From contig OZ244651.1 of NCBI GenBank assembly GCA_965218695.1, positions 928,001-992,000 of the forward strand: a stretch of 64,000 nt of DNA, in the 5' to 3' direction. The stretch comes from Nitrosopumilus sp. GTDB lineage: Archaea > Thermoproteota > Nitrososphaeria > Nitrososphaerales > Nitrosopumilaceae. A program made the translations under genes and the position numbers. A model generated the notes under the pieces. That model ran no database searches. It saw only the letters and a list, made by a program, of their open reading frames with translations, and had not been told where the DNA came from. Shown piece by piece: positions 1 to 64,000 of the stretch. Position 1 is the stretch's first letter. Every line of letters begins with the position of its first letter.

Positions 1-142
1 CTGTACAATCCGGACACGCATACACCAACACCCTGTACTCGTTTGGCGCCTTGGGGTTTGAGAGTCTTGGATAGTACACCAGCCTTGCGCCGCAGTCCAC
101 GCAGTACCTGTTGGCCCTCCTGATCCTGACCACTATATCCAC
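1..142 (-). CDS. Small Zn-ribbon protein, 3' end runs off the window
   Basis: Manual translation from GTG at 142: VDIVVRIRRANRYCVDCGARLVYYPRLSNPKAPNEYRVLVYACPDCT, with CxxC...CPxC. Absent from the ORF track. Confidence 0.6.
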   Translation of the reverse strand, partial: MDIVVRIRRANRYCVDCGARLVYYPRLSNPKAPNEYRVLVYACPDCT

Positions 143-269
143 CCCTGCATTACCCACTGTCTGTAATCCGGTATTAGGCGCATCATGTTAAAGAGAATAG
201 ACCAAATGGTTTTCAGATGTGCTGATTCTCCGAATACGCCGTCAGGAGTGGCTACTGCTACTACTACTA

Positions 270-1703
270 CTACCCCTTCATCTCTACGCGGCTTTTGAAC
301 TTGGGGGTTATTCCCAGGGAGGTGTAGTCCCCGGAATGGCACGTAAAGCACATCGAGTCCCTTGAAATGCCGACTGCGGCTGCAAGGTTCTCTGCGTCGT
401 TGTATCCCAAAAAGTCAGCACCTATGTTCTGCCTGACCATCTCTATCTTCTCCTCAACACTCATCTCCCGGTCAGAGAATGTTGCCAGCTCGTTCTGGGA
501 CGGAAAGTCGATTCCTGCATAGCATGGAAACTGTATGGGAGGGTACGTTATCATCATGCTGATCTTTTTTGCCCCTGCCCTTCTGAGCGCCTTGATTATT
601 GCCCGGGAACTCGTCCCCCTGACCAGACTGTCGTCAACCACCACGACATGCTGGCCTTCTATTATATCCTGGATTGGAATTATCCATCTGTTTATCTCCA
701 CCCTGTCGCTCTGGTGCGGCTCGATGAAGCTGCGCAGGGGTCCCTTCTTGCTGTACCTGTCCTTTAGCAGGCCCTCGTCAAACGGCACTCCCAGTTCCTG
801 CGCATATCCCAGGGCTGCGGGTCTTGCAGAATCCGGAACCGGTATTACCAGATCCGCATCCCGCACCGGAAACTTTCTTGCAAGAAACCTGCCGATGTTC
901 TTGCGGGTGACATAGATGTTGACGCCCTCCATCCTGCTTGAAGGATGTGCAAAGTAGGTAAACTCAAAGGAGCAGTGCGCCCGAGCGGTATTCCTTGAGA
1001 ACATCTCGGATTTCAGTCCGTCCCTGTTGATCCTTATCATCTCGCCTGGCACGACGTTGCGCTCCATCTTGGCACCAACGGCAGAGATTGCAGAGGATTC
1101 GGATGCCACAATGTACGTGTCATCTGCAGCCTTGTGTCCTAGCACCATTGGACGGAATCCCATGGGGTCGCGGGCCGCATAGACTGATTCGTCGTCTGAG
1201 ATGAATGTAAAGCAGTATGATCCCTTCATCTCGTTTTTCAATACTGACATGGCGCTTCCCATATCGCCCTTCTCGGATATCAGCGAGACCAGTCGCTGCG
1301 CTGCGACAAGCGTGTCGCTTGCATTCTGGGGGGTAAACGAGCACCCGCCAACCAGGTTTGACATCTCCTGGGCGTTTGCGATTGTTCCGTTGTGGGCCAC
1401 ACATAGATCCTTTACCTTCAGCGGCTGTGCATTCTCAAGGGAACTTCTCCCCATGGTGGAGTACCGCACATGGCCAATAACTGCATGCGATGCATAATTC
1501 CTTGCGATGGACTTGAGTTCTGATGCCGCTGCCGAGACCAGCCCGATCTTCTTGAACGGCGGCTTGTTGGGCACTGCAATCCCCCATGCCTCCTGCCCCC
1601 TGTGCTGGAGTGCCCTGAGGGCGTCGATTGCCATTGGGACGACGTTTGTCCCGCTGGCAGAGTAGATCCCGACAACACCGCAGTTCTCCTTTGGCTTATC
1701 CAT
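270..1703 (-). CDS. purF: Amidophosphoribosyltransferase
   Basis: CGVVG N-terminus, QHRGQE, GHVRYST and PRPP motif VVVDDSLVRGTS; clustered with purL/Q/S. Confidence 0.97.
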   Translation of the reverse strand: MDKPKENCGVVGIYSASGTNVVPMAIDALRALQHRGQEAWGIAVPNKPPFKKIGLVSAAASELKSIARNYASHAVIGHVRYSTMGRSSLENAQPLKVKDLCVAHNGTIANAQEMSNLVGGCSFTPQNASDTLVAAQRLVSLISEKGDMGSAMSVLKNEMKGSYCFTFISDDESVYAARDPMGFRPMVLGHKAADDTYIVASESSAISAVGAKMERNVVPGEMIRINRDGLKSEMFSRNTARAHCSFEFTYFAHPSSRMEGVNIYVTRKNIGRFLARKFPVRDADLVIPVPDSARPAALGYAQELGVPFDEGLLKDRYSKKGPLRSFIEPHQSDRVEINRWIIPIQDIIEGQHVVVVDDSLVRGTSSRAIIKALRRAGAKKISMMITYPPIQFPCYAGIDFPSQNELATFSDREMSVEEKIEMVRQNIGADFLGYNDAENLAAAVGISRDSMCFTCHSGDYTSLGITPKFKSRVEMKG

Positions 1704-3849
1704 GTAGTACCAGACTCTTCAACGAGTTTAACCATACCTCACGCGCCTTATCAACTCTTAGATTGACTGTATCGTCTTTTCCCCTAAACAGTATGGATTC
1801 GCCCTCAAACCTTCCTATCTGGCCGAACCTGACTCCGCTCCCCTCTAGAGTCTCCCTGATCTCCTCCAGACTGTCCTCCCCTACTGCCAGCAGATATCTG
1901 GAGTGGCTCTCAGAGAACAGTATCCTGTCCATGTACATCACATCATGCGGCACCGCTACCGTATCCACAGCGCAGCCAATCTGGCCGGTCATGCACATCT
2001 CAGACACTGCGACTGCCAGGCCTCCCTTTGAGCAGTCGTGCGCAGATCTTACCAAACCCTTTGCGATGCAGTCCAGCACGCCGTTCATGTTCCTTTCTGA
2101 TGCGGCAAAATCCACGGCTGGGCATCTCCCACCCACGCATCCGTGTATGTACTCCAGATACTCAGAGCCGCCCATCTCGTCCTTTGTCTCACCTACCATC
2201 ACAAGACAGTCTCCGGGTGTAATTCTTTGGGGTGCGGGCTGTTTGTCTGAGAGTCCTAGGACTCCTATTAGTGGGGTGGGCTTGATGGGGCCTGAGGCAG
2301 TCTCGTTGTACAGGCTTACCTTTCCCCCGATACATGGAATGTTCATGTGCCTTGCAAAGTCTGCAATCCCCCTGAGCGATTCCAGAAACGTCCAGAATAT
2401 CTCGGGATCCCTGGGATTTCCAAACTGGAGGTGATCCAGCATCCCGGCGGGTCTGGCACCGGTGCACACGACGTTCCTGCATGCCTCCTCAAAGCAGCCG
2501 ATGGCGCCGTTGCGGGGGTCGACATAGCAGTGCTTGGGGTTTCCGTCAATCTTCATCGACAGGAACCTGCCGTTGTCAAGGCGCAGGACGGATGCGTCAC
2601 CGCCAGGCTTTATGACGGTCCTGATTCCCACCTCGTGATCATACTGGCCGTACACCCAGTTCTTGCTTGCAATGTTAGGCGCGCCAAGCAGGCTTGCCAG
2701 CACCTGTGACAGATCCGTGACCTCCTTGAGGCTCTCCCTGTGTATGGTCTTGAGGTACTCTGGCTTTTTCGACGGCAGGTCAAGGAGCGTGGCATCGGTA
2801 ATGACCTTTGCAGGCAGGCAGGCAAAGATCTCCTGGCCCCTTCGGATCCGCACAATCCCGTCTGGCGTAACTGAGCCAATGACGGAGCAGCTGATGCGAA
2901 ACTTTTTGCATATCTCCGCCAGTACCTTGACTTGTTTGCCTCCGGTAACCAGCAACATCCTCTCTTGTGACTCTGACACCATGATCTCCCACGGACTCAT
3001 CTCCTCCCTGGTGTGGACGCTTTCCACATCCACATCCATTCCCACGCCAAGGGTATTGGCAGTCTCGGATACGGCACATGCAAGCCCGCCGCCTCCAAGA
3101 TCCTTCATGGCGCGAATCACGCCTGCATTCCTTGCCTCCAGTATGGCCTCGATTATCAGCTTTTCAATGAACGGATCGGGTATCTGCACGGCCGAGCGGT
3201 CGTCTGTCTCCAGCGTGTCTGATGCAAACTGTGATCCCCCTATGCCGTCACGGCCTGTGGCACCGCCCACCAGAACCACCCGATCCCCTGGCTCTGCATG
3301 GTTCTTTATCAGGCGCTCCCTTTTTCCAAATCCGACTGCAGCCACATCCACCATGGCATATCCTGAATAGCATGAATCAAATTCTGTCTCGCCTCCGATG
3401 GTGGGAATTCCAAGGCAGTTGCCATAGTCTGCAATGCCGCTCACGGCGTTCCTGAACAGCCACCGTGCATGCGCATCATTTTTGATGTCCCCAAAGCGCA
3501 GTCCGTCAAGTATTGCAACCGGCCTAGTTCCTGCAGACAGTATGTCCCGTATCACCCCGCCGACCCCGGTTGCAGCGCCCCCGTACGGCTCTACTGCTGA
3601 AGGATGGTTGTGGCTCTCGATGTGGGCAGTTATCACGTACCCGCCCCCCACATCCAGCACTCCTGAGTCGTACCCCTTTTCTGTAATTACCAGTGGCCCG
3701 TTCATCGGAAGCATTCTCAGGTGTCTCTTTGATGACTTGTAGGAGCAGTGTTCGGACCATTCTGCTGCCACCATCTCAAACTCCGTACTGGTGGGCTCCC
3801 TGCCTATTCTTGCCCGAAGATCCTCGATCTCCTGCGGTTCCAGACTCAA
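1696..3849 (-). CDS. purL: FGAM synthase subunit PurL
   Basis: WSEHCSYKSS, ESHNHPSAVEPYGGAATGVGG, SESQERM and GGKVSLYNE motifs. Confidence 0.97.
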   Translation of the reverse strand: MSLEPQEIEDLRARIGREPTSTEFEMVAAEWSEHCSYKSSKRHLRMLPMNGPLVITEKGYDSGVLDVGGGYVITAHIESHNHPSAVEPYGGAATGVGGVIRDILSAGTRPVAILDGLRFGDIKNDAHARWLFRNAVSGIADYGNCLGIPTIGGETEFDSCYSGYAMVDVAAVGFGKRERLIKNHAEPGDRVVLVGGATGRDGIGGSQFASDTLETDDRSAVQIPDPFIEKLIIEAILEARNAGVIRAMKDLGGGGLACAVSETANTLGVGMDVDVESVHTREEMSPWEIMVSESQERMLLVTGGKQVKVLAEICKKFRISCSVIGSVTPDGIVRIRRGQEIFACLPAKVITDATLLDLPSKKPEYLKTIHRESLKEVTDLSQVLASLLGAPNIASKNWVYGQYDHEVGIRTVIKPGGDASVLRLDNGRFLSMKIDGNPKHCYVDPRNGAIGCFEEACRNVVCTGARPAGMLDHLQFGNPRDPEIFWTFLESLRGIADFARHMNIPCIGGKVSLYNETASGPIKPTPLIGVLGLSDKQPAPQRITPGDCLVMVGETKDEMGGSEYLEYIHGCVGGRCPAVDFAASERNMNGVLDCIAKGLVRSAHDCSKGGLAVAVSEMCMTGQIGCAVDTVAVPHDVMYMDRILFSESHSRYLLAVGEDSLEEIRETLEGSGVRFGQIGRFEGESILFRGKDDTVNLRVDKAREVWLNSLKSLVLHG

Positions 3850-4523
3850 CGGCGCACCGTTCCTTCAAGCATGGACTCTAAGATGAGCAGGGACGAGGTG
3901 TCGCCTGACGGATTAATCGCAGATTCGGCAGCCCTCTCCGGGTGGGGCATCATGCCCACCACGTTTCCATCCTCGTTGCATACTCCTGCAATGTTGTATA
4001 CGGAGCCGTTTACCGGCCCCTCGTACTGAAATACAATCTGGTTGTTCCTGCGCATTCGTGCCAGCGTGTCCTCATCTGTAAAGTATCTTCCCTCGCCGTT
4101 TGCAATCGGGATTGGAATCTTTTGGTGTAGCCGGAACCTGTCGGTAAAGGGGGTCCTGTTGTTCTCCACTGTTATGCCGGACCACTCACACATGTAGCTC
4201 AGCGACTCATTTCTGAGCAGCACGCCTGGCAGTATTCCTGATTCTGCAAGGATCTGAAACCCGTTGCAGACTCCAAGTATCGGGGTTCCAGAGTCTGCCA
4301 TCCTTTTGATGTCGCGTATTATGGGGCTGTGCGCCGCAATGATGCCCGCCCTGAGCCTGTCGCCGTACGAGAACCCACCGGGAAGAATTACCGCATCGGC
4401 GTCATCAGGCATGGGACTTTCATGCCAGAGATACTGCACGTCAAATCCGATGACATCACTCAGTACGTGATACATGTCGCGATCACAGTTGCTTCCTGGA
4501 AACACCACGATGACTACACTCAC
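3846..4523 (-). CDS. purQ: FGAM synthase subunit PurQ
   Basis: FPGSNCD, PGGFSYGD, GVCNGFQ and MMPHPER motifs. Confidence 0.97.
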   Translation of the reverse strand: MSVVIVVFPGSNCDRDMYHVLSDVIGFDVQYLWHESPMPDDADAVILPGGFSYGDRLRAGIIAAHSPIIRDIKRMADSGTPILGVCNGFQILAESGILPGVLLRNESLSYMCEWSGITVENNRTPFTDRFRLHQKIPIPIANGEGRYFTDEDTLARMRRNNQIVFQYEGPVNGSVYNIAGVCNEDGNVVGMMPHPERAAESAINPSGDTSSLLILESMLEGTVRR

Positions 4524-4587
4524 AGAACCGTTTAGATTTAGCGATATTTAATTGAAATTAGTCGCACCGGCTGATGCGGATTCCGGA

Positions 4588-4851
4588 TTACTGCCGTGCC
4601 TTAAGGGAAATCCTGCTTGCCACAGGATTGTATATCCTCAGCTCGTCGCAGATCTTCTGCACCCTGGACGTGGCAGCGTCTGCGTCTGCAGCATCAATGG
4701 TAAACTTTAGCATCCGGGCAGTCCTTATCCTTGAGACCTCCGAGTAACTGCCCCTCAGAACCAGATCATTGAGGATTGTATCCCCCTCCGGGTCGCTCAT
4801 GCCCTGCTTGTTCTCTATTGTGACGTGGATCTCATACGATGCCATCAGCAT
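4588..4851 (-). CDS. purS: FGAM synthase subunit PurS
   Basis: 87 aa with DPEG and NPV motifs, upstream of purQ. Confidence 0.9.
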   Translation of the reverse strand: MLMASYEIHVTIENKQGMSDPEGDTILNDLVLRGSYSEVSRIRTARMLKFTIDAADADAATSRVQKICDELRIYNPVASRISLKARQ

Positions 4852-4947
4852 TCAAGTGTCCTGCCGGGTTAATCTATCTTGCTGGATACGTGACATGTGT
4901 CTGGCTGTCTTGGTTTTCATCCATCCTTCAAACCCCTGAATCATCAA

Positions 4948-5318
4948 ATGGACATTCTGGGGTTGATTCAGGCAAACCTTCTGACGCCAATCTGCTGTTT
5001 TTCATACTGGGCATCGTCGCTGCCCGAATCAAGTTCGATCTGAGGATGCCTGATGCGATATCCGAATTTCTCCCAATCTATCTCCTGGCAGTCATCGGGC
5101 TGCACGGGGGGCTGGAGATGCGCTCGACCGGGTTTGAGCAGATGCTTCCCCCTATGGTCGCCGCAGTGGCGCTGTCGCTGCTATTCACGCTCAACCACTA
5201 CCAAATCCTGAAACACCTTGGAAAATTCAACGTCTTTGACGCCTACGCGCTTGCCTCCACCTACGGCGCAGTGGGGGCCGTGACGTTTTCGGTGGGAATC
5301 TCGTTTTTGAACAACCAG
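4948..5318 (+). pseudogene. sbtA: Sodium-dependent bicarbonate transporter SbtA, 5' fragment (frameshifted and truncated)
   Basis: ATG 4948 gives MDILGLIQANLLTPI; after a frameshift near 4990 it reads LFFILGIVAARIKFDL..PDAISEFLPIYLLAVIGLHGG..YGAVGAVTF, typical of SbtA. Similarity ends after FLNNQ. Confidence 0.85.
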
Positions 5319-5346
5319 CATCGTCTCACTGGATTTGTGTGGCTTG

Positions 5347-5364
5347 AAGTATTCTTGGAACGTG
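5347..5364 (+). repeat. 18-bp direct repeat at left island boundary (AAGTATTCTTGGAACGTG)
   Basis: Identical to 37645..37662. Confidence 0.8.
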
Positions 5365-5457
5365 CGCTTGACTACACCCAAACGACATGATTTCTGGACA
5401 ATAGAGTACACTGATTAATCGAGAATATTAATATACTGCAAATACCTTTTTTTTCTA

Positions 5458-6708
5458 TTGGTACAGGGAATAAAAGAAAAAATTGAGAACGCCAATAAAG
5501 AGGCAATAAATAAGATCCTTACATCAAGACCAATCTTAGTTGATGTCAAACCAGCTATAGAAGTAATACCTGAAATGAAAAAAAATATGATTATGCATGC
5601 TGGTCCTCCAATCGACTGGCAAAATATGTGCGGGCCTATGAGGGGAGCTATAATAGGAACTTTGTTATTCGAAGGTCTTGCTAAAACGAAAGATGAAGCT
5701 GTTAAGATTAGCGAAAATGGAGAAATTGAATTCTCACCAAATCACGAGCATCACGCTGTAGGCCCTATGGCTGGAATCACTTCTGCATCCATGCCAGTCT
5801 TCGTTGTGAAAAATGAGCCACACAACAATACAGCTTTTGCACGTGTGGTTGAAGATAAGATAGGATTTGGGGATTATGGAGATGAGGCAGTTGAAAGTTT
5901 GCGCTTTTGGAGAGATAAAGCGTCTGTTGCAATTGGCATCGCAGCCCGCAAAGCTGGGGGGATTGATTTGAAGAGCATTATTGCTAAGGCTTTGTTTAGG
6001 GGAGATGAACTACATAACAGACCTGTTGCTGGAAGCTCCTTGTTTACTAATATCATATTATCATATCTAATCGAGGTTGGCATGGATCATAAGGAACTGC
6101 TTCCAGTTGCAAAGTTTTTGACCGATAATGAAATATTTTTCCTTGGTCTGAGCATGGGTGCTTGTAAAGCAACCATGGATGCCGCGCACGGAATTGATTA
6201 TAGTACATTAGTTACTGTTATGGCAAGGAATGGTGTTGAGTTTGGAATCAAGGTGAGTGGTTTAGGCGATGAATGGTTTACTGGGCCAGCAAATATGATC
6301 GATGGCTTATTCCTCCCGGGATTCACAGCCGATGATGCTAATCCGGACATCGGCGACAGTGCTATTACGGAAACTGCTGGACTGGGAGGCTTCACTTTGG
6401 CAGCTGGACTTGCAATTATTAATTTGGTTGGAGGAACTCCTGATGAGGCAATACGGTATAGCAAGCAAATGCAAGAAATAACTATCGCGAAAAACAATGG
6501 ATACACAATTCCTGCTCTTAACTTTGAGGGAACGGCGACTGGAATTGATATAAGGAAGGTTGTCAAGACTGGAATTCTTCCAATCATTGATACTGCTATT
6601 GCCAGTAAGAACCCAGGGCAGCGTATGATAGGTGCTGGCTTGGTTAAGCCGCCGCTAGAAGCTTTTAAGAAAGCCCTACAGGGGTTTGCAAAAAAATACG
6701 ATATCTAA
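5458..6708 (+). CDS. ylbE: DUF1116 protein (YlbE/AllG/YahG family, carbamoyltransferase subunit)
   Basis: HAGPP, AVGPMAG, GDELHNR, MARNGVEFGI and DIGDSAITET motifs. Confidence 0.92.
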   Translation: MVQGIKEKIENANKEAINKILTSRPILVDVKPAIEVIPEMKKNMIMHAGPPIDWQNMCGPMRGAIIGTLLFEGLAKTKDEAVKISENGEIEFSPNHEHHAVGPMAGITSASMPVFVVKNEPHNNTAFARVVEDKIGFGDYGDEAVESLRFWRDKASVAIGIAARKAGGIDLKSIIAKALFRGDELHNRPVAGSSLFTNIILSYLIEVGMDHKELLPVAKFLTDNEIFFLGLSMGACKATMDAAHGIDYSTLVTVMARNGVEFGIKVSGLGDEWFTGPANMIDGLFLPGFTADDANPDIGDSAITETAGLGGFTLAAGLAIINLVGGTPDEAIRYSKQMQEITIAKNNGYTIPALNFEGTATGIDIRKVVKTGILPIIDTAIASKNPGQRMIGAGLVKPPLEAFKKALQGFAKKYDI

Positions 6709-6780
6709 TTTATCTATCGCTTTTTTGCACGCGAGTAAGGTACGCCAATAGATGCTGGTTGTAAAGTTCTCTTATAGGTA

Positions 6781-7880
6781 TACTGACGATCAAAAGTTTG
6801 TGCACAATGCTTCATATTTTCGGCTGGTAAATTTGAGAATGTCAAGCTTGAACCTAATGGTTCGATAATACAACGAGACTGCCCGGTGCATGTCCTGAAA
6901 TGTCCGGTAATATTCTGAGACAAGCAGGACGCGCTTTCCCTGGTGCCAGCATTCCTCCATCGCGTTGAGGTACGGCGATCCCTTTGGCAAATAGATCATC
7001 TTGACGTCTCTGTTGCTGCGCAGAAATTCCTTGACACGTTTTGAGCGGTGCTGCGGAGCCCGGTCTGTAGTCACCACCACTTTTCCAAAATGCCTGTGCA
7101 GATCCTTGAGATACCTGACAAACGTGGGCCCGTCAAATTTCTCGTACGTCCGGAAAAACTGCCTGCCGTCCCGGGCAATCGAGCCGTACGCTGCGATCCT
7201 CTTGTGGCTGCCGGTGTATGGTACGCTTATGGGATGGCCCACGGGAGACCAGTATTTGCGACCGACCATCACGTCGTGTATGAAAATTACCTCATCCTCC
7301 ATTACCGTGGTGAATCCCTCATTTTCCAGGCGTGAAACGCGCTTATTGAAGCGGTATTTCCAGTTCTGCACGGCTTTTTTGCCTGCCCTGTTAACGTGGA
7401 TCTTTCGCGGTGCCTTTGGAGACAGGTTGTGCTGGTGCATAATTTTCCTGACGTACGTGATGTGAAGTTTTACGCCCGCGTCCTTGCGTATATTCTCCTG
7501 CAACTCCGAGGGCGTGATCCTACGGCAGGATGCCCTTGCGATTATTCCGTCCATGATGTCTCGTGAAATCTTTCTGGGTCGTCCGCATCGGGGAAGGTCA
7601 CGGAGGCCTTGCAGGCCTCCGTCGTCGAATCGGCGCAACCAGTTACGGACCCAGTTTGGGCTCCGTCCCTGGATGTCGGCAGTCTCCTCCACGGACATGT
7701 TGCGCACGCGAACCATGCGCACCGAGACCATCCGGATTCTGACCTTGTAATCTTTTTCTTTTCTGTACGCCTTTTCGAGTTCTTCCAGTTTGGTGTCGTC
7801 CATGTATCCCTGAAATGGGCCTGATCTAGAAACTTTGCGGTTGGCTAGGGCATTTGTTCAAAGACTTTTGCGCGTCAGTA
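6781..7880 (-). mobile_element. IS630-family element A (transposase 6790..7803)
   Basis: HTH plus DDE (EDE..DRAPQH..PYLNAMEECW); TIR TACTGACGnnCAAAAG; TA duplication at 6779-80 and 7881-82. Confidence 0.93.
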
Positions 7881-7971
7881 TAGATGCCGTTACTGCAATG
7901 GCCATAATATGGGAAAGCATCAGCATAAGTTGATGCGGTGCTTTAACACCAACAGCTTGGAAACTAAATTG

Positions 7972-8179
7972 GTAAGTGTTCACGTGGTTTAACTCATTTT
8001 TAGGCGTATTTTGCAATCTCCGCCAAGTAATCCAATTTCTTGTTTTTCCATGTCATTACACATGAAAAGAAATTCGCCATCCACGTCATCGTCTCCTCTG
8101 CCCTTATGCTGCCCCGTATTTTTCTGTGCACGACTATCTCGCGCAACCCGCGTTCTGCAGCATTGTTTGTAGGCGGGAT
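7972..8179 (-). mobile_element. Partial IS66-family element (208-bp terminal piece)
   Basis: Starts GTAAGTGTTCACGTGG, identical to one end of the full copies, and abuts the full copy at 8180. Confidence 0.9.
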
Positions 8180-9705
8180 GTAAGTGTTCACGTGGTTTAA
8201 CTCATTTTTAGGCGTATTTTGCAATCTCCGCCAAGTAATCCAATTTCTTGTTTTTCCATGTCATTACACATGAAAAGAAATTCGCCATCCACGTCATCGT
8301 CTCCTCTGCCCTTATGCTGCCCCGTATTTTTCTGTGCACGACTATCTCGCGCAACCCGCGTTCTGCAGCATTGTTTGTAGGCGGGATCTTTGGGTTCAGC
8401 ACGAACCGGAACAGGTCGCTGCCAGCATTGCTGATCTTGACCATGAATTTTTCCAATATTGGATCGTCGGCGTACCTTGCAACGATCTTTTCGATGCATG
8501 ACGTCAGCATGGCAGACGCGTTGTCCCGGAGAGAGCGCGAGCGTTTCCTGCTTGCCCTTCTGGCATAATCATAGATTATGCGCAGGTGCTTCAGGACGTT
8601 GCGCGCGCCTGGGCAGTCCGGATTGCGGTTGCAGATGTCCCTGGCCTCGCGTATTATGTGCGACCAGCAGCGCTGGACGCGGTATTTTCCGTACGCCGTC
8701 CAGCCGTCGCACACTAACGTGCCGTCCCAACCCCCAAGCGCTTCTTTCAGAACCTTTGCCCCCCGGCTGTCCCGTATCACGTACAGCGCGTGCCCGGTCA
8801 GCGGATCGTGCAGTATCCACACCCAGACGTTGCGGCCGTTTAGGTGAATCGATGTCTCGTCGGCGTGCAGTATCTTGGCCTTGCGTATCATGGCGGCAAT
8901 GGCTGCCGCAGGGGCGCCCAGCGACGTTCCCAGCCTGCGCATTATGTTGTGCGCCGTGCCCGAGGAGAGTGTAATTCCGTACCGCGACATGCGGTCTGCG
9001 ATCATCCTAAACGGCATGCGACACACGTAATCGTCTGCAACATCAGTCGTTATGCTCGGATCGTAGCTGCCCTTGTCTGGAAGGCCGGTCTCGGGCTTGA
9101 TGTCCACCAGACCGCAGGAGCAGCGACACGTGTTTATGGTGTGGCGCGTGGTGATGACCTTTATCGTGCGCTCCACCTTGGTAATGTCGCGTTTTTCTGA
9201 CTGCACTATGGAAAGGCTACCCGAGCCGCATTCGGGGCAGGCCTCCGGGGTGTGTTCCTCAAACTCGGTGGGTTTTGGCTTGCGGGTGCGGCCCATGTAG
9301 CCTTTTTGCCCCCCGCGCGACTTCCCGCTGCCGGCCGCATCCACGCGGTCCTTTTGATCCCGGGAGGCTTTTGTGGATTTATTGTAGGCATTCTTTTCGT
9401 CGCCTTTTCCCTTTGTGTCAGGCCATCCGGGCCCCCTTTTTTGTGATGACGGGGTGTTGTAATTGTCATGCCGCACCAGCCTGCGCTTAAGATCAGCAAC
9501 TGCCAGATTCAATTCCTCAATTATCTGCCCTTGCATCTCAATCGTCTGCTTGAGCTTGATGTTCTCAGTCTTGAGATCCGTGTACATCTTTTTGAGTTCA
9601 GCCTGGCTTTTCACATCGGGTTTGGATTACCATCCTATTTGGATCTGTGGTTTGCACAAAATTTACCCAAGAGTGAACTGAATTAGGCACGACGTGAACA
9701 CTTAC
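8180..9705 (-). mobile_element. Single-ORF IS66-family element, copy 1 (transposase 8208..9614)
   Basis: 1526 bp; TIR GTAAGTGTTCACGT; coiled-coil, Zn finger, HADET, QRCWSH and TNNAAERGLR motifs; TSD CTAAATTG at 7964-7971 and 9706-9713. Confidence 0.95.
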
Positions 9706-9727
9706 CTAAATTGTAAAGCATCCACCA

Positions 9728-9818
9728 GTACATACTCAGGTCCCGGTATTGTCTAGGCGTAAACATGTACTGTTTTACGTATATTCACGCCTGAGTTTAA
9801 GGGGAACCTGAGTATGTA
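9728..9818. mobile_element. 92-bp palindromic MITE (last base displaced to 13712 by IS630-C)
   Basis: TIR GTACATACTCAGGT; 8-bp TSD ATCCACCA at 9720-9727 and 13713-13720. Confidence 0.8.
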
Positions 9819-9873
9819 TACCAAAAGTGAAAAGTTGATGCGATTGTCACATATTTTACCACATCTAAAGTTA

Positions 9874-11399
9874 GTAAGTGTTCACGTGGTTTAACTCATT
9901 TTTAGGCGTATTTTGCAATCTCCGCCAAGTAATCCAATTTCTTGTTTTTCCATGTCATTACACATGAAAAGAAATTCGCCATCCACGTCATCGTCTCCTC
10001 TGCCCTTATGCTGCCCCGTATTTTTCTGTGCACGACTATCTCGCGCAACCCGCGTTCTGCAGCATTGTTTGTAGGCGGGATCTTTGGGTTCAGCACGAAC
10101 CGGAACAGGTCGCTGCCAGCATTGCTGATCTTGACCATGAATTTTTCCAATATTGGATCGTCGGCGTACCTTGCAACGATCTTTTCGATGCATGACGTCA
10201 GCATGGCAGACGCGTTGTCCCGGAGAGAGCGCGAGCGTTTCCTGCTTGCCCTTCTGGCATAATCATAGATTATGCGCAGGTGCTTCAGGACGTTGCGCGC
10301 GCCTGGGCAGTCCGGATTGCGGTTGCAGATGTCCCTGGCCTCGCGTATTATGTGCGACCAGCAGCGCTGGACGCGGTATTTTCCGTACGCCGTCCAGCCG
10401 TCGCACACTAACGTGCCGTCCCAACCCCCAAGCGCTTCTTTCAGAACCTTTGCCCCCCGGCTGTCCCGTATCACGTACAGCGCGTGCCCGGTCAGCGGAT
10501 CGTGCAGTATCCACACCCAGACGTTGCGGCCGTTTAGGTGAATCGATGTCTCGTCGGCGTGCAGTATCTTGGCCTTGCGTATCATGGCGGCAATGGCTGC
10601 CGCAGGGGCGCCCAGCGACGTTCCCAGCCTGCGCATTATGTTGTGCGCCGTGCCCGAGGAGAGTGTAATTCCGTACCGCGACATGCGGTCTGCGATCATC
10701 CTAAACGGCATGCGACACACGTAATCGTCTGCAACATCAGTCGTTATGCTCGGATCGTAGCTGCCCTTGTCTGGAAGGCCGGTCTCGGGCTTGATGTCCA
10801 CCAGACCGCAGGAGCAGCGACACGTGTTTATGGTGTGGCGCGTGGTGATGACCTTTATCGTGCGCTCCACCCTGGTAATGTCGCGTTTTTCTGACTGCAC
10901 TATGGAAAGGCTACCCGAGCCGCATTCGGGGCAGGCCTCCGGGGTGTGTTCCTCAAACTCGGTGGGTTTTGGCTTGCGGGTGCGGCCCATGTGGCCTTTT
11001 TGCCCCCCGCGCGACTTCCCGCTGCCGGCCGCATCCACGCGGTCCTTTTGATCCCGGGAGGCTTTTGTGGATTTATTGTAGGCATTCTTTTCGTCGCCTT
11101 TTCCCTTTGTGTCAGGCCATCCGGGCCCCCTTTTTTGTGATGACGGGGTGTTGTAATTGTCATGCCGCACCAGCCTGCGCTTAAGATCAGCAACTGCCAG
11201 ATTCAATTCCTCAATTATCTGCCCTTGCATCTCAATCGTCTGCTTGAGCTTGATGTTCTCAGTCTTGAGATCCGTGTACATCTTTTTGAGTTCAGCCTGG
11301 CTTTTCACATTGGGTTTGGATTACCATCCTATTTGGATCTGTGGTTTGCACAAAATTTACCCAAGAGTGAACTGAATTAGGCACGACGTGAACACTTAC
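9874..11399 (-). mobile_element. IS66-family element, copy 2 (transposase 9902..11308)
   Basis: 1526 bp, same TIR; TSD TAAAGTTA at 9866-9873 and 11400-11407. Confidence 0.95.
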
Positions 11400-11602
11400 T
11401 AAAGTTATACCAATTTCACGTCCCACAGTCAATGAAGATCAAGACGATGTTGAAAAGATACGCCGCTGAGACAGACTGCGATACCAAGGACCGCATGATG
11501 CTGATCATCAGAGTCAAACGTGATGGAATAACCATGAGGGATTCTGCAAAATCCCTGGGAAAGTCAGCCTCGTGGGGCTACAAGTGGCACGAGCGCTACC
11601 TA

Positions 11603-12704
11603 TAGTGAAAAGCGAAAATTCGTTCCAAGTTCAGCACCTCGGACCGGAAACTATGTAGATCAGATTGTCGCCTAACGCGGCATGAGCAAAGTAACACGGG
11701 AAGAACTCGAAGCAGCATACAAAAAAGAAAAAAACCTCAAGGTGGGAGTCAGAATGCTTGCAGTACACATGGTATATTTTCGCAAAGTGAGCATAGATGA
11801 TGCAGCCGTCAGCCTTCTGCGATGCCCGCGATGGGTGCGCAACTGGCTGGAACGCTTCGAGAACGGAGGCCTGCAAGGCCTCCGGGACCTTCCCAGATCC
11901 GGCAGGCCGCCCAAGATTTCGCCGGAAGCGATAGACGGCATACTGGACAAGGTAGACCGGCTCAAGACCACTCCTGCCGAACTGCAGCAGGTCATACACA
12001 GGGAGACGGGAACAAAGATGCACAGGACGAATGTCAGGAAAATCATGCAAAAATACGGCCTGTCTCCCAAGGGGTCGCAAAAAATCCACATCAACAGGGC
12101 CACCAAAACGGCCGTAAAAAGTTGGCAATATCGCCTCAAAAAGAGAATTTCACGCCTAGAAAAGGACAGTTTTGTCCTGGTCGTGCAAGACGAGGCGTTC
12201 TTCATACACGACGTAAAATCTGGCCGCAAGTATTGGTCGCCTGTGGGGGTGCCAATAACCGTGCCATACACGGGAAGCCACAAAAGAATTACCGTGTACG
12301 GTTCAGTCACGACGGACGGCAGGCAGTTCTTCAGGACTGCCAGCGGGTTCAACGCGCCCACTTTTGTTGCATATCTCAAGGCCATGCAGAGACATTTTGG
12401 GAAGGTGGCCGTCATGGTGGACAGGGCATCCCCGCACCGCGCAAAAGCCGTCCGGACGCTGCTGCGCGAGAACAGGAACATCAGGATCATATACCTGCCA
12501 AAAGGCTCGCCGTATCTCAACGCCGTGGAAGAATGCTGGCACCAGGGAAAACGGAACCTGCTTGTCTCAGAATACTACAAAACCTTCGTGGACATGCACA
12601 GAGCCGTCTCCCAGTATTATCGAACTGCGAGATTCAATCTGGACTTGATCAAATACTTTAACAGAAAAGCCGAATTATTTTGCAGGAACTTTTGATCGCC
12701 ACTA
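11603..12704 (+). mobile_element. IS630-family element B, copy 1 (transposase 11682..12695)
   Basis: 1102 bp, TAGTG...CACTA ends, TA duplication; QDE..DRASPH..YLNAVEECW. Confidence 0.94.
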
Positions 12705-13811
12705 TAGAAGTCGGATTTGACAGGCTGGGAAACATGCCGCGCTCCGGCAGGCCGACCAAGGCGAGCAAGGCAGACATGAAGAAGATCAGAAAGGCCGCAT
12801 GCAGTAAACCGGTCTGGACGGGCAGGGAGATGCAGCAATACATCCAACAGAAGACCGGAGTAAAGTACGAACTCGGATATGTGCGCCAGATACTGCGCGG
12901 GTGGGGCTATTCCCAAAAGGTTCCCGTAGGAAAACATGCAAGAAGGGCACCTGACGAGGAGATCAGGAAATTCCAAAAAGAGATGCCAGAGATTATAAAA
13001 AAAGAACAGTGAAGGAACAGTCGTAGCGATACAGGACGAGTCCATAGTAATCTCCGATGCGCGGCCGCGAAGACGCGGCTACACCAGGAAGGGAATACGG
13101 GCGTTTTTCACGTACACCGGCTCACACTCCAAGACGATAATCCATGGACTAATCACCACGGACGGCAGGGGCATGTTCCGGCAGTACGATGCGTTTACCA
13201 AGGACACCTTTGAGGACTTTCTAAGGCAGGCGATGTACAGGTTCAAGAAGATCTGCCTGATCATGGACAAGGCCTCCCAGCACAGGGCATCAAACATACG
13301 CAAACTGCTTGATGGCACAGACGGCCTGGAGATAATCTTCCTGCCAACTGCGACCCCGGACCTGAGCGCCATAGAGACGTACTGGAGGGATCTCAAACGG
13401 GCAGTGCTTGACGTGCCGTACACCAGCCTGAGCATGCTCCGCGAGGCGATCACCAGGTACGCGAGGTACAAAAAACCGAATCTGGTAGTCGAGAATTTTC
13501 TGTACAGGGCCATCTAGAACGACATCAAACCGCACCGGATCCACGCCGCCTAGCGTGTGCCATGCACGGCGCACCAGAGCATGCAATGTCTAATGTTTGG
13601 AGCGTCTTTTCTCGTCATTTGGGAATTCAACGCACCTCGTAATTTCCAGAGACGGCTGTTGCATCAAAAATTTATGAGCGATTTTGATATGAATTTTTCA
13701 TTGCTGGTATACATCCACCACTCCGAATAATACATATGTGCCAAAAATCTGATCTGCCCATAAAACAAATTAACAAATTGATCAGATTTATGAAAAATTT
13801 GGTGATAATGG

Positions 13812-15383
13812 TTAATTAGTGATATTTTTGTTAGGGATTCTCCTTCTAACTGCCATTACAAAAACAGCTGGCGCAGCAAAGTACATTCCAATGTTTAGCA
13901 ATATTACGCTAATGCCATAGCCGAGCATCTCAGATTCAGAGTTAATGTCAGCATATTGTAGCAATGTCAATGAAGTCAGTAGTGGGGTCAATGCTAGTTT
14001 CACAGTTTCCTTGAAGACTGGGTTTTCCCTTTCGTAATCAGCTATTGCTGGACTGAAGGAATAATAGAACTGGTTGAATCCTGTCATGAATGCAGAGCCA
14101 GACTCTGTTTGTAAAATAGTATTGTCACGAATTTCTCTTAAGATCTGGACTTGAGGGGCCATTTCAGAACCAAACGCTGCCGTAGCTATTAGGCATCCGC
14201 CGCCTGAAGCTTCTGGTTCTTCTTCTTCCATAGCTGCATCTTTCTCCTCCATCATCGTCTCGCTTTCTTCCATCATTTCTTCTTCCATCATCGTCTCGCT
14301 TTCTTCCATCATTTCTTCTTCCATCATTTCTTCTTCAGCTGCCACAAGGTACTCCTTGTATCCATCTTGTGCATAAATTTCTGGAACAACAAATGTTCCT
14401 TCTATCATCTGATTCTCGAGTTCAGCTATCTTTGCCTTTAATGCTGAAGGAATCTGACTCTCTAATTCATGGTATGATGCTAGACCTGACACTCCTTCAC
14501 TTATGCCCCATCGATAGAATTCACCGCCCTTTATTTCTCCTGAATTAATCCCTTCAATTCCTCGCACAATGATACTTGTATGGTTAAAAAGTGCACTTGT
14601 TAGAGTGATCTCTTCATCCAAAAAGATCTGGTCGTTGGTATTACCAATATGTAGTAGACCTGGATTTTCATTTAGGCCATTTATGACCCCAAAAGCTGCT
14701 CTATCTAGATCCTGAAACAGTATGTCTGCTCCAGCATCAATCTGACCTTTAGCAGCCTCGTAGCCTTTTGATACATCGTTAAAGCTACCGATGTAAACCT
14801 GCATTATTTCGACTTGAGGATTCTCCGTATGCACTCCAAGCTTGAACGCCTCATACATGCGTACTAGATTTGGAAAATCGTGGGCAGCTACAATTCCTAT
14901 TTTGTTTGTCTGTGTCATTCCAGTAGCTAATACTCCGGCAAGGTAGCCTGACTGCTCGTTCTTTGCGTCTAGACCAACCATGTTTGATGGATATGGTGCA
15001 TCAATGGGAGGAACAGCTGCTGTAACTAAGAAAGTCGTTTGTGGATAGTCGGCCGCTATTTTTGCAGTAACATCAGTGAATTGAGGGCCACCCATTATCA
15101 CATACTTGTAGCCCCGCTCTGCATAATCTCTAGCTGCAGTTTCCCACTGGGGCGGATCCTGTTTTTCACTTATAGCTATTTCGTAGCCGAACTTATCTTC
15201 TAAAGCTAACATGCCAGCATAGTGTAATGCCCCCCATCCTAGGTCATCAGTTGATGCCTCCATAACAAGAGCTGTCTTTGTAACTTGTGCATGTGCTGGT
15301 GAAAAACTAATGCCGATAACTGCCGTTAAAATTATAATCGAAAAGAGTCCCAGTACAATACCGCTACATTTTTTTCGGATCAA
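13812..15383 (-). CDS. BMP-family ABC substrate-binding protein (purine/nucleoside type) with Met/Glu-rich linker and CFI-box-CTERM anchor
   Basis: Signal peptide; EQSGYLAGVLA, YIGSFNDVSKG and GADILF BMP motifs; GGGCLIATAAFGSE C-terminal domain plus TM helix. Confidence 0.9.
   Translation of the reverse strand: MIRKKCSGIVLGLFSIIILTAVIGISFSPAHAQVTKTALVMEASTDDLGWGALHYAGMLALEDKFGYEIAISEKQDPPQWETAARDYAERGYKYVIMGGPQFTDVTAKIAADYPQTTFLVTAAVPPIDAPYPSNMVGLDAKNEQSGYLAGVLATGMTQTNKIGIVAAHDFPNLVRMYEAFKLGVHTENPQVEIMQVYIGSFNDVSKGYEAAKGQIDAGADILFQDLDRAAFGVINGLNENPGLLHIGNTNDQIFLDEEITLTSALFNHTSIIVRGIEGINSGEIKGGEFYRWGISEGVSGLASYHELESQIPSALKAKIAELENQMIEGTFVVPEIYAQDGYKEYLVAAEEEMMEEEMMEESETMMEEEMMEESETMMEEKDAAMEEEEPEASGGGCLIATAAFGSEMAPQVQILREIRDNTILQTESGSAFMTGFNQFYYSFSPAIADYERENPVFKETVKLALTPLLTSLTLLQYADINSESEMLGYGISVILLNIGMYFAAPAVFVMAVRRRIPNKNITN
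14240..14337 (-). repeat. Coding tandem repeat (EEEMMEESETMM x2 plus partial units)
   Basis: TCCATCATCGTCTCGCTTTCTTCCATCATTTCT repeated within the SBP gene. Confidence 0.85.
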
Positions 15384-15490
15384 GTGAATATCTATAGAGA
15401 GAGTAGGTTTGATATAAGTATGATCTTCAATATCAGTAGATGGAAATGTGTTTTTTCAGGACAACCTGATCTTGCCGCGTTCCTTATGAT

Positions 15491-16987
15491 CACTAGGCGT
15501 TCGCCATTATTAGACTCTGGGTGTTAAAAATGGAGCGCGCGAGTCTTACACGTTCAAATGAAAAACAAGCAATCGCTCCAAATACAGTCCGCCGAATCTG
15601 CATATAAGATCATCGGCCCCGTACTGTTTTCCCTGTTGCAGATCAAGTTCTCAGACAGGTACAACGCCCTATACGGACCGGTCCACTTTTTTGAACGCTT
15701 GTTTGGCATGTGCAGGCACACCGAATACGCAGAGACTGCATGGTCCAGCGACCCGGACGGCGGGACGGGCATTCCCACGGGCAGGTGGCTGCTTGACAGG
15801 ATACGCCATATCCGGTACGACTACATGTTAAAGCGGTGCCAGGCAATAACGGATCGCACCGTGCGCAGGATGAGGCGGCACGGCATGTTCAGGGAGCCGG
15901 TGGACATTGCAATCGACAAACACCTGGTCTGCAGGTACGACAGGTTCCGGAGGATCGTCAACACCATAAAGTCAAAACCAAAAAAGGGAACGTACAACTT
16001 TAACTGCCTGGCGACTGCAAACTGCATCGTGGCAGGCTCCAGGGCGTTTCTGGCAGCCCGGCTGGTCAGAAGGGGAGATACAGACCTCGAGGTGGTCTCA
16101 GGACTGATAGCAGACTGCAGAAGGCAGGGGATAAGGATCAAGTCACTAAAGATAGACCGGGAGTTCTTTTCTGTGGACATCATTAACATGCTGGAGCGTG
16201 AAGGGATCCCGTTCATGGTGCCTGCAATCAAGACCAAGGGCGTCAAAAAAGCCGTAGAGGAGTTCAAAGACGGCGGGAAGGCGACGGTGTCGCGGCATTC
16301 CATAGATTCGGGACGCGATACTGCCGAGTTTACACTGATAATCCAAAAGAGGAAGAACGGCCACTTTACGCTTGCCACCAACGCCACGGTGCCGCAGGTG
16401 CTGGGGTTCGAGTCCAGCAACGGCCTGACAGGCGCACACGGATTCGCAGAACAGTACCGTCTCCGCTGGGGAGTGGAGACTGCGTACAGCAACTACGAGT
16501 CACTCAGGCCCCGCACCACGAGCAGGAACGAGTCGGTGCGCATGCTGCTGCTGTTCTTCCCGATATTCATTTACAACGCCTGGGCGCTGGTCCGCCACCT
16601 GCTCCGGATCTCATTCCACGGCAGGCACATGACGCTCATAAAGATGCTCAGGCTGTTTCTCAGGTTCATGAAAGAGTTGGGCCTGGCCGAACCACCCACG
16701 TGAATTGTGTTTCTTGACGCATTCGTATGCAAGTGCCGGCCGCAAGGCTGCGCGGACATGCAGCAACCGGTGCCGGGGTGCCAACGGAATGTGCGCAGGA
16801 CAGTCAACTGGGATTATCTTTCGGATTTGTGGGCAGCTGGTTGTTAATCATGGGTTTGATAAAGGGGGTGTCAGGCATGTGCAATTAGACACATTTCCAA
16901 CTACTGCAATATAGGGTTGGCGTGTAATTCTGGTTCAACCCGCTCCTGCATGCCTCCCGCCGCGTCTTTACCGGCGGCATCCTAGTG
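15491..16987 (+). mobile_element. ISH3/IS4-like element (transposase 15558..16703)
   Basis: DIAIDKH, DREFFS and YRLRWGVETAY motifs; imperfect TIR CACTAGG..CGCC; no TSD seen, so boundaries are tentative. Confidence 0.8.
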
Positions 16988-17049
16988 CGTGTCGGGCTAT
17001 TGTTGCCGGCACGTCACTATCAGCTACAGACATGTCGGATCATCAGAAG

Positions 17050-17525
17050 CACTCCGCGTGTGCCAGACCGCCGTAGGATGACATCGGTATATTTAGCCGG
17101 TTGGCGCACTCGAACCGGTTGAGGGCCCGTATGTCCCCGGATGTTGCCCTGCCCTTTACGAACCGGCGCCGGTTGTCCTCGCGGACGAATCTGCAGTGCA
17201 GCTGGTGCCGCCTGTCTCTTCAGCCCCGAATATGCCCTCTATCGGTGGCCCTCTTTCTGTACTCGTCGGTATTGAACAGTCTGACAGCCTTCTTCCTGTT
17301 GGGCTTGCCCCTGTTGACGGCATCCTTCCGCTGTTTTATGTTGGGAATCAGGCCTTCCGGAACAGCTCCCCGCAGTTGCAGTCCGAGTCGTATCCCCTGT
17401 CCACGTCAAAGAAGCGCCCCCGCAAAGTCAAACCCGCGGAGCCTGATCTCGGCCAGCATTACCGGAGGCATGACCGTGTCGTTGACGCTCCTAGGCGTGG
17501 TGAACGCCGCCAGTACGATCTGCAG
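17050..17525 (-). pseudogene. IS5-family transposase remnant
   Basis: Frameshifted C-terminal DDE segment (PNIKQRKDAVNRGKPNRKKA..YRKRA/IEGIFGAEE), related to the remnant at 22880-23120. Confidence 0.6.
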
Positions 17526-17529
17526 GCTC

Positions 17530-19040
17530 AGGATACCATATACGGGTCACTTGCCCTGGACGGCAGGCAGCTTTTCCGGACATACGACAGATTCAATGCT
17601 CCCACCTTTGTTGTCTGCCTCAAGGAGTTGCAGAAGCATTTTGGAAAGGCGGTGGTAATAACTGACCGGGCACCGCAGCATCGCTCAAAACTGGGAAAGG
17701 GGTTTCTTCCCACGAACAAAAACATCAGGATCATGTATTTCCCCAAGGGCTCGCCTTACCTGAACGCCGTGGAAGAATGCTGGCGCCGGAGAAAACGCAG
17801 ACTGCTCGCTTCTGAATATTATAGAACATTTTCGGACATGTGTCGAGCCGTCTCTACGTATTACCGAACGGCACGGTTCAATCTGGAATTGATCAGATAT
17901 AGTGTCGATCAAAAGTTTTTTACATTTAGGGACTTTCTACAGATAAACTCCATTACGTCAATCCTTGGACGCGCGGTCCTGAAATACTCCGACATTGCGT
18001 TGCGCATCTGCACTATCGTGGCATAGTACTCGGACACCAGCACGTTACGTTTTGCCTGGTGCCAGTACTCCTCCACGCCGCTAAGCTCGGGCGTTGCAGC
18101 TGGAAGCCACATGACCTTGATGTCGGGATTTTCCTTTAGAAATTTCATCACGATCCTTGACTTGTGTTGTGGCGCATTATCCATGATTACGACCACCTTT
18201 CCAAAATGCCTGACCAGATCCTTGAGATACTGCAGGACCGTCTCCTTATCAAATTTTTCATGCGTCCTGAAGAACTGCCTGCCGTCTGTTACAATGAAAC
18301 CGTATGCCACCACCTTTCCGTGCCGTCCCTTGTATGTCGTGACAATCGGCTCGCCTTCTGGCGACCAATACTTTACGCCCGATGCCGGATCGTCTACAAA
18401 TATGGCCTCGTCAAAGACGACTGGGAGAAAACCCTTCTCTTGCAGGCGTGAAATCCGCCTTTTGGCGTTGCGCTGCCACTGCCTGATCTTTTTGATCTCT
18501 GGCCTGTTGACGTGGATGCGCTGGACCGTCTTGGCAGACAGGCCAAGCCTGTGCATTATCTTTGTGACGTTTGAAATGTGGTATGTCACCTTGAATTCTT
18601 TGCGTATGTTTTCTTTGAGCTGCTTTGGAGTTGTGATGCTGCCAGTCCTTGCTGCAAGCCCCGCAATCTTCTCAAGCCCGACCTTGGGCGGCCTGCCCGG
18701 GCGGGGCCTGTCTTCCAGGCCTGCAAGACCCTCGCTATCAAAATGCCGGACCCAGCTTGTGACAGTGTGCGGGTCGCAAAAGCACAGTGATGCCACCTCG
18801 GATATGCCCAGCCCCCTGATCTTGACCATGCAGACGGCGTGGATCCTGTCCTTTATGGTTCCCCTCTTCTCTTTCTTGTAGGCCTGGATTAACAGCTTTT
18901 TGCTTTTTTCATCCATGTGGGCGGTAGTGCGGAGTGATCAAAAAATGTTACGCTCAGACTGACGTAGAAGACTTTTGATTGACACTATATGTAAACAAAA
19001 AAATTGAATTAATCCACACGAGCATATGATCTTAGCTATA
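17530..19040 (+). pseudogene. IS630-family remnant E, interrupted by IS630-D copy 1
   Basis: YGSLALDGRQLF..DRAPQH..TARFNLELIRY continues as VNKKIELIHTSI* after 18989. Confidence 0.75.
17900..18987 (-). mobile_element. IS630-family element D, copy 1 (transposase 17909..18916)
   Basis: 1088 bp, TIR TAGTGTCnATCAAAAG, TA duplication; DNAPQH motif. Confidence 0.94.
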
Positions 19041-19080
19041 GGTGGATAGGCGGGGGTTAACATGTGTTCAGCCCGGCTGA

Positions 19081-19171
19081 GTACGAGGGCAGCTACCTGC
19101 TTTGCTCAGGCACGAGTCTGTATGGCCGTGCGGATTTTACGCCTGACTTGACGCAGTAGCTGATCTCATAC
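19081..19171. mobile_element. 91-bp palindromic MITE
   Basis: Ends GTACGAGGGCAGCTAC and GTAGCTGATCTCATAC; 8-bp TSD CCGGCTGA at 19073-80 and 19172-79. Confidence 0.8.
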
Positions 19172-19212
19172 CCGGCTGACACGAGTATTCTTAAATAGTT
19201 TTAACTGATTTT

Positions 19213-20823
19213 TTGTATATGTTACATCTTACCAGAAACTCAAATAATTTCATGGTAAAGATGAAGGGAATTACAAAGACATTCGATAGTTTGATAGCTA
19301 ATGATCATATTGATTTTGATGTAAGAGGTGGTGAAATCCACACTTTGTTGGGCGAAAACGGAGCCGGAAAGACCACACTTATGAAAATATTATACGGTTT
19401 GCTAAGTCCAGACTCTGGTGAGATTTTCGTTGAAGGAGAAAAAGTCCGATTCCGGTCTCCGCGAGATGCAATACAACTCGGTGTGGGGATGGTCCATCAG
19501 CACTTCATGCTCGTTTCACGACACACTGTATTAGATAACATCATTCTAGGCATTTCTGGTCTTCCTGCAAAAACTGCAGAAACTAAGAATGTGAATGTTC
19601 TACAAAAACTCATAAATAGAATTAGTCTGCACTCTGCCGAACATGCTGAGCTAATCTCGGAGATTTCTGACAAGTATAACCTAAAAATAAATCTCGCAGC
19701 AAAGATATGGCAGCTCTCTGTCGGCGAGCGCCAACGCGTAGAGATAATTAAGGTTCTTTACCGCGGCGCAAAGCTCTTGATACTTGATGAACCAACTTCG
19801 AATCTTACACCGCTGGAAAACGAGAACTTGTTTTCGGCGTTAAAAACATTGGTAAAGAGCGGTGTTTCAGTAGTCTTGATAACACACCGGCTTAATGAAG
19901 CGATGACTATGAGTGATAGGATTACTGTGCTAAGGAGTGGCAAACATGTTGCCACCCTTGACAGAGACCAGTTATCTAAAGCCAAGCTAGCTCAGATGAT
20001 CGTGGGAAAGGAGATTGCGTATGCAGAAGCTTCACACCAACCGACAGGCACTAAGCCAATTTGTAGGATGGAAAATATTTGGGCCAAGAACAATCTTGGC
20101 ATTGACGCAGTAAAAGGATTCTCCCTTGCTGTGAACGAAGCAGAGATCGTGGGCATTGCGGGTGTAGAAGGTAATGGCCAGGGAGAACTTGTTGAAGTAA
20201 TTATGGGACTTCGTAAAGCAGAACGAGGTCATGTATTTATCAAAGGAGATGAAATAACTCGCAAAAGCACGGGTGAAATACTGGGCAAGGGAGTATCTTA
20301 CATACCTCAGGATAGAAATACCGAGGGTCTGGTAGGTGTGTTTAATATCTGGGAAAACATGATCCTTGATCGGTATAATGAACCGTCCTTTTCTAACAGG
20401 TTTTTCATAGATGCAAAAAAAGCCAAAGAGCATGCACGTTCACTCATAGACGAATATGCCATCAAATGTCATGGACTGAACACTAAGGTCAAAACACTTT
20501 CAGGTGGCAATGCTCAACGAGTTGTTGTTGCGCGAGAACTAGACAGAAGTCCTAGTCTTGTTGTGGCAAACCAACCCACTCGTGGTCTTGATGTTGCCTC
20601 CACGGAATTTGTACTTAACAAGCTGGCTGATCATCGAAAGCAAGGATGCGCAATACTTGTCGTATTAACAGAGTTGGATGAAATAATCAGGATAAGTGAC
20701 AGAATAGTCGTAATGTATCAGGGAATAGTTCAGGGAATAGTTCGTCCCACAGAGACCGATAGAGAACAAATTGGATTGCTCATGTTAGGAGGAAAGAAAA
20801 AAAATAGTGACAAAATTGAGTGA
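19213..20823 (+). CDS. Nucleoside/sugar-type ABC transporter ATPase (two NBDs)
   Basis: GENGAGKTT, LSVGERQ, LILDEPT, LSGGNAQ and ANQPTRGLD motifs; true start may be ATG 19219 or 19252. Confidence 0.93.
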   Translation: MYMLHLTRNSNNFMVKMKGITKTFDSLIANDHIDFDVRGGEIHTLLGENGAGKTTLMKILYGLLSPDSGEIFVEGEKVRFRSPRDAIQLGVGMVHQHFMLVSRHTVLDNIILGISGLPAKTAETKNVNVLQKLINRISLHSAEHAELISEISDKYNLKINLAAKIWQLSVGERQRVEIIKVLYRGAKLLILDEPTSNLTPLENENLFSALKTLVKSGVSVVLITHRLNEAMTMSDRITVLRSGKHVATLDRDQLSKAKLAQMIVGKEIAYAEASHQPTGTKPICRMENIWAKNNLGIDAVKGFSLAVNEAEIVGIAGVEGNGQGELVEVIMGLRKAERGHVFIKGDEITRKSTGEILGKGVSYIPQDRNTEGLVGVFNIWENMILDRYNEPSFSNRFFIDAKKAKEHARSLIDEYAIKCHGLNTKVKTLSGGNAQRVVVARELDRSPSLVVANQPTRGLDVASTEFVLNKLADHRKQGCAILVVLTELDEIIRISDRIVVMYQGIVQGIVRPTETDREQIGLLMLGGKKKNSDKIE

Positions 20824-21859
20824 ATTACCGAACCTAGTCAAGACATGGCTAACATTTGACAAGATCATAATACCAATTGCGGTAGTTGTAGTAATTTTTG
20901 TAGTTCTTATCGCAGGTGCATTACTCGTAAAAACAGATGTTGTGGAGGCCCTGGATGCTTTCTTCCAAGGAACTTTTGGCAGCTCATTTGGTAATACGAC
21001 AGTCTTTCTAAGGACGGCTCCACTCTTGCTGACAGGAATTGGGGTAGCTGTAGCATTTAGAGCGAGGCTCATAAACATTGGTGCCGAAGGTCAGCTGTAC
21101 ATAGGCGCACTAGTTGCTACTTGGGGCGGAATAACACTAGATCTTCCGAGTATAGTGTTTATTCCAGTGCTAATGGCTCTGGCCTTCATTGCAGGAGGGG
21201 CATGGGCCTCTGTAGCTGCAGTGCTCAAGGCAAAATACCGGATTAATGAAATCATTGTTACTTTCATGATGAATTTTATTGCAATCTTCCTCGCCAGCTG
21301 GGCTCTCCTTAATCCGCTGAAAGGATCTTCGCCTGGACTTGCCCAGTCTGGCGACATAGCACAGAATGCTATGTTACCAGTTTTTGGGGATACACGCATC
21401 CACTTGGGGATAATAATTGGAATTTTAGCATGCATTCTCGTATATTACTTTTTCAAAAAGACAAAGAAAGGATTTGAGCTTCGAATGGTTGGGAGCAATC
21501 CTAACGCCGCGCGTTCCGCTGGCGTAAATATATTTCGTAGCATGTTCCTTGCCATGATGATAAGCGGCGGTCTATCTGGCCTAGCAGGGATGATTGAAGT
21601 TACAGGAATTCATCACCATCTGATAGACGGAATTTCTCCCGGCTATGGTTATACAGGCATTGTGATTGCACTTGTACCAAACCTTCATCCCCTAGGTATT
21701 ATCCCAAGTGCATTTCTGTTTGGCATCACATTTGCTGGGGCTGACGCTGCTCATCGTATCGCAGAACTACCTATTGGGATGGTATTTGTAATTCAAGGAA
21801 TAGTCATGTTCGTGGTTATCAGTTTGCAGTGGAAGAGGTTTAAGTCTTGGCAGAGATAA
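20807..21859 (+). CDS. Nucleoside-type ABC transporter permease
   Basis: NIGAEGQ, GFELRMVGSNP and GYGYTGIVIAL motifs. Confidence 0.92.
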   Translation: MTKLSELPNLVKTWLTFDKIIIPIAVVVVIFVVLIAGALLVKTDVVEALDAFFQGTFGSSFGNTTVFLRTAPLLLTGIGVAVAFRARLINIGAEGQLYIGALVATWGGITLDLPSIVFIPVLMALAFIAGGAWASVAAVLKAKYRINEIIVTFMMNFIAIFLASWALLNPLKGSSPGLAQSGDIAQNAMLPVFGDTRIHLGIIIGILACILVYYFFKKTKKGFELRMVGSNPNAARSAGVNIFRSMFLAMMISGGLSGLAGMIEVTGIHHHLIDGISPGYGYTGIVIALVPNLHPLGIIPSAFLFGITFAGADAAHRIAELPIGMVFVIQGIVMFVVISLQWKRFKSWQR

Positions 21860-22782
21860 TAGAGGTTGCAATTATAGTTGGGTTTCTTGCTGGAGCCATC
21901 AAGCTGAGCGTGCCCCTCATTCTAACCTCGCTTGGCGAAATAGTTTCTGAACGTGCGGGCGTACTCAATCTAGGTCTGGAGGGGATTATGATTATGGGTG
22001 CTTTTGCTGGTTTTCTCGGTGCTGCAGTCTCAGGTAATATGTGGATGGGATTTGGCGCGGGAATGATTGCAGGAGTAGGGATGTCGTTTTTACTACCGTT
22101 GATTAGTGAGACACTACGTGGAAATCAAATAGTGACAGGCTTGGGGATATTTATCCTTGGCACCGGTCTTTCTTTGTTACTTTTCCGCATTGCTTTTGAG
22201 GGTACATTTGCTCCTGTAGTAGAAGGTCTTGGAAAAATTAGTATACCCATATTAAGCGATGCCCCCATTATTGGCCCGATTTTGTTCCAACATGACGTAA
22301 TGGTGTATGTTACTTTCTTGCTTGTTCCTATATTTTATTATTTTATTTTCCATACCAGTATTGGCCTGAGTGTGAGAAGTGTGGGTGAGAATCCCAAAGT
22401 GGCAGAAACACTTGGTCTGAGCGTTACGCGAATTAGGTACTATTCTGTGATGCTATGTGGCGCAATGGCTGGACTCGGGGGTGCATATTTAGCTATTGAA
22501 TATGCCAAGAAGTTTACAGAAGGTATGACTGCAGGCCTTGGATTTGTGGTTCTAGCAGTAGTTATTCTTGGAAGATGGAATCCTGTTGGCGCGCTTTTAG
22601 CAGCATTACTTTTTGCTGGCGCCACTGTTTTACAACTTAGGCTACAGATAATAGGAGTAGAGATAGCTCCGCAATTCTTTTTCATGATTCCATACCTTCT
22701 TACGATAATAGTGCTTGTGCTTGTATCTCGTGCTGGAGGGGGACCGGAGGCAATTGGTGTCCCTTATGTCAAGGAAAGATAA
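21847..22782 (+). CDS. Nucleoside-type ABC transporter permease
   Basis: SERAGVLNLGLEG, RSVGENP and GRWNP motifs. Confidence 0.92.
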   Translation: MAEIIEVAIIVGFLAGAIKLSVPLILTSLGEIVSERAGVLNLGLEGIMIMGAFAGFLGAAVSGNMWMGFGAGMIAGVGMSFLLPLISETLRGNQIVTGLGIFILGTGLSLLLFRIAFEGTFAPVVEGLGKISIPILSDAPIIGPILFQHDVMVYVTFLLVPIFYYFIFHTSIGLSVRSVGENPKVAETLGLSVTRIRYYSVMLCGAMAGLGGAYLAIEYAKKFTEGMTAGLGFVVLAVVILGRWNPVGALLAALLFAGATVLQLRLQIIGVEIAPQFFFMIPYLLTIIVLVLVSRAGGGPEAIGVPYVKER

Positions 22783-22801
22783 CTTATAGAAGATAAACGG
22801 G

Positions 22802-22833
22802 GCATTAAATGGTAAAGCTGGTGCAAGAATTAC
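22802..22833 (+). pseudogene. Relic 3' end of a carbamate kinase gene
   Basis: 30/32 nt identical to 33699..33730 (ALNGKAG(A/T)(R/K)IT). Confidence 0.65.
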
Positions 22834-22879
22834 TACATCTATGCTAATTTCTCCACGGACTCATCCGGTTACTGCGTCC

Positions 22880-23121
22880 AGTCTGCCGTTTTTGGATGCG
22901 TTTGCACGATGCTGAACCGCATGAAGGATCTCGGCATCGGCTGCAGGGATTCTGTCTTCTGCGCGGACCGCAGATACGATTCTGGCGGGACATGCGGCAT
23001 GCTATTCGGAATGGGTATGGTCCCAAACATCAAGCAAAAAAGAAACGCCGTAAGCCGCAGCAAGTCGTTCCGCAGGCGGGCTGCCGCCCTGTTTGACGAA
23101 ACTGTATACCGGTACCAGTAA
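22880..23121 (+). pseudogene. IS5-family transposase remnant
   Basis: ADRRYDS..PNIKQKRNA..FDETVYRYQ. Confidence 0.6.
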
Positions 23122-23141
23122 ACCTATAGCGGCGCGCCAAA

Positions 23142-23277
23142 ATTCGTGTGCGAAGAATCCAATTTTGCACTTGGAATGGTGTGGTTCATTCGCCGATGGC
23201 CAGATTTTTGCACGAACTAGGGCGGCTAACAGCGCCCAGTTTGATGAAATGCAGAATTGCGGAATCCATTTAGCCTA
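23142..23277 (+). repeat. Diverged copy of the non-coding 3' end of IS630-F (inverted relative to 26500..26636)
   Basis: Shared ATTCGTGTGCGAAGAATCC..TTTTTGCAC..GCAGAATTG..CCATTT blocks. Confidence 0.7.
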
Positions 23278-23462
23278 AGGTGAGCGGATTGCTTTGGCCC
23301 CTACTACTGCTCACCTGCATACTGACGTGCAGGAAATGTACGCTCAACTGCTACCAAGAACTTGACCATATACTAATGGCACAGTGATCCGTGCGGAGCC
23401 GAAACGCGTACTTTCGTTTGCTGAGAATACTAATATAATACTGTGTAACATGGTATTATGAG

Positions 23463-24851
23463 TTGGTTGGCATCAATAGACAGAAAAAGCCTAAATCGAT
23501 CTTGATAAAAAACGCGTACATAATAACTGTAGATAAAATAGATAGAATAATTAAAAACGGATCCATTTTCGTTGAAAATGATCGAATCATCGATATAGGA
23601 AAGAGCGACGATTTGTTACAAAAATACAAAGCTGAAAAGATAATAGATGCCAGACAAAATCTTGTCATACCGGGCCTTATCAACACCCATTCTCACATGG
23701 TTTTTTACCTAACCCGCGGTCTTGGCATGGATAAACATACAATTGATTGGCTTAGGGCAGCTATTTGGCCTTTCATGCAAGAGCTTTCTGAAGATGATGC
23801 CCATATTGGTGCACTATTAGGATTTGCTGAAAATTTGAAGACTGGAACCACATTTGTTATTGACAATGAAACAGCTGTACGAAAAGATAGAAAGGGAATT
23901 TTTGACAGAGTCGCGCAGGCTGCTCAGGAGTCTGGGATTAAGGCGATACTACTAAGAGGGTATCAGGATGAGCCATCTAAAATACCCGAAATGTTTGTGG
24001 AGAGTCTGGATGAAATAAATCATGAATATGAAAGAATTATAGGAAAATGGCACAATAAAGGTGATGGTAGACTAAAGACTTGGATTCATCCCGGGAACCT
24101 GCTATACTGTAGCCCCGAATCTTTTTGCAAATTCAATGAATTAGCTAAAAAACATGATATTGGAATTCATACTCATGTTGCTGAAGATCGTGAAGGAACA
24201 AACCGTATTAAGGAAAGATACGGCAAGGGGTACATCGAGGTTTTTCGTGATATTGGCGTACTTGGACCCAAATTTCAAATGGCTCACACCATCTTTGTTT
24301 CAGAAAAAGAAATACAGATGATCGCTCAGGCACAGGCCCGAGTTATGTATACGCCAACAGCAGATATGCTACTTGCAGCGGGAGCACCACCCATTCATAA
24401 GATGCGTGACGCTGGAGTCGTTGTAGGACTTGGTACAGACTCGCCTAATAATAGTCAAGACATGATACAATGTATGAAGTTTGGAGCTCTACTTCTAAAG
24501 TCCACGACGGAGAATTCCACAATAATGCCTGCTCAAGAAATCTTGAGACTAGCCACAATAGAAGGCGCCAAGTCCATGGGATTAGAAAACGAAATCGGAT
24601 CACTTGAGGTTGGAAAGAAGGCCGATATTGTGATTGTTGACGTACATAAGATTCATACTACTCCACTACACGACCCCGTCTCCACGTTGGTTTATTCCTC
24701 TAGTGGTACTGATGTAGATACTGTCATCGTTGATGGTGAGGTTCTGGTTGAAGGAGGAAAACTAGTTCATATTAATGAAAGTGAAATTATGGAAGCGGCT
24801 CAAGAAGCGGCAGATGGAGTTGTGAAACGTAGCAAGACGCAGCTTAACTGA
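23463..24851 (+). CDS. Metal-dependent amidohydrolase/deaminase (MtaD/AtzA/TrzA/SsnA-like)
   Basis: PGLINTHSH, HTHVAE, MAH, GLGTD and GSLEVGKKAD motifs. Confidence 0.9.
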   Translation: MVGINRQKKPKSILIKNAYIITVDKIDRIIKNGSIFVENDRIIDIGKSDDLLQKYKAEKIIDARQNLVIPGLINTHSHMVFYLTRGLGMDKHTIDWLRAAIWPFMQELSEDDAHIGALLGFAENLKTGTTFVIDNETAVRKDRKGIFDRVAQAAQESGIKAILLRGYQDEPSKIPEMFVESLDEINHEYERIIGKWHNKGDGRLKTWIHPGNLLYCSPESFCKFNELAKKHDIGIHTHVAEDREGTNRIKERYGKGYIEVFRDIGVLGPKFQMAHTIFVSEKEIQMIAQAQARVMYTPTADMLLAAGAPPIHKMRDAGVVVGLGTDSPNNSQDMIQCMKFGALLLKSTTENSTIMPAQEILRLATIEGAKSMGLENEIGSLEVGKKADIVIVDVHKIHTTPLHDPVSTLVYSSSGTDVDTVIVDGEVLVEGGKLVHINESEIMEAAQEAADGVVKRSKTQLN

Positions 24852-24859
24852 AAGCGAAA

Positions 24860-26500
24860 AAAGGTTGCAAACTTGTGATAAAAAACGATTCACTGCCAAC
24901 TTTGGTTTTGAAAATAAACAGTTTGATGATTCCATCATAACAGGAACAGCATTGCACATGTATTATTCAGGAATGTCAGTAAGGATATTCCCAACCATTA
25001 TGAGATGATGGAGACTGCCACATCATTCAAAACCAGCTATAGTGAAAAGCGAAAATTCGTTCCAAGTTCAGCACCTCTGACCGGAAACTATGTAGATCAG
25101 ATTGTCGCCTAACGCGGCATGAGCAAAGTAACACGGGAAGAACTCGAAGCAGCATACAAAAAAGAAAAAAACCTCAAGGTGGGAGTCAGAATGCTTGCAG
25201 TACACATGGTATATTTTCGCAAAGTGAGCATAGATGATGCAGCCGTCAGCCTTCTGCGATGCCCGCGATGGGTGCGCAACTGGCTGGAACGCTTCGAGAA
25301 CGGAGGCCTGCAAGGCCTCCGGGACCTTCCCAGATCCGGCAGGCCGCCCAAGATTTCGCCGGAAGCGATAGACGGCATACTGGACAAGGTAGACCGGCTC
25401 AAGACCACTCCTGCCGAACTGCGGCAGGTCATACACAGGGAGACGGGAACAAAGATGCACAGGACGAATGTCAGGAAAATCATGCAAAAATACGGCCTGT
25501 CTCCCAAGGGGTCGCAAAAAATCCACATCAACAGGGCCACCAAAACGGCCGTAAAAAGTTGGCAATATCGCCTCAAAAAGAGAATTTCACGCCTAGAAAA
25601 GGACAGTTTTGTCCTGGTCGTGCAAGACGAGGCGTTCTTCATACACGACGTAAAATCTGGCCGCAAGTATTGGTCGCCTGTGGGGGTGCCAATAACCGTG
25701 CCATACACGGGAAGCCACAAAAGAATTACCGTGTACGGTTCAGTCACGACGGACGGCAGGCAGTTCTTCAGGACTGCCAGCGGGTTCAACGCGCCCACTT
25801 TTGTTGCATATCTCAAGGCCATGCAGAGACATTTTGGGAAGGTGGCCGTCATGGTGGACAGGGCATCCCCGCACCGCGCAAAAGCCGTCCGGACGCTGCT
25901 GCGCGAGAACAGGAACATCAGGATCATATACCTGCCAAAAGGCTCGCCGTATCTCAACGCCGTGGAAGAATGCTGGCACCAGGGAAAACGGAACCTGCTT
26001 GTCTCAGAATACTACAAAACCTTCGTGGACATGCACAGAGCCGTCTCCCAGTATTATCGAACTGCGAGATTCAATCTGGACTTGATCAAATACTTTAACA
26101 GAAAAGCCGAATTATTTTGCAGGAACTTTTGATCGCCACTATATAACGGAGTTTCAAATGATTACAATCTGACTGCAAAATATCTCAATGGGCTCGTACC
26201 AAGAGTTGGTGACTGTTTCAGGGTAGACTAGTATAGATTAAAGTCGCAGGAAAGCAGAATTACCCGTTTGCAAGTATGGATGATGATACCAGATATTTGC
26301 TGACCAGCGACATGGCAGCTACAAAGTTCCGGCACAATGCAGACAGCCTGTCATCCATGACCAAAAAGCAGGCTGGCAAATCTCCAAGGAATTTCATAAC
26401 CGACGGACTTCCAGCCTGCATAAAGTCAGGCAGGAAGGTATTTGGAAAAAAGATAAACCGCGTCAGGCATAGTTGGGGCCAAAGCAATCCGCTCACCCTA
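24860..26500 (+). pseudogene. IS6-like DDE transposase remnant, interrupted by IS630-B copy 2
   Basis: KRFTANFGFENKQFDD..MYYSGMSVR before the insertion; MDDDTRYLLTSD..FITDGLPA after it. Confidence 0.7.
25040..26141 (+). mobile_element. IS630-family element B, copy 2 (transposase 25119..26132)
   Basis: 1102 bp, near-identical to 11603..12704, TA duplication. Confidence 0.94.
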
Positions 26501-28170
26501 GCCTAAAATGGCCTCACAATTCTGCTGTCCATCAGGCTTGGTGCGGTTAGAGGCCCAGGTTTGTGCAAAAACCTGGCCGCCGGTGAATAGGGACACATCA
26601 TTCCGGGTGCAGAAGCGGATTCTTCGCACACGAATGCGGTTAGTTTACCATAGCCCGTGAGCCGGTTGTCCATCTTTTCAAGAATGCCCGTTATTACAGT
26701 CTTTAGCTCCTCTATGGACTTGAAGTACCTACCAGCCAGCCGTTTCTTGAGATCCCGCCACACGTTCTCGATTTGGTTCAGCTGCGGTGTGTACGGCGGA
26801 AGGAATTCCCGCTCGATAGCTCCGCCTGCACCCTCCACGTATAGTGTCAATCAAAAGTCTTCTACGTCAGTCTGAGCGTAACATTTTTTGATCACTCCGC
26901 ACTACCGCCCACATGGATGAAAAAAGCAAAAAGCTGTTAATCCAGGCCTACAAGAAAGAGAAGAGGGGAACCATAAAGGACAGGATCCACGCCGTCTGCA
27001 TGGTCAAGATCAGGGGGCTGGGCGTATCCGAGGTGGCATCACTGTGCTTTTGCGACCCGCACACTGTCACAAGCTGGGTCCGGCATTTTGATAGCGAGGG
27101 TCTTGCAGGCCTGGAAGACAGGCCCCGCCCGGGCAGGCCGCCCAAGGTCGGGCTTGAGAAGATTGCGGGGCTTGCAGCAAGGACTGGCAGCATCACAACT
27201 CCAAAGCAGCTCAAAGAAAACATACGCAAAGAATTCAAGGTGACATACCACATTTCAAACGTCACAAAGATAATGCACAGGCTTGGCCTGTCTGCCAAGA
27301 CGGTCCAGCGCATCCACGTCAACAGGCCAGAGATCAAAAAGATCAGGCAGTGGCAGCGCAACGCCAAAAGGCGGATTTCACGCCTGCAAGAGAAGGGTTT
27401 TCTCCCAGTCGTCTTTGACGAGGCCATATTTGTAGACGATCCGGCATCGGGCGTAAAGTATTGGTCGCCAGAAGGCGAGCCGATTGTCACGACATACAAG
27501 GGACGGCACGGAAAGGTGGTGGCATACGGTTCCATTGTAACAGACGGCAGGCAGTTCTTCAGGACGCATGAAAAATTTGATAAGGAGACGGTCCTGCAGT
27601 ATCTCAAGGATCTGGTCAGGCATTTTGGAAAGGTGGTCGTAATCATGGATAATGCGCCACAACACAAGTCAAGGATCGTGATGAAATTTCTAAAGGAAAA
27701 TCCCGACATCAAGGTCATGTGGCTTCCAGCTGCAACGCCCGAGCTTAGCGGCGTGGAGGAGTACTGGCACCAGGCAAAACGTAACGTGCTGGTGTCCGAG
27801 TACTATGCCACGATAGTGCAGATGCGCAACGCGATGTCGGAGTATTTCAGGACCGCGCGTCCAAGGATTGACGTAATGGAGTTCATCTGTAGAAAGTCCC
27901 TAAATGTAAAAAACTTTTGATCGACACTATACTCGTTGATCGTGTGGGAATGGTGGTGTGATGCGTTGTCCAGAACCATGCAGGACTTTGGATGGCTCCC
28001 CCGGACGTACTCCATGAACCCCTTGAATGTCTCAGAGTTTGCGGATTCCGCTATGCGCACGTAGATCACGTCCATCCCCATTACGCCGAACAGCTTGACG
28101 GATTTTTTTGAGAAGCCGGTTCGGACCGTGTCGCGGCCTCCGGCGAGTACATCTGCGAGACTGGGATCAA
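26500..28170 (-). pseudogene. IS630-family remnant F, interrupted by IS630-D copy 2
   Basis: VLDNASHHHSHTINEY|VEGAGGAIEREFLPPYTPQLNQIENVW joins across the TA site. Confidence 0.75.
26842..27929 (+). mobile_element. IS630-family element D, copy 2 (transposase 26913..27920)
   Basis: 1088 bp, near-identical to 17900..18987, TA duplication. Confidence 0.94.
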
Positions 28171-28206
28171 ATGACAGTATATATAGAGAATTGGTTTAAT
28201 ATTAAT

Positions 28207-29805
28207 ATGATCCTCAATATTGTTAAAAAGAATTTTTTTAGGGATTCAGTTCAAATGATGCAATTTTCTCAGCGATTAAGAGATGAGCAGGGAGTTGTTG
28301 ATGCAGCTATCGTGATGGCAACAGAATTCAACAAAAATACTCTCAAGAACATGGATCTATTAACGGAAGATGGCATTGCTGCTACCGAAAATGATACATT
28401 AATTTCAATTAATTGTGAAGACGAAAATTCGTTGAACGATACTATCCAAAAGGCAGAACAATTACTTGTATCAACTTCTGTGAAGACAAAAAATGAATTC
28501 ACTAGTCTGACATCTGCATTGGATTCCTTTAGCAATGCAAACATTGCATCATTATCAATTCCCGGTCAATTTGTTAAAGAAATGGCTGCAGAGTTGTTAG
28601 AAAAAAAACTCCATCTATTTGTTTTCAGTGATCATGTATCATTAGATGATGAAATCTACTTGAAAAATCTTGCGCTTGAAAACAATGTATTATTCATGGG
28701 GCCTGAAGCTGGGACATCCATACTTGATGGAAATGTGTTTGGATTTGGAAATAGGGTAAGAAAAGGTTCTGTCGGAATTATTGGAGCGTCAGGCACTGGA
28801 ATTCAAGAGTCCGCCACTCTACTAGATTTGTTTGGTGAGGGCATATCTCATGCAATAGGGGTTGGTGGAAGAGACTTACAGAAAGATGTGGGTGGGATGA
28901 TGACAATGAAGGCCATGGAAATTTTTGAAGATGATCCAAACACTAAAGCTGTTCTACTCGTTTCAAAACCAGTCGATGATGGTGTTAGAAATAATATCAT
29001 AAACAAAATCAACAATTTTTCAAAGAAAAATTATGTTTTTTGTTTCATTAGTGATAAAGAAAACCGTGAAGATTCTGCCAAAATAAAATTTTCCAAATCA
29101 ATTCAAACATCTGTGCTAAAAATTCTGCAGTCTCTAAATAGTAACGTTTACAAAAAAACTAAGAATGTTGTTAAGAACCAAGTTAACGATTCAATTAAAC
29201 TGGCTGAATCACTTTCCAAAGATTTAAACGAGGAGCAAAAATTTGTCAGGGGATTTTTTGCTGGGGGTACCCTTTGTTACGAATCCAAAACACTTTTGGA
29301 ACAAATTGTGGGAAAAGTATACTCTAATCTTAGCTCAGATGATGCATATTCCATTACGGGAGATGCACCCAGTAAAGAAAATACTTTAATTGATTTTGGT
29401 GAAGAGCAATTTACTTCTGCAAGACCACACCCTATCATCGATCCTTTATTGAGAAAGAACCGAATTCTTGAAGAAGCCAATGACCCAAACGTAAGCGTGA
29501 TAATTATTGATATAATATGTGGAATTAACGCTGCAAAAAATACCATGGCATTTCATGCTGAAACCATAAAAAAAGCTATTCAGATTGCTAAGGAAAAAGG
29601 CAGAAGACTGCCTGTTTTTACATACATTTGTGGAACAGAAAAGGATGTAAGTGAAAATGAGCTCCAGATGTTAAGAGATTCTGGAGCCAGAATTTTTACA
29701 TCCAATGCCTTGATGAGTTTTGCGGCTGCGCTTGTTGTTAAGAATTTAGATGAAAATTTGATGAAAAAAATTCGGTGTGAATTTTTGGAGGCAGAATTAT
29801 TTTGA
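28207..29805 (+). CDS. fdrA: FdrA/AllF/YahF family acyl-CoA-synthetase-like protein
   Basis: FRDSVQMM, FSDHV, MGPEAGT, GASGTGIQE, GVGGRDL, GGTLCYE and RPHPIIDP motifs; likely start ATG 28207. Confidence 0.92.
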   Translation: MILNIVKKNFFRDSVQMMQFSQRLRDEQGVVDAAIVMATEFNKNTLKNMDLLTEDGIAATENDTLISINCEDENSLNDTIQKAEQLLVSTSVKTKNEFTSLTSALDSFSNANIASLSIPGQFVKEMAAELLEKKLHLFVFSDHVSLDDEIYLKNLALENNVLFMGPEAGTSILDGNVFGFGNRVRKGSVGIIGASGTGIQESATLLDLFGEGISHAIGVGGRDLQKDVGGMMTMKAMEIFEDDPNTKAVLLVSKPVDDGVRNNIINKINNFSKKNYVFCFISDKENREDSAKIKFSKSIQTSVLKILQSLNSNVYKKTKNVVKNQVNDSIKLAESLSKDLNEEQKFVRGFFAGGTLCYESKTLLEQIVGKVYSNLSSDDAYSITGDAPSKENTLIDFGEEQFTSARPHPIIDPLLRKNRILEEANDPNVSVIIIDIICGINAAKNTMAFHAETIKKAIQIAKEKGRRLPVFTYICGTEKDVSENELQMLRDSGARIFTSNALMSFAAALVVKNLDENLMKKIRCEFLEAELF

Positions 29806-29957
29806 TACCGGGCAATCTTCGAGTAATAAATATCGGCTTAAAGCTTTTTTATCAATCCCTAACGGAACAAAAGATTGAAGCCGTTCACGTCATCTGGGAA
29901 CCAAAACCAAAACTTGAAAAAGAGATTGAAGATATACTTGATAGAATGGACGTGTGA
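29802..29957 (+). CDS. 51-aa FdrA-associated small protein (stand-alone equivalent of the FdrA/YahF C-terminal segment)
   Basis: TTG overlaps the fdrA stop; MIPGNLRVINIGLKLFYQSLTEQKIEAVHVIWEPKPKLEKEIEDILDRMDV matches the VINIG..F..L..V.W.P pattern; below the ORF track size limit. Confidence 0.8.
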   Translation: MIPGNLRVINIGLKLFYQSLTEQKIEAVHVIWEPKPKLEKEIEDILDRMDV

Positions 29958-29968
29958 TTATTCAAATG

Positions 29969-30043
29969 GTATGAAGTCAGCTGCCTCATTTACTCAGGTA
30001 CGAATCTGTATGGCCGTCGGGTTTTTACGCCCGGCTTAATGTA
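29969..30043. mobile_element. 91-bp palindromic MITE, left part (right part 32682..32697), split by IS630-B copy 3
   Basis: Ends GTATGAAGTCAGC and GCTGACCTCATAC; alignable end to end with 19081..19171; degenerate TSD TTCAAATG/TTTAATTG. Confidence 0.78.
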
Positions 30044-32679
30044 TAGTGGCGATCAAAAGTTCCTGCAAAATAATTCGGCTTTTCTGTTAAAGTATTTGAT
30101 CAAGTCCAGATTGAATCTCGCAGTTCGATAATACTGGGAGACGGCTCTGTGCATGTCCACGAAGGTTTTGTAGTATTCTGAGACAAGCAGGTTCCGTTTT
30201 CCCTGGTGCCAGCATTCTTCCACGGCGTTGAGATACGGCGAGCCTTTTGGCAGGTATATGATCCTGATGTTCCTGTTCTCGCGCAGCAGCGTCCGGACGG
30301 CTTTTGCGCGGTGCGGGGATGCCCTGTCCACCATGACGGCCACCTTCCCAAAATGTCTCTGCATGGCCTTGAGATATGCAACAAAAGTGGGCGCGTTGAA
30401 CCCGCTGGCAGTCCTGAAGAACTGCCTGCCGTCCGTCGTGACTGAACCGTACACGGTAATTCTTTTGTGGCTTCCCGTGTATGGCACGGTTATTGGCACC
30501 CCCACAGGCGACCAATACTTGCGGCCAGATTTTACGTCGTGTATGAAGAACGCCTCGTCTTGCACGACCAGGACAAAACTGTCCTTTTCTAGGCGTGAAA
30601 TTCTCTTTTTGAGGCGATATTGCCAACTTTTTACGGCCGTTTTGGTGGCCCTGTTGATGTGGATTTTTTGCGACCCCTTGGGAGACAGGCCGTATTTTTG
30701 CATGATTTTCCTGACATTCGTCCTGTGCATCTTTGTTCCCGTCTCCCTGTGTATGACCTGCTGCAGTTCGGCAGGAGTGGTCTTGAGCCGGTCTACCTTG
30801 TCCAGTATGCCGTCTATCGCTTCCGGCGAAATCTTGGGCGGCCTGCCGGATCTGGGAAGGTCCCGGAGGCCTTGCAGGCCTCCGTTCTCGAAGCGTTCCA
30901 GCCAGTTGCGCACCCATCGCGGGCATCGCAGAAGGCTGACGGCTGCATCATCTATGCTCACTTTGCGAAAATATACCATGTGTACTGCAAGCATTCTGAC
31001 TCCCACCTTGAGGTTTTTTTCTTTTTTGGTAAGTGTTCACGTCGTGCCTAATTCAGTTCACTCTTGGGTAAATTTTGTGCAAACCACAGATCCAAATAGG
31101 ATGGTAATCCAAACCCGATGTGAAAAGCCAGGCTGAACTCAAAAAGATGTACACGGATCTCAAGACTGAGAACATCAAGCTCAAGCAGACGATTGAGATG
31201 CAAGGGCAGATAATTGAGGAATTGAATCTGGCAGTTGCTGATCTTAAGCGCAGGCTGGTGCGGCATGACAATTACAACACCCCGTCATCACAAAAAAGGG
31301 GGCCCGGATGGCCTGACACAAAGGGAAAAGGCGACGAAAAGAATGCCTACAATAAATCCACAAAAGCCTCCCGGGATCAAAAGGACCGCGTGGATGCGGC
31401 CGGCAGCGGGAAGTCGCGCGGGGGGCAAAAAGGCCACATGGGCCGCACCCGCAAGCCAAAACCCACCGAGTTTGAGGAACACACCCCGGAGGCCTGCCCC
31501 GAATGCGGCTCGGGTAGCCTTTCCATAGTGCAGTCAGAAAAACGCGACATTACCAAGGTGGAGCGCACGATAAAGGTCATCACCACGCGCCACACCATAA
31601 ACACGTGTCGCTGCTCCTGCGGTCTGGTGGACATCAAGCCCGAGACCGGCCTTCCAGACAAGGGCAGCTACGATCCGAGCATAACGACTGATGTTGCAGA
31701 CGATTACGTGTGTCGCATGCCGTTTAGGATGATCGCAGACCGCATGTCGCGGTACGGAATTACACTCTCCTCGGGCACGGCGCACAACATAATGCGCAGG
31801 CTGGGAACGTCGCTGGGCGCCCCTGCGGCAGCCATTGCCGCCATGATACGCAAGGCCAAGATACTGCACGCCGACGAGACATCGATTCACCTAAACGGCC
31901 GCAACGTCTGGGTGTGGATACTGCACGATCCGCTGACCGGGCACGCGCTGTACGTGATACGGGACAGCCGGGGGGCAAAGGTTCTGAAAGAAGCGCTTGG
32001 GGGTTGGGACGGCACGTTAGTGTGCGACGGCTGGACGGCGTACGGAAAATACCGCGTCCAGCGCTGCTGGTCGCACATAATACGCGAGGCCAGGGACATC
32101 TGCAACCGCAATCCGGACTGCCCAGGCGCGCGCAACGTCCTGAAGCACCTGCGCATAATCTATGATTATGCCAGAAGGGCAAGCAGGAAACGCTCGCGCT
32201 CTCTCCGGGACAACGCGTCTGCCATGCTGACGTCATGCATCGAAAAGATCGTTGCAAGGTACGCCGACGATCCAATATTGGAAAAATTCATGGTCAAGAT
32301 CAGCAATGCTGGCAGCGACCTGTTCCGGTTCGTGCTGAACCCAAAGATCCCGCCTACAAACAATGCTGCAGAACGCGGGTTGCGCGAGATAGTCGTGCAC
32401 AGAAAAATACGGGGCAGCATAAGGGCAGAGGAGACGATGACGTGGATGGCGAATTTCTTTTCATGTGTAATGACATGGAAAAACAAGAAATTGGATTACT
32501 TGGCGGAGATTGCAAAATACGCCTAAAAATGAGTTAAACCACGTGAACACTTACCTTTTTTGTATGCTGCTTCGAGTTCTTCCCGTGTTACTTTGCTCAT
32601 GCCGCGTTAGGCGACAATCTGATCTACATAGTTTCCGGTCCGAGGTGCTGAACTTGGAACGAATTTTCGCTTTTCACTA
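30044..32679 (-). mobile_element. IS630-family element B, copy 3, disrupted by IS66 copy 3
   Basis: Both ends intact with TA duplication; the ORF 5' end (MSKVTREELEAAY) lies beyond the IS66 at 32563-32600. Confidence 0.93.
31029..32554 (+). mobile_element. IS66-family element, copy 3 (transposase 31120..32526)
   Basis: 1526 bp; TSD CTTTTTTG at 31021-28 and 32555-62. Confidence 0.95.
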
Positions 32680-32744
32680 TAGTTGCTGACCTCATACTTT
32701 AATTGTTCTTAATTATTTATATAGTTTAATAAAAAATCTACCTC

Positions 32745-33743
32745 ATGAATAGTAAAGGACAAAAAACCCAAAGCGGATCTAAGAAAAAAGTAGTAGTAGC
32801 AATTGGCGGAAATTCCATTTTGCAACAAGATCAAGTTGGCACATATGAAGAACAGCAAGAAAATATTAAAAAAATGGCAAAAAGTATTGCTTCTATTATT
32901 CTAGGAAAACATCGATACGAAATTTCAGTTCTTATTCATGGTAATGGGCCTCAGGTGGGAAACCTCCTTCTTCAACAGGAATCGGCAACGAATGTTCCTA
33001 ATCAGCCGATGCACACAGTTATTGCAATGACACAAGGCCAAATCGGATACATGATACAACAAGCACTTCAAAACGAGTTTATAAAATTAAAAAAAAATAA
33101 AAGGGTTGTAAGTTTGATTACTCAAACAGTAGTCACCGAAAAAGATTCAAACCTTTCTAACGTCCCTCCAACTAAACCCATAGGTCCTTTTTTTACAGAG
33201 TCTGAAGCAAAAAAATTAGGAAATAGTACAAACCATGTCTATAAGAAGGTAAAACCTACTGGGAAAAAAACGTGGAGAAGGGTAGTTCCATCTCCAAAGC
33301 CACTTGAAATTGTAGAATTAGATATAGTGAAAAAATTGATTGATGATTCCTGCTTATTGATTGCTGGCGGCGGCGGCGGCATTCCTGTAAGTAAGAATTG
33401 TTCTGGTTTTGAGGCAGTAAACTGCCTGGTTGATAAGGATCATGCTGCATCTTTGCTTGCAAAATCTATTGGAGCTTCAGTACTTTTTTTTCTAACAGAC
33501 ATAGATAAAGTGAAATTGAATTATGGTAAACCAAATGAAAGCGATTTGGATACTATTACTGTAAAAACTGCAAAAAAGCTCCTAAAAGAGGGAGCATTTT
33601 TGGAGGGAAGTATGAAACCAAAGATACTAGCATCCTTAGATTTCTTAGAATCTGGGGGAGATATTGCTATTATCACATCTTTTGATCATGCCGTAGCAGC
33701 ATTAAATGGTAAAGCTGGTACAAAAATTACTTCAAAAGATTAA
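32745..33743 (+). CDS. arcC: Carbamate kinase
   Basis: AIGGNS, HGNGPQVG, TQGQIGY, PTKPIGPF, RRVVPSP, GGGGIPV, DKD and GSMKPK motifs. Confidence 0.96.
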   Translation: MNSKGQKTQSGSKKKVVVAIGGNSILQQDQVGTYEEQQENIKKMAKSIASIILGKHRYEISVLIHGNGPQVGNLLLQQESATNVPNQPMHTVIAMTQGQIGYMIQQALQNEFIKLKKNKRVVSLITQTVVTEKDSNLSNVPPTKPIGPFFTESEAKKLGNSTNHVYKKVKPTGKKTWRRVVPSPKPLEIVELDIVKKLIDDSCLLIAGGGGGIPVSKNCSGFEAVNCLVDKDHAASLLAKSIGASVLFFLTDIDKVKLNYGKPNESDLDTITVKTAKKLLKEGAFLEGSMKPKILASLDFLESGGDIAIITSFDHAVAALNGKAGTKITSKD

Positions 33744-34602
33744 GTTTTGCTAATATTAAATTACCAAAGTCGCTATCAAAAACAAACACGGTTGCCATAA
33801 TCGCACCTATGCCTGCATCGATACCACTGGAATTGCCCACTTGAATAAGATCCATCAAAGGAAGTTTTGTTTCGTTCTCTCCTGACAATAGAAAACTAAC
33901 AAATACTTCGAGGGGCTCAATTACGATGCCATTCTGAGAGTAATCAATGAATTTTTTGCTAGCCCAGTTAGTGTTTCCCATGATAACAAATTTGGTGAGC
34001 TTGTGATTTGAGAATAAAAGAATTCTATTCAAGCAAAATAAGAAACCAACTATAAAATCGTCCCCTGAAGGAGTGAACCCGTTTCCCAAACCAACAATAC
34101 TTGAAAGCTGGTTTGACAGTTTTGCCAAATCATGTTTTTGTGTAGATTCTGATATTGACTTGATTGAATTTGCCAATTTATTGAAAAATGGTGAGCGACT
34201 ATCCAGAATGCTTCCTAAAGTGTCAAAAAGACGGAGTTCATCAACAGAAAGCAAAACTCTACTCTGCAAACCAGCTTTTATTTCATGATCTTTTGTTGTC
34301 AGATAAATTTTCGAGTTTTTGGTATTAAATCCGATAGTTCCCAACTTTAACCCGTTTGGTGTTCTGATGGCTTTTTTGTTGATACAATCTAATTTCAAAA
34401 AATTAACGGGTGAATTAAGATTCAGATTAATTGGAGCTTTTACATCCTTGGAAGTTAAACAGATTAAATCGTCATCTATCGTTTTCAAATAAACTGTATT
34501 TTCAAATACTTTTACAGTTTCGCCAATTGTTTCACCCTTAGAATACGATTCTATAAAATTTAATGCTGATTTTCCAACAGTGTTAATTTCAAAATCCAAC
34601 AC
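33727..34602 (-). CDS. ylbF: DUF2877 protein (YlbF/AllH/YahE family)
   Basis: GLGNGFTPSGDDFIVG and GNSSGID motifs; GGTGA upstream of the start. Confidence 0.85.
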   Translation of the reverse strand: MLDFEINTVGKSALNFIESYSKGETIGETVKVFENTVYLKTIDDDLICLTSKDVKAPINLNLNSPVNFLKLDCINKKAIRTPNGLKLGTIGFNTKNSKIYLTTKDHEIKAGLQSRVLLSVDELRLFDTLGSILDSRSPFFNKLANSIKSISESTQKHDLAKLSNQLSSIVGLGNGFTPSGDDFIVGFLFCLNRILLFSNHKLTKFVIMGNTNWASKKFIDYSQNGIVIEPLEVFVSFLLSGENETKLPLMDLIQVGNSSGIDAGIGAIMATVFVFDSDFGNLILAKLNLLK

Positions 34603-34625
34603 AGTGGTTCACCAGTAAACTATTT

Positions 34626-36151
34626 GTAAGTGTTCACGTCGTGCCTAATTCAGTTCACTCTTGGGTAAATTTTGTGCAAACCACAGATCCAAATAGGATG
34701 GTAATCCAAACCCGATGTGAAAAGCCAGGCTGAACTCAAAAAGATGTACACGGATCTCAAGACTGAGAACATCAAGCTCAAGCAGACGATTGAGATGCAA
34801 GGGCAGATAATTGAGGAATTGAATCTGGCAGTTGCTGATCTTAAGCGCAGGCTGGTGCGGCATGACAATTACAACACCCCGTCATCACAAAAAAGGGGGC
34901 CCGGATGGCCTGACACAAAGGGAAAAGGCGACGAAAAGAATGCCTACAATAAATCCACAAAAGCCTCCCGGGATCAAAAGGACCGCGTGGATGCGGCCGG
35001 CAGCGGGAAGTCGCGCGGGGGGCAAAAAGGCCACATGGGCCGCACCCGCAAGCCAAAACCCACCGAGTTTGAGGAACACACCCCGGAGGCCTGCCCCGAA
35101 TGCGGCTCGGGTAGCCTTTCCATAGTGCAGTCAGAAAAACGCGACATTACCAGGGTGGAGCGCACGATAAAGGTCATCACCACGCGCCACACCATAAACA
35201 CGTGTCGCTGCTCCTGCGGTCTGGTGGACATCAAGCCCGAGACCGGCCTTCCAGACAAGGGCAGCTACGATCCGAGCATAACGACTGATGTTGCAGACGA
35301 TTACGTGTGTCGCATGCCGTTTAGGATGATCGCAGACCGCATGTCGCGGTACGGAATTACACTCTCCTCGGGCACGGCGCACAACATAATGCGCAGGCTG
35401 GGAACGTCGCTGGGCGCCCCTGCGGCAGCCATTGCCGCCATGATACGCAAGGCCAAGATACTGCACGCCGACGAGACATCGATTCACCTAAACGGCCGCA
35501 ACGTCTGGGTGTGGATACTGCACGATCCGCTGACCGGGCACGCGCTGTACGTGATACGGGACAGCCGGGGGGCAAAGGTTCTGAAAGAAGCGCTTGGGGG
35601 TTGGGACGGCACGTTAGTGTGCGACGGCTGGACGGCGTACGGAAAATACCGCGTCCAGCGCTGCTGGTCGCACATAATACGCGAGGCCAGGGACATCTGC
35701 AACCGCAATCCGGACTGCCCAGGCGCGCGCAACGTCCTGAAGCACCTGCGCATAATCTATGATTATGCCAGAAGGGCAAGCAGGAAACGCTCGCGCTCTC
35801 TCCGGGACAACGCGTCTGCCATGCTGACGTCATGCATCGAAAAGATCGTTGCAAGGTACGCCGACGATCCAATATTGGAAAAATTCATGGTCAAGATCAG
35901 CAATGCTGGCAGCGACCTGTTCCGGTTCGTGCTGAACCCAAAGATCCCGCCTACAAACAATGCTGCAGAACGCGGGTTGCGCGAGATAGTCGTGCACAGA
36001 AAAATACGGGGCAGCATAAGGGCAGAGGAGACGATGACGTGGATGGCGAATTTCTTTTCATGTGTAATGACATGGAAAAACAAGAAATTGGATTACTTGG
36101 CGGAGATTGCAAAATACGCCTAAAAATGAGTTAAACCACGTGAACACTTAC
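34626..36151 (+). mobile_element. IS66-family element, copy 4 (transposase 34717..36123)
   Basis: 1526 bp; TSD AACTATTT at 34618-25 and 36152-59. Confidence 0.95.
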
Positions 36152-36153
36152 AA

Positions 36154-36552
36154 CTATTTTTTTATGCTCGCCATGTAGGCACGCCAACTACCATACTCGG
36201 AAATATCTTTGTGGCTTGATTCGGCTATATCTCTCGGGAATAGTACGCCCTTGACTACGCGGCCATTGTTCAATCTAACATCTCCAAAATATAGATCAGG
36301 CGGTTCTGTATTTTTTATTCGCTGAAAGATTTCATTGCTCATGTGGTACATTTCGCCGGCAACTGAAACGCCACCTTTCTCGACTTCAAACATGCCAGGA
36401 TGAACGTCGTCAATAGAATAAAGACGATAAATTGGAATGGTGTGAAATTCGCCAAGAAATTCTGCACCTTGCAAATTTTTGTGCAGCGACAATCCGCGCA
36501 TCAGTGTTCCATTGACAAATAATTCGTTTCTAGACTTTATTACCATCACCAC
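36154..36552 (-). CDS. GGCT-fold protein resembling the allophanate hydrolase C-terminal domain
   Basis: LFVNGTLMRGLSLH, YRLY, GE.Y, EPPDLYFGDVRL and DISEYGSWRAY motifs. Confidence 0.8.
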   Translation of the reverse strand: MVMVIKSRNELFVNGTLMRGLSLHKNLQGAEFLGEFHTIPIYRLYSIDDVHPGMFEVEKGGVSVAGEMYHMSNEIFQRIKNTEPPDLYFGDVRLNNGRVVKGVLFPRDIAESSHKDISEYGSWRAYMASIKK

Positions 36553-37414
36553 AAGCAGTTTTTATCGCATTAATGAACCTTGAGGAGTCTGACACCCAAC
36601 CAAACACACCGCCTTGCATCTTAATCTGCTTTATTGCAGCTTCATAATTGCCAATATTAGTAGCAGCCGTACAATCTTTGAGGAGTATACACCAATATCC
36701 TATATCATTTGCCTCTCTCATTATTGCATGAACACAAACATCTGTGGTAACCCCTGTCATAATTAAGTGAGTTATGCCCAAGTTTTTTAAAGTTATAGAC
36801 AAATTACTATGACCAAATGCCCCCTTTGCAGATTTGTCTATTACAAATTCATTTTCAGCTGGGGCCAATTCATTTACAATGTCCCAGTTCTTTTGCCCCC
36901 TTACAAGAAGTTGTCCTTCTCCTCCTTCAGGCCTGTCCCCGATTCCAACACCCTGTCCTATTATCTTACTTCGTAGCAGTTTGTTGTATGGAAGATCAGC
37001 AAGATTTGGCATATGGCCCTCCCGTGTATGTACTACTTTGATATCAGTTCCTTTTCGTATCGTATTAAGTACATGCTTAATTGGTTTGATGGGAGTGGCA
37101 GTTAAAGAAAGATCATAGCCCATTATGTCTACATATCCTCCCTTAGCGCAAAAATCTACCTGCATATCTACAATCACAAATGCAGTTCTTGCAGAGTCAA
37201 GCTCTACATATGCTGTGTCACCAAAATTTGGGCAATCTTCAACTTCCATCTTTAGGAGTTTGCCTTTTATAGGTCCGTAAAGCCAGCTAGGAAACTTGAA
37301 GGTGCGAGTTTGTTGAAATGTTTCATAATCTTCCTGAACTCTAGCAAGTTTATCTTCTTTAGACAACTCAGAATCTTCTTTTACTTTGGTAGACTCCGAT
37401 AATAGATCCCTCAC
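36530..37414 (-). CDS. biuH: Biuret hydrolase-like cysteine hydrolase (isochorismatase family)
   Basis: DMQVDFCAKGGYVDIMGYDLSL, HTREGH..LADLP.NK, IDK..KG, TTDVCV and KMQGGVFG, as recalled for BiuH; extra N-terminal extension. Confidence 0.85.
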   Translation of the reverse strand: MRDLLSESTKVKEDSELSKEDKLARVQEDYETFQQTRTFKFPSWLYGPIKGKLLKMEVEDCPNFGDTAYVELDSARTAFVIVDMQVDFCAKGGYVDIMGYDLSLTATPIKPIKHVLNTIRKGTDIKVVHTREGHMPNLADLPYNKLLRSKIIGQGVGIGDRPEGGEGQLLVRGQKNWDIVNELAPAENEFVIDKSAKGAFGHSNLSITLKNLGITHLIMTGVTTDVCVHAIMREANDIGYWCILLKDCTAATNIGNYEAAIKQIKMQGGVFGWVSDSSRFINAIKTACGDGNKV

Positions 37415-37644
37415 TTAACCTTCACCTGCAATTTAGTATAATATCTACTCTTCCAAACTATTTTTATTTTCATATTCATCCCGATTTGCTTGATATTAGT
37501 TTCAAAAACATGTTCTAAGGGGGATGGTCTTAATGAACTATTTATTAACTGATGCACTAGTACCGCCTTTTGCAATTCCAACAGCTAGATATACTCCACA
37601 CCCACCTATCAAGCCACCGAAAATAGGAAACAGATTTGGTATAT

Positions 37645-37662
37645 AAGTATTCTTGGAACGTG
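37645..37662 (+). repeat. 18-bp direct repeat at right island boundary
   Basis: Identical to 5347..5364. Confidence 0.8.
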
Positions 37663-37753
37663 GGGGTTGTCACATAAATCATGTTGAGCGTATGATCGTG
37701 GCGTCATTGACTCATACCGGCTAAGGATCACAAAGTGTGCCCCCCCCCCTTCA

Positions 37754-38130
37754 ATGAATCACAAGAGAAGGGCTAACTACTGGAATAGTTATCACAGGGC
37801 ACACACTACTGAGCGCAACTTTCGGATAAAAACTATCGTGTCTCTGGTCGGGAGGAACCCGCCGCCGGCAAAACAGGGCAGTGGTAAACGCGGGAGACCC
37901 CGAATACACTCGGCAGAGAAGATGGCCTGCGTATGTGTCATCATGATCTTCGAGGGCCTCACGTCCAGGAACGCGCAAAACTGCGTGTACCGGATGGTAC
38001 CTTCCGTGGCACGAGCCGGTTCCGGACCATTCAACGATAGCGCGATTCCTTGAGACGATTCCAATCTGGTGACTGGAACGAATCCTGAGGGAGGCTGCGC
38101 GTCAATGCATGGAGGCGGCAGGCACGACAG
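37754..38130 (+). pseudogene. IS5-like transposase N-terminal remnant
   Basis: WNSYHRA..KRGRPRIH..EGLTSRNAQ, then frameshifts. Confidence 0.5.
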
Positions 38131-38148
38131 ATTAGGACTTGACTGATT

Positions 38149-38348
38149 TACACGACATACGAGGTAAGCGGGAGCGGCCTGCGCGGCCGGGGGCTGAATG
38201 ACGAAAAAACGTCAAGATCGAGGCGCTCATGCACGAAGAGAGGCTGCACGCCGTCATAGAGGAGATTGCCCGGACGCTGTTTGCCAATTTTGCGCTGATC
38301 CTGCACGTGAGCGACGTCGGCGTGCTTCGCGCAGAAAAGTTTGCCTGA
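38149..38348 (+). pseudogene. sbtB: SbtB (PII-like SbtA partner), 3' fragment, frameshifted
   Basis: Manual translation YTTYEVSGSGLRGRGLNDEK/(N)VKIEALMHEERLHAVIEEIARTLFANFALILHVSDVGVLRAEKFA*; one A missing in the run near 38204-38209. Confidence 0.8.
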
Positions 38349-38521
38349 CCTGGAATTTCAAAACCCTTAACATGCCTGCGTGCTGCTGCTGATTGATGCA
38401 ACGCCTTTTGGAAGTGAGTGTGAGGCCGCGGTCTTCAAATTTTTGCATCCGTCTTGCATGCCGGGTGCAACCCGGAACTGTCATCCGGACAGATACGATC
38501 TGGCCAAATTGCGTGTCTTGG

Positions 38522-38743
38522 CTATAACCTTGCAGGAATCACTATCTCTTGAAGGGCGTTAACTGATGGTGCACCGCCCTCTAGCGCTTCTGGCAGGACG
38601 GCAATGCCGTGCTCCTCGACTACCTCAGTCCCCTGCGAGGCATGATACCCGATATAGCCTGCAGTGGCCACGATGGCTACTATGACAAGACCCATTAGAA
38701 TGTCCAACTTGCCTTGAACTCGAATGATACTCACTATAAGCAT
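38522..38743 (-). CDS. Small single-TM hypothetical protein
   Basis: Hydrophobic ILMGLVIVAIVATAGYIGY segment; start uncertain. Confidence 0.55.
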   Translation of the reverse strand: MLIVSIIRVQGKLDILMGLVIVAIVATAGYIGYHASQGTEVVEEHGIAVLPEALEGGAPSVNALQEIVIPARL

Positions 38744-38895
38744 TATGGGGGAAAGTCTGTCTCATGGTGAAGAATTCAGTCGATGCTGGTCAGTGGACAT
38801 ACAGCGAGATCACGATGGCTAACAGCCGTAGGCAGATCTCGATAAGTCAAGAGCCTAAAAATTAATTACACCGTTAGATGGTGGGTATGTAAATT

Positions 38896-40203
38896 ATGAT
38901 CGATACCGAACTAGGGGAGTTACGCAGGACACATTATTCTGACGACCTGTCAGGCACCGACGACGGCCGCACGGTTACCGTCATGGGATGGATCCTGACG
39001 GTGCGGGGACATGGAAACATCAGTTTTGCCACCATACGCGACAAGAACGGCGATCTCTCGATAGTGGCAAAGAAGGGGGAATGCCCTGACGAGATCCGTG
39101 AGAAGATGTCGTCCCTCAGGGCGCACTCCTCTGTGGCAGTCACCGGCAGGATAAAGGCATCAGAGAAGGCCCCGAGCGGATTTGAGATAGTTCCGTCCGG
39201 TCTGAGGGTATTCTCAGAGGTGCAAAAGACCCCTCCGTTTGATCCGCTGGCGCGAACCGTAAAGAACATCGAGACCCGGCTGGAAGTCAGACCAATTGAT
39301 CTCAGGCGCATGCCACTCCAGCACATATTCCGTGTCCGAAGCAGCATACTTGCGTCCATCCGGGAATATCTGACCGGGGAGTCATTCACCGAGATCAACA
39401 CGCCAAAGATGATTGCCAGTGCCACGGAGGGCGGATCCGCGCTGTTTCCGATATTCTACTATGACAAGGAGGCGTTTCTGGCCCAGAGTCCGCAGCTGTA
39501 CAAGGAACAGCTTACCATGAGCTTTGAGAAGGTCTTTGAGATTGGTCCAATATTCAGGGCCGAGTCCTCAAGGACCAACAGACATCTTGCAGAGGCCATA
39601 TCCGTGGATCTGGAGGAGGCGTTTGTAGACTACAACGACGTCATGGACAGGATTGAAAGGATAATCAAGGCCTCCGTCGACACGGCTGCCTCCCACGCAG
39701 CAGAGAACCCGGACACGGGGTTTGCAGTCCCGGAGGTTCCGGAGGGCATTCCAAGATACACCTATGCCAAACTGCTGGAGATGATGCAGCAGGCAGGGGT
39801 GAAGACCCAGTGGGGCGATGACCTGTATCCGTCAGGCCTGGCCAAGATAGGCCTGGATGGATTCTACTTTATCACTGACTGGCCGCTTGGGCCCAAGCCG
39901 TTTTATGTCAAGGCAGGCAGAACCCCCGATACCTCCGAGTCCTTTGATCTGATGTTTGGCAGCCTGGAACTGTCGTCTGGCAGCACAAGGATCGAGAAGC
40001 GCGACGAGCTTGTGGAGAGGATGAAGAACAAGGGCATGGATCCGGACTCCTTTGAGTACCATCTTGCGGCATTTGACTATGGCGTCCCCCCGCATGCCGG
40101 ATGCGGAATCGGCCTTGAGAGGTTGATGATGGCAGTTACGGGCACGGAGAACATACGGGACACGACATTCTATCCGCGTGATGTGGACCGGCTGATGCCG
40201 TAG
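38896..40203 (+). CDS. aspS: Non-discriminating aspartyl-tRNA synthetase
   Basis: LAQSPQLYK, FRAE and PPHAGCGIGLER motifs; precedes gatCAB. Confidence 0.96.
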   Translation: MIDTELGELRRTHYSDDLSGTDDGRTVTVMGWILTVRGHGNISFATIRDKNGDLSIVAKKGECPDEIREKMSSLRAHSSVAVTGRIKASEKAPSGFEIVPSGLRVFSEVQKTPPFDPLARTVKNIETRLEVRPIDLRRMPLQHIFRVRSSILASIREYLTGESFTEINTPKMIASATEGGSALFPIFYYDKEAFLAQSPQLYKEQLTMSFEKVFEIGPIFRAESSRTNRHLAEAISVDLEEAFVDYNDVMDRIERIIKASVDTAASHAAENPDTGFAVPEVPEGIPRYTYAKLLEMMQQAGVKTQWGDDLYPSGLAKIGLDGFYFITDWPLGPKPFYVKAGRTPDTSESFDLMFGSLELSSGSTRIEKRDELVERMKNKGMDPDSFEYHLAAFDYGVPPHAGCGIGLERLMMAVTGTENIRDTTFYPRDVDRLMP

Positions 40204-40217
40204 GCGATGGGCGGGAC

Positions 40218-40484
40218 ATGGTTACACACGAGGAGATAAGGCTTGTTGCAGGGATGATGAAGATTGACATACAAGAGTATGACAAGTATGTGGACAAGGT
40301 CGAGTCGATGATAGGCTATTTTGACATACTGGACTCTGCAGGAGTAGGGGATGAGGAGATTACGGTGCGCGAGATTCCCGCCTTCGGCCTGCGCCAAGAC
40401 ACCCATGTCGCATCCGATCAGAGGCTGATTGACAGACTCAACAACTACAAGGGGGCCTACGTCAGGGCGCCAAAGATGTCCTGA
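40218..40484 (+). CDS. gatC: Asp-tRNA(Asn) amidotransferase subunit C
   Basis: 88 aa with LRQD and YVRAPK; immediately upstream of gatA. Confidence 0.88.
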   Translation: MVTHEEIRLVAGMMKIDIQEYDKYVDKVESMIGYFDILDSAGVGDEEITVREIPAFGLRQDTHVASDQRLIDRLNNYKGAYVRAPKMS

Positions 40485-41935
40485 TGAACCTGAGGATATC
40501 GGCCCTTGACTACGCCAGGGGCGTGCAAAACGGGGACATATCTGCAGAGGACTTTGCAGCAGCTACCCTTGAGAGGATATCTGACATTGACGGTACCCTG
40601 CACGCGTTCCTCTCGATTAATGACGATGCAGTCAAGAGGGCAAGGGACGTAGACCGCAGGGTGGCCGCAGGAGAGAAGGTAGGGGCATGCTGCGGGATGC
40701 CCGTATCTGTCAAGGACAACATATGCGTCCGGGACGGCAAAACCACATGTGCGTCGAGGATGCTTGAGGACTTTGTGGCCCCGTATGATGCCACGGTGGT
40801 CTCACGCCTGAGGGCGGCAGATGCGGTGTTTGTAGGCAAGACAAACCTAGACGAGTTTGCCATGGGACTGACAACGGAGTTTAGCGCGTTTGGGGCAAGC
40901 AGGAATCCGTGGAATGCAGAATTTGTCCCCGGAGGCTCCTCCGGGGGAAGCGCAGCATCCGTTGGCGCCTTCGAGTGTGTCGCATCGCTGGGTTCTGACA
41001 CGGGCGGCTCGGTAAGAAACCCGGCAAGCTTCTGCTCGGTGGTGGGATACAAGCCCACATACGGACTGGTCAGCAGGTTCGGCCTGATATCCTACGCCAA
41101 CAGCGTAGAGCAGATAGGCCCGCTGGCAAGGACTGTAAGCGACGCGGCATTCATGCTGGATATAATATCGGGCTCCGATCCCAACGACGACACTACGGTA
41201 GATGATGGCGGCAAAAATGCAGGGTACCTGGAAGGAATAGAGGCAGGCATAGAGGGCAAAAGGATAGGGATAGTCCGGGAGATGACATCAGACGACACGG
41301 ATCCCGCAGTGCTGTCTGCAACAAGGGACGCCGTTGCAAAACTTGAGGGACTCGGAGCCGTATGCGAGGAGGTCTCGCTGGACATGGTCAAGTATTCGGT
41401 TGCAGCCTACTACACCATAACCTCAGCCGAGGCCGGAAGCAACCTTGCCAGGTATGACAACCTGCGGTACGGCTATCCGTTTCCGACAGACGGCTACGAG
41501 TTCAACGCATATATCTCAAAGGCAAGGCAGAGGTTCGGCCCCGAGGTAATCCGCAGGCTGATCATCGGAGGGTTCGTCCCGTCTGCAGGGCACGCAGGAA
41601 GGTACTTTCTCAAGGCCCTCAAGGTCAAGAGCAGGCTGACCAAGGAGATCAACGAGGCGTTTCGGAGGCACGACCTGCTGATGGCGCCAACCGTCCCGAT
41701 ACTGCCGTTTAGGATCGGCGAGAAGATCGACGATCCTGTCTCCATGTTCTTGGTTGACATTAACACCGTGACTGCAAACCTCACAGGCAGGCCCGCCGTA
41801 TCCGTGCCGTTTGCAGTCTCGAACGGACTTCCCATAGGGATGCAGCTGATGGCAGATTCCATGCAGGACAGGATGCTGCTGCAGGCAGCACGTGCCCTGG
41901 AGCAGACAGTCAGCCTGCCGGAGGTGCCGATATGA
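40484..41935 (+). CDS. gatA: Amidotransferase subunit A
   Basis: KDN, GKTNLDEFAMG, GGSSGGSAA and GSDTGGSVR motifs. Confidence 0.97.
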   Translation: MNLRISALDYARGVQNGDISAEDFAAATLERISDIDGTLHAFLSINDDAVKRARDVDRRVAAGEKVGACCGMPVSVKDNICVRDGKTTCASRMLEDFVAPYDATVVSRLRAADAVFVGKTNLDEFAMGLTTEFSAFGASRNPWNAEFVPGGSSGGSAASVGAFECVASLGSDTGGSVRNPASFCSVVGYKPTYGLVSRFGLISYANSVEQIGPLARTVSDAAFMLDIISGSDPNDDTTVDDGGKNAGYLEGIEAGIEGKRIGIVREMTSDDTDPAVLSATRDAVAKLEGLGAVCEEVSLDMVKYSVAAYYTITSAEAGSNLARYDNLRYGYPFPTDGYEFNAYISKARQRFGPEVIRRLIIGGFVPSAGHAGRYFLKALKVKSRLTKEINEAFRRHDLLMAPTVPILPFRIGEKIDDPVSMFLVDINTVTANLTGRPAVSVPFAVSNGLPIGMQLMADSMQDRMLLQAARALEQTVSLPEVPI

Positions 41936-43347
41936 CCACCATGATAGGGCTGGAGATCCACTGCCAGCTGACAAGCCTGCAAAGCAAGCTGTTCTGTGCG
42001 TGCAGGGCAGACTATCGTGGACTGGGGATAAACGAGAACATATGCCTGGTCTGTGCCGGGATCCCCGGAAGCCTTCCCAGGCTCAACGGCCAGGCGGTCC
42101 GGCAGGCAACCATGATTGCAATGGCGCTGAACTGCCGGATGCCTGAGAGGATTGCATTTTTTAGAAAGAACTACTTTTACCCGGACCTGCCAAAGAACTT
42201 CCAGATAACACAGCTCAACATCTACGGGGATACCAGCATCGGGGGTGCGGGCCATGTCATGGTGGGGGACAAAAAAATCAGGATCACCCGGGTTCAGCTG
42301 GAGGAGGATCCCGGACGGCTAATCCACGAGGGGACATCCAAGAACAGAACCACCCTGGTAGACTACAACCGCGCAGGCACCCCGCTAGTCGAGATTGTCA
42401 CCGAGCCGGACTTTGAGAACCCCAGGCAGGTCAGGGGGTTCCTCAACATCCTGTCTGTGCTGCTTGAGAACCTCAAGGTCTCTGATCCCGGCCTCGAGGG
42501 GGCCATGAGGGCAGATGCCAACGTATCAGTCCAGGGGGGAAACAAGGTGGAGATAAAAAATATCGGCTCGTTTCACGATCTGGAGAAGGCAGTCCATTTT
42601 GAGATCACGCGGCAGGAGAGCCTGCACTCGCGGGGCATAAGAATCGTCCAGGAGACACGCCACTGGGACAGCCAGAGAAAGATTACAATCCCGTCCCGCT
42701 CCAAGGAGACCGAGTCGGACTACCGGTACATCTTGGAGGGGGACATTCCATGGGTAAGGATGGATAAGGGTATGCTGGAGGATCTGAGATCCAAGATGCC
42801 CGAAAGCGTCAGTTCCAGGCGGGAGCGGTACGTATCAAGGCATGGCATTGCAGGGCAGGTTGCAGACATCCTGTCGTCTGACCGGTATTACTCTGATCTC
42901 TTCGAGGAGGCGCATACGGACTCTAATGCAAAAGAGGTCGCAAACATGATTACCAGTGATCTGATGGGGCTGGCAGATACCCGGGAGAAGAGGGACGCCT
43001 CGCGGGTTACTGCATCACACCTGCAGGACCTGGCAGACTCTGTCCTGTCAGGGAGAATCTCGAGAAGCTCTGCAAAGAACGCGCTGTATGAGATTGTCCG
43101 GACCGGAAAGAGCCTGTCCGAGGTGATCCGGGATCTTGATCTGGAGGGAGTCTCTGACGAGTCGGCGCTAATCAAGGTTATATCCGAGGTGATATCCGAG
43201 GAGGCGGCAGCAGTAGAGCAGGCAGCCTCAAACCCCAAGACCATCCACTACCTGGTGGGAATGGTCATGAAAAAGACAAGGGGCAAGGCGGATCCGGACA
43301 AGACCTTGGAACTGCTCAGAAGAGAGATCAGGACCTCAGCCGGGTGA
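41932..43347 (+). CDS. gatB: Amidotransferase subunit B
   Basis: IGLEIH, RKNYFYPDLPK and DYNRAGTPLVEIVTEP motifs. Confidence 0.97.
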   Translation: MTTMIGLEIHCQLTSLQSKLFCACRADYRGLGINENICLVCAGIPGSLPRLNGQAVRQATMIAMALNCRMPERIAFFRKNYFYPDLPKNFQITQLNIYGDTSIGGAGHVMVGDKKIRITRVQLEEDPGRLIHEGTSKNRTTLVDYNRAGTPLVEIVTEPDFENPRQVRGFLNILSVLLENLKVSDPGLEGAMRADANVSVQGGNKVEIKNIGSFHDLEKAVHFEITRQESLHSRGIRIVQETRHWDSQRKITIPSRSKETESDYRYILEGDIPWVRMDKGMLEDLRSKMPESVSSRRERYVSRHGIAGQVADILSSDRYYSDLFEEAHTDSNAKEVANMITSDLMGLADTREKRDASRVTASHLQDLADSVLSGRISRSSAKNALYEIVRTGKSLSEVIRDLDLEGVSDESALIKVISEVISEEAAAVEQAASNPKTIHYLVGMVMKKTRGKADPDKTLELLRREIRTSAG

Positions 43348-43481
43348 TTCCCGGCATGCTGCCGCCCTTGGGCAGTGCCCCAGCCAACACGCTTCAGGAG
43401 GAGTCATGCTCAGCCGGAATGAACTGTGCCTCCAGAGAGAGAGGGCCCGAAAGGTCTTTTTAGATTGCACCCCCGGTTGGA

Positions 43482-45401
43482 TTGTTGGCAGGCTTTGAGT
43501 TCACCCCGACCCCAGAGCAGACTGCCGAATCCAACATGTTCGGATTCATGCAGAGGCACGGAATATCAAATCTGGAGGATCTGTCTGTCATGGCTGCAGG
43601 CAACCCCGAGTGGTTCTGGGAGGCAGTAGGCCAAGACATCGGGATAGTCTGGGATTCCCCATACTCTGAGATACTTGACTCCTCCAATGGAGCCATGTGG
43701 TCCCGTTGGTTTGTCGGGGGCAGGACCAACATATACGGATCCTCTGTCGGGAGGTTTGCGCAGTCGAATCCGCAAAGCACCGCATACACGTTCGTCTCAG
43801 AAAGCGGTATGTCGTCTGAACTGACATATGCCGAACTGGACAGAAAGGTGTCTGCCCTTGCAAACGGCCTGCGCAGCATCGGGGTGGGGCCTGGGGACGT
43901 GGTTGCCATATACATGCCGATGATCCCCGAGGCGATACTTGCAATCCTTGCATCGGCTAGAATCGGCGCAGTCCAGACTGTCATATTCTCAGGGTACGGT
44001 GCCGAATCCCTTCACGTGCGGCTCTGTGACTGCAATGCCAAGGTGCTCTTTGTGTGCGACGGCTTCCAGAGGAGGGGAAGGCAGGTATCTGCAAAGGATA
44101 CCGTCATGCAGTCAGTCCGAAATACCGCAGTGGAGAGGATCATCGTGGTGCCGTACATGGGAATTGACAGGTACGCACCCTCCGACGGAACGACGCCCTA
44201 TGATGATCTGATCTCATCGCGGGGGGGCGGGTGCCCCACTCAGAGCATGGACTCTGAGGATCCGCTATTCATCCTGTACACCTCGGGCACCACCGGAAGG
44301 CCCAAGGGCGTGGTTCACGCGCACGGGGGGTTTTCAGTCTTTGCAGGCTACCAGTCCGCATACCTGACTGACATGCACAGAACCGACACCCTCTTCTGGC
44401 CTGCCGACATTGGCTGGATTACGGGCCTCGTGTGGAACGTCTACGGACTTTTGCTGACCGGCGCGTCTGCCGTAATTTATGACGGCGCCCTGGACTTTCC
44501 CGACGCCGGAAGGACATGGCAGATACTCTCTGAAACGCAGGCAACCATATTTGGAACATCGCCCACGGCAGCCAAGATGCTCAGACGCAGTAACATGCCG
44601 CCTCCAAGACTGGACCATCTAAGAGTCATTGCCACCACCGGGGAGCCACTTGACGAGGAGTCGTGGTGGTGGCTCTTTGAGAGGGTGGGGAGAAGGCAGA
44701 TTCCAATAGCGAACCTGTCCGGGGGAACCGAGATTGGCGGCGCGATGCTGTCTGTCCTTCCGGGAATGAGCATCAAGCCATCCACGGTGGGCGTCCCGAT
44801 ACCCGGCATGAGCCTTGACTCGGTGGACGAGCAGGGACGACCGGTCAGGGGCAAAAACGGATACCTTGTAGTCAGATCCCCGTGGCCTGCAATGACCAGG
44901 GGCCTGCTCAATGACGACTCGCGGTACATCGAGACCTACTGGTCCAAGTTTAAAGATGTCTGGTTTCATGGCGACTACGTCCTTGTGGATGCAGACGGCC
45001 TGTGGTACATGCGAGGAAGGACAGACGATGTCATAAACGTCTCGGGGCACCGGATGAGCACTGCAGAGATAGAGGATTCTGTACTGTCTCATCCGGGGGT
45101 CTCTGATGTGGCATCCGTTGCCGTTCCCGACGAACTGACCGGCCAGGCAGTGGTGGTGTTTGTCGTGGCAGAAGAAGACGGGCTGGAGACAGAGATTGGA
45201 GACATGGTGGCACGCCGAATCGGCAAGATTGCAAGACCGCGGATGGTCATACGTGTGTCTGATCTGCCGCGAACCCGAACCGGAAAGATACTAAGGCGCG
45301 TGCTGTGCTCAAAGCTGCTTGCACAAGACCCCGGCGACCTGTCATCCCTTGAGAATCCACATGTCCTAGACGAGATTCCGCACTTGACGGATCTTGCATG
45401 A
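43482..45401 (+). CDS. AMP-forming acyl-CoA synthetase (acetyl-CoA synthetase-like)
   Basis: YTSGTTGRPKG, ADIGWITG, GRTDDVINVSGHR and PRTRTGKILRR motifs. Confidence 0.92.
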   Translation: MLAGFEFTPTPEQTAESNMFGFMQRHGISNLEDLSVMAAGNPEWFWEAVGQDIGIVWDSPYSEILDSSNGAMWSRWFVGGRTNIYGSSVGRFAQSNPQSTAYTFVSESGMSSELTYAELDRKVSALANGLRSIGVGPGDVVAIYMPMIPEAILAILASARIGAVQTVIFSGYGAESLHVRLCDCNAKVLFVCDGFQRRGRQVSAKDTVMQSVRNTAVERIIVVPYMGIDRYAPSDGTTPYDDLISSRGGGCPTQSMDSEDPLFILYTSGTTGRPKGVVHAHGGFSVFAGYQSAYLTDMHRTDTLFWPADIGWITGLVWNVYGLLLTGASAVIYDGALDFPDAGRTWQILSETQATIFGTSPTAAKMLRRSNMPPPRLDHLRVIATTGEPLDEESWWWLFERVGRRQIPIANLSGGTEIGGAMLSVLPGMSIKPSTVGVPIPGMSLDSVDEQGRPVRGKNGYLVVRSPWPAMTRGLLNDDSRYIETYWSKFKDVWFHGDYVLVDADGLWYMRGRTDDVINVSGHRMSTAEIEDSVLSHPGVSDVASVAVPDELTGQAVVVFVVAEEDGLETEIGDMVARRIGKIARPRMVIRVSDLPRTRTGKILRRVLCSKLLAQDPGDLSSLENPHVLDEIPHLTDLA

Positions 45402-45542
45402 GGCAGCCCTGCATGGAATGATCCAGATTGCTGCAGATCGTATTGCCTCAGAGGGGATCCCCTGGGAGCCGTCTCAGGAATGCCGTCGTCATGAAGTGCT
45501 TGGTGTGCTGCAGATACGTGCGGATTCGGGATTCATCATGGA

Positions 45543-46793
45543 TCAGTCTGCGTGCTGTCGTCCATCGTCATCCATCCTTCTCCGGATGTTCGCTGCCATC
45601 ATGGGTAGAAACGCGCCCACGTCAGTTACGATCCCCAGTGCCTGCCACGTTCCCCGATCCATCAGCTTTGTGACTGTCGGCTGGCTGATATCAACTACAA
45701 TCACCTTGACGTTGGCAGGCAGCATGTTTCCGGTTGCGATGGAGTGGAGCATTGTGGATATCATTATCACCACGTCTGCGCCCTTGAGGATCTTCTTGTA
45801 TTTTCGCTGCGCCTCGACTATGTCGACTGTCACGTCGGGGAGTGGCCCGTCATCCCGGATTGAGGCTGCCAGGGCAAACGGGACATTGTTCTGTATGCAC
45901 TCGTACATTATTCCCCTTGTCAGCACTCCTGACCTCACCATCTCTGCAATCGAGCCTGCCTTGAACACGGCATTGACTGCATCCATGTGGTTTCTGTGCC
46001 CGTGGTGTGCCAGGGAGGCATCATGAACATTCATCCCAAGCGACGTCCCGAGCGTGGCATACTCTATGTCGTGTACTGCAAGTGCGTTTCCTGCAAGGAT
46101 TCCGTCTATGAATCCCAGCCGTATCATCTCGGCTACGGTATCTGCAGCTCCCGTGTGGACTATTGCGGGTCCTCCCACTACTACCACCCTGCCGCCTGCC
46201 TTTTTGGTATCGTATATGTCGTCTGCCACCTTTCTTGCAATGTGCTGGGTCGGCCTCTCACTCGAGCTTGAACTTCCCATGAACTCAAAGATGTTGCCCC
46301 CCTCCCTTGGACGCTCAGGCGGCGTGATCTTTATCCCGTCCTCGCCTACCACTATCAGGTCTCCCTTTCTTACATCCCTGACCGGGATGCAGGATGCCGC
46401 ACCGTTTTGCATCCGGATGCACTTGTCCATCATCATGTTGTCCACTGCAACCCACCTCCCGTCATGAAAGACTTCGGTGTCGTTGTTTGTCGTGCTGTAA
46501 AAGTTATCGGGCATGACGCAGTCCTTTGGCGATTCTGCCAGCCTTGTCTCCTTTCGAATCTTGGAGACTGCCCCCACCCTGTGAATCTCCTCTAGGAGCA
46601 TCTCAAGATGCTTCTTGTCCCTGCCGGTCACGCGCAACCTGACATAGGACTTGTCCGTCTTTCTCTTTCCGATGTTGATCTCCTGAATCTGAAAGTCTCC
46701 CTGAAGGTTGATTATACTCTCAAAGATGCTGCTCATTATCATGGAGTCAATCAGATGACCGCTTGCCTCGACTTCTTCAGAAAATCCGTCCAA
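45543..46793 (-). CDS. LOR/SDH-family (TIGR00300-like) protein, putative ornithine cyclodeaminase
   Basis: GHLIDS, FYSTTN, GGPAIVHTG, GNALAVHDIE, SIRDDGPLP and MLHSIATGN motifs. Confidence 0.88.
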   Translation of the reverse strand: MDGFSEEVEASGHLIDSMIMSSIFESIINLQGDFQIQEINIGKRKTDKSYVRLRVTGRDKKHLEMLLEEIHRVGAVSKIRKETRLAESPKDCVMPDNFYSTTNNDTEVFHDGRWVAVDNMMMDKCIRMQNGAASCIPVRDVRKGDLIVVGEDGIKITPPERPREGGNIFEFMGSSSSSERPTQHIARKVADDIYDTKKAGGRVVVVGGPAIVHTGAADTVAEMIRLGFIDGILAGNALAVHDIEYATLGTSLGMNVHDASLAHHGHRNHMDAVNAVFKAGSIAEMVRSGVLTRGIMYECIQNNVPFALAASIRDDGPLPDVTVDIVEAQRKYKKILKGADVVIMISTMLHSIATGNMLPANVKVIVVDISQPTVTKLMDRGTWQALGIVTDVGAFLPMMAANIRRRMDDDGRQHAD

Positions 46794-46841
46794 TTTACTC
46801 TCCTTTAAACGAGTCTAACTAAAGGTTTACGTTGCTTTGAA

Positions 46842-47189
46842 TCATACCGGCAGGATTACCTTGCCTTCAAACCTTTCTATGCCGTCTGAGCGGAACGTCT
46901 TTTCCAGCGCCTCCTTTTGCTGTTCCGTGACGCCCTGCACTATCGTCTTTGAGGCTCCGCTTTTGTCCACCAGCGCAAGTATGTATCCGCTGTTGTCAGT
47001 CAGGACGAACCCTGAGGACTCGTCTACAAACGCGTACAGGTTCTCCTCGCCGACCGGCTCCCAGACGCCTGATTTTGTATCTGCCAGTGCCAGTGCAGGC
47101 ATCGCCTTGCCCCCCGTGAGTCCGTTGAGATACTCCCTTGCAGATGCGACGCGCTTTTGTCCGGTCTTCAGAGCCACAAAGTACTGCAT
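46842..47189 (-). CDS. Hypothetical protein
   Basis: 115-aa ORF with core-like codon usage and an upstream TATA-like TTTTTATAAT. Confidence 0.75.
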   Translation of the reverse strand: MQYFVALKTGQKRVASAREYLNGLTGGKAMPALALADTKSGVWEPVGEENLYAFVDESSGFVLTDNSGYILALVDKSGASKTIVQGVTEQQKEALEKTFRSDGIERFEGKVILPV

Positions 47190-47234
47190 GACTCCAAGGC
47201 GCCCTCATTATTATAAAAAGTCTTACAGCAGATG

Positions 47235-48975
47235 GGTTCTCCTGCATCATCGGTTGGTGGCACAAATTCAGGATCTTCTCCAGATTTACTTGCCTGTTTT
47301 ACGCACCGTTATGCCATTCCCCATTAAATCATAATTCCTCTAGGGAGAATCTGCCAGTTGTGATGGATAATCCCAGTCATTGCCATGACATGCATTGATG
47401 GGACATCCATCACGCCAAGGCCAGTCTGGGCTACGTGTGTCGCTGCCGTTGCTACAGCTGCCGTTGCTACTGCTGCTGCTGCGACTACGCTGCTGCTGCA
47501 GCAGCTGCTGCATTACTGATGAGGGTGATCTGCTTGTCCGTTCCAGATATGACGATCCCTGCGGCCTCTGCGGGTGTAATTTTGCCAATGCCGCCATGGG
47601 GGCGGAAAAAGTTGTGGTGGACGATCATCAGCCGCACAAGCGCGGGACTTTCTGTCCCGAACTCGCGGGCGGTCTTGATGCGATCCTTGAATTTGCCGTT
47701 AAGCCTCTCGTGCTTGTTGTTATGACTGAAGCGGTTCTTCAGGTGAATCTCCCGGACGTGGATCAGCCTGAAGCCGTTGCGTCTCCAAAACGCCCTGCGG
47801 GCGGCAGGACAAAACGCCTGCAGGCCGTCTGTTACCAGCACCCACGGGGTGGTTCCGGCCAGATTCCTTGCGGCTGCAAACAGGGGGGCGGGTCTGTAGT
47901 TGAGTTTTGTCTCAGACACGTCATGGGACAGTATGAACCTGCTGGCGCCGTCCATGACGGCAAAAAGCCACCGCGCCTGCGCGCGAACCTTGAAATGTAT
48001 CTCGTCGCAGTGCCACTTGTAGCTCGTGCGCGGCTGCAGCCGCCTTGAATATTCATCCATCAGCGTCGAATAATGTGCAGTCCACCTGTATATCGTGCTT
48101 GAATGCACGGTTGTTCCGTCCTGTGCCATCACTGCCTGCACCGCAGCGCAGGACAGCCCGTACGCTGCCTCCCTGAGTGCCCGGGATATCGCCTCTGGGC
48201 CGGCATGGCGCTTCTTGAAGCCCGGCCGTCCGGAGAATGTCCGGCCGCACGGCTTACACCGGTACCGCCGGATCGGCCCGTACGCGTTGTGTCGGTGCCC
48301 GTTGCGTGCAAACACAGTCGACTTGCAATGGTGGCATGCAGTCTGAGGCATGCTAATGACAATTGTATTTTGGTTCCTGCACCGGTCCCACATCCGGCCA
48401 AGCAACACGTCCACTGCCCGCACGTGCTTGCACAGGCCGTCACAATTGACGTAATGCTGGCACGCGCATACAAACCCGGCAGAGCCAAGAATCACCAGAT
48501 ACCACAGTCCTGGAATAGACTGCGATGCCACATTCCATCGTCTGAGACTTGTCATCCTCACCTGCTTTGGGTCGTTGCTGATCACCTGTCCCTGCCTTGC
48601 CGCCGTTTTGGCGCGTTTTGCCCTGTTCATAAATAAACCAATTGGTATTATTACATAGATCTTTCTACCAGTCTTAAATAACAGGCAGCTAAAAAAAATT
48701 CATGACCCAGTGGGCCAAAGACGCCAAGGAATTTACCGTTTCTGTGATCAAAAACGAGAAGCGTCTGACAAACTACAGCTACATACCAAAACCGATACTT
48801 GAAATGCTTGGCAATCCCGACAAACTAAAGTTTGTGTAACTGCATAGTTTTTTGATCAAATGTTGAACTCCATGCCTACGCCATTTCCGGTGATGACATA
48901 ATGGTGCGCAGGCCAGACGAGTGAATCTGGAGAAGATCCTGATTTTGTGTCACCAACCGATGATGCAGGAGAACC
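47235..48975 (-). mobile_element. IS6-like element with SWIM/Zn-ribbon DDE transposase (47485..48630) and long TIRs
   Basis: TIR GGTTCTCCTGCATCATCGGTTGGTG(G/A)CACAAA(T/A)TCAGGATCTTCTCCAGATT..; TSD CAGCAGATG at 47226-34 and 48976-84; CxC..CKH, CxxC pairs, WHCDE, TDG and ERLNG motifs. Confidence 0.9.
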
Positions 48976-49215
48976 CAGCAGATGCCAGGGAATCATGCCC
49001 AAAAATTCCCAGTCACACTCACCCGTACGAGTCTGCAATAACTGCCATGCAGTCTTTATTCCGTGGATGCCTTGGTGCGCGCCACCGTTTTGAATACCGG
49101 ACAGGCCGGGAAGAGGGTGCACGGTTGAGCTGCAACCGTTTGCGCACACTCCTGCCAGAGGCAACGCCGGAGGATTCGCCAAAATTATACTTATGTGAAT
49201 GCGTTCACAAAAAGT

Positions 49216-49545
49216 ATGATGCGGATAATTGATGTTCCCGATGCCCAAAGGGTGGATCGCAGTCCTGACGACGTTGAGGTCATGCTCTCTTCAGGCGGCT
49301 TTGTACAGGACGGGTTTGAAGTGCGCCGGGTTGAACTGCGTCTATACCAGACAGGCCAGGCACATGGCACCTACTCCATCATAACGTCCTTTGTGGATAC
49401 TGACAGGGGTTCAATCGAGATGGTCTATGACGAGGGATACCGGGGAGAAGAGCCCCTTGCAGGAGCAGTAGCGTTTCTTACATCGCAGATGGGACTGTCC
49501 GCTCTGATTCTCCGCTCGATCATTGCAATCGGCTCAAGGCTGTGA
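49216..49545 (+). CDS. Hypothetical protein
   Basis: 109-aa ORF MMRIIDVPD.. with core-like composition. Confidence 0.7.
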   Translation: MMRIIDVPDAQRVDRSPDDVEVMLSSGGFVQDGFEVRRVELRLYQTGQAHGTYSIITSFVDTDRGSIEMVYDEGYRGEEPLAGAVAFLTSQMGLSALILRSIIAIGSRL

Positions 49546-50217
49546 GGGAACCTGGCAACACTCCGGATTGACTCTCTGGATGAATTCCACTGCATCTGCC
49601 AATGCCGTCCTTCCAGACAGGTCTGGTTAGCTATGGGTGCTGCACATGCCGTAGACCTGTGGCACTAAACTGCCTTCCATGTTCCAGACATATTTTGCTA
49701 GCCAGCCGGTCTTGGCATCGTCGGCCGTCAAGACGCGTTCGGGTTCCAACACGTAGTACAGCAGTCGTACTGCGGGGCCATGCTGCCCAAGCCAGTCTTG
49801 ACGGCGCACGGGTCTCCAATATCCGTGATTATCCCCAACACTGTATTCGGGATGGGGTCCGGGGTGTACTGCTGAACCAGATTGTACTGTCGTTGATCGC
49901 GTCTCTTTACAGTCATTAGGAGGTGCCTCGATCTGCCGATCCATATCTTTTGTGATTAGGAAGTATATGCCTCTAGGACATGCCGGCCGTTAGGGCGTTG
50001 TCCACATTTTGATAATCCAGTCTCCTTTTACGCTATTTTTGGCTCGTGTTGGTATCTTGAATCGTAACCCTGAAGGGGTTTTTGACACTGCCCAGCTTAC
50101 AATTTGTCATTTTGAACTGTTCTCATCATGTGGTGCATGGCATCCGCTGGAACCGGAAACCGGCATTCTGCCCCTGCCGGAGCCCTATGCTATCAGGTTA
50201 TAGCAGATGCTTCTCAG

Positions 50218-51389
50218 AGACATCATCCGTAATTGGGCATAATCACGAGATTGGACGCATTGCAGGACAAATCTGGCTGACTGCATGGAATTGCATGTCA
50301 ATTCGAACTTGCCCGATGATCAAAACTATACGTCAGCCGTGTTTTATTCTGATTGCCAATGTCAAAGCATGTCATTATACGACAAATTAGCAAAAAAGCC
50401 CAAACTGTTCATCCGGTGCACTGGACTGACAGTCTCCGAATTTAATTTGGTGGCAGGGCGGCTGGCAAAAAAATACCCCAAGGCAGAGCAAAAGCGACTC
50501 GCCAAAAGAAGCAGGGTGCGCGGCATTGGTGCCGGACGCAGGTGGAAACTGGATCTGAAAAACAGGTTTCTTCTGGTCCTGTTTTATTACAGGACATACG
50601 CTACGCAGGATCTTCTTGCCATGGTGTTTCAGATGGGCCAGGCTAGCGTGTCCCGCAGCATGGGGGCACTGGAGCCGTCGATCCGGCAGTGCGTTCCGCT
50701 TCCGTCAAAGATCTACGCCAACATCAAGGCCACCAAGACGCTTGACGATCTTGAGGAGATCATTCCGGGCCTGACTGCCCTGATTGATGCCTCAGAGCAG
50801 CAGATACAACGTCCCGGACGCAAGGACATGGAACGGTCCCACTACTCGGGCAAGGCACACAGGCACACGTCCAAGATCCAGTACACGTCGGCCACAGATG
50901 GCCTCATCATTCACAAGACCCGGCATTCCCCGGGCAGGATCCACGACTTTGCAGTATTCAAAAAGAAACACCCGACATTCCCTGACAACCTTCCACGCAA
51001 GGACGGGAGCAAGGACAAGGAAAGGATCAAAGTCAGAGAGATCCTGGACAACGGATACCAGGGGATCAACAAAGAATTTCCTGACCGGGATGCAGTAGTG
51101 CCGTACAAGAAGCAAAAAGGCGCAGAATTGTCCCCCGAGCAGAAGGAATTCAACAAAAAGCACTCAAAGGCACGGGTGTATGTGGAGCACGCCATCCGCA
51201 GGGTCAAACGGTTTCGCATAATGAGCGGTGTCTACCGAAACCGCCTGAAAAAATACGACACCGTCAATGACATCGTCTGCGGATTTGCCAACCTCAGGGT
51301 TCTCCTAGTCCGGGAAGCAACCTGATAGGAGTCAAAAAACCTACACAGTATAGGAAAATATGTACAATTTCTAATTACGGATTATGTCT
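50218..51389 (+). mobile_element. IS5-family (ISL2-like) element, copy 1 (transposase 50285..51325)
   Basis: 1172 bp; TIR AGACAT(C/A)ATCCGTAATT; 3-bp TSD CAG; IDASE, YSGK, DNGYQG and RVYVEHAI motifs. Confidence 0.93.
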
Positions 51390-52030
51390 CAGGATGACCT
51401 GGAGCCTCTGCATGGGAAACGTCTTTGCGGCCACGACAGAACCAAACCTCTCCTTCATGGACGAGAACACGGACTCGACGAGGCTGCGCTGGTGGTACAC
51501 CTTCTCGAATCCTTCCTGATCTTGTCTGAACCAGCGGAGCATCTCTGCCCTAGGATTGAAGCCCTTTGCGGTGTGGTTCTTGCGAGGCCAGATCACCGGT
51601 TTTCTGCCGCTGTCGTAGATCATCTTGCAGTTGGCGTGCGCGTCATACGCCGAATCCAGCATGACGTGCCCGTCGCCGTCTGGCGTGCGGGCAAACATCT
51701 TTCTGAATATCGGCGAATCGTGGGCAAGTCCGGGTGTCACCATGCATGCGGCGATCCTTCCGTGCGGGGCTACCAGTATGTGCAGCTTGACGAACTGACG
51801 CCTGGGGATGATGCCCTTCTTGGCATCCTCCCAGTCGGCGTAGATGTTGATGGAGGATCCGGTCGCATCCCCAAGGAGCGAGGCGTGCGCGTCGCTCCCT
51901 GCCTGTCTTGGGATCACCCCCATCAGCATCTCCTGTTGCTCTGCCAGATGTTTGGCTGCCGCATGCAGGCACGATTTGGACGGAACGGTTTTAAGCCGCA
52001 GACGTGCAGTGAACCTGGGTTGGCCTCAAG

Positions 52031-53202
52031 AGACATAATCCGTAATTAGAAATTGTACATATTTTCCTATACTGTGTAGGTTTTTTGACTCCTATCAGGT
52101 TGCTTCCCGGACTAGGAGAATCCTGAGGTTGGCAAATCCGCAGACGATGTCATTGACGGTGTCGTATTTTTTCAGGCGGTTTCGGTAGACACCGCTCATT
52201 ATGCGAAACCGTTTGACCCTGCGGATGGCGTGCTCCACATACACCCGTGCCTTTGAGTGCTTTTTGTTGAATTCCTTCTGCTCGGGGGACAATTCTGCGC
52301 CTTTTTGCTTCTTGTACGGCACTACTGCATCCCGGTCAGGAAATTCTTTGTTGATCCCCTGGTATCCGTTGTCCAGGATCTCTCTGACTTTGATCCTTTC
52401 CTTGTCCTTGCTCCCGTCCTTGCGTGGAAGGTTGTCAGGGAATGTCGGGTGTTTCTTTTTGAATACTGCAAAGTCGTGGATCCTGCCCGGGGAATGCCGG
52501 GTCTTGTGAATGATGAGGCCATCTGTGGCCGACGTGTACTGGATCTTGGACGTGTGCCTGTGTGCCTTGCCCGAGTAGTGGGACCGTTCCATGTCCTTGC
52601 GTCCGGGACGTTGTATCTGCTGCTCTGAGGCATCAATCAGGGCAGTCAGGCCCGGAATGATCTCCTCAAGATCGTCAAGCGTCTTGGTGGCCTTGATGTT
52701 GGCGTAGATCTTTGACGGAAGCGGAACGCACTGCCGGATCGACGGCTCCAGTGCCCCCATGCTGCGGGACACGCTAGCCTGGCCCATCTGAAACACCATG
52801 GCAAGAAGATCCTGCGTAGCGTATGTCCTGTAATAAAACAGGACCAGAAGAAACCTGTTTTTCAGATCCAGTTTCCACCTGCGTCCGGCACCAATGCCGC
52901 GCACCCTGCTTCTTTTGGCGAGTCGCTTTTGCTCTGCCTTGGGGTATTTTTTTGCCAGCCGCCCTGCCACCAAATTAAATTCGGAGACTGTCAGTCCAGT
53001 GCACCGGATGAACAGTTTGGGCTTTTTTGCTAATTTGTCGTATAATGACATGCTTTGACATTGGCAATCAGAATAAAACACGGCTGACGTATAGTTTTGA
53101 TCATCGGGCAAGTTCGAATTGACATGCAATTCCATGCAGTCAGCCAGATTTGTCCTGCAATGCGTCCAATCTCGTGATTATGCCCAATTACGGATGATGT
53201 CT
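52031..53202 (-). mobile_element. IS5-family (ISL2-like) element, copy 2 (transposase 52095..53135)
   Basis: 1172 bp, near-identical to copy 1; 3-bp TSD AAG. Confidence 0.93.
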
Positions 53203-53636
53203 AAGGTACGAGACGTGTTCCCGGTACGAGTTGCCGCGAAACTCCTTGTCCATGAGGCAGATCAAGTAGGAGATCATGCGCCGGTCCTTGTCGGACTCGG
53301 GTTTGCAGATCTCGTACAGGGTGGTGATAAGGGAGAGGATGCCGATTGATACTCGTTTCCCCTCTCCACTCCTTCGTATCTCGTATTCCTTGCTGTAGCC
53401 TTTCGGCCGTACCCATTTCTTCTTGTTTTTCTTGTCTCTGTTTTTCTTGTCTCTGTTCTTTGCCTTCCTCTTTTTCCTGTTGGAATTCATTAATTGTGGA
53501 CGGGATCGGTGATCCAAAACTTTTCTGATGCCTGACGCTGATGATCTTTAAGCTTATCGACGGTTTTTTGACGAAGGTGTGGACAACGCCCGGCCGTTAG
53601 CATATTATTAAATAGAACATACTATTCACACAACCT

Positions 53637-54983
53637 ATGAAAGCAGTAATGTCTATGATGATTATAACCGTGCTCCTGTTTTCTGTTGTTATGCCATACC
53701 ATGCCAATGCCCAAGAAGATCCTGTGAGAATCGACGGGGCCGGCGCGTCATTTGCGTTTCCGTTGATGGATCTGTGGCGGGTACAGTATGCCGAGATACA
53801 TCCTGAAGTACAACTGAACTACCAGTCTATCGGCAGCGGCGGCGGTGTCACACAACACATCAAAAAGACGATAAACTTTGCAGCGTCCGACGTGCCCCTG
53901 CGGGAATCCGAATACGGACACGCGCCCGGCACAATCACCATTCCCTCGATGATCGGTGCAGTCTCTCTAGCTTATAACGTTCCAGGCGTGGATTCTGGAA
54001 TCAAGATCACGTCTGAGGCGCTGTGCCAAATGCACTTGGGAAATATCCAATCTTGGAACGATCCGATGATTGCCGATGTAAACCCTGACTTGGAAATTCC
54101 TGACCAAGACATTGTCACAGTACACCGGGCTGATGGCTCTGGCACGACGTTTGCGTTTACCAGCTATCTTACCAAGGTGTGTCCTGAATGGGATGAAAAG
54201 ATAGGCGCAGGCAAGAGCGTTCCATGGCCGGTGGGACTTGGGGCCCCGGGCAACGAGGGCGTCGCAGGATTAGTATCCACCACATCCGGGGCAATAGGAT
54301 ATGTCACGCTTGCTTATGCCTTCCAGAACGATCTCGCCATTGCAGCCATCGAGAACGGCGACGGCACAAACTTTGTGCTGCCGACATTGGAGAGTGCGTC
54401 TGACGCATCCAGGGGAGTGGCATGCAGTCATACTTCAGGAGACCTGCAGGTGCAGTGTCTGGAGGATTCATCTGATCCATGGGATATAGTTCACGATCAC
54501 TTTTCCCACGCGGGCTTGCCTCATGCATCTGACAGCTGGACAGAAGTCGATCTGCTGACAGCACCTGAAGAAAATTCATACCCCATTACCAGCTTCTCAT
54601 ACATCCTGTTGCATCCTGATCTGAGTGGTTCGGTGGACGACTATGACCATGCCGTAGAGGTTATCGATCTCATCGCTTGGATGATAACTGACGGGCAAGA
54701 GTACAACGCCGAGCTGCTTTACGTGCCAATTCCTGCACCCGTGGCTAATCTTGGGCTAGAGGGACTGGCATCCATTACATATGATGGTCAGTCGGTCTTT
54801 ATGATACCTGACGATCATCTTAATGACCACGATACAATGGAATCCGAAGGGGATCACAAAATTCCGGAATGGATACAGATCGTATTCAAGCTCTATGGGG
54901 ATGGACTGGTATCTGATGACGAACTGATCAACGCAATCACGTTTCTAATAGAGCAGGACGTTATCAAGCTGGGCTCTCACTAG
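53637..54983 (+). CDS. pstS: Phosphate ABC transporter substrate-binding protein with thaumarchaeal C-terminal domain
   Basis: GAGASF, YQSIGSGGG, FAASD, HRADGSGTT and GNEGVA motifs; C-terminal IPEWI..GLVSDDELINAITFLI. Confidence 0.92.
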   Translation: MKAVMSMMIITVLLFSVVMPYHANAQEDPVRIDGAGASFAFPLMDLWRVQYAEIHPEVQLNYQSIGSGGGVTQHIKKTINFAASDVPLRESEYGHAPGTITIPSMIGAVSLAYNVPGVDSGIKITSEALCQMHLGNIQSWNDPMIADVNPDLEIPDQDIVTVHRADGSGTTFAFTSYLTKVCPEWDEKIGAGKSVPWPVGLGAPGNEGVAGLVSTTSGAIGYVTLAYAFQNDLAIAAIENGDGTNFVLPTLESASDASRGVACSHTSGDLQVQCLEDSSDPWDIVHDHFSHAGLPHASDSWTEVDLLTAPEENSYPITSFSYILLHPDLSGSVDDYDHAVEVIDLIAWMITDGQEYNAELLYVPIPAPVANLGLEGLASITYDGQSVFMIPDDHLNDHDTMESEGDHKIPEWIQIVFKLYGDGLVSDDELINAITFLIEQDVIKLGSH

Positions 54984-55099
54984 GCCCCGCATCTTGCAGT
55001 TATGTGCCCTCACTGATGTATCCAAAGACACGGCTATGCTGAATATTTGAGTCCTCTTGGCGCGGCTGCCACCTCGGATAAATGATCCTCGATCAAGGG

Positions 55100-55842
55100 G
55101 GGATTCTGCATCATCAGATGATGGCACAAAATCAGGATCTTCTCCAGATTCACTTGCCTGTTTTGCACGCCATTATGTCGTCTCCATCAAATCATGATCT
55201 TCTATGAGATGTTGGCCTGATGCGACAGGCAACTCTGTCTATTACCATGATATGCACTGACGGCGCGTCCGTCACGCCATGGTCAATCTACTAGGCTGCA
55301 TGCACTGCTGCATTGCTGATGAGCGTGATCTGCTTATCCCTTCCGGATATGTTGATCCCCGCAGCCTCTGCAGGTGTTATTCTGCCAATGCCGCCGTGGG
55401 GACGGAAAAAGTGTGGCGAATAATCATCAGTTGCACCAGCGCGGGATTTTCTGCCCTGAACCCGCGGACTGTCTTGGTATTGTCCTTGAATTCACCGTTG
55501 AGCCTCTCGTGCGTGTTGTTGTTGTTGTTGTTGTGGCTGAAGCGGTTCTTCAGGTGAATGTCCCTGATGTGGACCAGCCTGAATCCGTCGCGCATCCAAA
55601 ACGCCCTGCGGGCGGCATGACAAAACGCCTGCAGGCCGTCTGTGGCCAGCACCCACGGGACGGTTCCGGCCAGGTTCCTTGCAGCTGCAAACAGCATACC
55701 AAAGCCCATACTCGAAAGGCTTGGCACTCCTGACAGGCTAAAGTTTGTTATATCTGGTGACGACATAATGGTGCGCAGGCCAGACCCGCGAATCTGGAGA
55801 AGATCCTGATTTTGTGCCACCAACAGATGACGCAGGAGAACC
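55100..55842 (-). mobile_element. Internally deleted relative of the long-TIR IS6-like element
   Basis: Same TIR family at both ends (left end degenerate); only the C-terminal transposase segment LFAAARNLAGT.PWVL.TDGLQAF remains. Confidence 0.85.
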
Positions 55843-55893
55843 CAAAAACTACAGGGTAAAGATTTATTTCAATTGCCACTTCTGTTTGAAGTT

Positions 55894-57759
55894 ATGCGGA
55901 TACTGCAGCTTCACTGCGACAGCATAGAGTACACCCCCACAAAAAGGGAGATCAAGGCGGCAGAGGAGATCGGCGATGCCGGCACCACGAGGATTGAGGA
56001 GGTGGTGGTGGCCTTCGTCGCAGTGGAGTCAGGCGACGATCTGGACGTTGCCAGAAACGCCATGTCCCAGATAAGGGACTCCATGACAAAGATTGGCTGC
56101 AGGCGGCTCCTGCTGTACCCGTACGCGCACCTGAGCTCTAACCTGGCAAGGCCGTCTGATGCGCTTGCGGTACTGCGCGCAATGGAGGATGCAGCATCTG
56201 GCCTTGAGGTGTCGCGTTCCCCGTTTGGCTGGACAAAATCCTACCAGGTCAAGGTAAAGGGCCACCCGCTAGCAGAAAGCTCCAAGACGATAACTTCCGA
56301 CTCTGCCACGCCGCAGGCCCCTGAGGACACCTCCGAGGCACTGAAGGGCGAGTCAGGCATGCGATCCTACTGGAAGATAATGTCCCCCGACGGCACGATG
56401 ACCGACGTGGGCGAGTTTGACTTTTCAGGGCACAAAAAGCTGGAGACGCTGGCAAAGTACGAGTCCAAAAAGGATCGCCGAGTGGACGCCCCGCCCCTGC
56501 ATGTATCCCTGATGAAGAAGCTGGCCATAGCCGACTACGAGTCCGCATCCGACTCGGGAAACATGAGGTTCTTTCCCAACGGCCGCCTGATAAAGTCCCT
56601 AATAGAGCGCTACGTGACCAAGATGGTAAAGCGCTACGGCGGGTACGAAGTCGAGACGCCGATAATGTACGACGCCGACCACCCCAGCATGGTGAGCTAC
56701 TTTAACAGGTTTCCGGCTAGGCAGTACAGCATCGACTCGGAGGGCAAGAAGCTCTTCTTGAGGTTCGCCGCCTGCTTCGGGCAGTTCCTGATGGCAAACC
56801 AGTTTCAGATGTCATACAAGAACCTGCCGTACCGGCTGTACGAGCTTACCCGGTACAGCTTTCGGCGGGAACAGTCCGGCGAACTGGTCGGGCTCAGGAG
56901 GCTCAGGGCGTTTACCATGCCGGACTGCCACGCGTTCTGCACAGGCATCGACCAGGCAATCGACGAGCTCAAGGTGAGGTTCGATCTCTCCAGGCGGGTG
57001 CTGTGCGGTCTCGGCATCGTCGACGCCGACTACGAGATGGCGGTAAGGTTTACAGAATCGTTCTACAACGAGAACCGGCAGGCAGTCGAGGAGATGGTGG
57101 CGCGGCACGGCAGGCCGGTGCTAGTCGAGATGTGGAAGGAGAGGTTCTTTTACTTCGTCTTGAAATGGGAGTTCAACTTTATCGACGACATGGGCAAGGC
57201 GTCTGCGCTCTCCACTGACCAGATAGACATTGAAAACGGGCGCCGGTACGGCATAGAGTTCATCGACGAGCACAACAAGGCCATACACCCGATAATCCTC
57301 CACAACTCTCCCAGCGGGGCGATCGAGCGCATAATCTACACCCTGCTGGAAAAGGCCGGCACCGACTCCAAGCGGGGCATCAAGCCCCAACTGCCGTTCT
57401 GGCTCTCGCCGACGCAGGTGAGAATCATCCCGCTACAGGAAGAGTTCAACGACTTCTGCGTCTCCCTTGCAGACAGGCTGGCCGCGCACAATCTCAGGGT
57501 GGACATCGATGATCGAAACGAGAGCATCCGAAAGAGGATACGCGATGCCGAGAAGGAGTGGATACGGTACATCATGGTGGTGGGCTCAAAGGAGTTAGGC
57601 TCCGAGACCCTCAGCGTGCGTGACAGGGCGACAGGAGGCGTAAGGGAGCTGACGTTTGAGGAGTTTATAAAAGAGACCGGCACGCAGACGCGCGACATGC
57701 CGTTTGCAGGCCTTAACATGCCGCGGCACATGTCCCGACGCCCGCATCTGATGGTGTAG
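55894..57759 (+). CDS. thrS: Threonyl-tRNA synthetase (archaeal type with editing domain)
   Basis: MRILQLHCD, YPYAHLS, PFGWTK, LRFAACFGQF and HNSPSGAIER motifs. Confidence 0.97.
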   Translation: MRILQLHCDSIEYTPTKREIKAAEEIGDAGTTRIEEVVVAFVAVESGDDLDVARNAMSQIRDSMTKIGCRRLLLYPYAHLSSNLARPSDALAVLRAMEDAASGLEVSRSPFGWTKSYQVKVKGHPLAESSKTITSDSATPQAPEDTSEALKGESGMRSYWKIMSPDGTMTDVGEFDFSGHKKLETLAKYESKKDRRVDAPPLHVSLMKKLAIADYESASDSGNMRFFPNGRLIKSLIERYVTKMVKRYGGYEVETPIMYDADHPSMVSYFNRFPARQYSIDSEGKKLFLRFAACFGQFLMANQFQMSYKNLPYRLYELTRYSFRREQSGELVGLRRLRAFTMPDCHAFCTGIDQAIDELKVRFDLSRRVLCGLGIVDADYEMAVRFTESFYNENRQAVEEMVARHGRPVLVEMWKERFFYFVLKWEFNFIDDMGKASALSTDQIDIENGRRYGIEFIDEHNKAIHPIILHNSPSGAIERIIYTLLEKAGTDSKRGIKPQLPFWLSPTQVRIIPLQEEFNDFCVSLADRLAAHNLRVDIDDRNESIRKRIRDAEKEWIRYIMVVGSKELGSETLSVRDRATGGVRELTFEEFIKETGTQTRDMPFAGLNMPRHMSRRPHLMV

Positions 57760-57761
57760 AC

Positions 57762-58637
57762 ATGAGCTACGCTGATCTGTACCTCAATGCAAACTCGTCG
57801 ATCACATCGTCTGATGACACCTCGAGACCCGTTGCGACCCTGTTTGGCGTTCCGTTTGATGCGACCCAGTCCTACAAGCCCGGATGCCGGTTCGGGCCGG
57901 ACGCGATACGCAACTCGTTTGACAACATCGAGATATTTCATCCCGAGCTTGGCGTGGACTTGGAATCTGCATACATTGAGGATGTGGGAAACATCCGCCA
58001 CACTGCAGTCTCCTCTGAGATGATCAAGATGGTGGGGAGGGTCGCCGCCGAGCTGGCAGGAAGGGGCCGTCCGGTGATAATGCTTGGGGGGGAGCACTCC
58101 ATCACGTATGGCGCATACATGAGCTTTCCCAAGGACACGGGATACGTGGTGTTTGATGCCCACTACGACCTGCGCGACGAGTTTGACGGGACACGGCTGA
58201 GCCACGCATCCTATCTCCGGCGGATAGCAGAGGAGAGGGGATCTGACGGCATCTTGCATGTCGGGGCCAGGGCGTTTGTAGGCGAGGAGCTTGAGTTTCT
58301 CCGGGAGAACCACATCTGCACCGTCTCAGACGGCCAGATACGGGCAGGCAAGGGACCGCAGATGCTCCGAGACTTTACGTCCTCCTTTGATGCAGTATAC
58401 TCCAGTTTTGACCTGGACGTGCTGGATCCCGCGTTTGCCCCCGGGGTGGGAAACCCCGAGGCTGTAGGCATCACATCGCGGGAGCTCTTTGACATGATTC
58501 ATTCCCTGCGCGATGCAAGGGTGTCAGGTGCCGACATTGTGGAGCTTAACCCATACCATGACAACGGCGCCACTGCATCGCTTGCAGCAAAGATAATCTC
58601 CGTGCTGGTTGCGCAGGGCATTGCCCGGGACCGGTAG
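57762..58637 (+). CDS. speB: Agmatinase (ureohydrolase family)
   Basis: GGEHSIT, DAHYD, SFDLDVLDP and VELNP motifs. Confidence 0.9.
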   Translation: MSYADLYLNANSSITSSDDTSRPVATLFGVPFDATQSYKPGCRFGPDAIRNSFDNIEIFHPELGVDLESAYIEDVGNIRHTAVSSEMIKMVGRVAAELAGRGRPVIMLGGEHSITYGAYMSFPKDTGYVVFDAHYDLRDEFDGTRLSHASYLRRIAEERGSDGILHVGARAFVGEELEFLRENHICTVSDGQIRAGKGPQMLRDFTSSFDAVYSSFDLDVLDPAFAPGVGNPEAVGITSRELFDMIHSLRDARVSGADIVELNPYHDNGATASLAAKIISVLVAQGIARDR

Positions 58638-58741
58638 GCGCAGAACCCGGCGTGTCAGGGGGGCACAGACAGGATCATCTGGCATGCATCTCCGGTCCGA
58701 TACTATTCACTTTATTATACCATAATACATGAGTCCATCAT

Positions 58742-59314
58742 ATGCTCAACAACCTGAGGGATACCCTGAGGCCTGCACTTGAGAGGATTGGACGCGGGTT
58801 TGCATCCACCGGACTGTCTCCCAACTTTTGGACTGCCGTAGGGCTCGGATTTGCGCTGGCGTCTGCCGTATCGTACGGCCTGGGAATCCAGTACGGGCTG
58901 ATAATCGGGGGCGTGCTGCTGCTTGTATCCGGATTCTTTGACATGGTGGACGGCCAGGTGGCCCGGGTCACCGGCAAGACCTCCAACAAGGGCTCCTACC
59001 TTGATTCGATGTTTGACAAGATTGCCGAGGTTGCAATATTCCTGGGAATCCTTGTAGGCGGGTACGCAGATCCGATGCTCGTGCTGCTTGCAGTGACGCT
59101 GTCCCTGCTGGTCAGCTATGCCAGGGCAAAGTCGGATCAGCTTGGCATAAGGCTTCAGGGGGTTGGAATCGGCGAGAGGGCCGAGCGATTACTGGTGGTT
59201 GCCATAATAGGGATGATAGGATTCATGGAGTATGCAGTGATAATCGTGATCATAATTGCAGGAATCACGCTGGTTCAGAGGATGGTCGTCACTGCAAGAC
59301 AGATTAGGGACTAG
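58742..59314 (+). CDS. CDP-alcohol phosphatidyltransferase (archaetidylinositol phosphate synthase-like)
   Basis: DMVDGQVAR..G.YLDSMFDK signature. Confidence 0.93.
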   Translation: MLNNLRDTLRPALERIGRGFASTGLSPNFWTAVGLGFALASAVSYGLGIQYGLIIGGVLLLVSGFFDMVDGQVARVTGKTSNKGSYLDSMFDKIAEVAIFLGILVGGYADPMLVLLAVTLSLLVSYARAKSDQLGIRLQGVGIGERAERLLVVAIIGMIGFMEYAVIIVIIIAGITLVQRMVVTARQIRD

Positions 59315-59595
59315 AGCCTGCCGCGCTTTCGCCTGTTGTCTGCGGATCTTATCTTCAGAATCTTAAAGTGGATTGCGCAGGAGATGCAGTACCATTTGAG
59401 AACCGTCGGCGATGCAATGTATGCGCCCTGAGCACGCAGCTCCTTTGCCAGCGTGTGCTCCACCAGATTCAGTCTTGATGTGACCTTCTTTGCCTTGTCC
59501 TTTGGGACAGTCTGTCCGCAGTTTGTACACTGGACGACCCCCGAGGATCCCTTTCCGCCCTTGGTGCGCCCCCTGCTGGCACGTTTTAATGGCAT
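59311..59595 (-). CDS. rps26e: 30S ribosomal protein S26e
   Basis: MPLKRASRGR, CTNC..VPKDKAKK and YCISCAIH motifs. Confidence 0.97.
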   Translation of the reverse strand: MPLKRASRGRTKGGKGSSGVVQCTNCGQTVPKDKAKKVTSRLNLVEHTLAKELRAQGAYIASPTVLKWYCISCAIHFKILKIRSADNRRKRGRL

Positions 59596-59639
59596 ACCGT
59601 TGAATCAACCTGCCTACTTATATTTGTGGATATCTAAGC

Positions 59640-60886
59640 CAGCTAAGCGAAAAGTGCCTCATCTGAGATCAGGTAGGCGGTTTGGACTGGCGTATGAGGA
59701 GTGATTCCAACTGCACCTTGAACGTGAGCATGGTCATGACACTCTGCCTTTCGGTACCGTCAGAAAGCATTGCCCTGACGATTATCCATTCATTGTACAA
59801 TGTTAGGGAATAGTAAAAACACAACATCCGCGATTCCATGTCCGAAATCCGCGTCTTGGCCCTGCACTCCTCGATTTTACCGTACCCGGTCTCTATTCCC
59901 CATCTTTTGGCATAAGCCTCCGTCTTGATTGTGGGGTGGTTTGTTGCAAACCCGATGTATTTCTCTTCCGGGACATCAGGGTCTTTGGCGTTTTTTCTTT
60001 CAGTTATTATCATGGAATATTCGACGGAGCCCTGGTTGTTCTCAATCACGTTTGTTGAGATCCTTTCCCTCTTTCCTTGTGCAAAATCCTGCAGGGCTTC
60101 CACCACGTTGGGCGTGTTCCTGCACGGCATCAGGTACCTTACGCCGTTTGCCCGCAGCCTGCTTATCGTGTCGACTGAGAAGAATTCCCGGTCAAGCAGC
60201 GCCAGGCGGATCCTGATGCCCATCCCTGCCATGGTCTTGAGGACTGCATCCACGTAATCAGGCACGAATTCGAGCCTTTTGAGGTATGATGCTGCAAGGA
60301 CCATGCGCATCTTGTCGTTTACGCACTGGGCTGTCATGTAACGCTCAAAATACGTGGTTCCGTTTTTGTATTTGGAACGGGTCAGCTCCCCTCCGGGTGC
60401 CCGGTCATAACGCGGTATGAGGTGCATGTCGATTGCGATGTCCAGTCCTTCTTTTGGGAATTTGCCCAGTTTTTTGAATGTGTCAAGTTGCACTGCCACC
60501 ATTTCTTCGAATGCGCGCTGAACCGTGCCCTGCTCCATCCCCTTGATTGCCGATGCATGCCACCTGTCGGAGGGAGCGTCGCAGTGCGTGCGCTTTACCG
60601 CGTTTGCGCACCCGCCTACGGACGAATCCATGGTGGCTCCCCTCAGCATGCCGTGATTTAGATCGTCTGTTCCAAATACCGCATTGTACCTGTTTGACGT
60701 GTTGGCGCAGGCAAGCATGTTTTTCATGCCGCTTGCGACATCTTGATATATTCTTGGATTGTTCAGTAGATCGCGGCCCTGCTTGGTTTTTTGTCTAGAC
60801 AACAAAAACCATAGGGCCGTACCCTTATTGATCTGCTTGCATTCTTGTCAGATTTTGCCTAGATCAAAGCACATTTCGCTTAGCTG
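59640..60886 (-). mobile_element. ISH3/IS4-like element, copy 1 (transposase 59669..60805)
   Basis: 1247 bp; TIR CAGCTAAGCGAAA(A/T)GTG; DIAIDMH, LDREFFS and YAKRWGIETGY motifs. Confidence 0.93.
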
Positions 60887-60891
60887 CTAAG

Positions 60892-62138
60892 CAGCTAAGC
60901 GAAAAGTGCCTCATCTGAGATCAGGTAGGCGGTTTGGACTGGCGTATGAGGAGTGATTCCAACTGCACCTTGAACGTGAGCATGGTCATGACACTCTGCC
61001 TTTCGGTACCGTCAGAAAGCATTGCCCTGACGATTATCCATTCATTGTACAATGTTAGGGAATAGTAAAAACACAACATCCGCGATTCCATGTCCGAAAT
61101 CCGCGTCTTGGCCCTGCACTCCTCGATTTTACCGTACCCGGTCTCTATTCCCCATCTTTTGGCATAAGCCTCCGTCTTGATTGTGGGGTGGTTTGTTGCA
61201 AACCCGATGTATTTCTCTTCCGGGACATCAGGGTCTTTGGCGTTTTTTCTTTCAGTTATTATCATGGAATATTCGACGGAGCCCTGGTTGTTCTCAATCA
61301 CGTTTGTTGAGATCCTTTCCCTCTTTCCTTGTGCAAAATCCTGCAGGGCTTCCACCACGTTGGGCGTGTTCCTGCACGGCATCAGGTACCTTACGCCGTT
61401 TGCCCGCAGCCTGCTTATCGTGTCGACTGAGAAGAATTCCCGGTCAAGCAGCGCCAGGCGGATCCTGATGCCCATCCCTGCCATGGTCTTGAGGACTGCA
61501 TCCACGTAATCAGGCACGAATTCGAGCCTTTTGAGGTATGATGCTGCAAGGACCATGCGCATCTTGTCGTTTACGCACTGGACTGTCATGTAACGCTCAA
61601 AATACGTGGTTCCGTTTTTGTATTTGGAACGGGTCAGCTCCCCTCCGGGTGCCCGGTCATAACGCGGTATGAGGTGCATGTCGATTGCGATGTCCAGTCC
61701 TTCTTTTGGGAATTTGCCCAGTTTTTTGAATGTGTCAAGTTGCACTGCCACCATTTCTTCGAATGCGCGCTGAACCGTGCCCTGCTCCATCCCCTTGATT
61801 GCCGATGCATGCCACCTGTCGGAGGGAGCGTCGCAGTGCGTGCGCTTTACCGCGTTTGCGCACCCGCCTACGGACGAATCCATGGTGGCTCCCCTCAGCA
61901 TGCCGTGATTTAGATCGTCTGTTCCAAATACCGCATTGTACCTGTTTGACGTGTTGGCGCAGGCAAGCATGTTTTTCATGCCGCTTGCGACATCTTGATA
62001 TATTCTTGGATTGTTCAGTAGATCGCGGCCCTGCTTGGTTTTTTGTCTAGACAACAAAAACCATAGGGCCGTACCCTTATTGATCTGCTTGCATTCTTGT
62101 CAGATTTTGCCTAGATCAAAGCACATTTCGCTTAGCTG
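60892..62138 (-). mobile_element. ISH3/IS4-like element, copy 2 (transposase 60921..62057), tandem
   Basis: 1247 bp, separated from copy 1 by CTAAG; one visible amino-acid difference (MTAQC/MTVQC). Confidence 0.93.
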
Positions 62139-62339
62139 CTAAGCCTCCCTCCCCAAATCACCCGATCCCCAAGACATACTCTTGTTTTAGAAGTCTTGCA
62201 GATGACATGGAACCGGCTGACGGCGTATTGACTGATGTTGGATGGGGGGAAAGAAAGGAACCGGGCGGCATCCTCCAGATGATTCTTCATACAGCGACAA
62301 TCCTTCAACCCTTAATACAGACCACCATGTTGGTTCCTC

Positions 62340-63164
62340 ATGAGACCGGTTCTGTGCATTCTGCCCCTGATCACCCTTGTCGTGGTTTTGGGCACCCCTG
62401 CATATGCGCAGACCACGCATGAGATTCATATCCTGTCCGGCTCATCGGATCCCAACAGTTCACGCTTCTGGTACAATTCGGCGGCAGGCACCATCTCCGA
62501 TGAGATCACCGTATTTACCGGGGATTCCATACTGTGGATCAACTCTGACACCCAGCCCCACACCGTAACCTCAGTTACGCAGTCCGGCCAGGAAGACGGC
62601 CTGTTTGACAGCGGCACCATGGGCATTGCCGGGCAATATTCCAGGCAGTTTACCGAGGTTGGCGACTTTTACTACTACTCTGCACCCCACCCGTGGATGG
62701 CCGGGGTGATTCACGTACTACAGAACCCAGGCAGCGTTCAATCACTTGATCATGTCGCATTCGGGGACGGCCCGGACGGGCAGGGGTATACAGTCAGGTA
62801 CATCCTGGATGCCAGTCTGGATGGCGCAGTCACCGTTGATCCAGATACGGACACACTGACATTTACCATTCAAGAGGATGCGCATGCCGAACAGATGACC
62901 CTGGTTCTTCCGCTTGAACTGATAGATGAGCCCAATGCAGTCTGGGTCGACGATGTAATGACTGACTTTACTGCAGATGCAAACGAACTGGAGACGGCAC
63001 TGACAATTCCTCTCGAGGCAGGCGCCCAGGAGATAAGGGTCATGGGCTCGCACGTCATTCCGGAGTTTGGATTCATGGCACCCCTGGTGCTTGTCATGGG
63101 AATCGTATCGGTGTTATTCCTGACGCGCTCCCGGCTTCCTGCGCTGCTGCAGACGCGTGCCTGA
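62340..63164 (+). CDS. Secreted cupredoxin-domain protein with PEFG-CTERM anchor
   Basis: Signal peptide, WINSDTQPHTVTS, FDSG, YYSAPHPWM, and VIPEFG plus TM helix. Confidence 0.9.
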   Translation: MRPVLCILPLITLVVVLGTPAYAQTTHEIHILSGSSDPNSSRFWYNSAAGTISDEITVFTGDSILWINSDTQPHTVTSVTQSGQEDGLFDSGTMGIAGQYSRQFTEVGDFYYYSAPHPWMAGVIHVLQNPGSVQSLDHVAFGDGPDGQGYTVRYILDASLDGAVTVDPDTDTLTFTIQEDAHAEQMTLVLPLELIDEPNAVWVDDVMTDFTADANELETALTIPLEAGAQEIRVMGSHVIPEFGFMAPLVLVMGIVSVLFLTRSRLPALLQTRA

Positions 63165-63252
63165 TTCTGGGCCCGGCACCCCACGATGATGGTGTTTGAA
63201 GGATTCACGCTGTCCAAGCATCATCTGTCGACCTGCTGCGACAGCAGCAGGA

Positions 63253-64000
63253 TCATTTGGGATTAGTGCCGAGTCGGCCCGAAATTGTCTGTTCCTTGAG
63301 ATCTCTCGTAAAGGATGCCACTGCAGACTCGATCTCGTCTTTTGGCGTACTCTGGATAAGCTTCAGGTATGCGCTCCCGACAATCACTGCGTCTGCGCCT
63401 GCATCCACATACGTCCTGACATCCTGTGCAGTGGACACCCCGAACCCGACCCCGACAGGAATGCTGCCTCCCGTATAACTTCTGGCGTCCCTGATTGCCT
63501 TGAGCGTATACCTTTTGATCGTCCTGCCGACTCCCGTAGTGCCATACACTGCAACAAGATATAGGAACCCTGACGACTCTTTTGCAATCCTCTGAACCCT
63601 TTCCCTGTCGGTGTTGGGGGATATCAAAAATATGGTATCCATACTCCTGCCCCTTGCAGCCTTTAGATACTCTTCGGACTCCTCGACTGACATGTCAGGT
63701 ATGATGAGCCCGTCTATTCCGGCTTTTGCAGCCTCTGATACGAACCTTGCATACCCCCTGCGATACAGGATGTTGGCGTATGTCATCAGCACCAGCGGGA
63801 TGTCAGTCTCCTTTCTGATCCTCCTGACCATCCTGAAGAATCCTGCAACGCTTGTGCCGTTCTCCAGGGATGCGGTCCCTGCGTTTTGAATCACCGGACC
63901 GTCTGCAAGCGGGTCGGAAAACGGAAATCCAAGCTCGATTATGTCGGCCCCGCCCCTCACCAGGCCCCTTACTGCAGACATGGTGGAGCCCTCGTCCGGA
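63253..64000 (-). CDS. trpA: Tryptophan synthase alpha subunit (5' end beyond the window)
   Basis: IELGFPFSDPLADGPVIQ, MTYAN, GFGVS and IVGSA motifs. Confidence 0.96.
   Translation of the reverse strand, partial: PDEGSTMSAVRGLVRGGADIIELGFPFSDPLADGPVIQNAGTASLENGTSVAGFFRMVRRIRKETDIPLVLMTYANILYRRGYARFVSEAAKAGIDGLIIPDMSVEESEEYLKAARGRSMDTIFLISPNTDRERVQRIAKESSGFLYLVAVYGTTGVGRTIKRYTLKAIRDARSYTGGSIPVGVGFGVSTAQDVRTYVDAGADAVIVGSAYLKLIQSTPKDEIESAVASFTRDLKEQTISGRLGTNPK

Follow-up and report, generated by a model that had tools for sequence, protein, structure and literature searches.

The window analysed here, a 64,000-nucleotide stretch of an assembly of Nitrosopumilus sp. (GCA_965218695.1, contig OZ244651.1, positions 928,001 to 992,000), contains a 32,280-bp island flanked on each side by one copy of an exact 18-bp direct repeat. 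The host assembly (2.63 Mb, genome GC content of 52.8%; G000 in our comparisons) encodes an archaeal AmoA, which identifies the host as an ammonia-oxidising archaeon (AOA). Twelve cargo genes, each of them single-copy in the host genome, were assigned by Pfam and NCBIfam profile matches:

5458-6708, + strand: AllG/DUF1116 (AllG-YahG-like subunit; PF06545, 259 bits)
13812-15383, - strand: Bmp (BMP/PnrA-family) substrate-binding protein (SBP) with a CFI-box-CTERM anchor tail (PF02608, 147 bits; NF041770)
19213-20823, + strand: double ABC ATPase of the BMP-type importer (Pfam, NCBIfam)
20807-21859, + strand: permease 1 of the BMP-type importer (Pfam, NCBIfam)
21847-22782, + strand: permease 2 of the BMP-type importer (Pfam, NCBIfam)
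23463-24851, + strand: metal-dependent amidohydrolase of TRZ/ATZ / deoxyadenosine-deaminase type (PF01979)
28108-29805, + strand: FdrA/YahF-like large subunit without C-terminal tail (NF004760, 365 bits, model positions 1-500 of 555)
29802-29957, + strand: 51-aa ORF, the detached FdrA tail (model positions 510-554 of 555)
32745-33743, + strand: carbamate kinase (NF009007, 305.5 bits, cut-off 266)
33727-34602, - strand: AllH/DUF2877 (AllH-YahE-like subunit; PF11392, 61.8 bits)
36154-36552, - strand: stand-alone AH_C (allophanate-hydrolase C-terminal-domain protein; PF21986, 113 bits)
36530-37414, - strand: BiuH-like cysteine hydrolase (NF050097, 274 bits, below the 370-bit cut-off)

The initial annotation had described twelve intact, AT-richer genes, and all of them were recovered at these coordinates, each aligning end to end with its relatives. 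Cargo genes have a GC content of 34-44% and a third-codon-position GC (GC3) of 25-41%, as compared with a GC3 of 59-74% in host genes and in those of insertion sequences (IS). Cargo coding sequence accounts for 39.5% of the 32,280 bp and IS-derived DNA for 48.7%. The borders comprise the following features:

4948-5318, + strand: truncated host sbt (bicarbonate transporter) adjoining the island, matching only residues 1-124 of the 361-aa protein of a congener
5347-5364, + strand: left copy of the 18-bp direct repeat, at a GC transition
37645-37662, + strand: right copy of the 18-bp direct repeat, at a GC transition
37663-38156, no strand: host repeat that begins immediately after the right direct repeat, with copies elsewhere on contig C1

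The 18-mer occurs twice in the 2.63-Mb genome, in the same orientation and once per GC switch. The rest of the truncated sbt was not found in the assembly, the other contig C1 copies of the host repeat are 95% and 89% identical, and no integrase or tRNA target that would account for the direct repeat was found. The IS elements are distributed as follows:

6779-7885, - strand: IS630C (IS630-type; DDE_3 and HTH domains), with related copies elsewhere in the genome
7972-9710, - strand: IS66 copy 1; a 208-bp duplicate of its end precedes it; 8-bp target duplication
9874-11403, - strand: IS66 copy 2; 8-bp target duplication
11600-12706, + strand: IS630A copy 1
13173-13517, + strand: IS630 (DDE_3) fragment
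15450-16800, + strand: IS4-like element (DDE_Tnp_1), with a second identical copy elsewhere in the genome
17196-18992, - strand: IS630 fragment, then IS630B copy 1 (17898-18992)
25037-26143, + strand: IS630A copy 2
26467-27931, + strand: IS630 debris, then IS630B copy 2 (26837-27931)
30042-32682, - strand: IS630A copy 3, split by IS66 copy 3
31029-32554, + strand: IS66 copy 3, inside IS630A copy 3; 8-bp duplication
34626-36151, + strand: IS66 copy 4, in the ~20-bp AH_C/AllH spacer; 8-bp duplication

What the initial annotation called IS debris does include several fragments but consists mostly of whole elements: four IS66, three IS630A (one split by an IS66), two IS630B, one IS630C and one IS4-like element. 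The 8-bp target duplication is intact at all four IS66 copies, and contigs of runs X5 and X7 join position 34617 straight to 36152, yielding an IS-free AllH-AH_C junction. All five insertion gaps are intergenic, although 77% of the non-IS DNA of the island is coding (p ~6e-4 under uniform insertion, a value that takes no account of a possible IS preference for intergenic AT-rich sequence). These data show that the host's own IS66, IS630 and IS4 elements colonised the island after its arrival, with every landing between genes.

Each cargo block terminates at an IS, a classic kind of misassembly point, and the island might instead be a chimera, in which shared IS copies caused low-GC contigs from a co-occurring archaeon to be merged with those of the host. 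We regard this as highly improbable: island DNA with a matching 8-bp duplication flanks both sides of every IS66, the empty site of IS66 copy 4 in the other runs shares exactly 8 bases, the IS families present are found at 12-31 copies each across the host chromosome and the 18-bp repeat stands at both outer junctions. Moreover, depth in run X1 is similar for the island (~5-8) and the host flanks (~8-10).

The IS load could also signify a relic, in other words that the island became an IS landing pad after transfer, its operons being broken and its pathway dead in this strain. Nearly half of the island is IS-derived, the FdrA unit, the carbamate kinase, AllH and the BiuH-AH_C pair today stand apart from each other, and IS66 copy 4, sitting 23 bp upstream of the AllH start codon, splits this gene from the BiuH-AH_C transcription unit. 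However, all 12 ORFs are full length and free of IS, and the carbamate kinase retains 62 bp of native upstream DNA including a TATA-like motif shared with metagenome contig L040. The native upstream neighbourhood is likewise uninterrupted for 10 of the 11 other cargo genes, with AllH as the sole exception judging from the coordinates: six have 62-680 bp of native upstream DNA, whereas four abut or overlap the upstream gene of their own unit. We consider a dead pathway unlikely on these grounds.

The cargo is of foreign origin. Metagenome contigs of low GC carry genes whose products are 75-93% identical to its proteins; on 16 such contigs (GC 33-46%), the identity is 73-90% for FdrA, carbamate kinase, AllH and AH_C, FdrA is 80-93% identical to many metagenome proteins and AllH is 79-85% identical to metagenome-contig copies. 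AllG is 86% identical to the copies in G306, a genome of genus g10, and in contig L052, while the BiuH-like protein is 82% identical to the G306 copy and five G306 proteins match the SBP tail at 70-83% identity. A quick AllG tree groups the host, G306 and L052 in a clade with a support of 100; phylogeny had been proposed as a means of finding the donor, and this tree is in line with a g10-like source. Contig L045, which bears relatives of the cargo genes, carries a housekeeping gene, aRF1, typical of g10 (79-84% identity to six g10 genomes and only 55% to the host's own aRF1), pointing to horizontal transfer within the family. Our sequence comparisons thus trace the 32.3-kb island, by horizontal transfer, to a low-GC, g10-like lineage of the family to which the host itself belongs. 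AllG was detected in none of the 98 other sampled g1 genomes. The island is a mosaic: compared with L052, its FdrA-side genes show 75-84% identity and its importer only 38-49%.

The importer, FdrA, small ORF, carbamate kinase, DUF2877 and AH_C genes occur uninterrupted on metagenome contigs and in other Nitrososphaeria genomes. Among 16 AllG loci of the class genomes, FdrA is found at 13, the BMP ATPase at 11, AllH at 10 and carbamate kinase at 7; the 16 contigs retrieved via FdrA carry the small ORF in every case, carbamate kinase in 11, AllH in 10 and AH_C in 8. A BiuH-like gene is present in 13 of the 14 AllG-positive genomes (families f1 and f3), and AH_C in 3 of 401 class genomes. The co-occurrence of these families across genomes, suggested as a check in the initial annotation, was borne out by this recurrence of the same gene order on contigs and around AllG in Nitrososphaeria.

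The mosaic composition leaves room for two unrelated modules, a nucleoside importer with an adenosine/MTA-type deaminase (for salvage or NH3) and a separate biuret/ureide module. BMP SBPs are known as nucleoside receptors (PnrA-like in Pfam), and the best matches of the amidohydrolase are 5'-deoxyadenosine deaminase in NCBIfam and MTA/SAH deaminase among solved structures. The amidohydrolase nevertheless falls below every NCBIfam cut-off, and its orthologues or paralogues adjoin DUF1116 and BMP transporter genes in L058 and L019 (in L058, a 92% orthologue adjoins an AllG-like gene and a BMP SBP). Given this, and a BMP transporter that adjoins FdrA/AllG at 11 of the 16 class loci, we consider two independent modules fairly unlikely.

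The accessory proteins show affinities with the bacterial s-triazine/cyanuric-acid/biuret pathway, to which, or to a superfamily of which, the best solved relative of each belongs (for the amidohydrolase, 4v1x is the second best). The closest solved relative of the SBP is the atrazine-binding protein 6pi5, at 77.6 bits only. The metal-ligand columns of the amidohydrolase are invariant across 17 sequences. The BiuH-like protein matches 6azo (240 bits), 6xjm (227), TrtA (146) and RutB (83), and its Asp/Lys/Cys motifs align with the solved enzyme, whereas the NF050097 equivalog cut-off of 370 bits is reached by 0 of 401 class genomes. AH_C matches 5c5z (79.6 bits) and 4gyr (32.7 bits). An AtzD/TrzD-family gene (486 bits) lies within the FdrA operon of contigs L044, L045 and L051, which are related to the island. 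In contrast, the host lacks AtzD and the amidase-signature domain of AtzE/AtzF, and the end steps at the island would be phosphorolysis and carbamate kinase rather than hydrolysis. The triazine-like substrate put forward initially therefore agrees with the best solved relatives (AtzT, AtzA/MTA deaminase, BiuH and the allophanate-hydrolase C-domain) and with the AtzD/TrzD genes of the three related contigs, but not with the missing host AtzD.

AtzD is missing from the host genome and the island yielded no other ring-opening enzyme, so the island does not encode a heterocycle pathway in full. The only amidase-signature gene of the host is the housekeeping GatA, and canonical allophanate hydrolysis is unavailable for want of a second amidase. 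Allophanate can decay to urea, and the host genome contains a urease, so BiuH and urease alone could free nitrogen.

The small subunit that the initial annotation listed next to FdrA is a genuine ORF but corresponds to the detached C-terminal ~50 residues of FdrA. The start of the 51-aa ORF overlaps the FdrA stop, an arrangement kept in all 12 loci examined, and the peptide aligns with residues 510-554 of AllF and 10-53 of YahG. In complex models, the peptide and DUF1116 scored 0.76 against 0.37 for the best control (58 of 80 solved complexes attain the mark for this score, as do 2 of 110 mismatched pairs), with a contact agreement between runs of at least 89% and a partner pLDDT of at least 62. 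The detached tail is accordingly predicted by modelling to dock on DUF1116.

The E. coli AllF-AllG-AllH enzyme, oxamate carbamoyltransferase, converts oxalurate and Pi to oxamate and carbamoyl phosphate, from which AllK then produces ATP (PMC11326118; PMC9843812). It is made up of the same three protein families, is likewise paired with a carbamate kinase and serves here as the mechanism model, as in the initial annotation. By sequence, however, the three-subunit enzyme is nearer to the uncharacterised E. coli Yah paralogues: FdrA scores 311 bits (36% identity) with YahF and 241 bits (31%) with AllF, DUF1116 386 bits (47%) with YahG and 339 bits (43%) with AllG (YlbE), and carbamate kinase 201 bits (42%) with YahI and 160 bits (34%) with AllK. 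The Yah cluster (YahE-YahF-YahG-YahI(-YahJ)), which provides the best E. coli matches of the island, also includes a YahF devoid of the C-terminal tail, the tail motif being located at YahG residues 10-53, whereas the archaeal tail is a free peptide and that of AllF is fused at residues 510-554. The cluster further holds an annotated amidohydrolase, YahJ, to which the island amidohydrolase has no BLASTP match at E 1e-3, and the Yah stretch examined lacks the BiuH, AH_C and BMP importer genes that the island possesses. Our literature search on yah gene names returned no paper characterising the Yah substrate.

The initial annotation knew of no such combination in Nitrososphaerota, but biuH, bmpA-nupABC and allFGHK were reported together in 2025 in soil/floodplain AOA and comammox, as genomic potential only (PMC12625717, accessible part). 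These sets share with the island a BiuH-like hydrolase whose N-terminus is extended, a BMP ABC importer, FdrA/DUF1116/DUF2877 and a carbamate kinase, as well as the suggested role of supplying NH3 from purine- or urea-derived ureides. The island copy differs in residing in another AOA family, f1 (AllG in 2/401 sampled f1 genomes), in having been laterally acquired, and in having a stand-alone AH_C and a metal-dependent deaminase where PMC12625717 describes a 'gatA-like' amidase. The same paper gives atzD as absent from its nitrifier MAGs, whereas relatives of the island have an AtzD-family gene in the operon. The lateral transfer of the gene set, the detached FdrA tail and the AtzD-family genes in related operons are new here.

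PMC12625717 proposes oxalurate degradation for AOA allFGHK, and our island could by the same token hold a true AllFGHK orthologue that degrades oxalurate from purine/allantoin-catabolising neighbours. The Pfam matches to AllG and AllH and the adjacent carbamate kinase agree with such an assignment, but the proteins are nearer to the Yah paralogues, and no allantoin-pathway gene was found within the island, whereas the E. coli all cluster sits among allC, allD and allE. The associated BiuH, AH_C and, in relatives, AtzD relate to biuret/cyanuric-acid chemistry instead, and we find strict orthology doubtful.

The best overall explanation, which we hold with moderate confidence, is an acquired, IS-colonised island that encodes a route from ureides to NH3 and ATP. 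The BMP-type ABC importer would take up a nitrogen-rich ureide or amino-heterocycle, from which the amidohydrolase and the BiuH-like cysteine hydrolase would each release NH3, the latter by turning a biuret-like substrate into an allophanate-like N-acylurea. An enzyme assembled from FdrA, the small peptide, DUF1116 and DUF2877 may then use phosphate to cleave an N-acylurea (oxalurate, allophanate and carboxybiuret are candidates), yielding carbamoyl phosphate, and carbamate kinase would generate ATP and carbamate, the latter breaking down to NH3 and CO2. AH_C probably acts on a carboxylated carbamate or ureide intermediate. We infer the substrates, the direction of flux and the continued operation of the pathway in this strain from gene content. 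The N-heterocycle/ureide route to NH3 and ATP proposed in the initial annotation thus remains plausible, with its genes intact, foreign and co-occurring, but it has no ring-opening enzyme or allophanate amidase and its AllH is cut off by an IS66. The island probably lets this archaeon import nitrogen-rich, urea-like compounds, yielding ammonia and some ATP.

The twelve cargo genes lie in a real, well-delimited island of the host genome (G000; 2.63 Mb, 9 contigs, 52.8% GC), which also encodes archaeal AmoA. ORF listing together with Pfam and NCBIfam searches recovered every gene named in the initial annotation at its coordinates. Alignments to relatives span every cargo protein in full, and each gene is present as one copy in the genome.

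Cargo features of the island (window coordinates, supporting match)
5458–6708, DUF1116 (AllG-family) protein (PF06545, 259 bits)
13812–15383, BMP-family binding protein with a CFI-box-CTERM tail (Pfam/NCBIfam)
19213–22782, double ABC ATPase and two permeases (Pfam/NCBIfam)
23463–24851, metal-dependent amidohydrolase (Pfam)
28108–29805, FdrA (NF004760, 365 bits)
29802–29957, 51-aa ORF (NCBIfam, FdrA model positions 510–554)
32745–33743, carbamate kinase (NF009007, 305.5 bits)
33727–34602, DUF2877 (AllH) protein (PF11392, 61.8 bits)
36154–36552, stand-alone allophanate-hydrolase C-domain protein, AH_C (Pfam, C-domain only, 132 aa)
36530–37414, BiuH-like cysteine hydrolase (NCBIfam, 274 bits)

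The cargo genes have a GC content of 34–44% and a GC3 of 25–41%, compared with a GC3 of 59–74% for host genes on the flanks and for the transposases of the IS elements. Both GC switches coincide with an exact 18-bp direct repeat (5347–5364 and 37645–37662) that is found nowhere else in the genome; its two copies delimit 32,280 bp, comprising 39.5% cargo coding sequence and 48.7% IS-derived DNA. The repeat looks like an attachment site; the window contains no tRNA, and no integrase domain was detected among its leftover ORFs. On the left, the island abuts a host sbt gene of the Na+-dependent bicarbonate transporter family (window 4948–5318), which is cut after residue 124 of 361, and residues 125–361 were not recovered from the assembly. 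Reconstruction of the insertion site from congeners failed: sbt and aspS lie 55–350 kb apart in three closed genomes of the genus and one congener lacks sbt. A 494-bp host repeat (window 37663–38156), possibly a MITE or an IS end, begins right after the right repeat and has copies at two other sites of contig C1 (95% and 89% identity). Further right, the window encodes an ornithine cyclodeaminase of the nickel-pincer-nucleotide-dependent type, which exceeds its cut-off at 543 bits, and a transposase of the IS6 family (window 45543–46793 and 47485–48630).

Several observations bear on whether the island could be an assembly chimera. It harbors four IS66 elements (1531 bp), three IS630A, two IS630B, one IS630C, one IS4-like element and fragments; genome-wide, there are 31 full IS66 and 12 IS630B copies. 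Every island IS66 retains its own intact 8-bp target duplication and IS66 copy 3 sits within IS630A copy 3, so that the elements transposed in place and the cargo order was not reshuffled by IS66–IS66 recombination. Contigs from two other public sequencing runs (X5 and X7), of different coded organisms and studies, join position 34617 straight to 36152 (8 bases shared, ~90–93% nucleotide identity), which shows that an IS-free AllH–AH_C junction exists elsewhere; the X7 contig terminates at 37661, and parts of the examined stretch are uncovered in X5 or in a further run, X6. The non-IS DNA of the island is 77% coding, and all five insertion gaps are intergenic (p ~6e-4 under uniform insertion), reflecting either selection preserving the genes or a preference of the IS elements for intergenic DNA. 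In run X1, the depth of the island is similar to that of its flanks. The IS66 duplications, the empty junction, the intergenic gaps and the X1 depth argue against a chimera.

Two further repeats were observed among the IS elements. One IS66 end is duplicated in tandem over 208 bp (window 7972–8179) directly ahead of a full IS66 copy, and the 8-bp target duplication encloses the two as one pair. The arms of a 171-bp inverted repeat (79% identity) lie ahead of the amidohydrolase gene (window 23142–23310) and within IS630 debris (window 26467–26635); the 680-bp ‘intergenic’ stretch may thus consist in part of ancient IS remnants.

The island encodes the FdrA, DUF1116 and DUF2877 families, whose genes are contiguous in relatives. 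The FdrA ORF matches its family model only up to position 500 of 555, the 51-aa ORF covering positions 510–554, and FdrA scores below the 433-bit NF004760 cut-off because this tail is a separate ORF. The overlap between the FdrA stop and the small-ORF start is kept in 12/12 metagenome loci examined (out of 16; L042, L049, L051 and L053 were left out), and a genome of another family of ammonia-oxidizing archaea (AOA), f3, likewise encodes the tail as an ORF of its own. In E. coli, the tail motif is instead fused to the AllF C-terminus or to the YahG N-terminus. A predicted complex places residues 35–51 of the small peptide on the C-terminal helices of DUF1116 with a score of 0.76 (best control, 0.37), with at least 89% contact agreement between runs and a partner pLDDT of at least 62; 58 of 80 solved complexes and 2 of 110 mismatched pairs attained the mark used. 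This prediction supports binding of the 51-aa peptide to DUF1116.

Orthology to E. coli AllF/G/H over their Yah paralogues is not supported, since BLASTP scores were higher for YahG than for YlbE (AllG; 386 vs 339 bits), for YahF than for FdrA (AllF; 311 vs 241) and for YahI than for YbcF (AllK; 201 vs 160). In a quick AllG tree, both E. coli proteins fall outside the AOA clade. Of the two sets, oxamate carbamoyltransferase and carbamate kinase activities are demonstrated for the All set only (PMC11326118, PMC9843812), and our literature search found no paper characterizing the Yah cluster. A succinyl-CoA-synthetase-type GHAG motif was considered as a mechanistic clue and dropped, as FdrA, AllF and YahF all lack it in that form and the aligned histidine is a glutamine in YahF.

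The carbamate kinase exceeds the NF009007 cut-off of 266 bits and falls just below that of TIGR00746 (344 vs 358.25 bits). In three genomes of another genus, g34, the kinase is a single 636-aa ORF (L015:7811–9721, also L029 and L030) carrying a BMP/PnrA-like binding domain between two kinase halves, with the C-lobe preceding the N-lobe; this fusion could be a ligand-sensing carbamate kinase.

Among solved structures, the BiuH-like protein is closest to the biuret hydrolases 6azo (240 bits) and 6xjm (227 bits), followed by the triuret hydrolase TrtA (6xix, 146 bits) and RutB (83 bits). Its DMQ.DFC, DK..KG.F and TTDVCV motifs align with the solved enzyme, a Lys-to-Ala variant chain marking the catalytic lysine, and the Asp, Lys and Cys of these motifs are presumably the catalytic residues of a cysteine hydrolase. 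Its 274 bits are below the NCBIfam equivalog cut-off of 370, as is the case for 21/21 genomes of the class Nitrososphaeria with a match. AH_C is nearest to the uncharacterized stand-alone protein 5c5z and then to the allophanate-hydrolase C-domain. The amidase-signature N-domain of allophanate hydrolase is neither fused to nor encoded with AH_C, and PF01425 matches a single protein of the genome, the housekeeping GatA (535 bits vs a cut-off of 481), beside GatB and AspRS.

The importer set is complete, comprising a Bmp binding protein, two BPD_transp_2 permeases and a double-cassette ATPase of the BMP/PnrA type; among solved structures, the binding protein best matches an atrazine-binding protein (6pi5), though weakly (77.6 bits). 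The amidohydrolase, the deaminase of the initial annotation, has MTA/SAH deaminase and atrazine chlorohydrolase as best solved relatives and reaches no NCBIfam equivalog cut-off. An alignment of 17 sequences shows no variation at its residues H76, H78, H238, E241, H275 and D326, and we take them to be the HxH, His, His and Asp metal ligands and the HxxE motif of the TRZ/ATZ-MtaD group. Four relatives are 90–95% identical and the others at most 76%; a 92% identical orthologue on metagenome contig L058 adjoins an AllG-like gene and a BMP binding protein. On three low-GC contigs, the operon itself contains a ring-opening amidohydrolase of the AtzD/TrzD family (PF09663, 486 bits), placed behind FdrA, the small ORF and a paralogue of AllG (L044:4603–5706, L045:5091–6197, L051:5092–6195). 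No AtzD is encoded by the host genome.

The initial annotation had proposed one candidate pathway for these genes. A survey of ±10 kb around AllG at 16 loci from class genomes found FdrA at 13 loci, the BMP-type ATPase at 11, AllH at 10 and carbamate kinase at 7, along with BiuH at 2, the amidohydrolase at 1 and AH_C at none. Counting matches with E <= 1e-40, none of which attains the curated cut-off, BiuH-like genes are present in 21 of 401 class genomes and in 13 of the 14 AllG-positive genomes of f3 and the host family f1, which are related rather than independent and include two whose AllG matches are fragments. AH_C occurs in only 3/401 class genomes, yet stands beside AllH on 8 of 16 metagenome contigs.

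The Pfam AllG family was detected in 46 of the 401 sampled class genomes. Among 401 genomes of f1, it was detected only in the host and a genome of genus g10 (G306), and it is missing from all 98 other sampled genomes of the host genus. In G306 (L016, contig C4), the BiuH-like gene (82% identical) and AllG (86%) are divergent neighbors 48 bp apart, and the stretch from AllG to the end of the contig holds a methyltransferase-like ORF. The FdrA query had no match in G306, which is little informative as AllG lies near the contig end. In the window, BiuH and AllG occupy opposite ends of the island; hypothetically, a circular intermediate opened between them would yield this layout.

Many metagenome proteins are 80–93% identical to FdrA, one of them from a source labeled tara, and a pattern scan of genome contigs with FdrA returned no relatives. 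The cluster is borne by 16 metagenome contigs with a GC content of 33–46%. On L052, AllG (86% identical) is followed by a BMP transporter on the opposite strand (38–49%), then by FdrA, the small ORF and carbamate kinase (75–84%), and by AllH on the opposite strand; AH_C follows AllH on L040, L041, L043, L046 and L048. Without its IS elements, the window corresponds to this L052/L040-type backbone, differing by its transporter paralogue and by the added amidohydrolase.

The housekeeping aRF1 encoded on L045 is 79–84% identical to that of six g10 genomes vs 55% to that of the host, and the FdrA and AllH of this contig are 84–85% identical to those of the window. This far greater similarity of the cargo genes indicates that the island was probably acquired laterally from a g10-like lineage. 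In a quick maximum-likelihood tree of AllG, the host, G306 and L052 group together with a support of 100, as sister to the f3 clade. This tree was computed without two duplicate loci (L002 = L024, L003 = L027) and without L054 and L055, E. coli loci represented by their proteins instead. The aRF1 of the host (C1:1879020–1880051) and of its closest sampled relative, G076, are 54–55% identical to g10-type sequences, and those of other members of the host genus 63–66%. Along with the high GC content, large genome and IS load, this divergence suggests a fast-evolving sublineage.

A route from ureides to ammonia and ATP is the best-supported reading of the island, each step of which we infer from family membership and gene linkage. 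The BMP importer would take up a ureide, the deaminase and BiuH would release NH3, the Yah/All-like enzyme would catalyze N-acylurea phosphorolysis to carbamoyl phosphate, and carbamate kinase would convert the latter to ATP. The ureide-to-ATP route has weak points: a core enzyme that is closer to Yah than to All, the absence of the ring opener from the host genome, the insertion of IS66 copy 4 only 23 bp upstream of AllH, and the possibility that BiuH together with the urease present in the host genome could suffice on their own.

More tentatively, and on balance improbably, a general N-acylurea phosphorylase, a BiuH/AtzD-type feed, ATP formation by carbamate kinase and mobility among AOA might all belong to a single system. 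The split FdrA, the peptide, DUF1116 and DUF2877 would then form an enzyme that is not oxalurate-specific and would convert BiuH-type or AtzD/barbiturase-type products (allophanate, carboxybiuret, ureidomalonate) to carbamoyl phosphate. Its hosts would be marine and host-associated AOA, between whose lineages the module would move as an integrative island. If true, cyanurate-, barbiturate- or biuret-like compounds would provide NH3, the energy substrate, together with substrate-level ATP.

The initial annotation knew of no characterization of this combination in Nitrososphaerota. The combination itself is not new to print: a 2025 study describes AOA and comammox genomes that carry biuH, bmpA-nupABC and allFGHK together, proposes the use of biuret and oxalurate, and states that atzD is absent from its MAGs (PMC12625717). 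The island is a variant of this recently described gene set. Apart from that statement on atzD, our literature search found no link of AtzD or barbiturase to AOA. We found no printed account of the AH_C and AtzD-linked variants. The search likewise returned no description of such a cluster in f1 with lateral transfer as a repeat-flanked island, of the free small subunit or of the closer kinship to Yah. Related synteny may be present in the supplement of PMC12625717 (Figures S12 and S15, Supplemental Results).

In the usual view, ammonia oxidizers are restricted to NH3, urea or cyanate. The substrates of nitrification would be broadened by a mobile module able to free NH3 from other nitrogen-rich compounds and to yield carbamoyl-derived ATP, and the present case shows that a module of this kind can pass laterally from one AOA lineage to another. 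The compact operon on IS-free contigs and the defined small subunit offer handles for biochemistry, and the linked BiuH, AH_C and AtzD genes narrow the candidate substrates. The enzymology is testable and potentially broader in reach, and may provide a route to the function of the uncharacterized E. coli Yah cluster.
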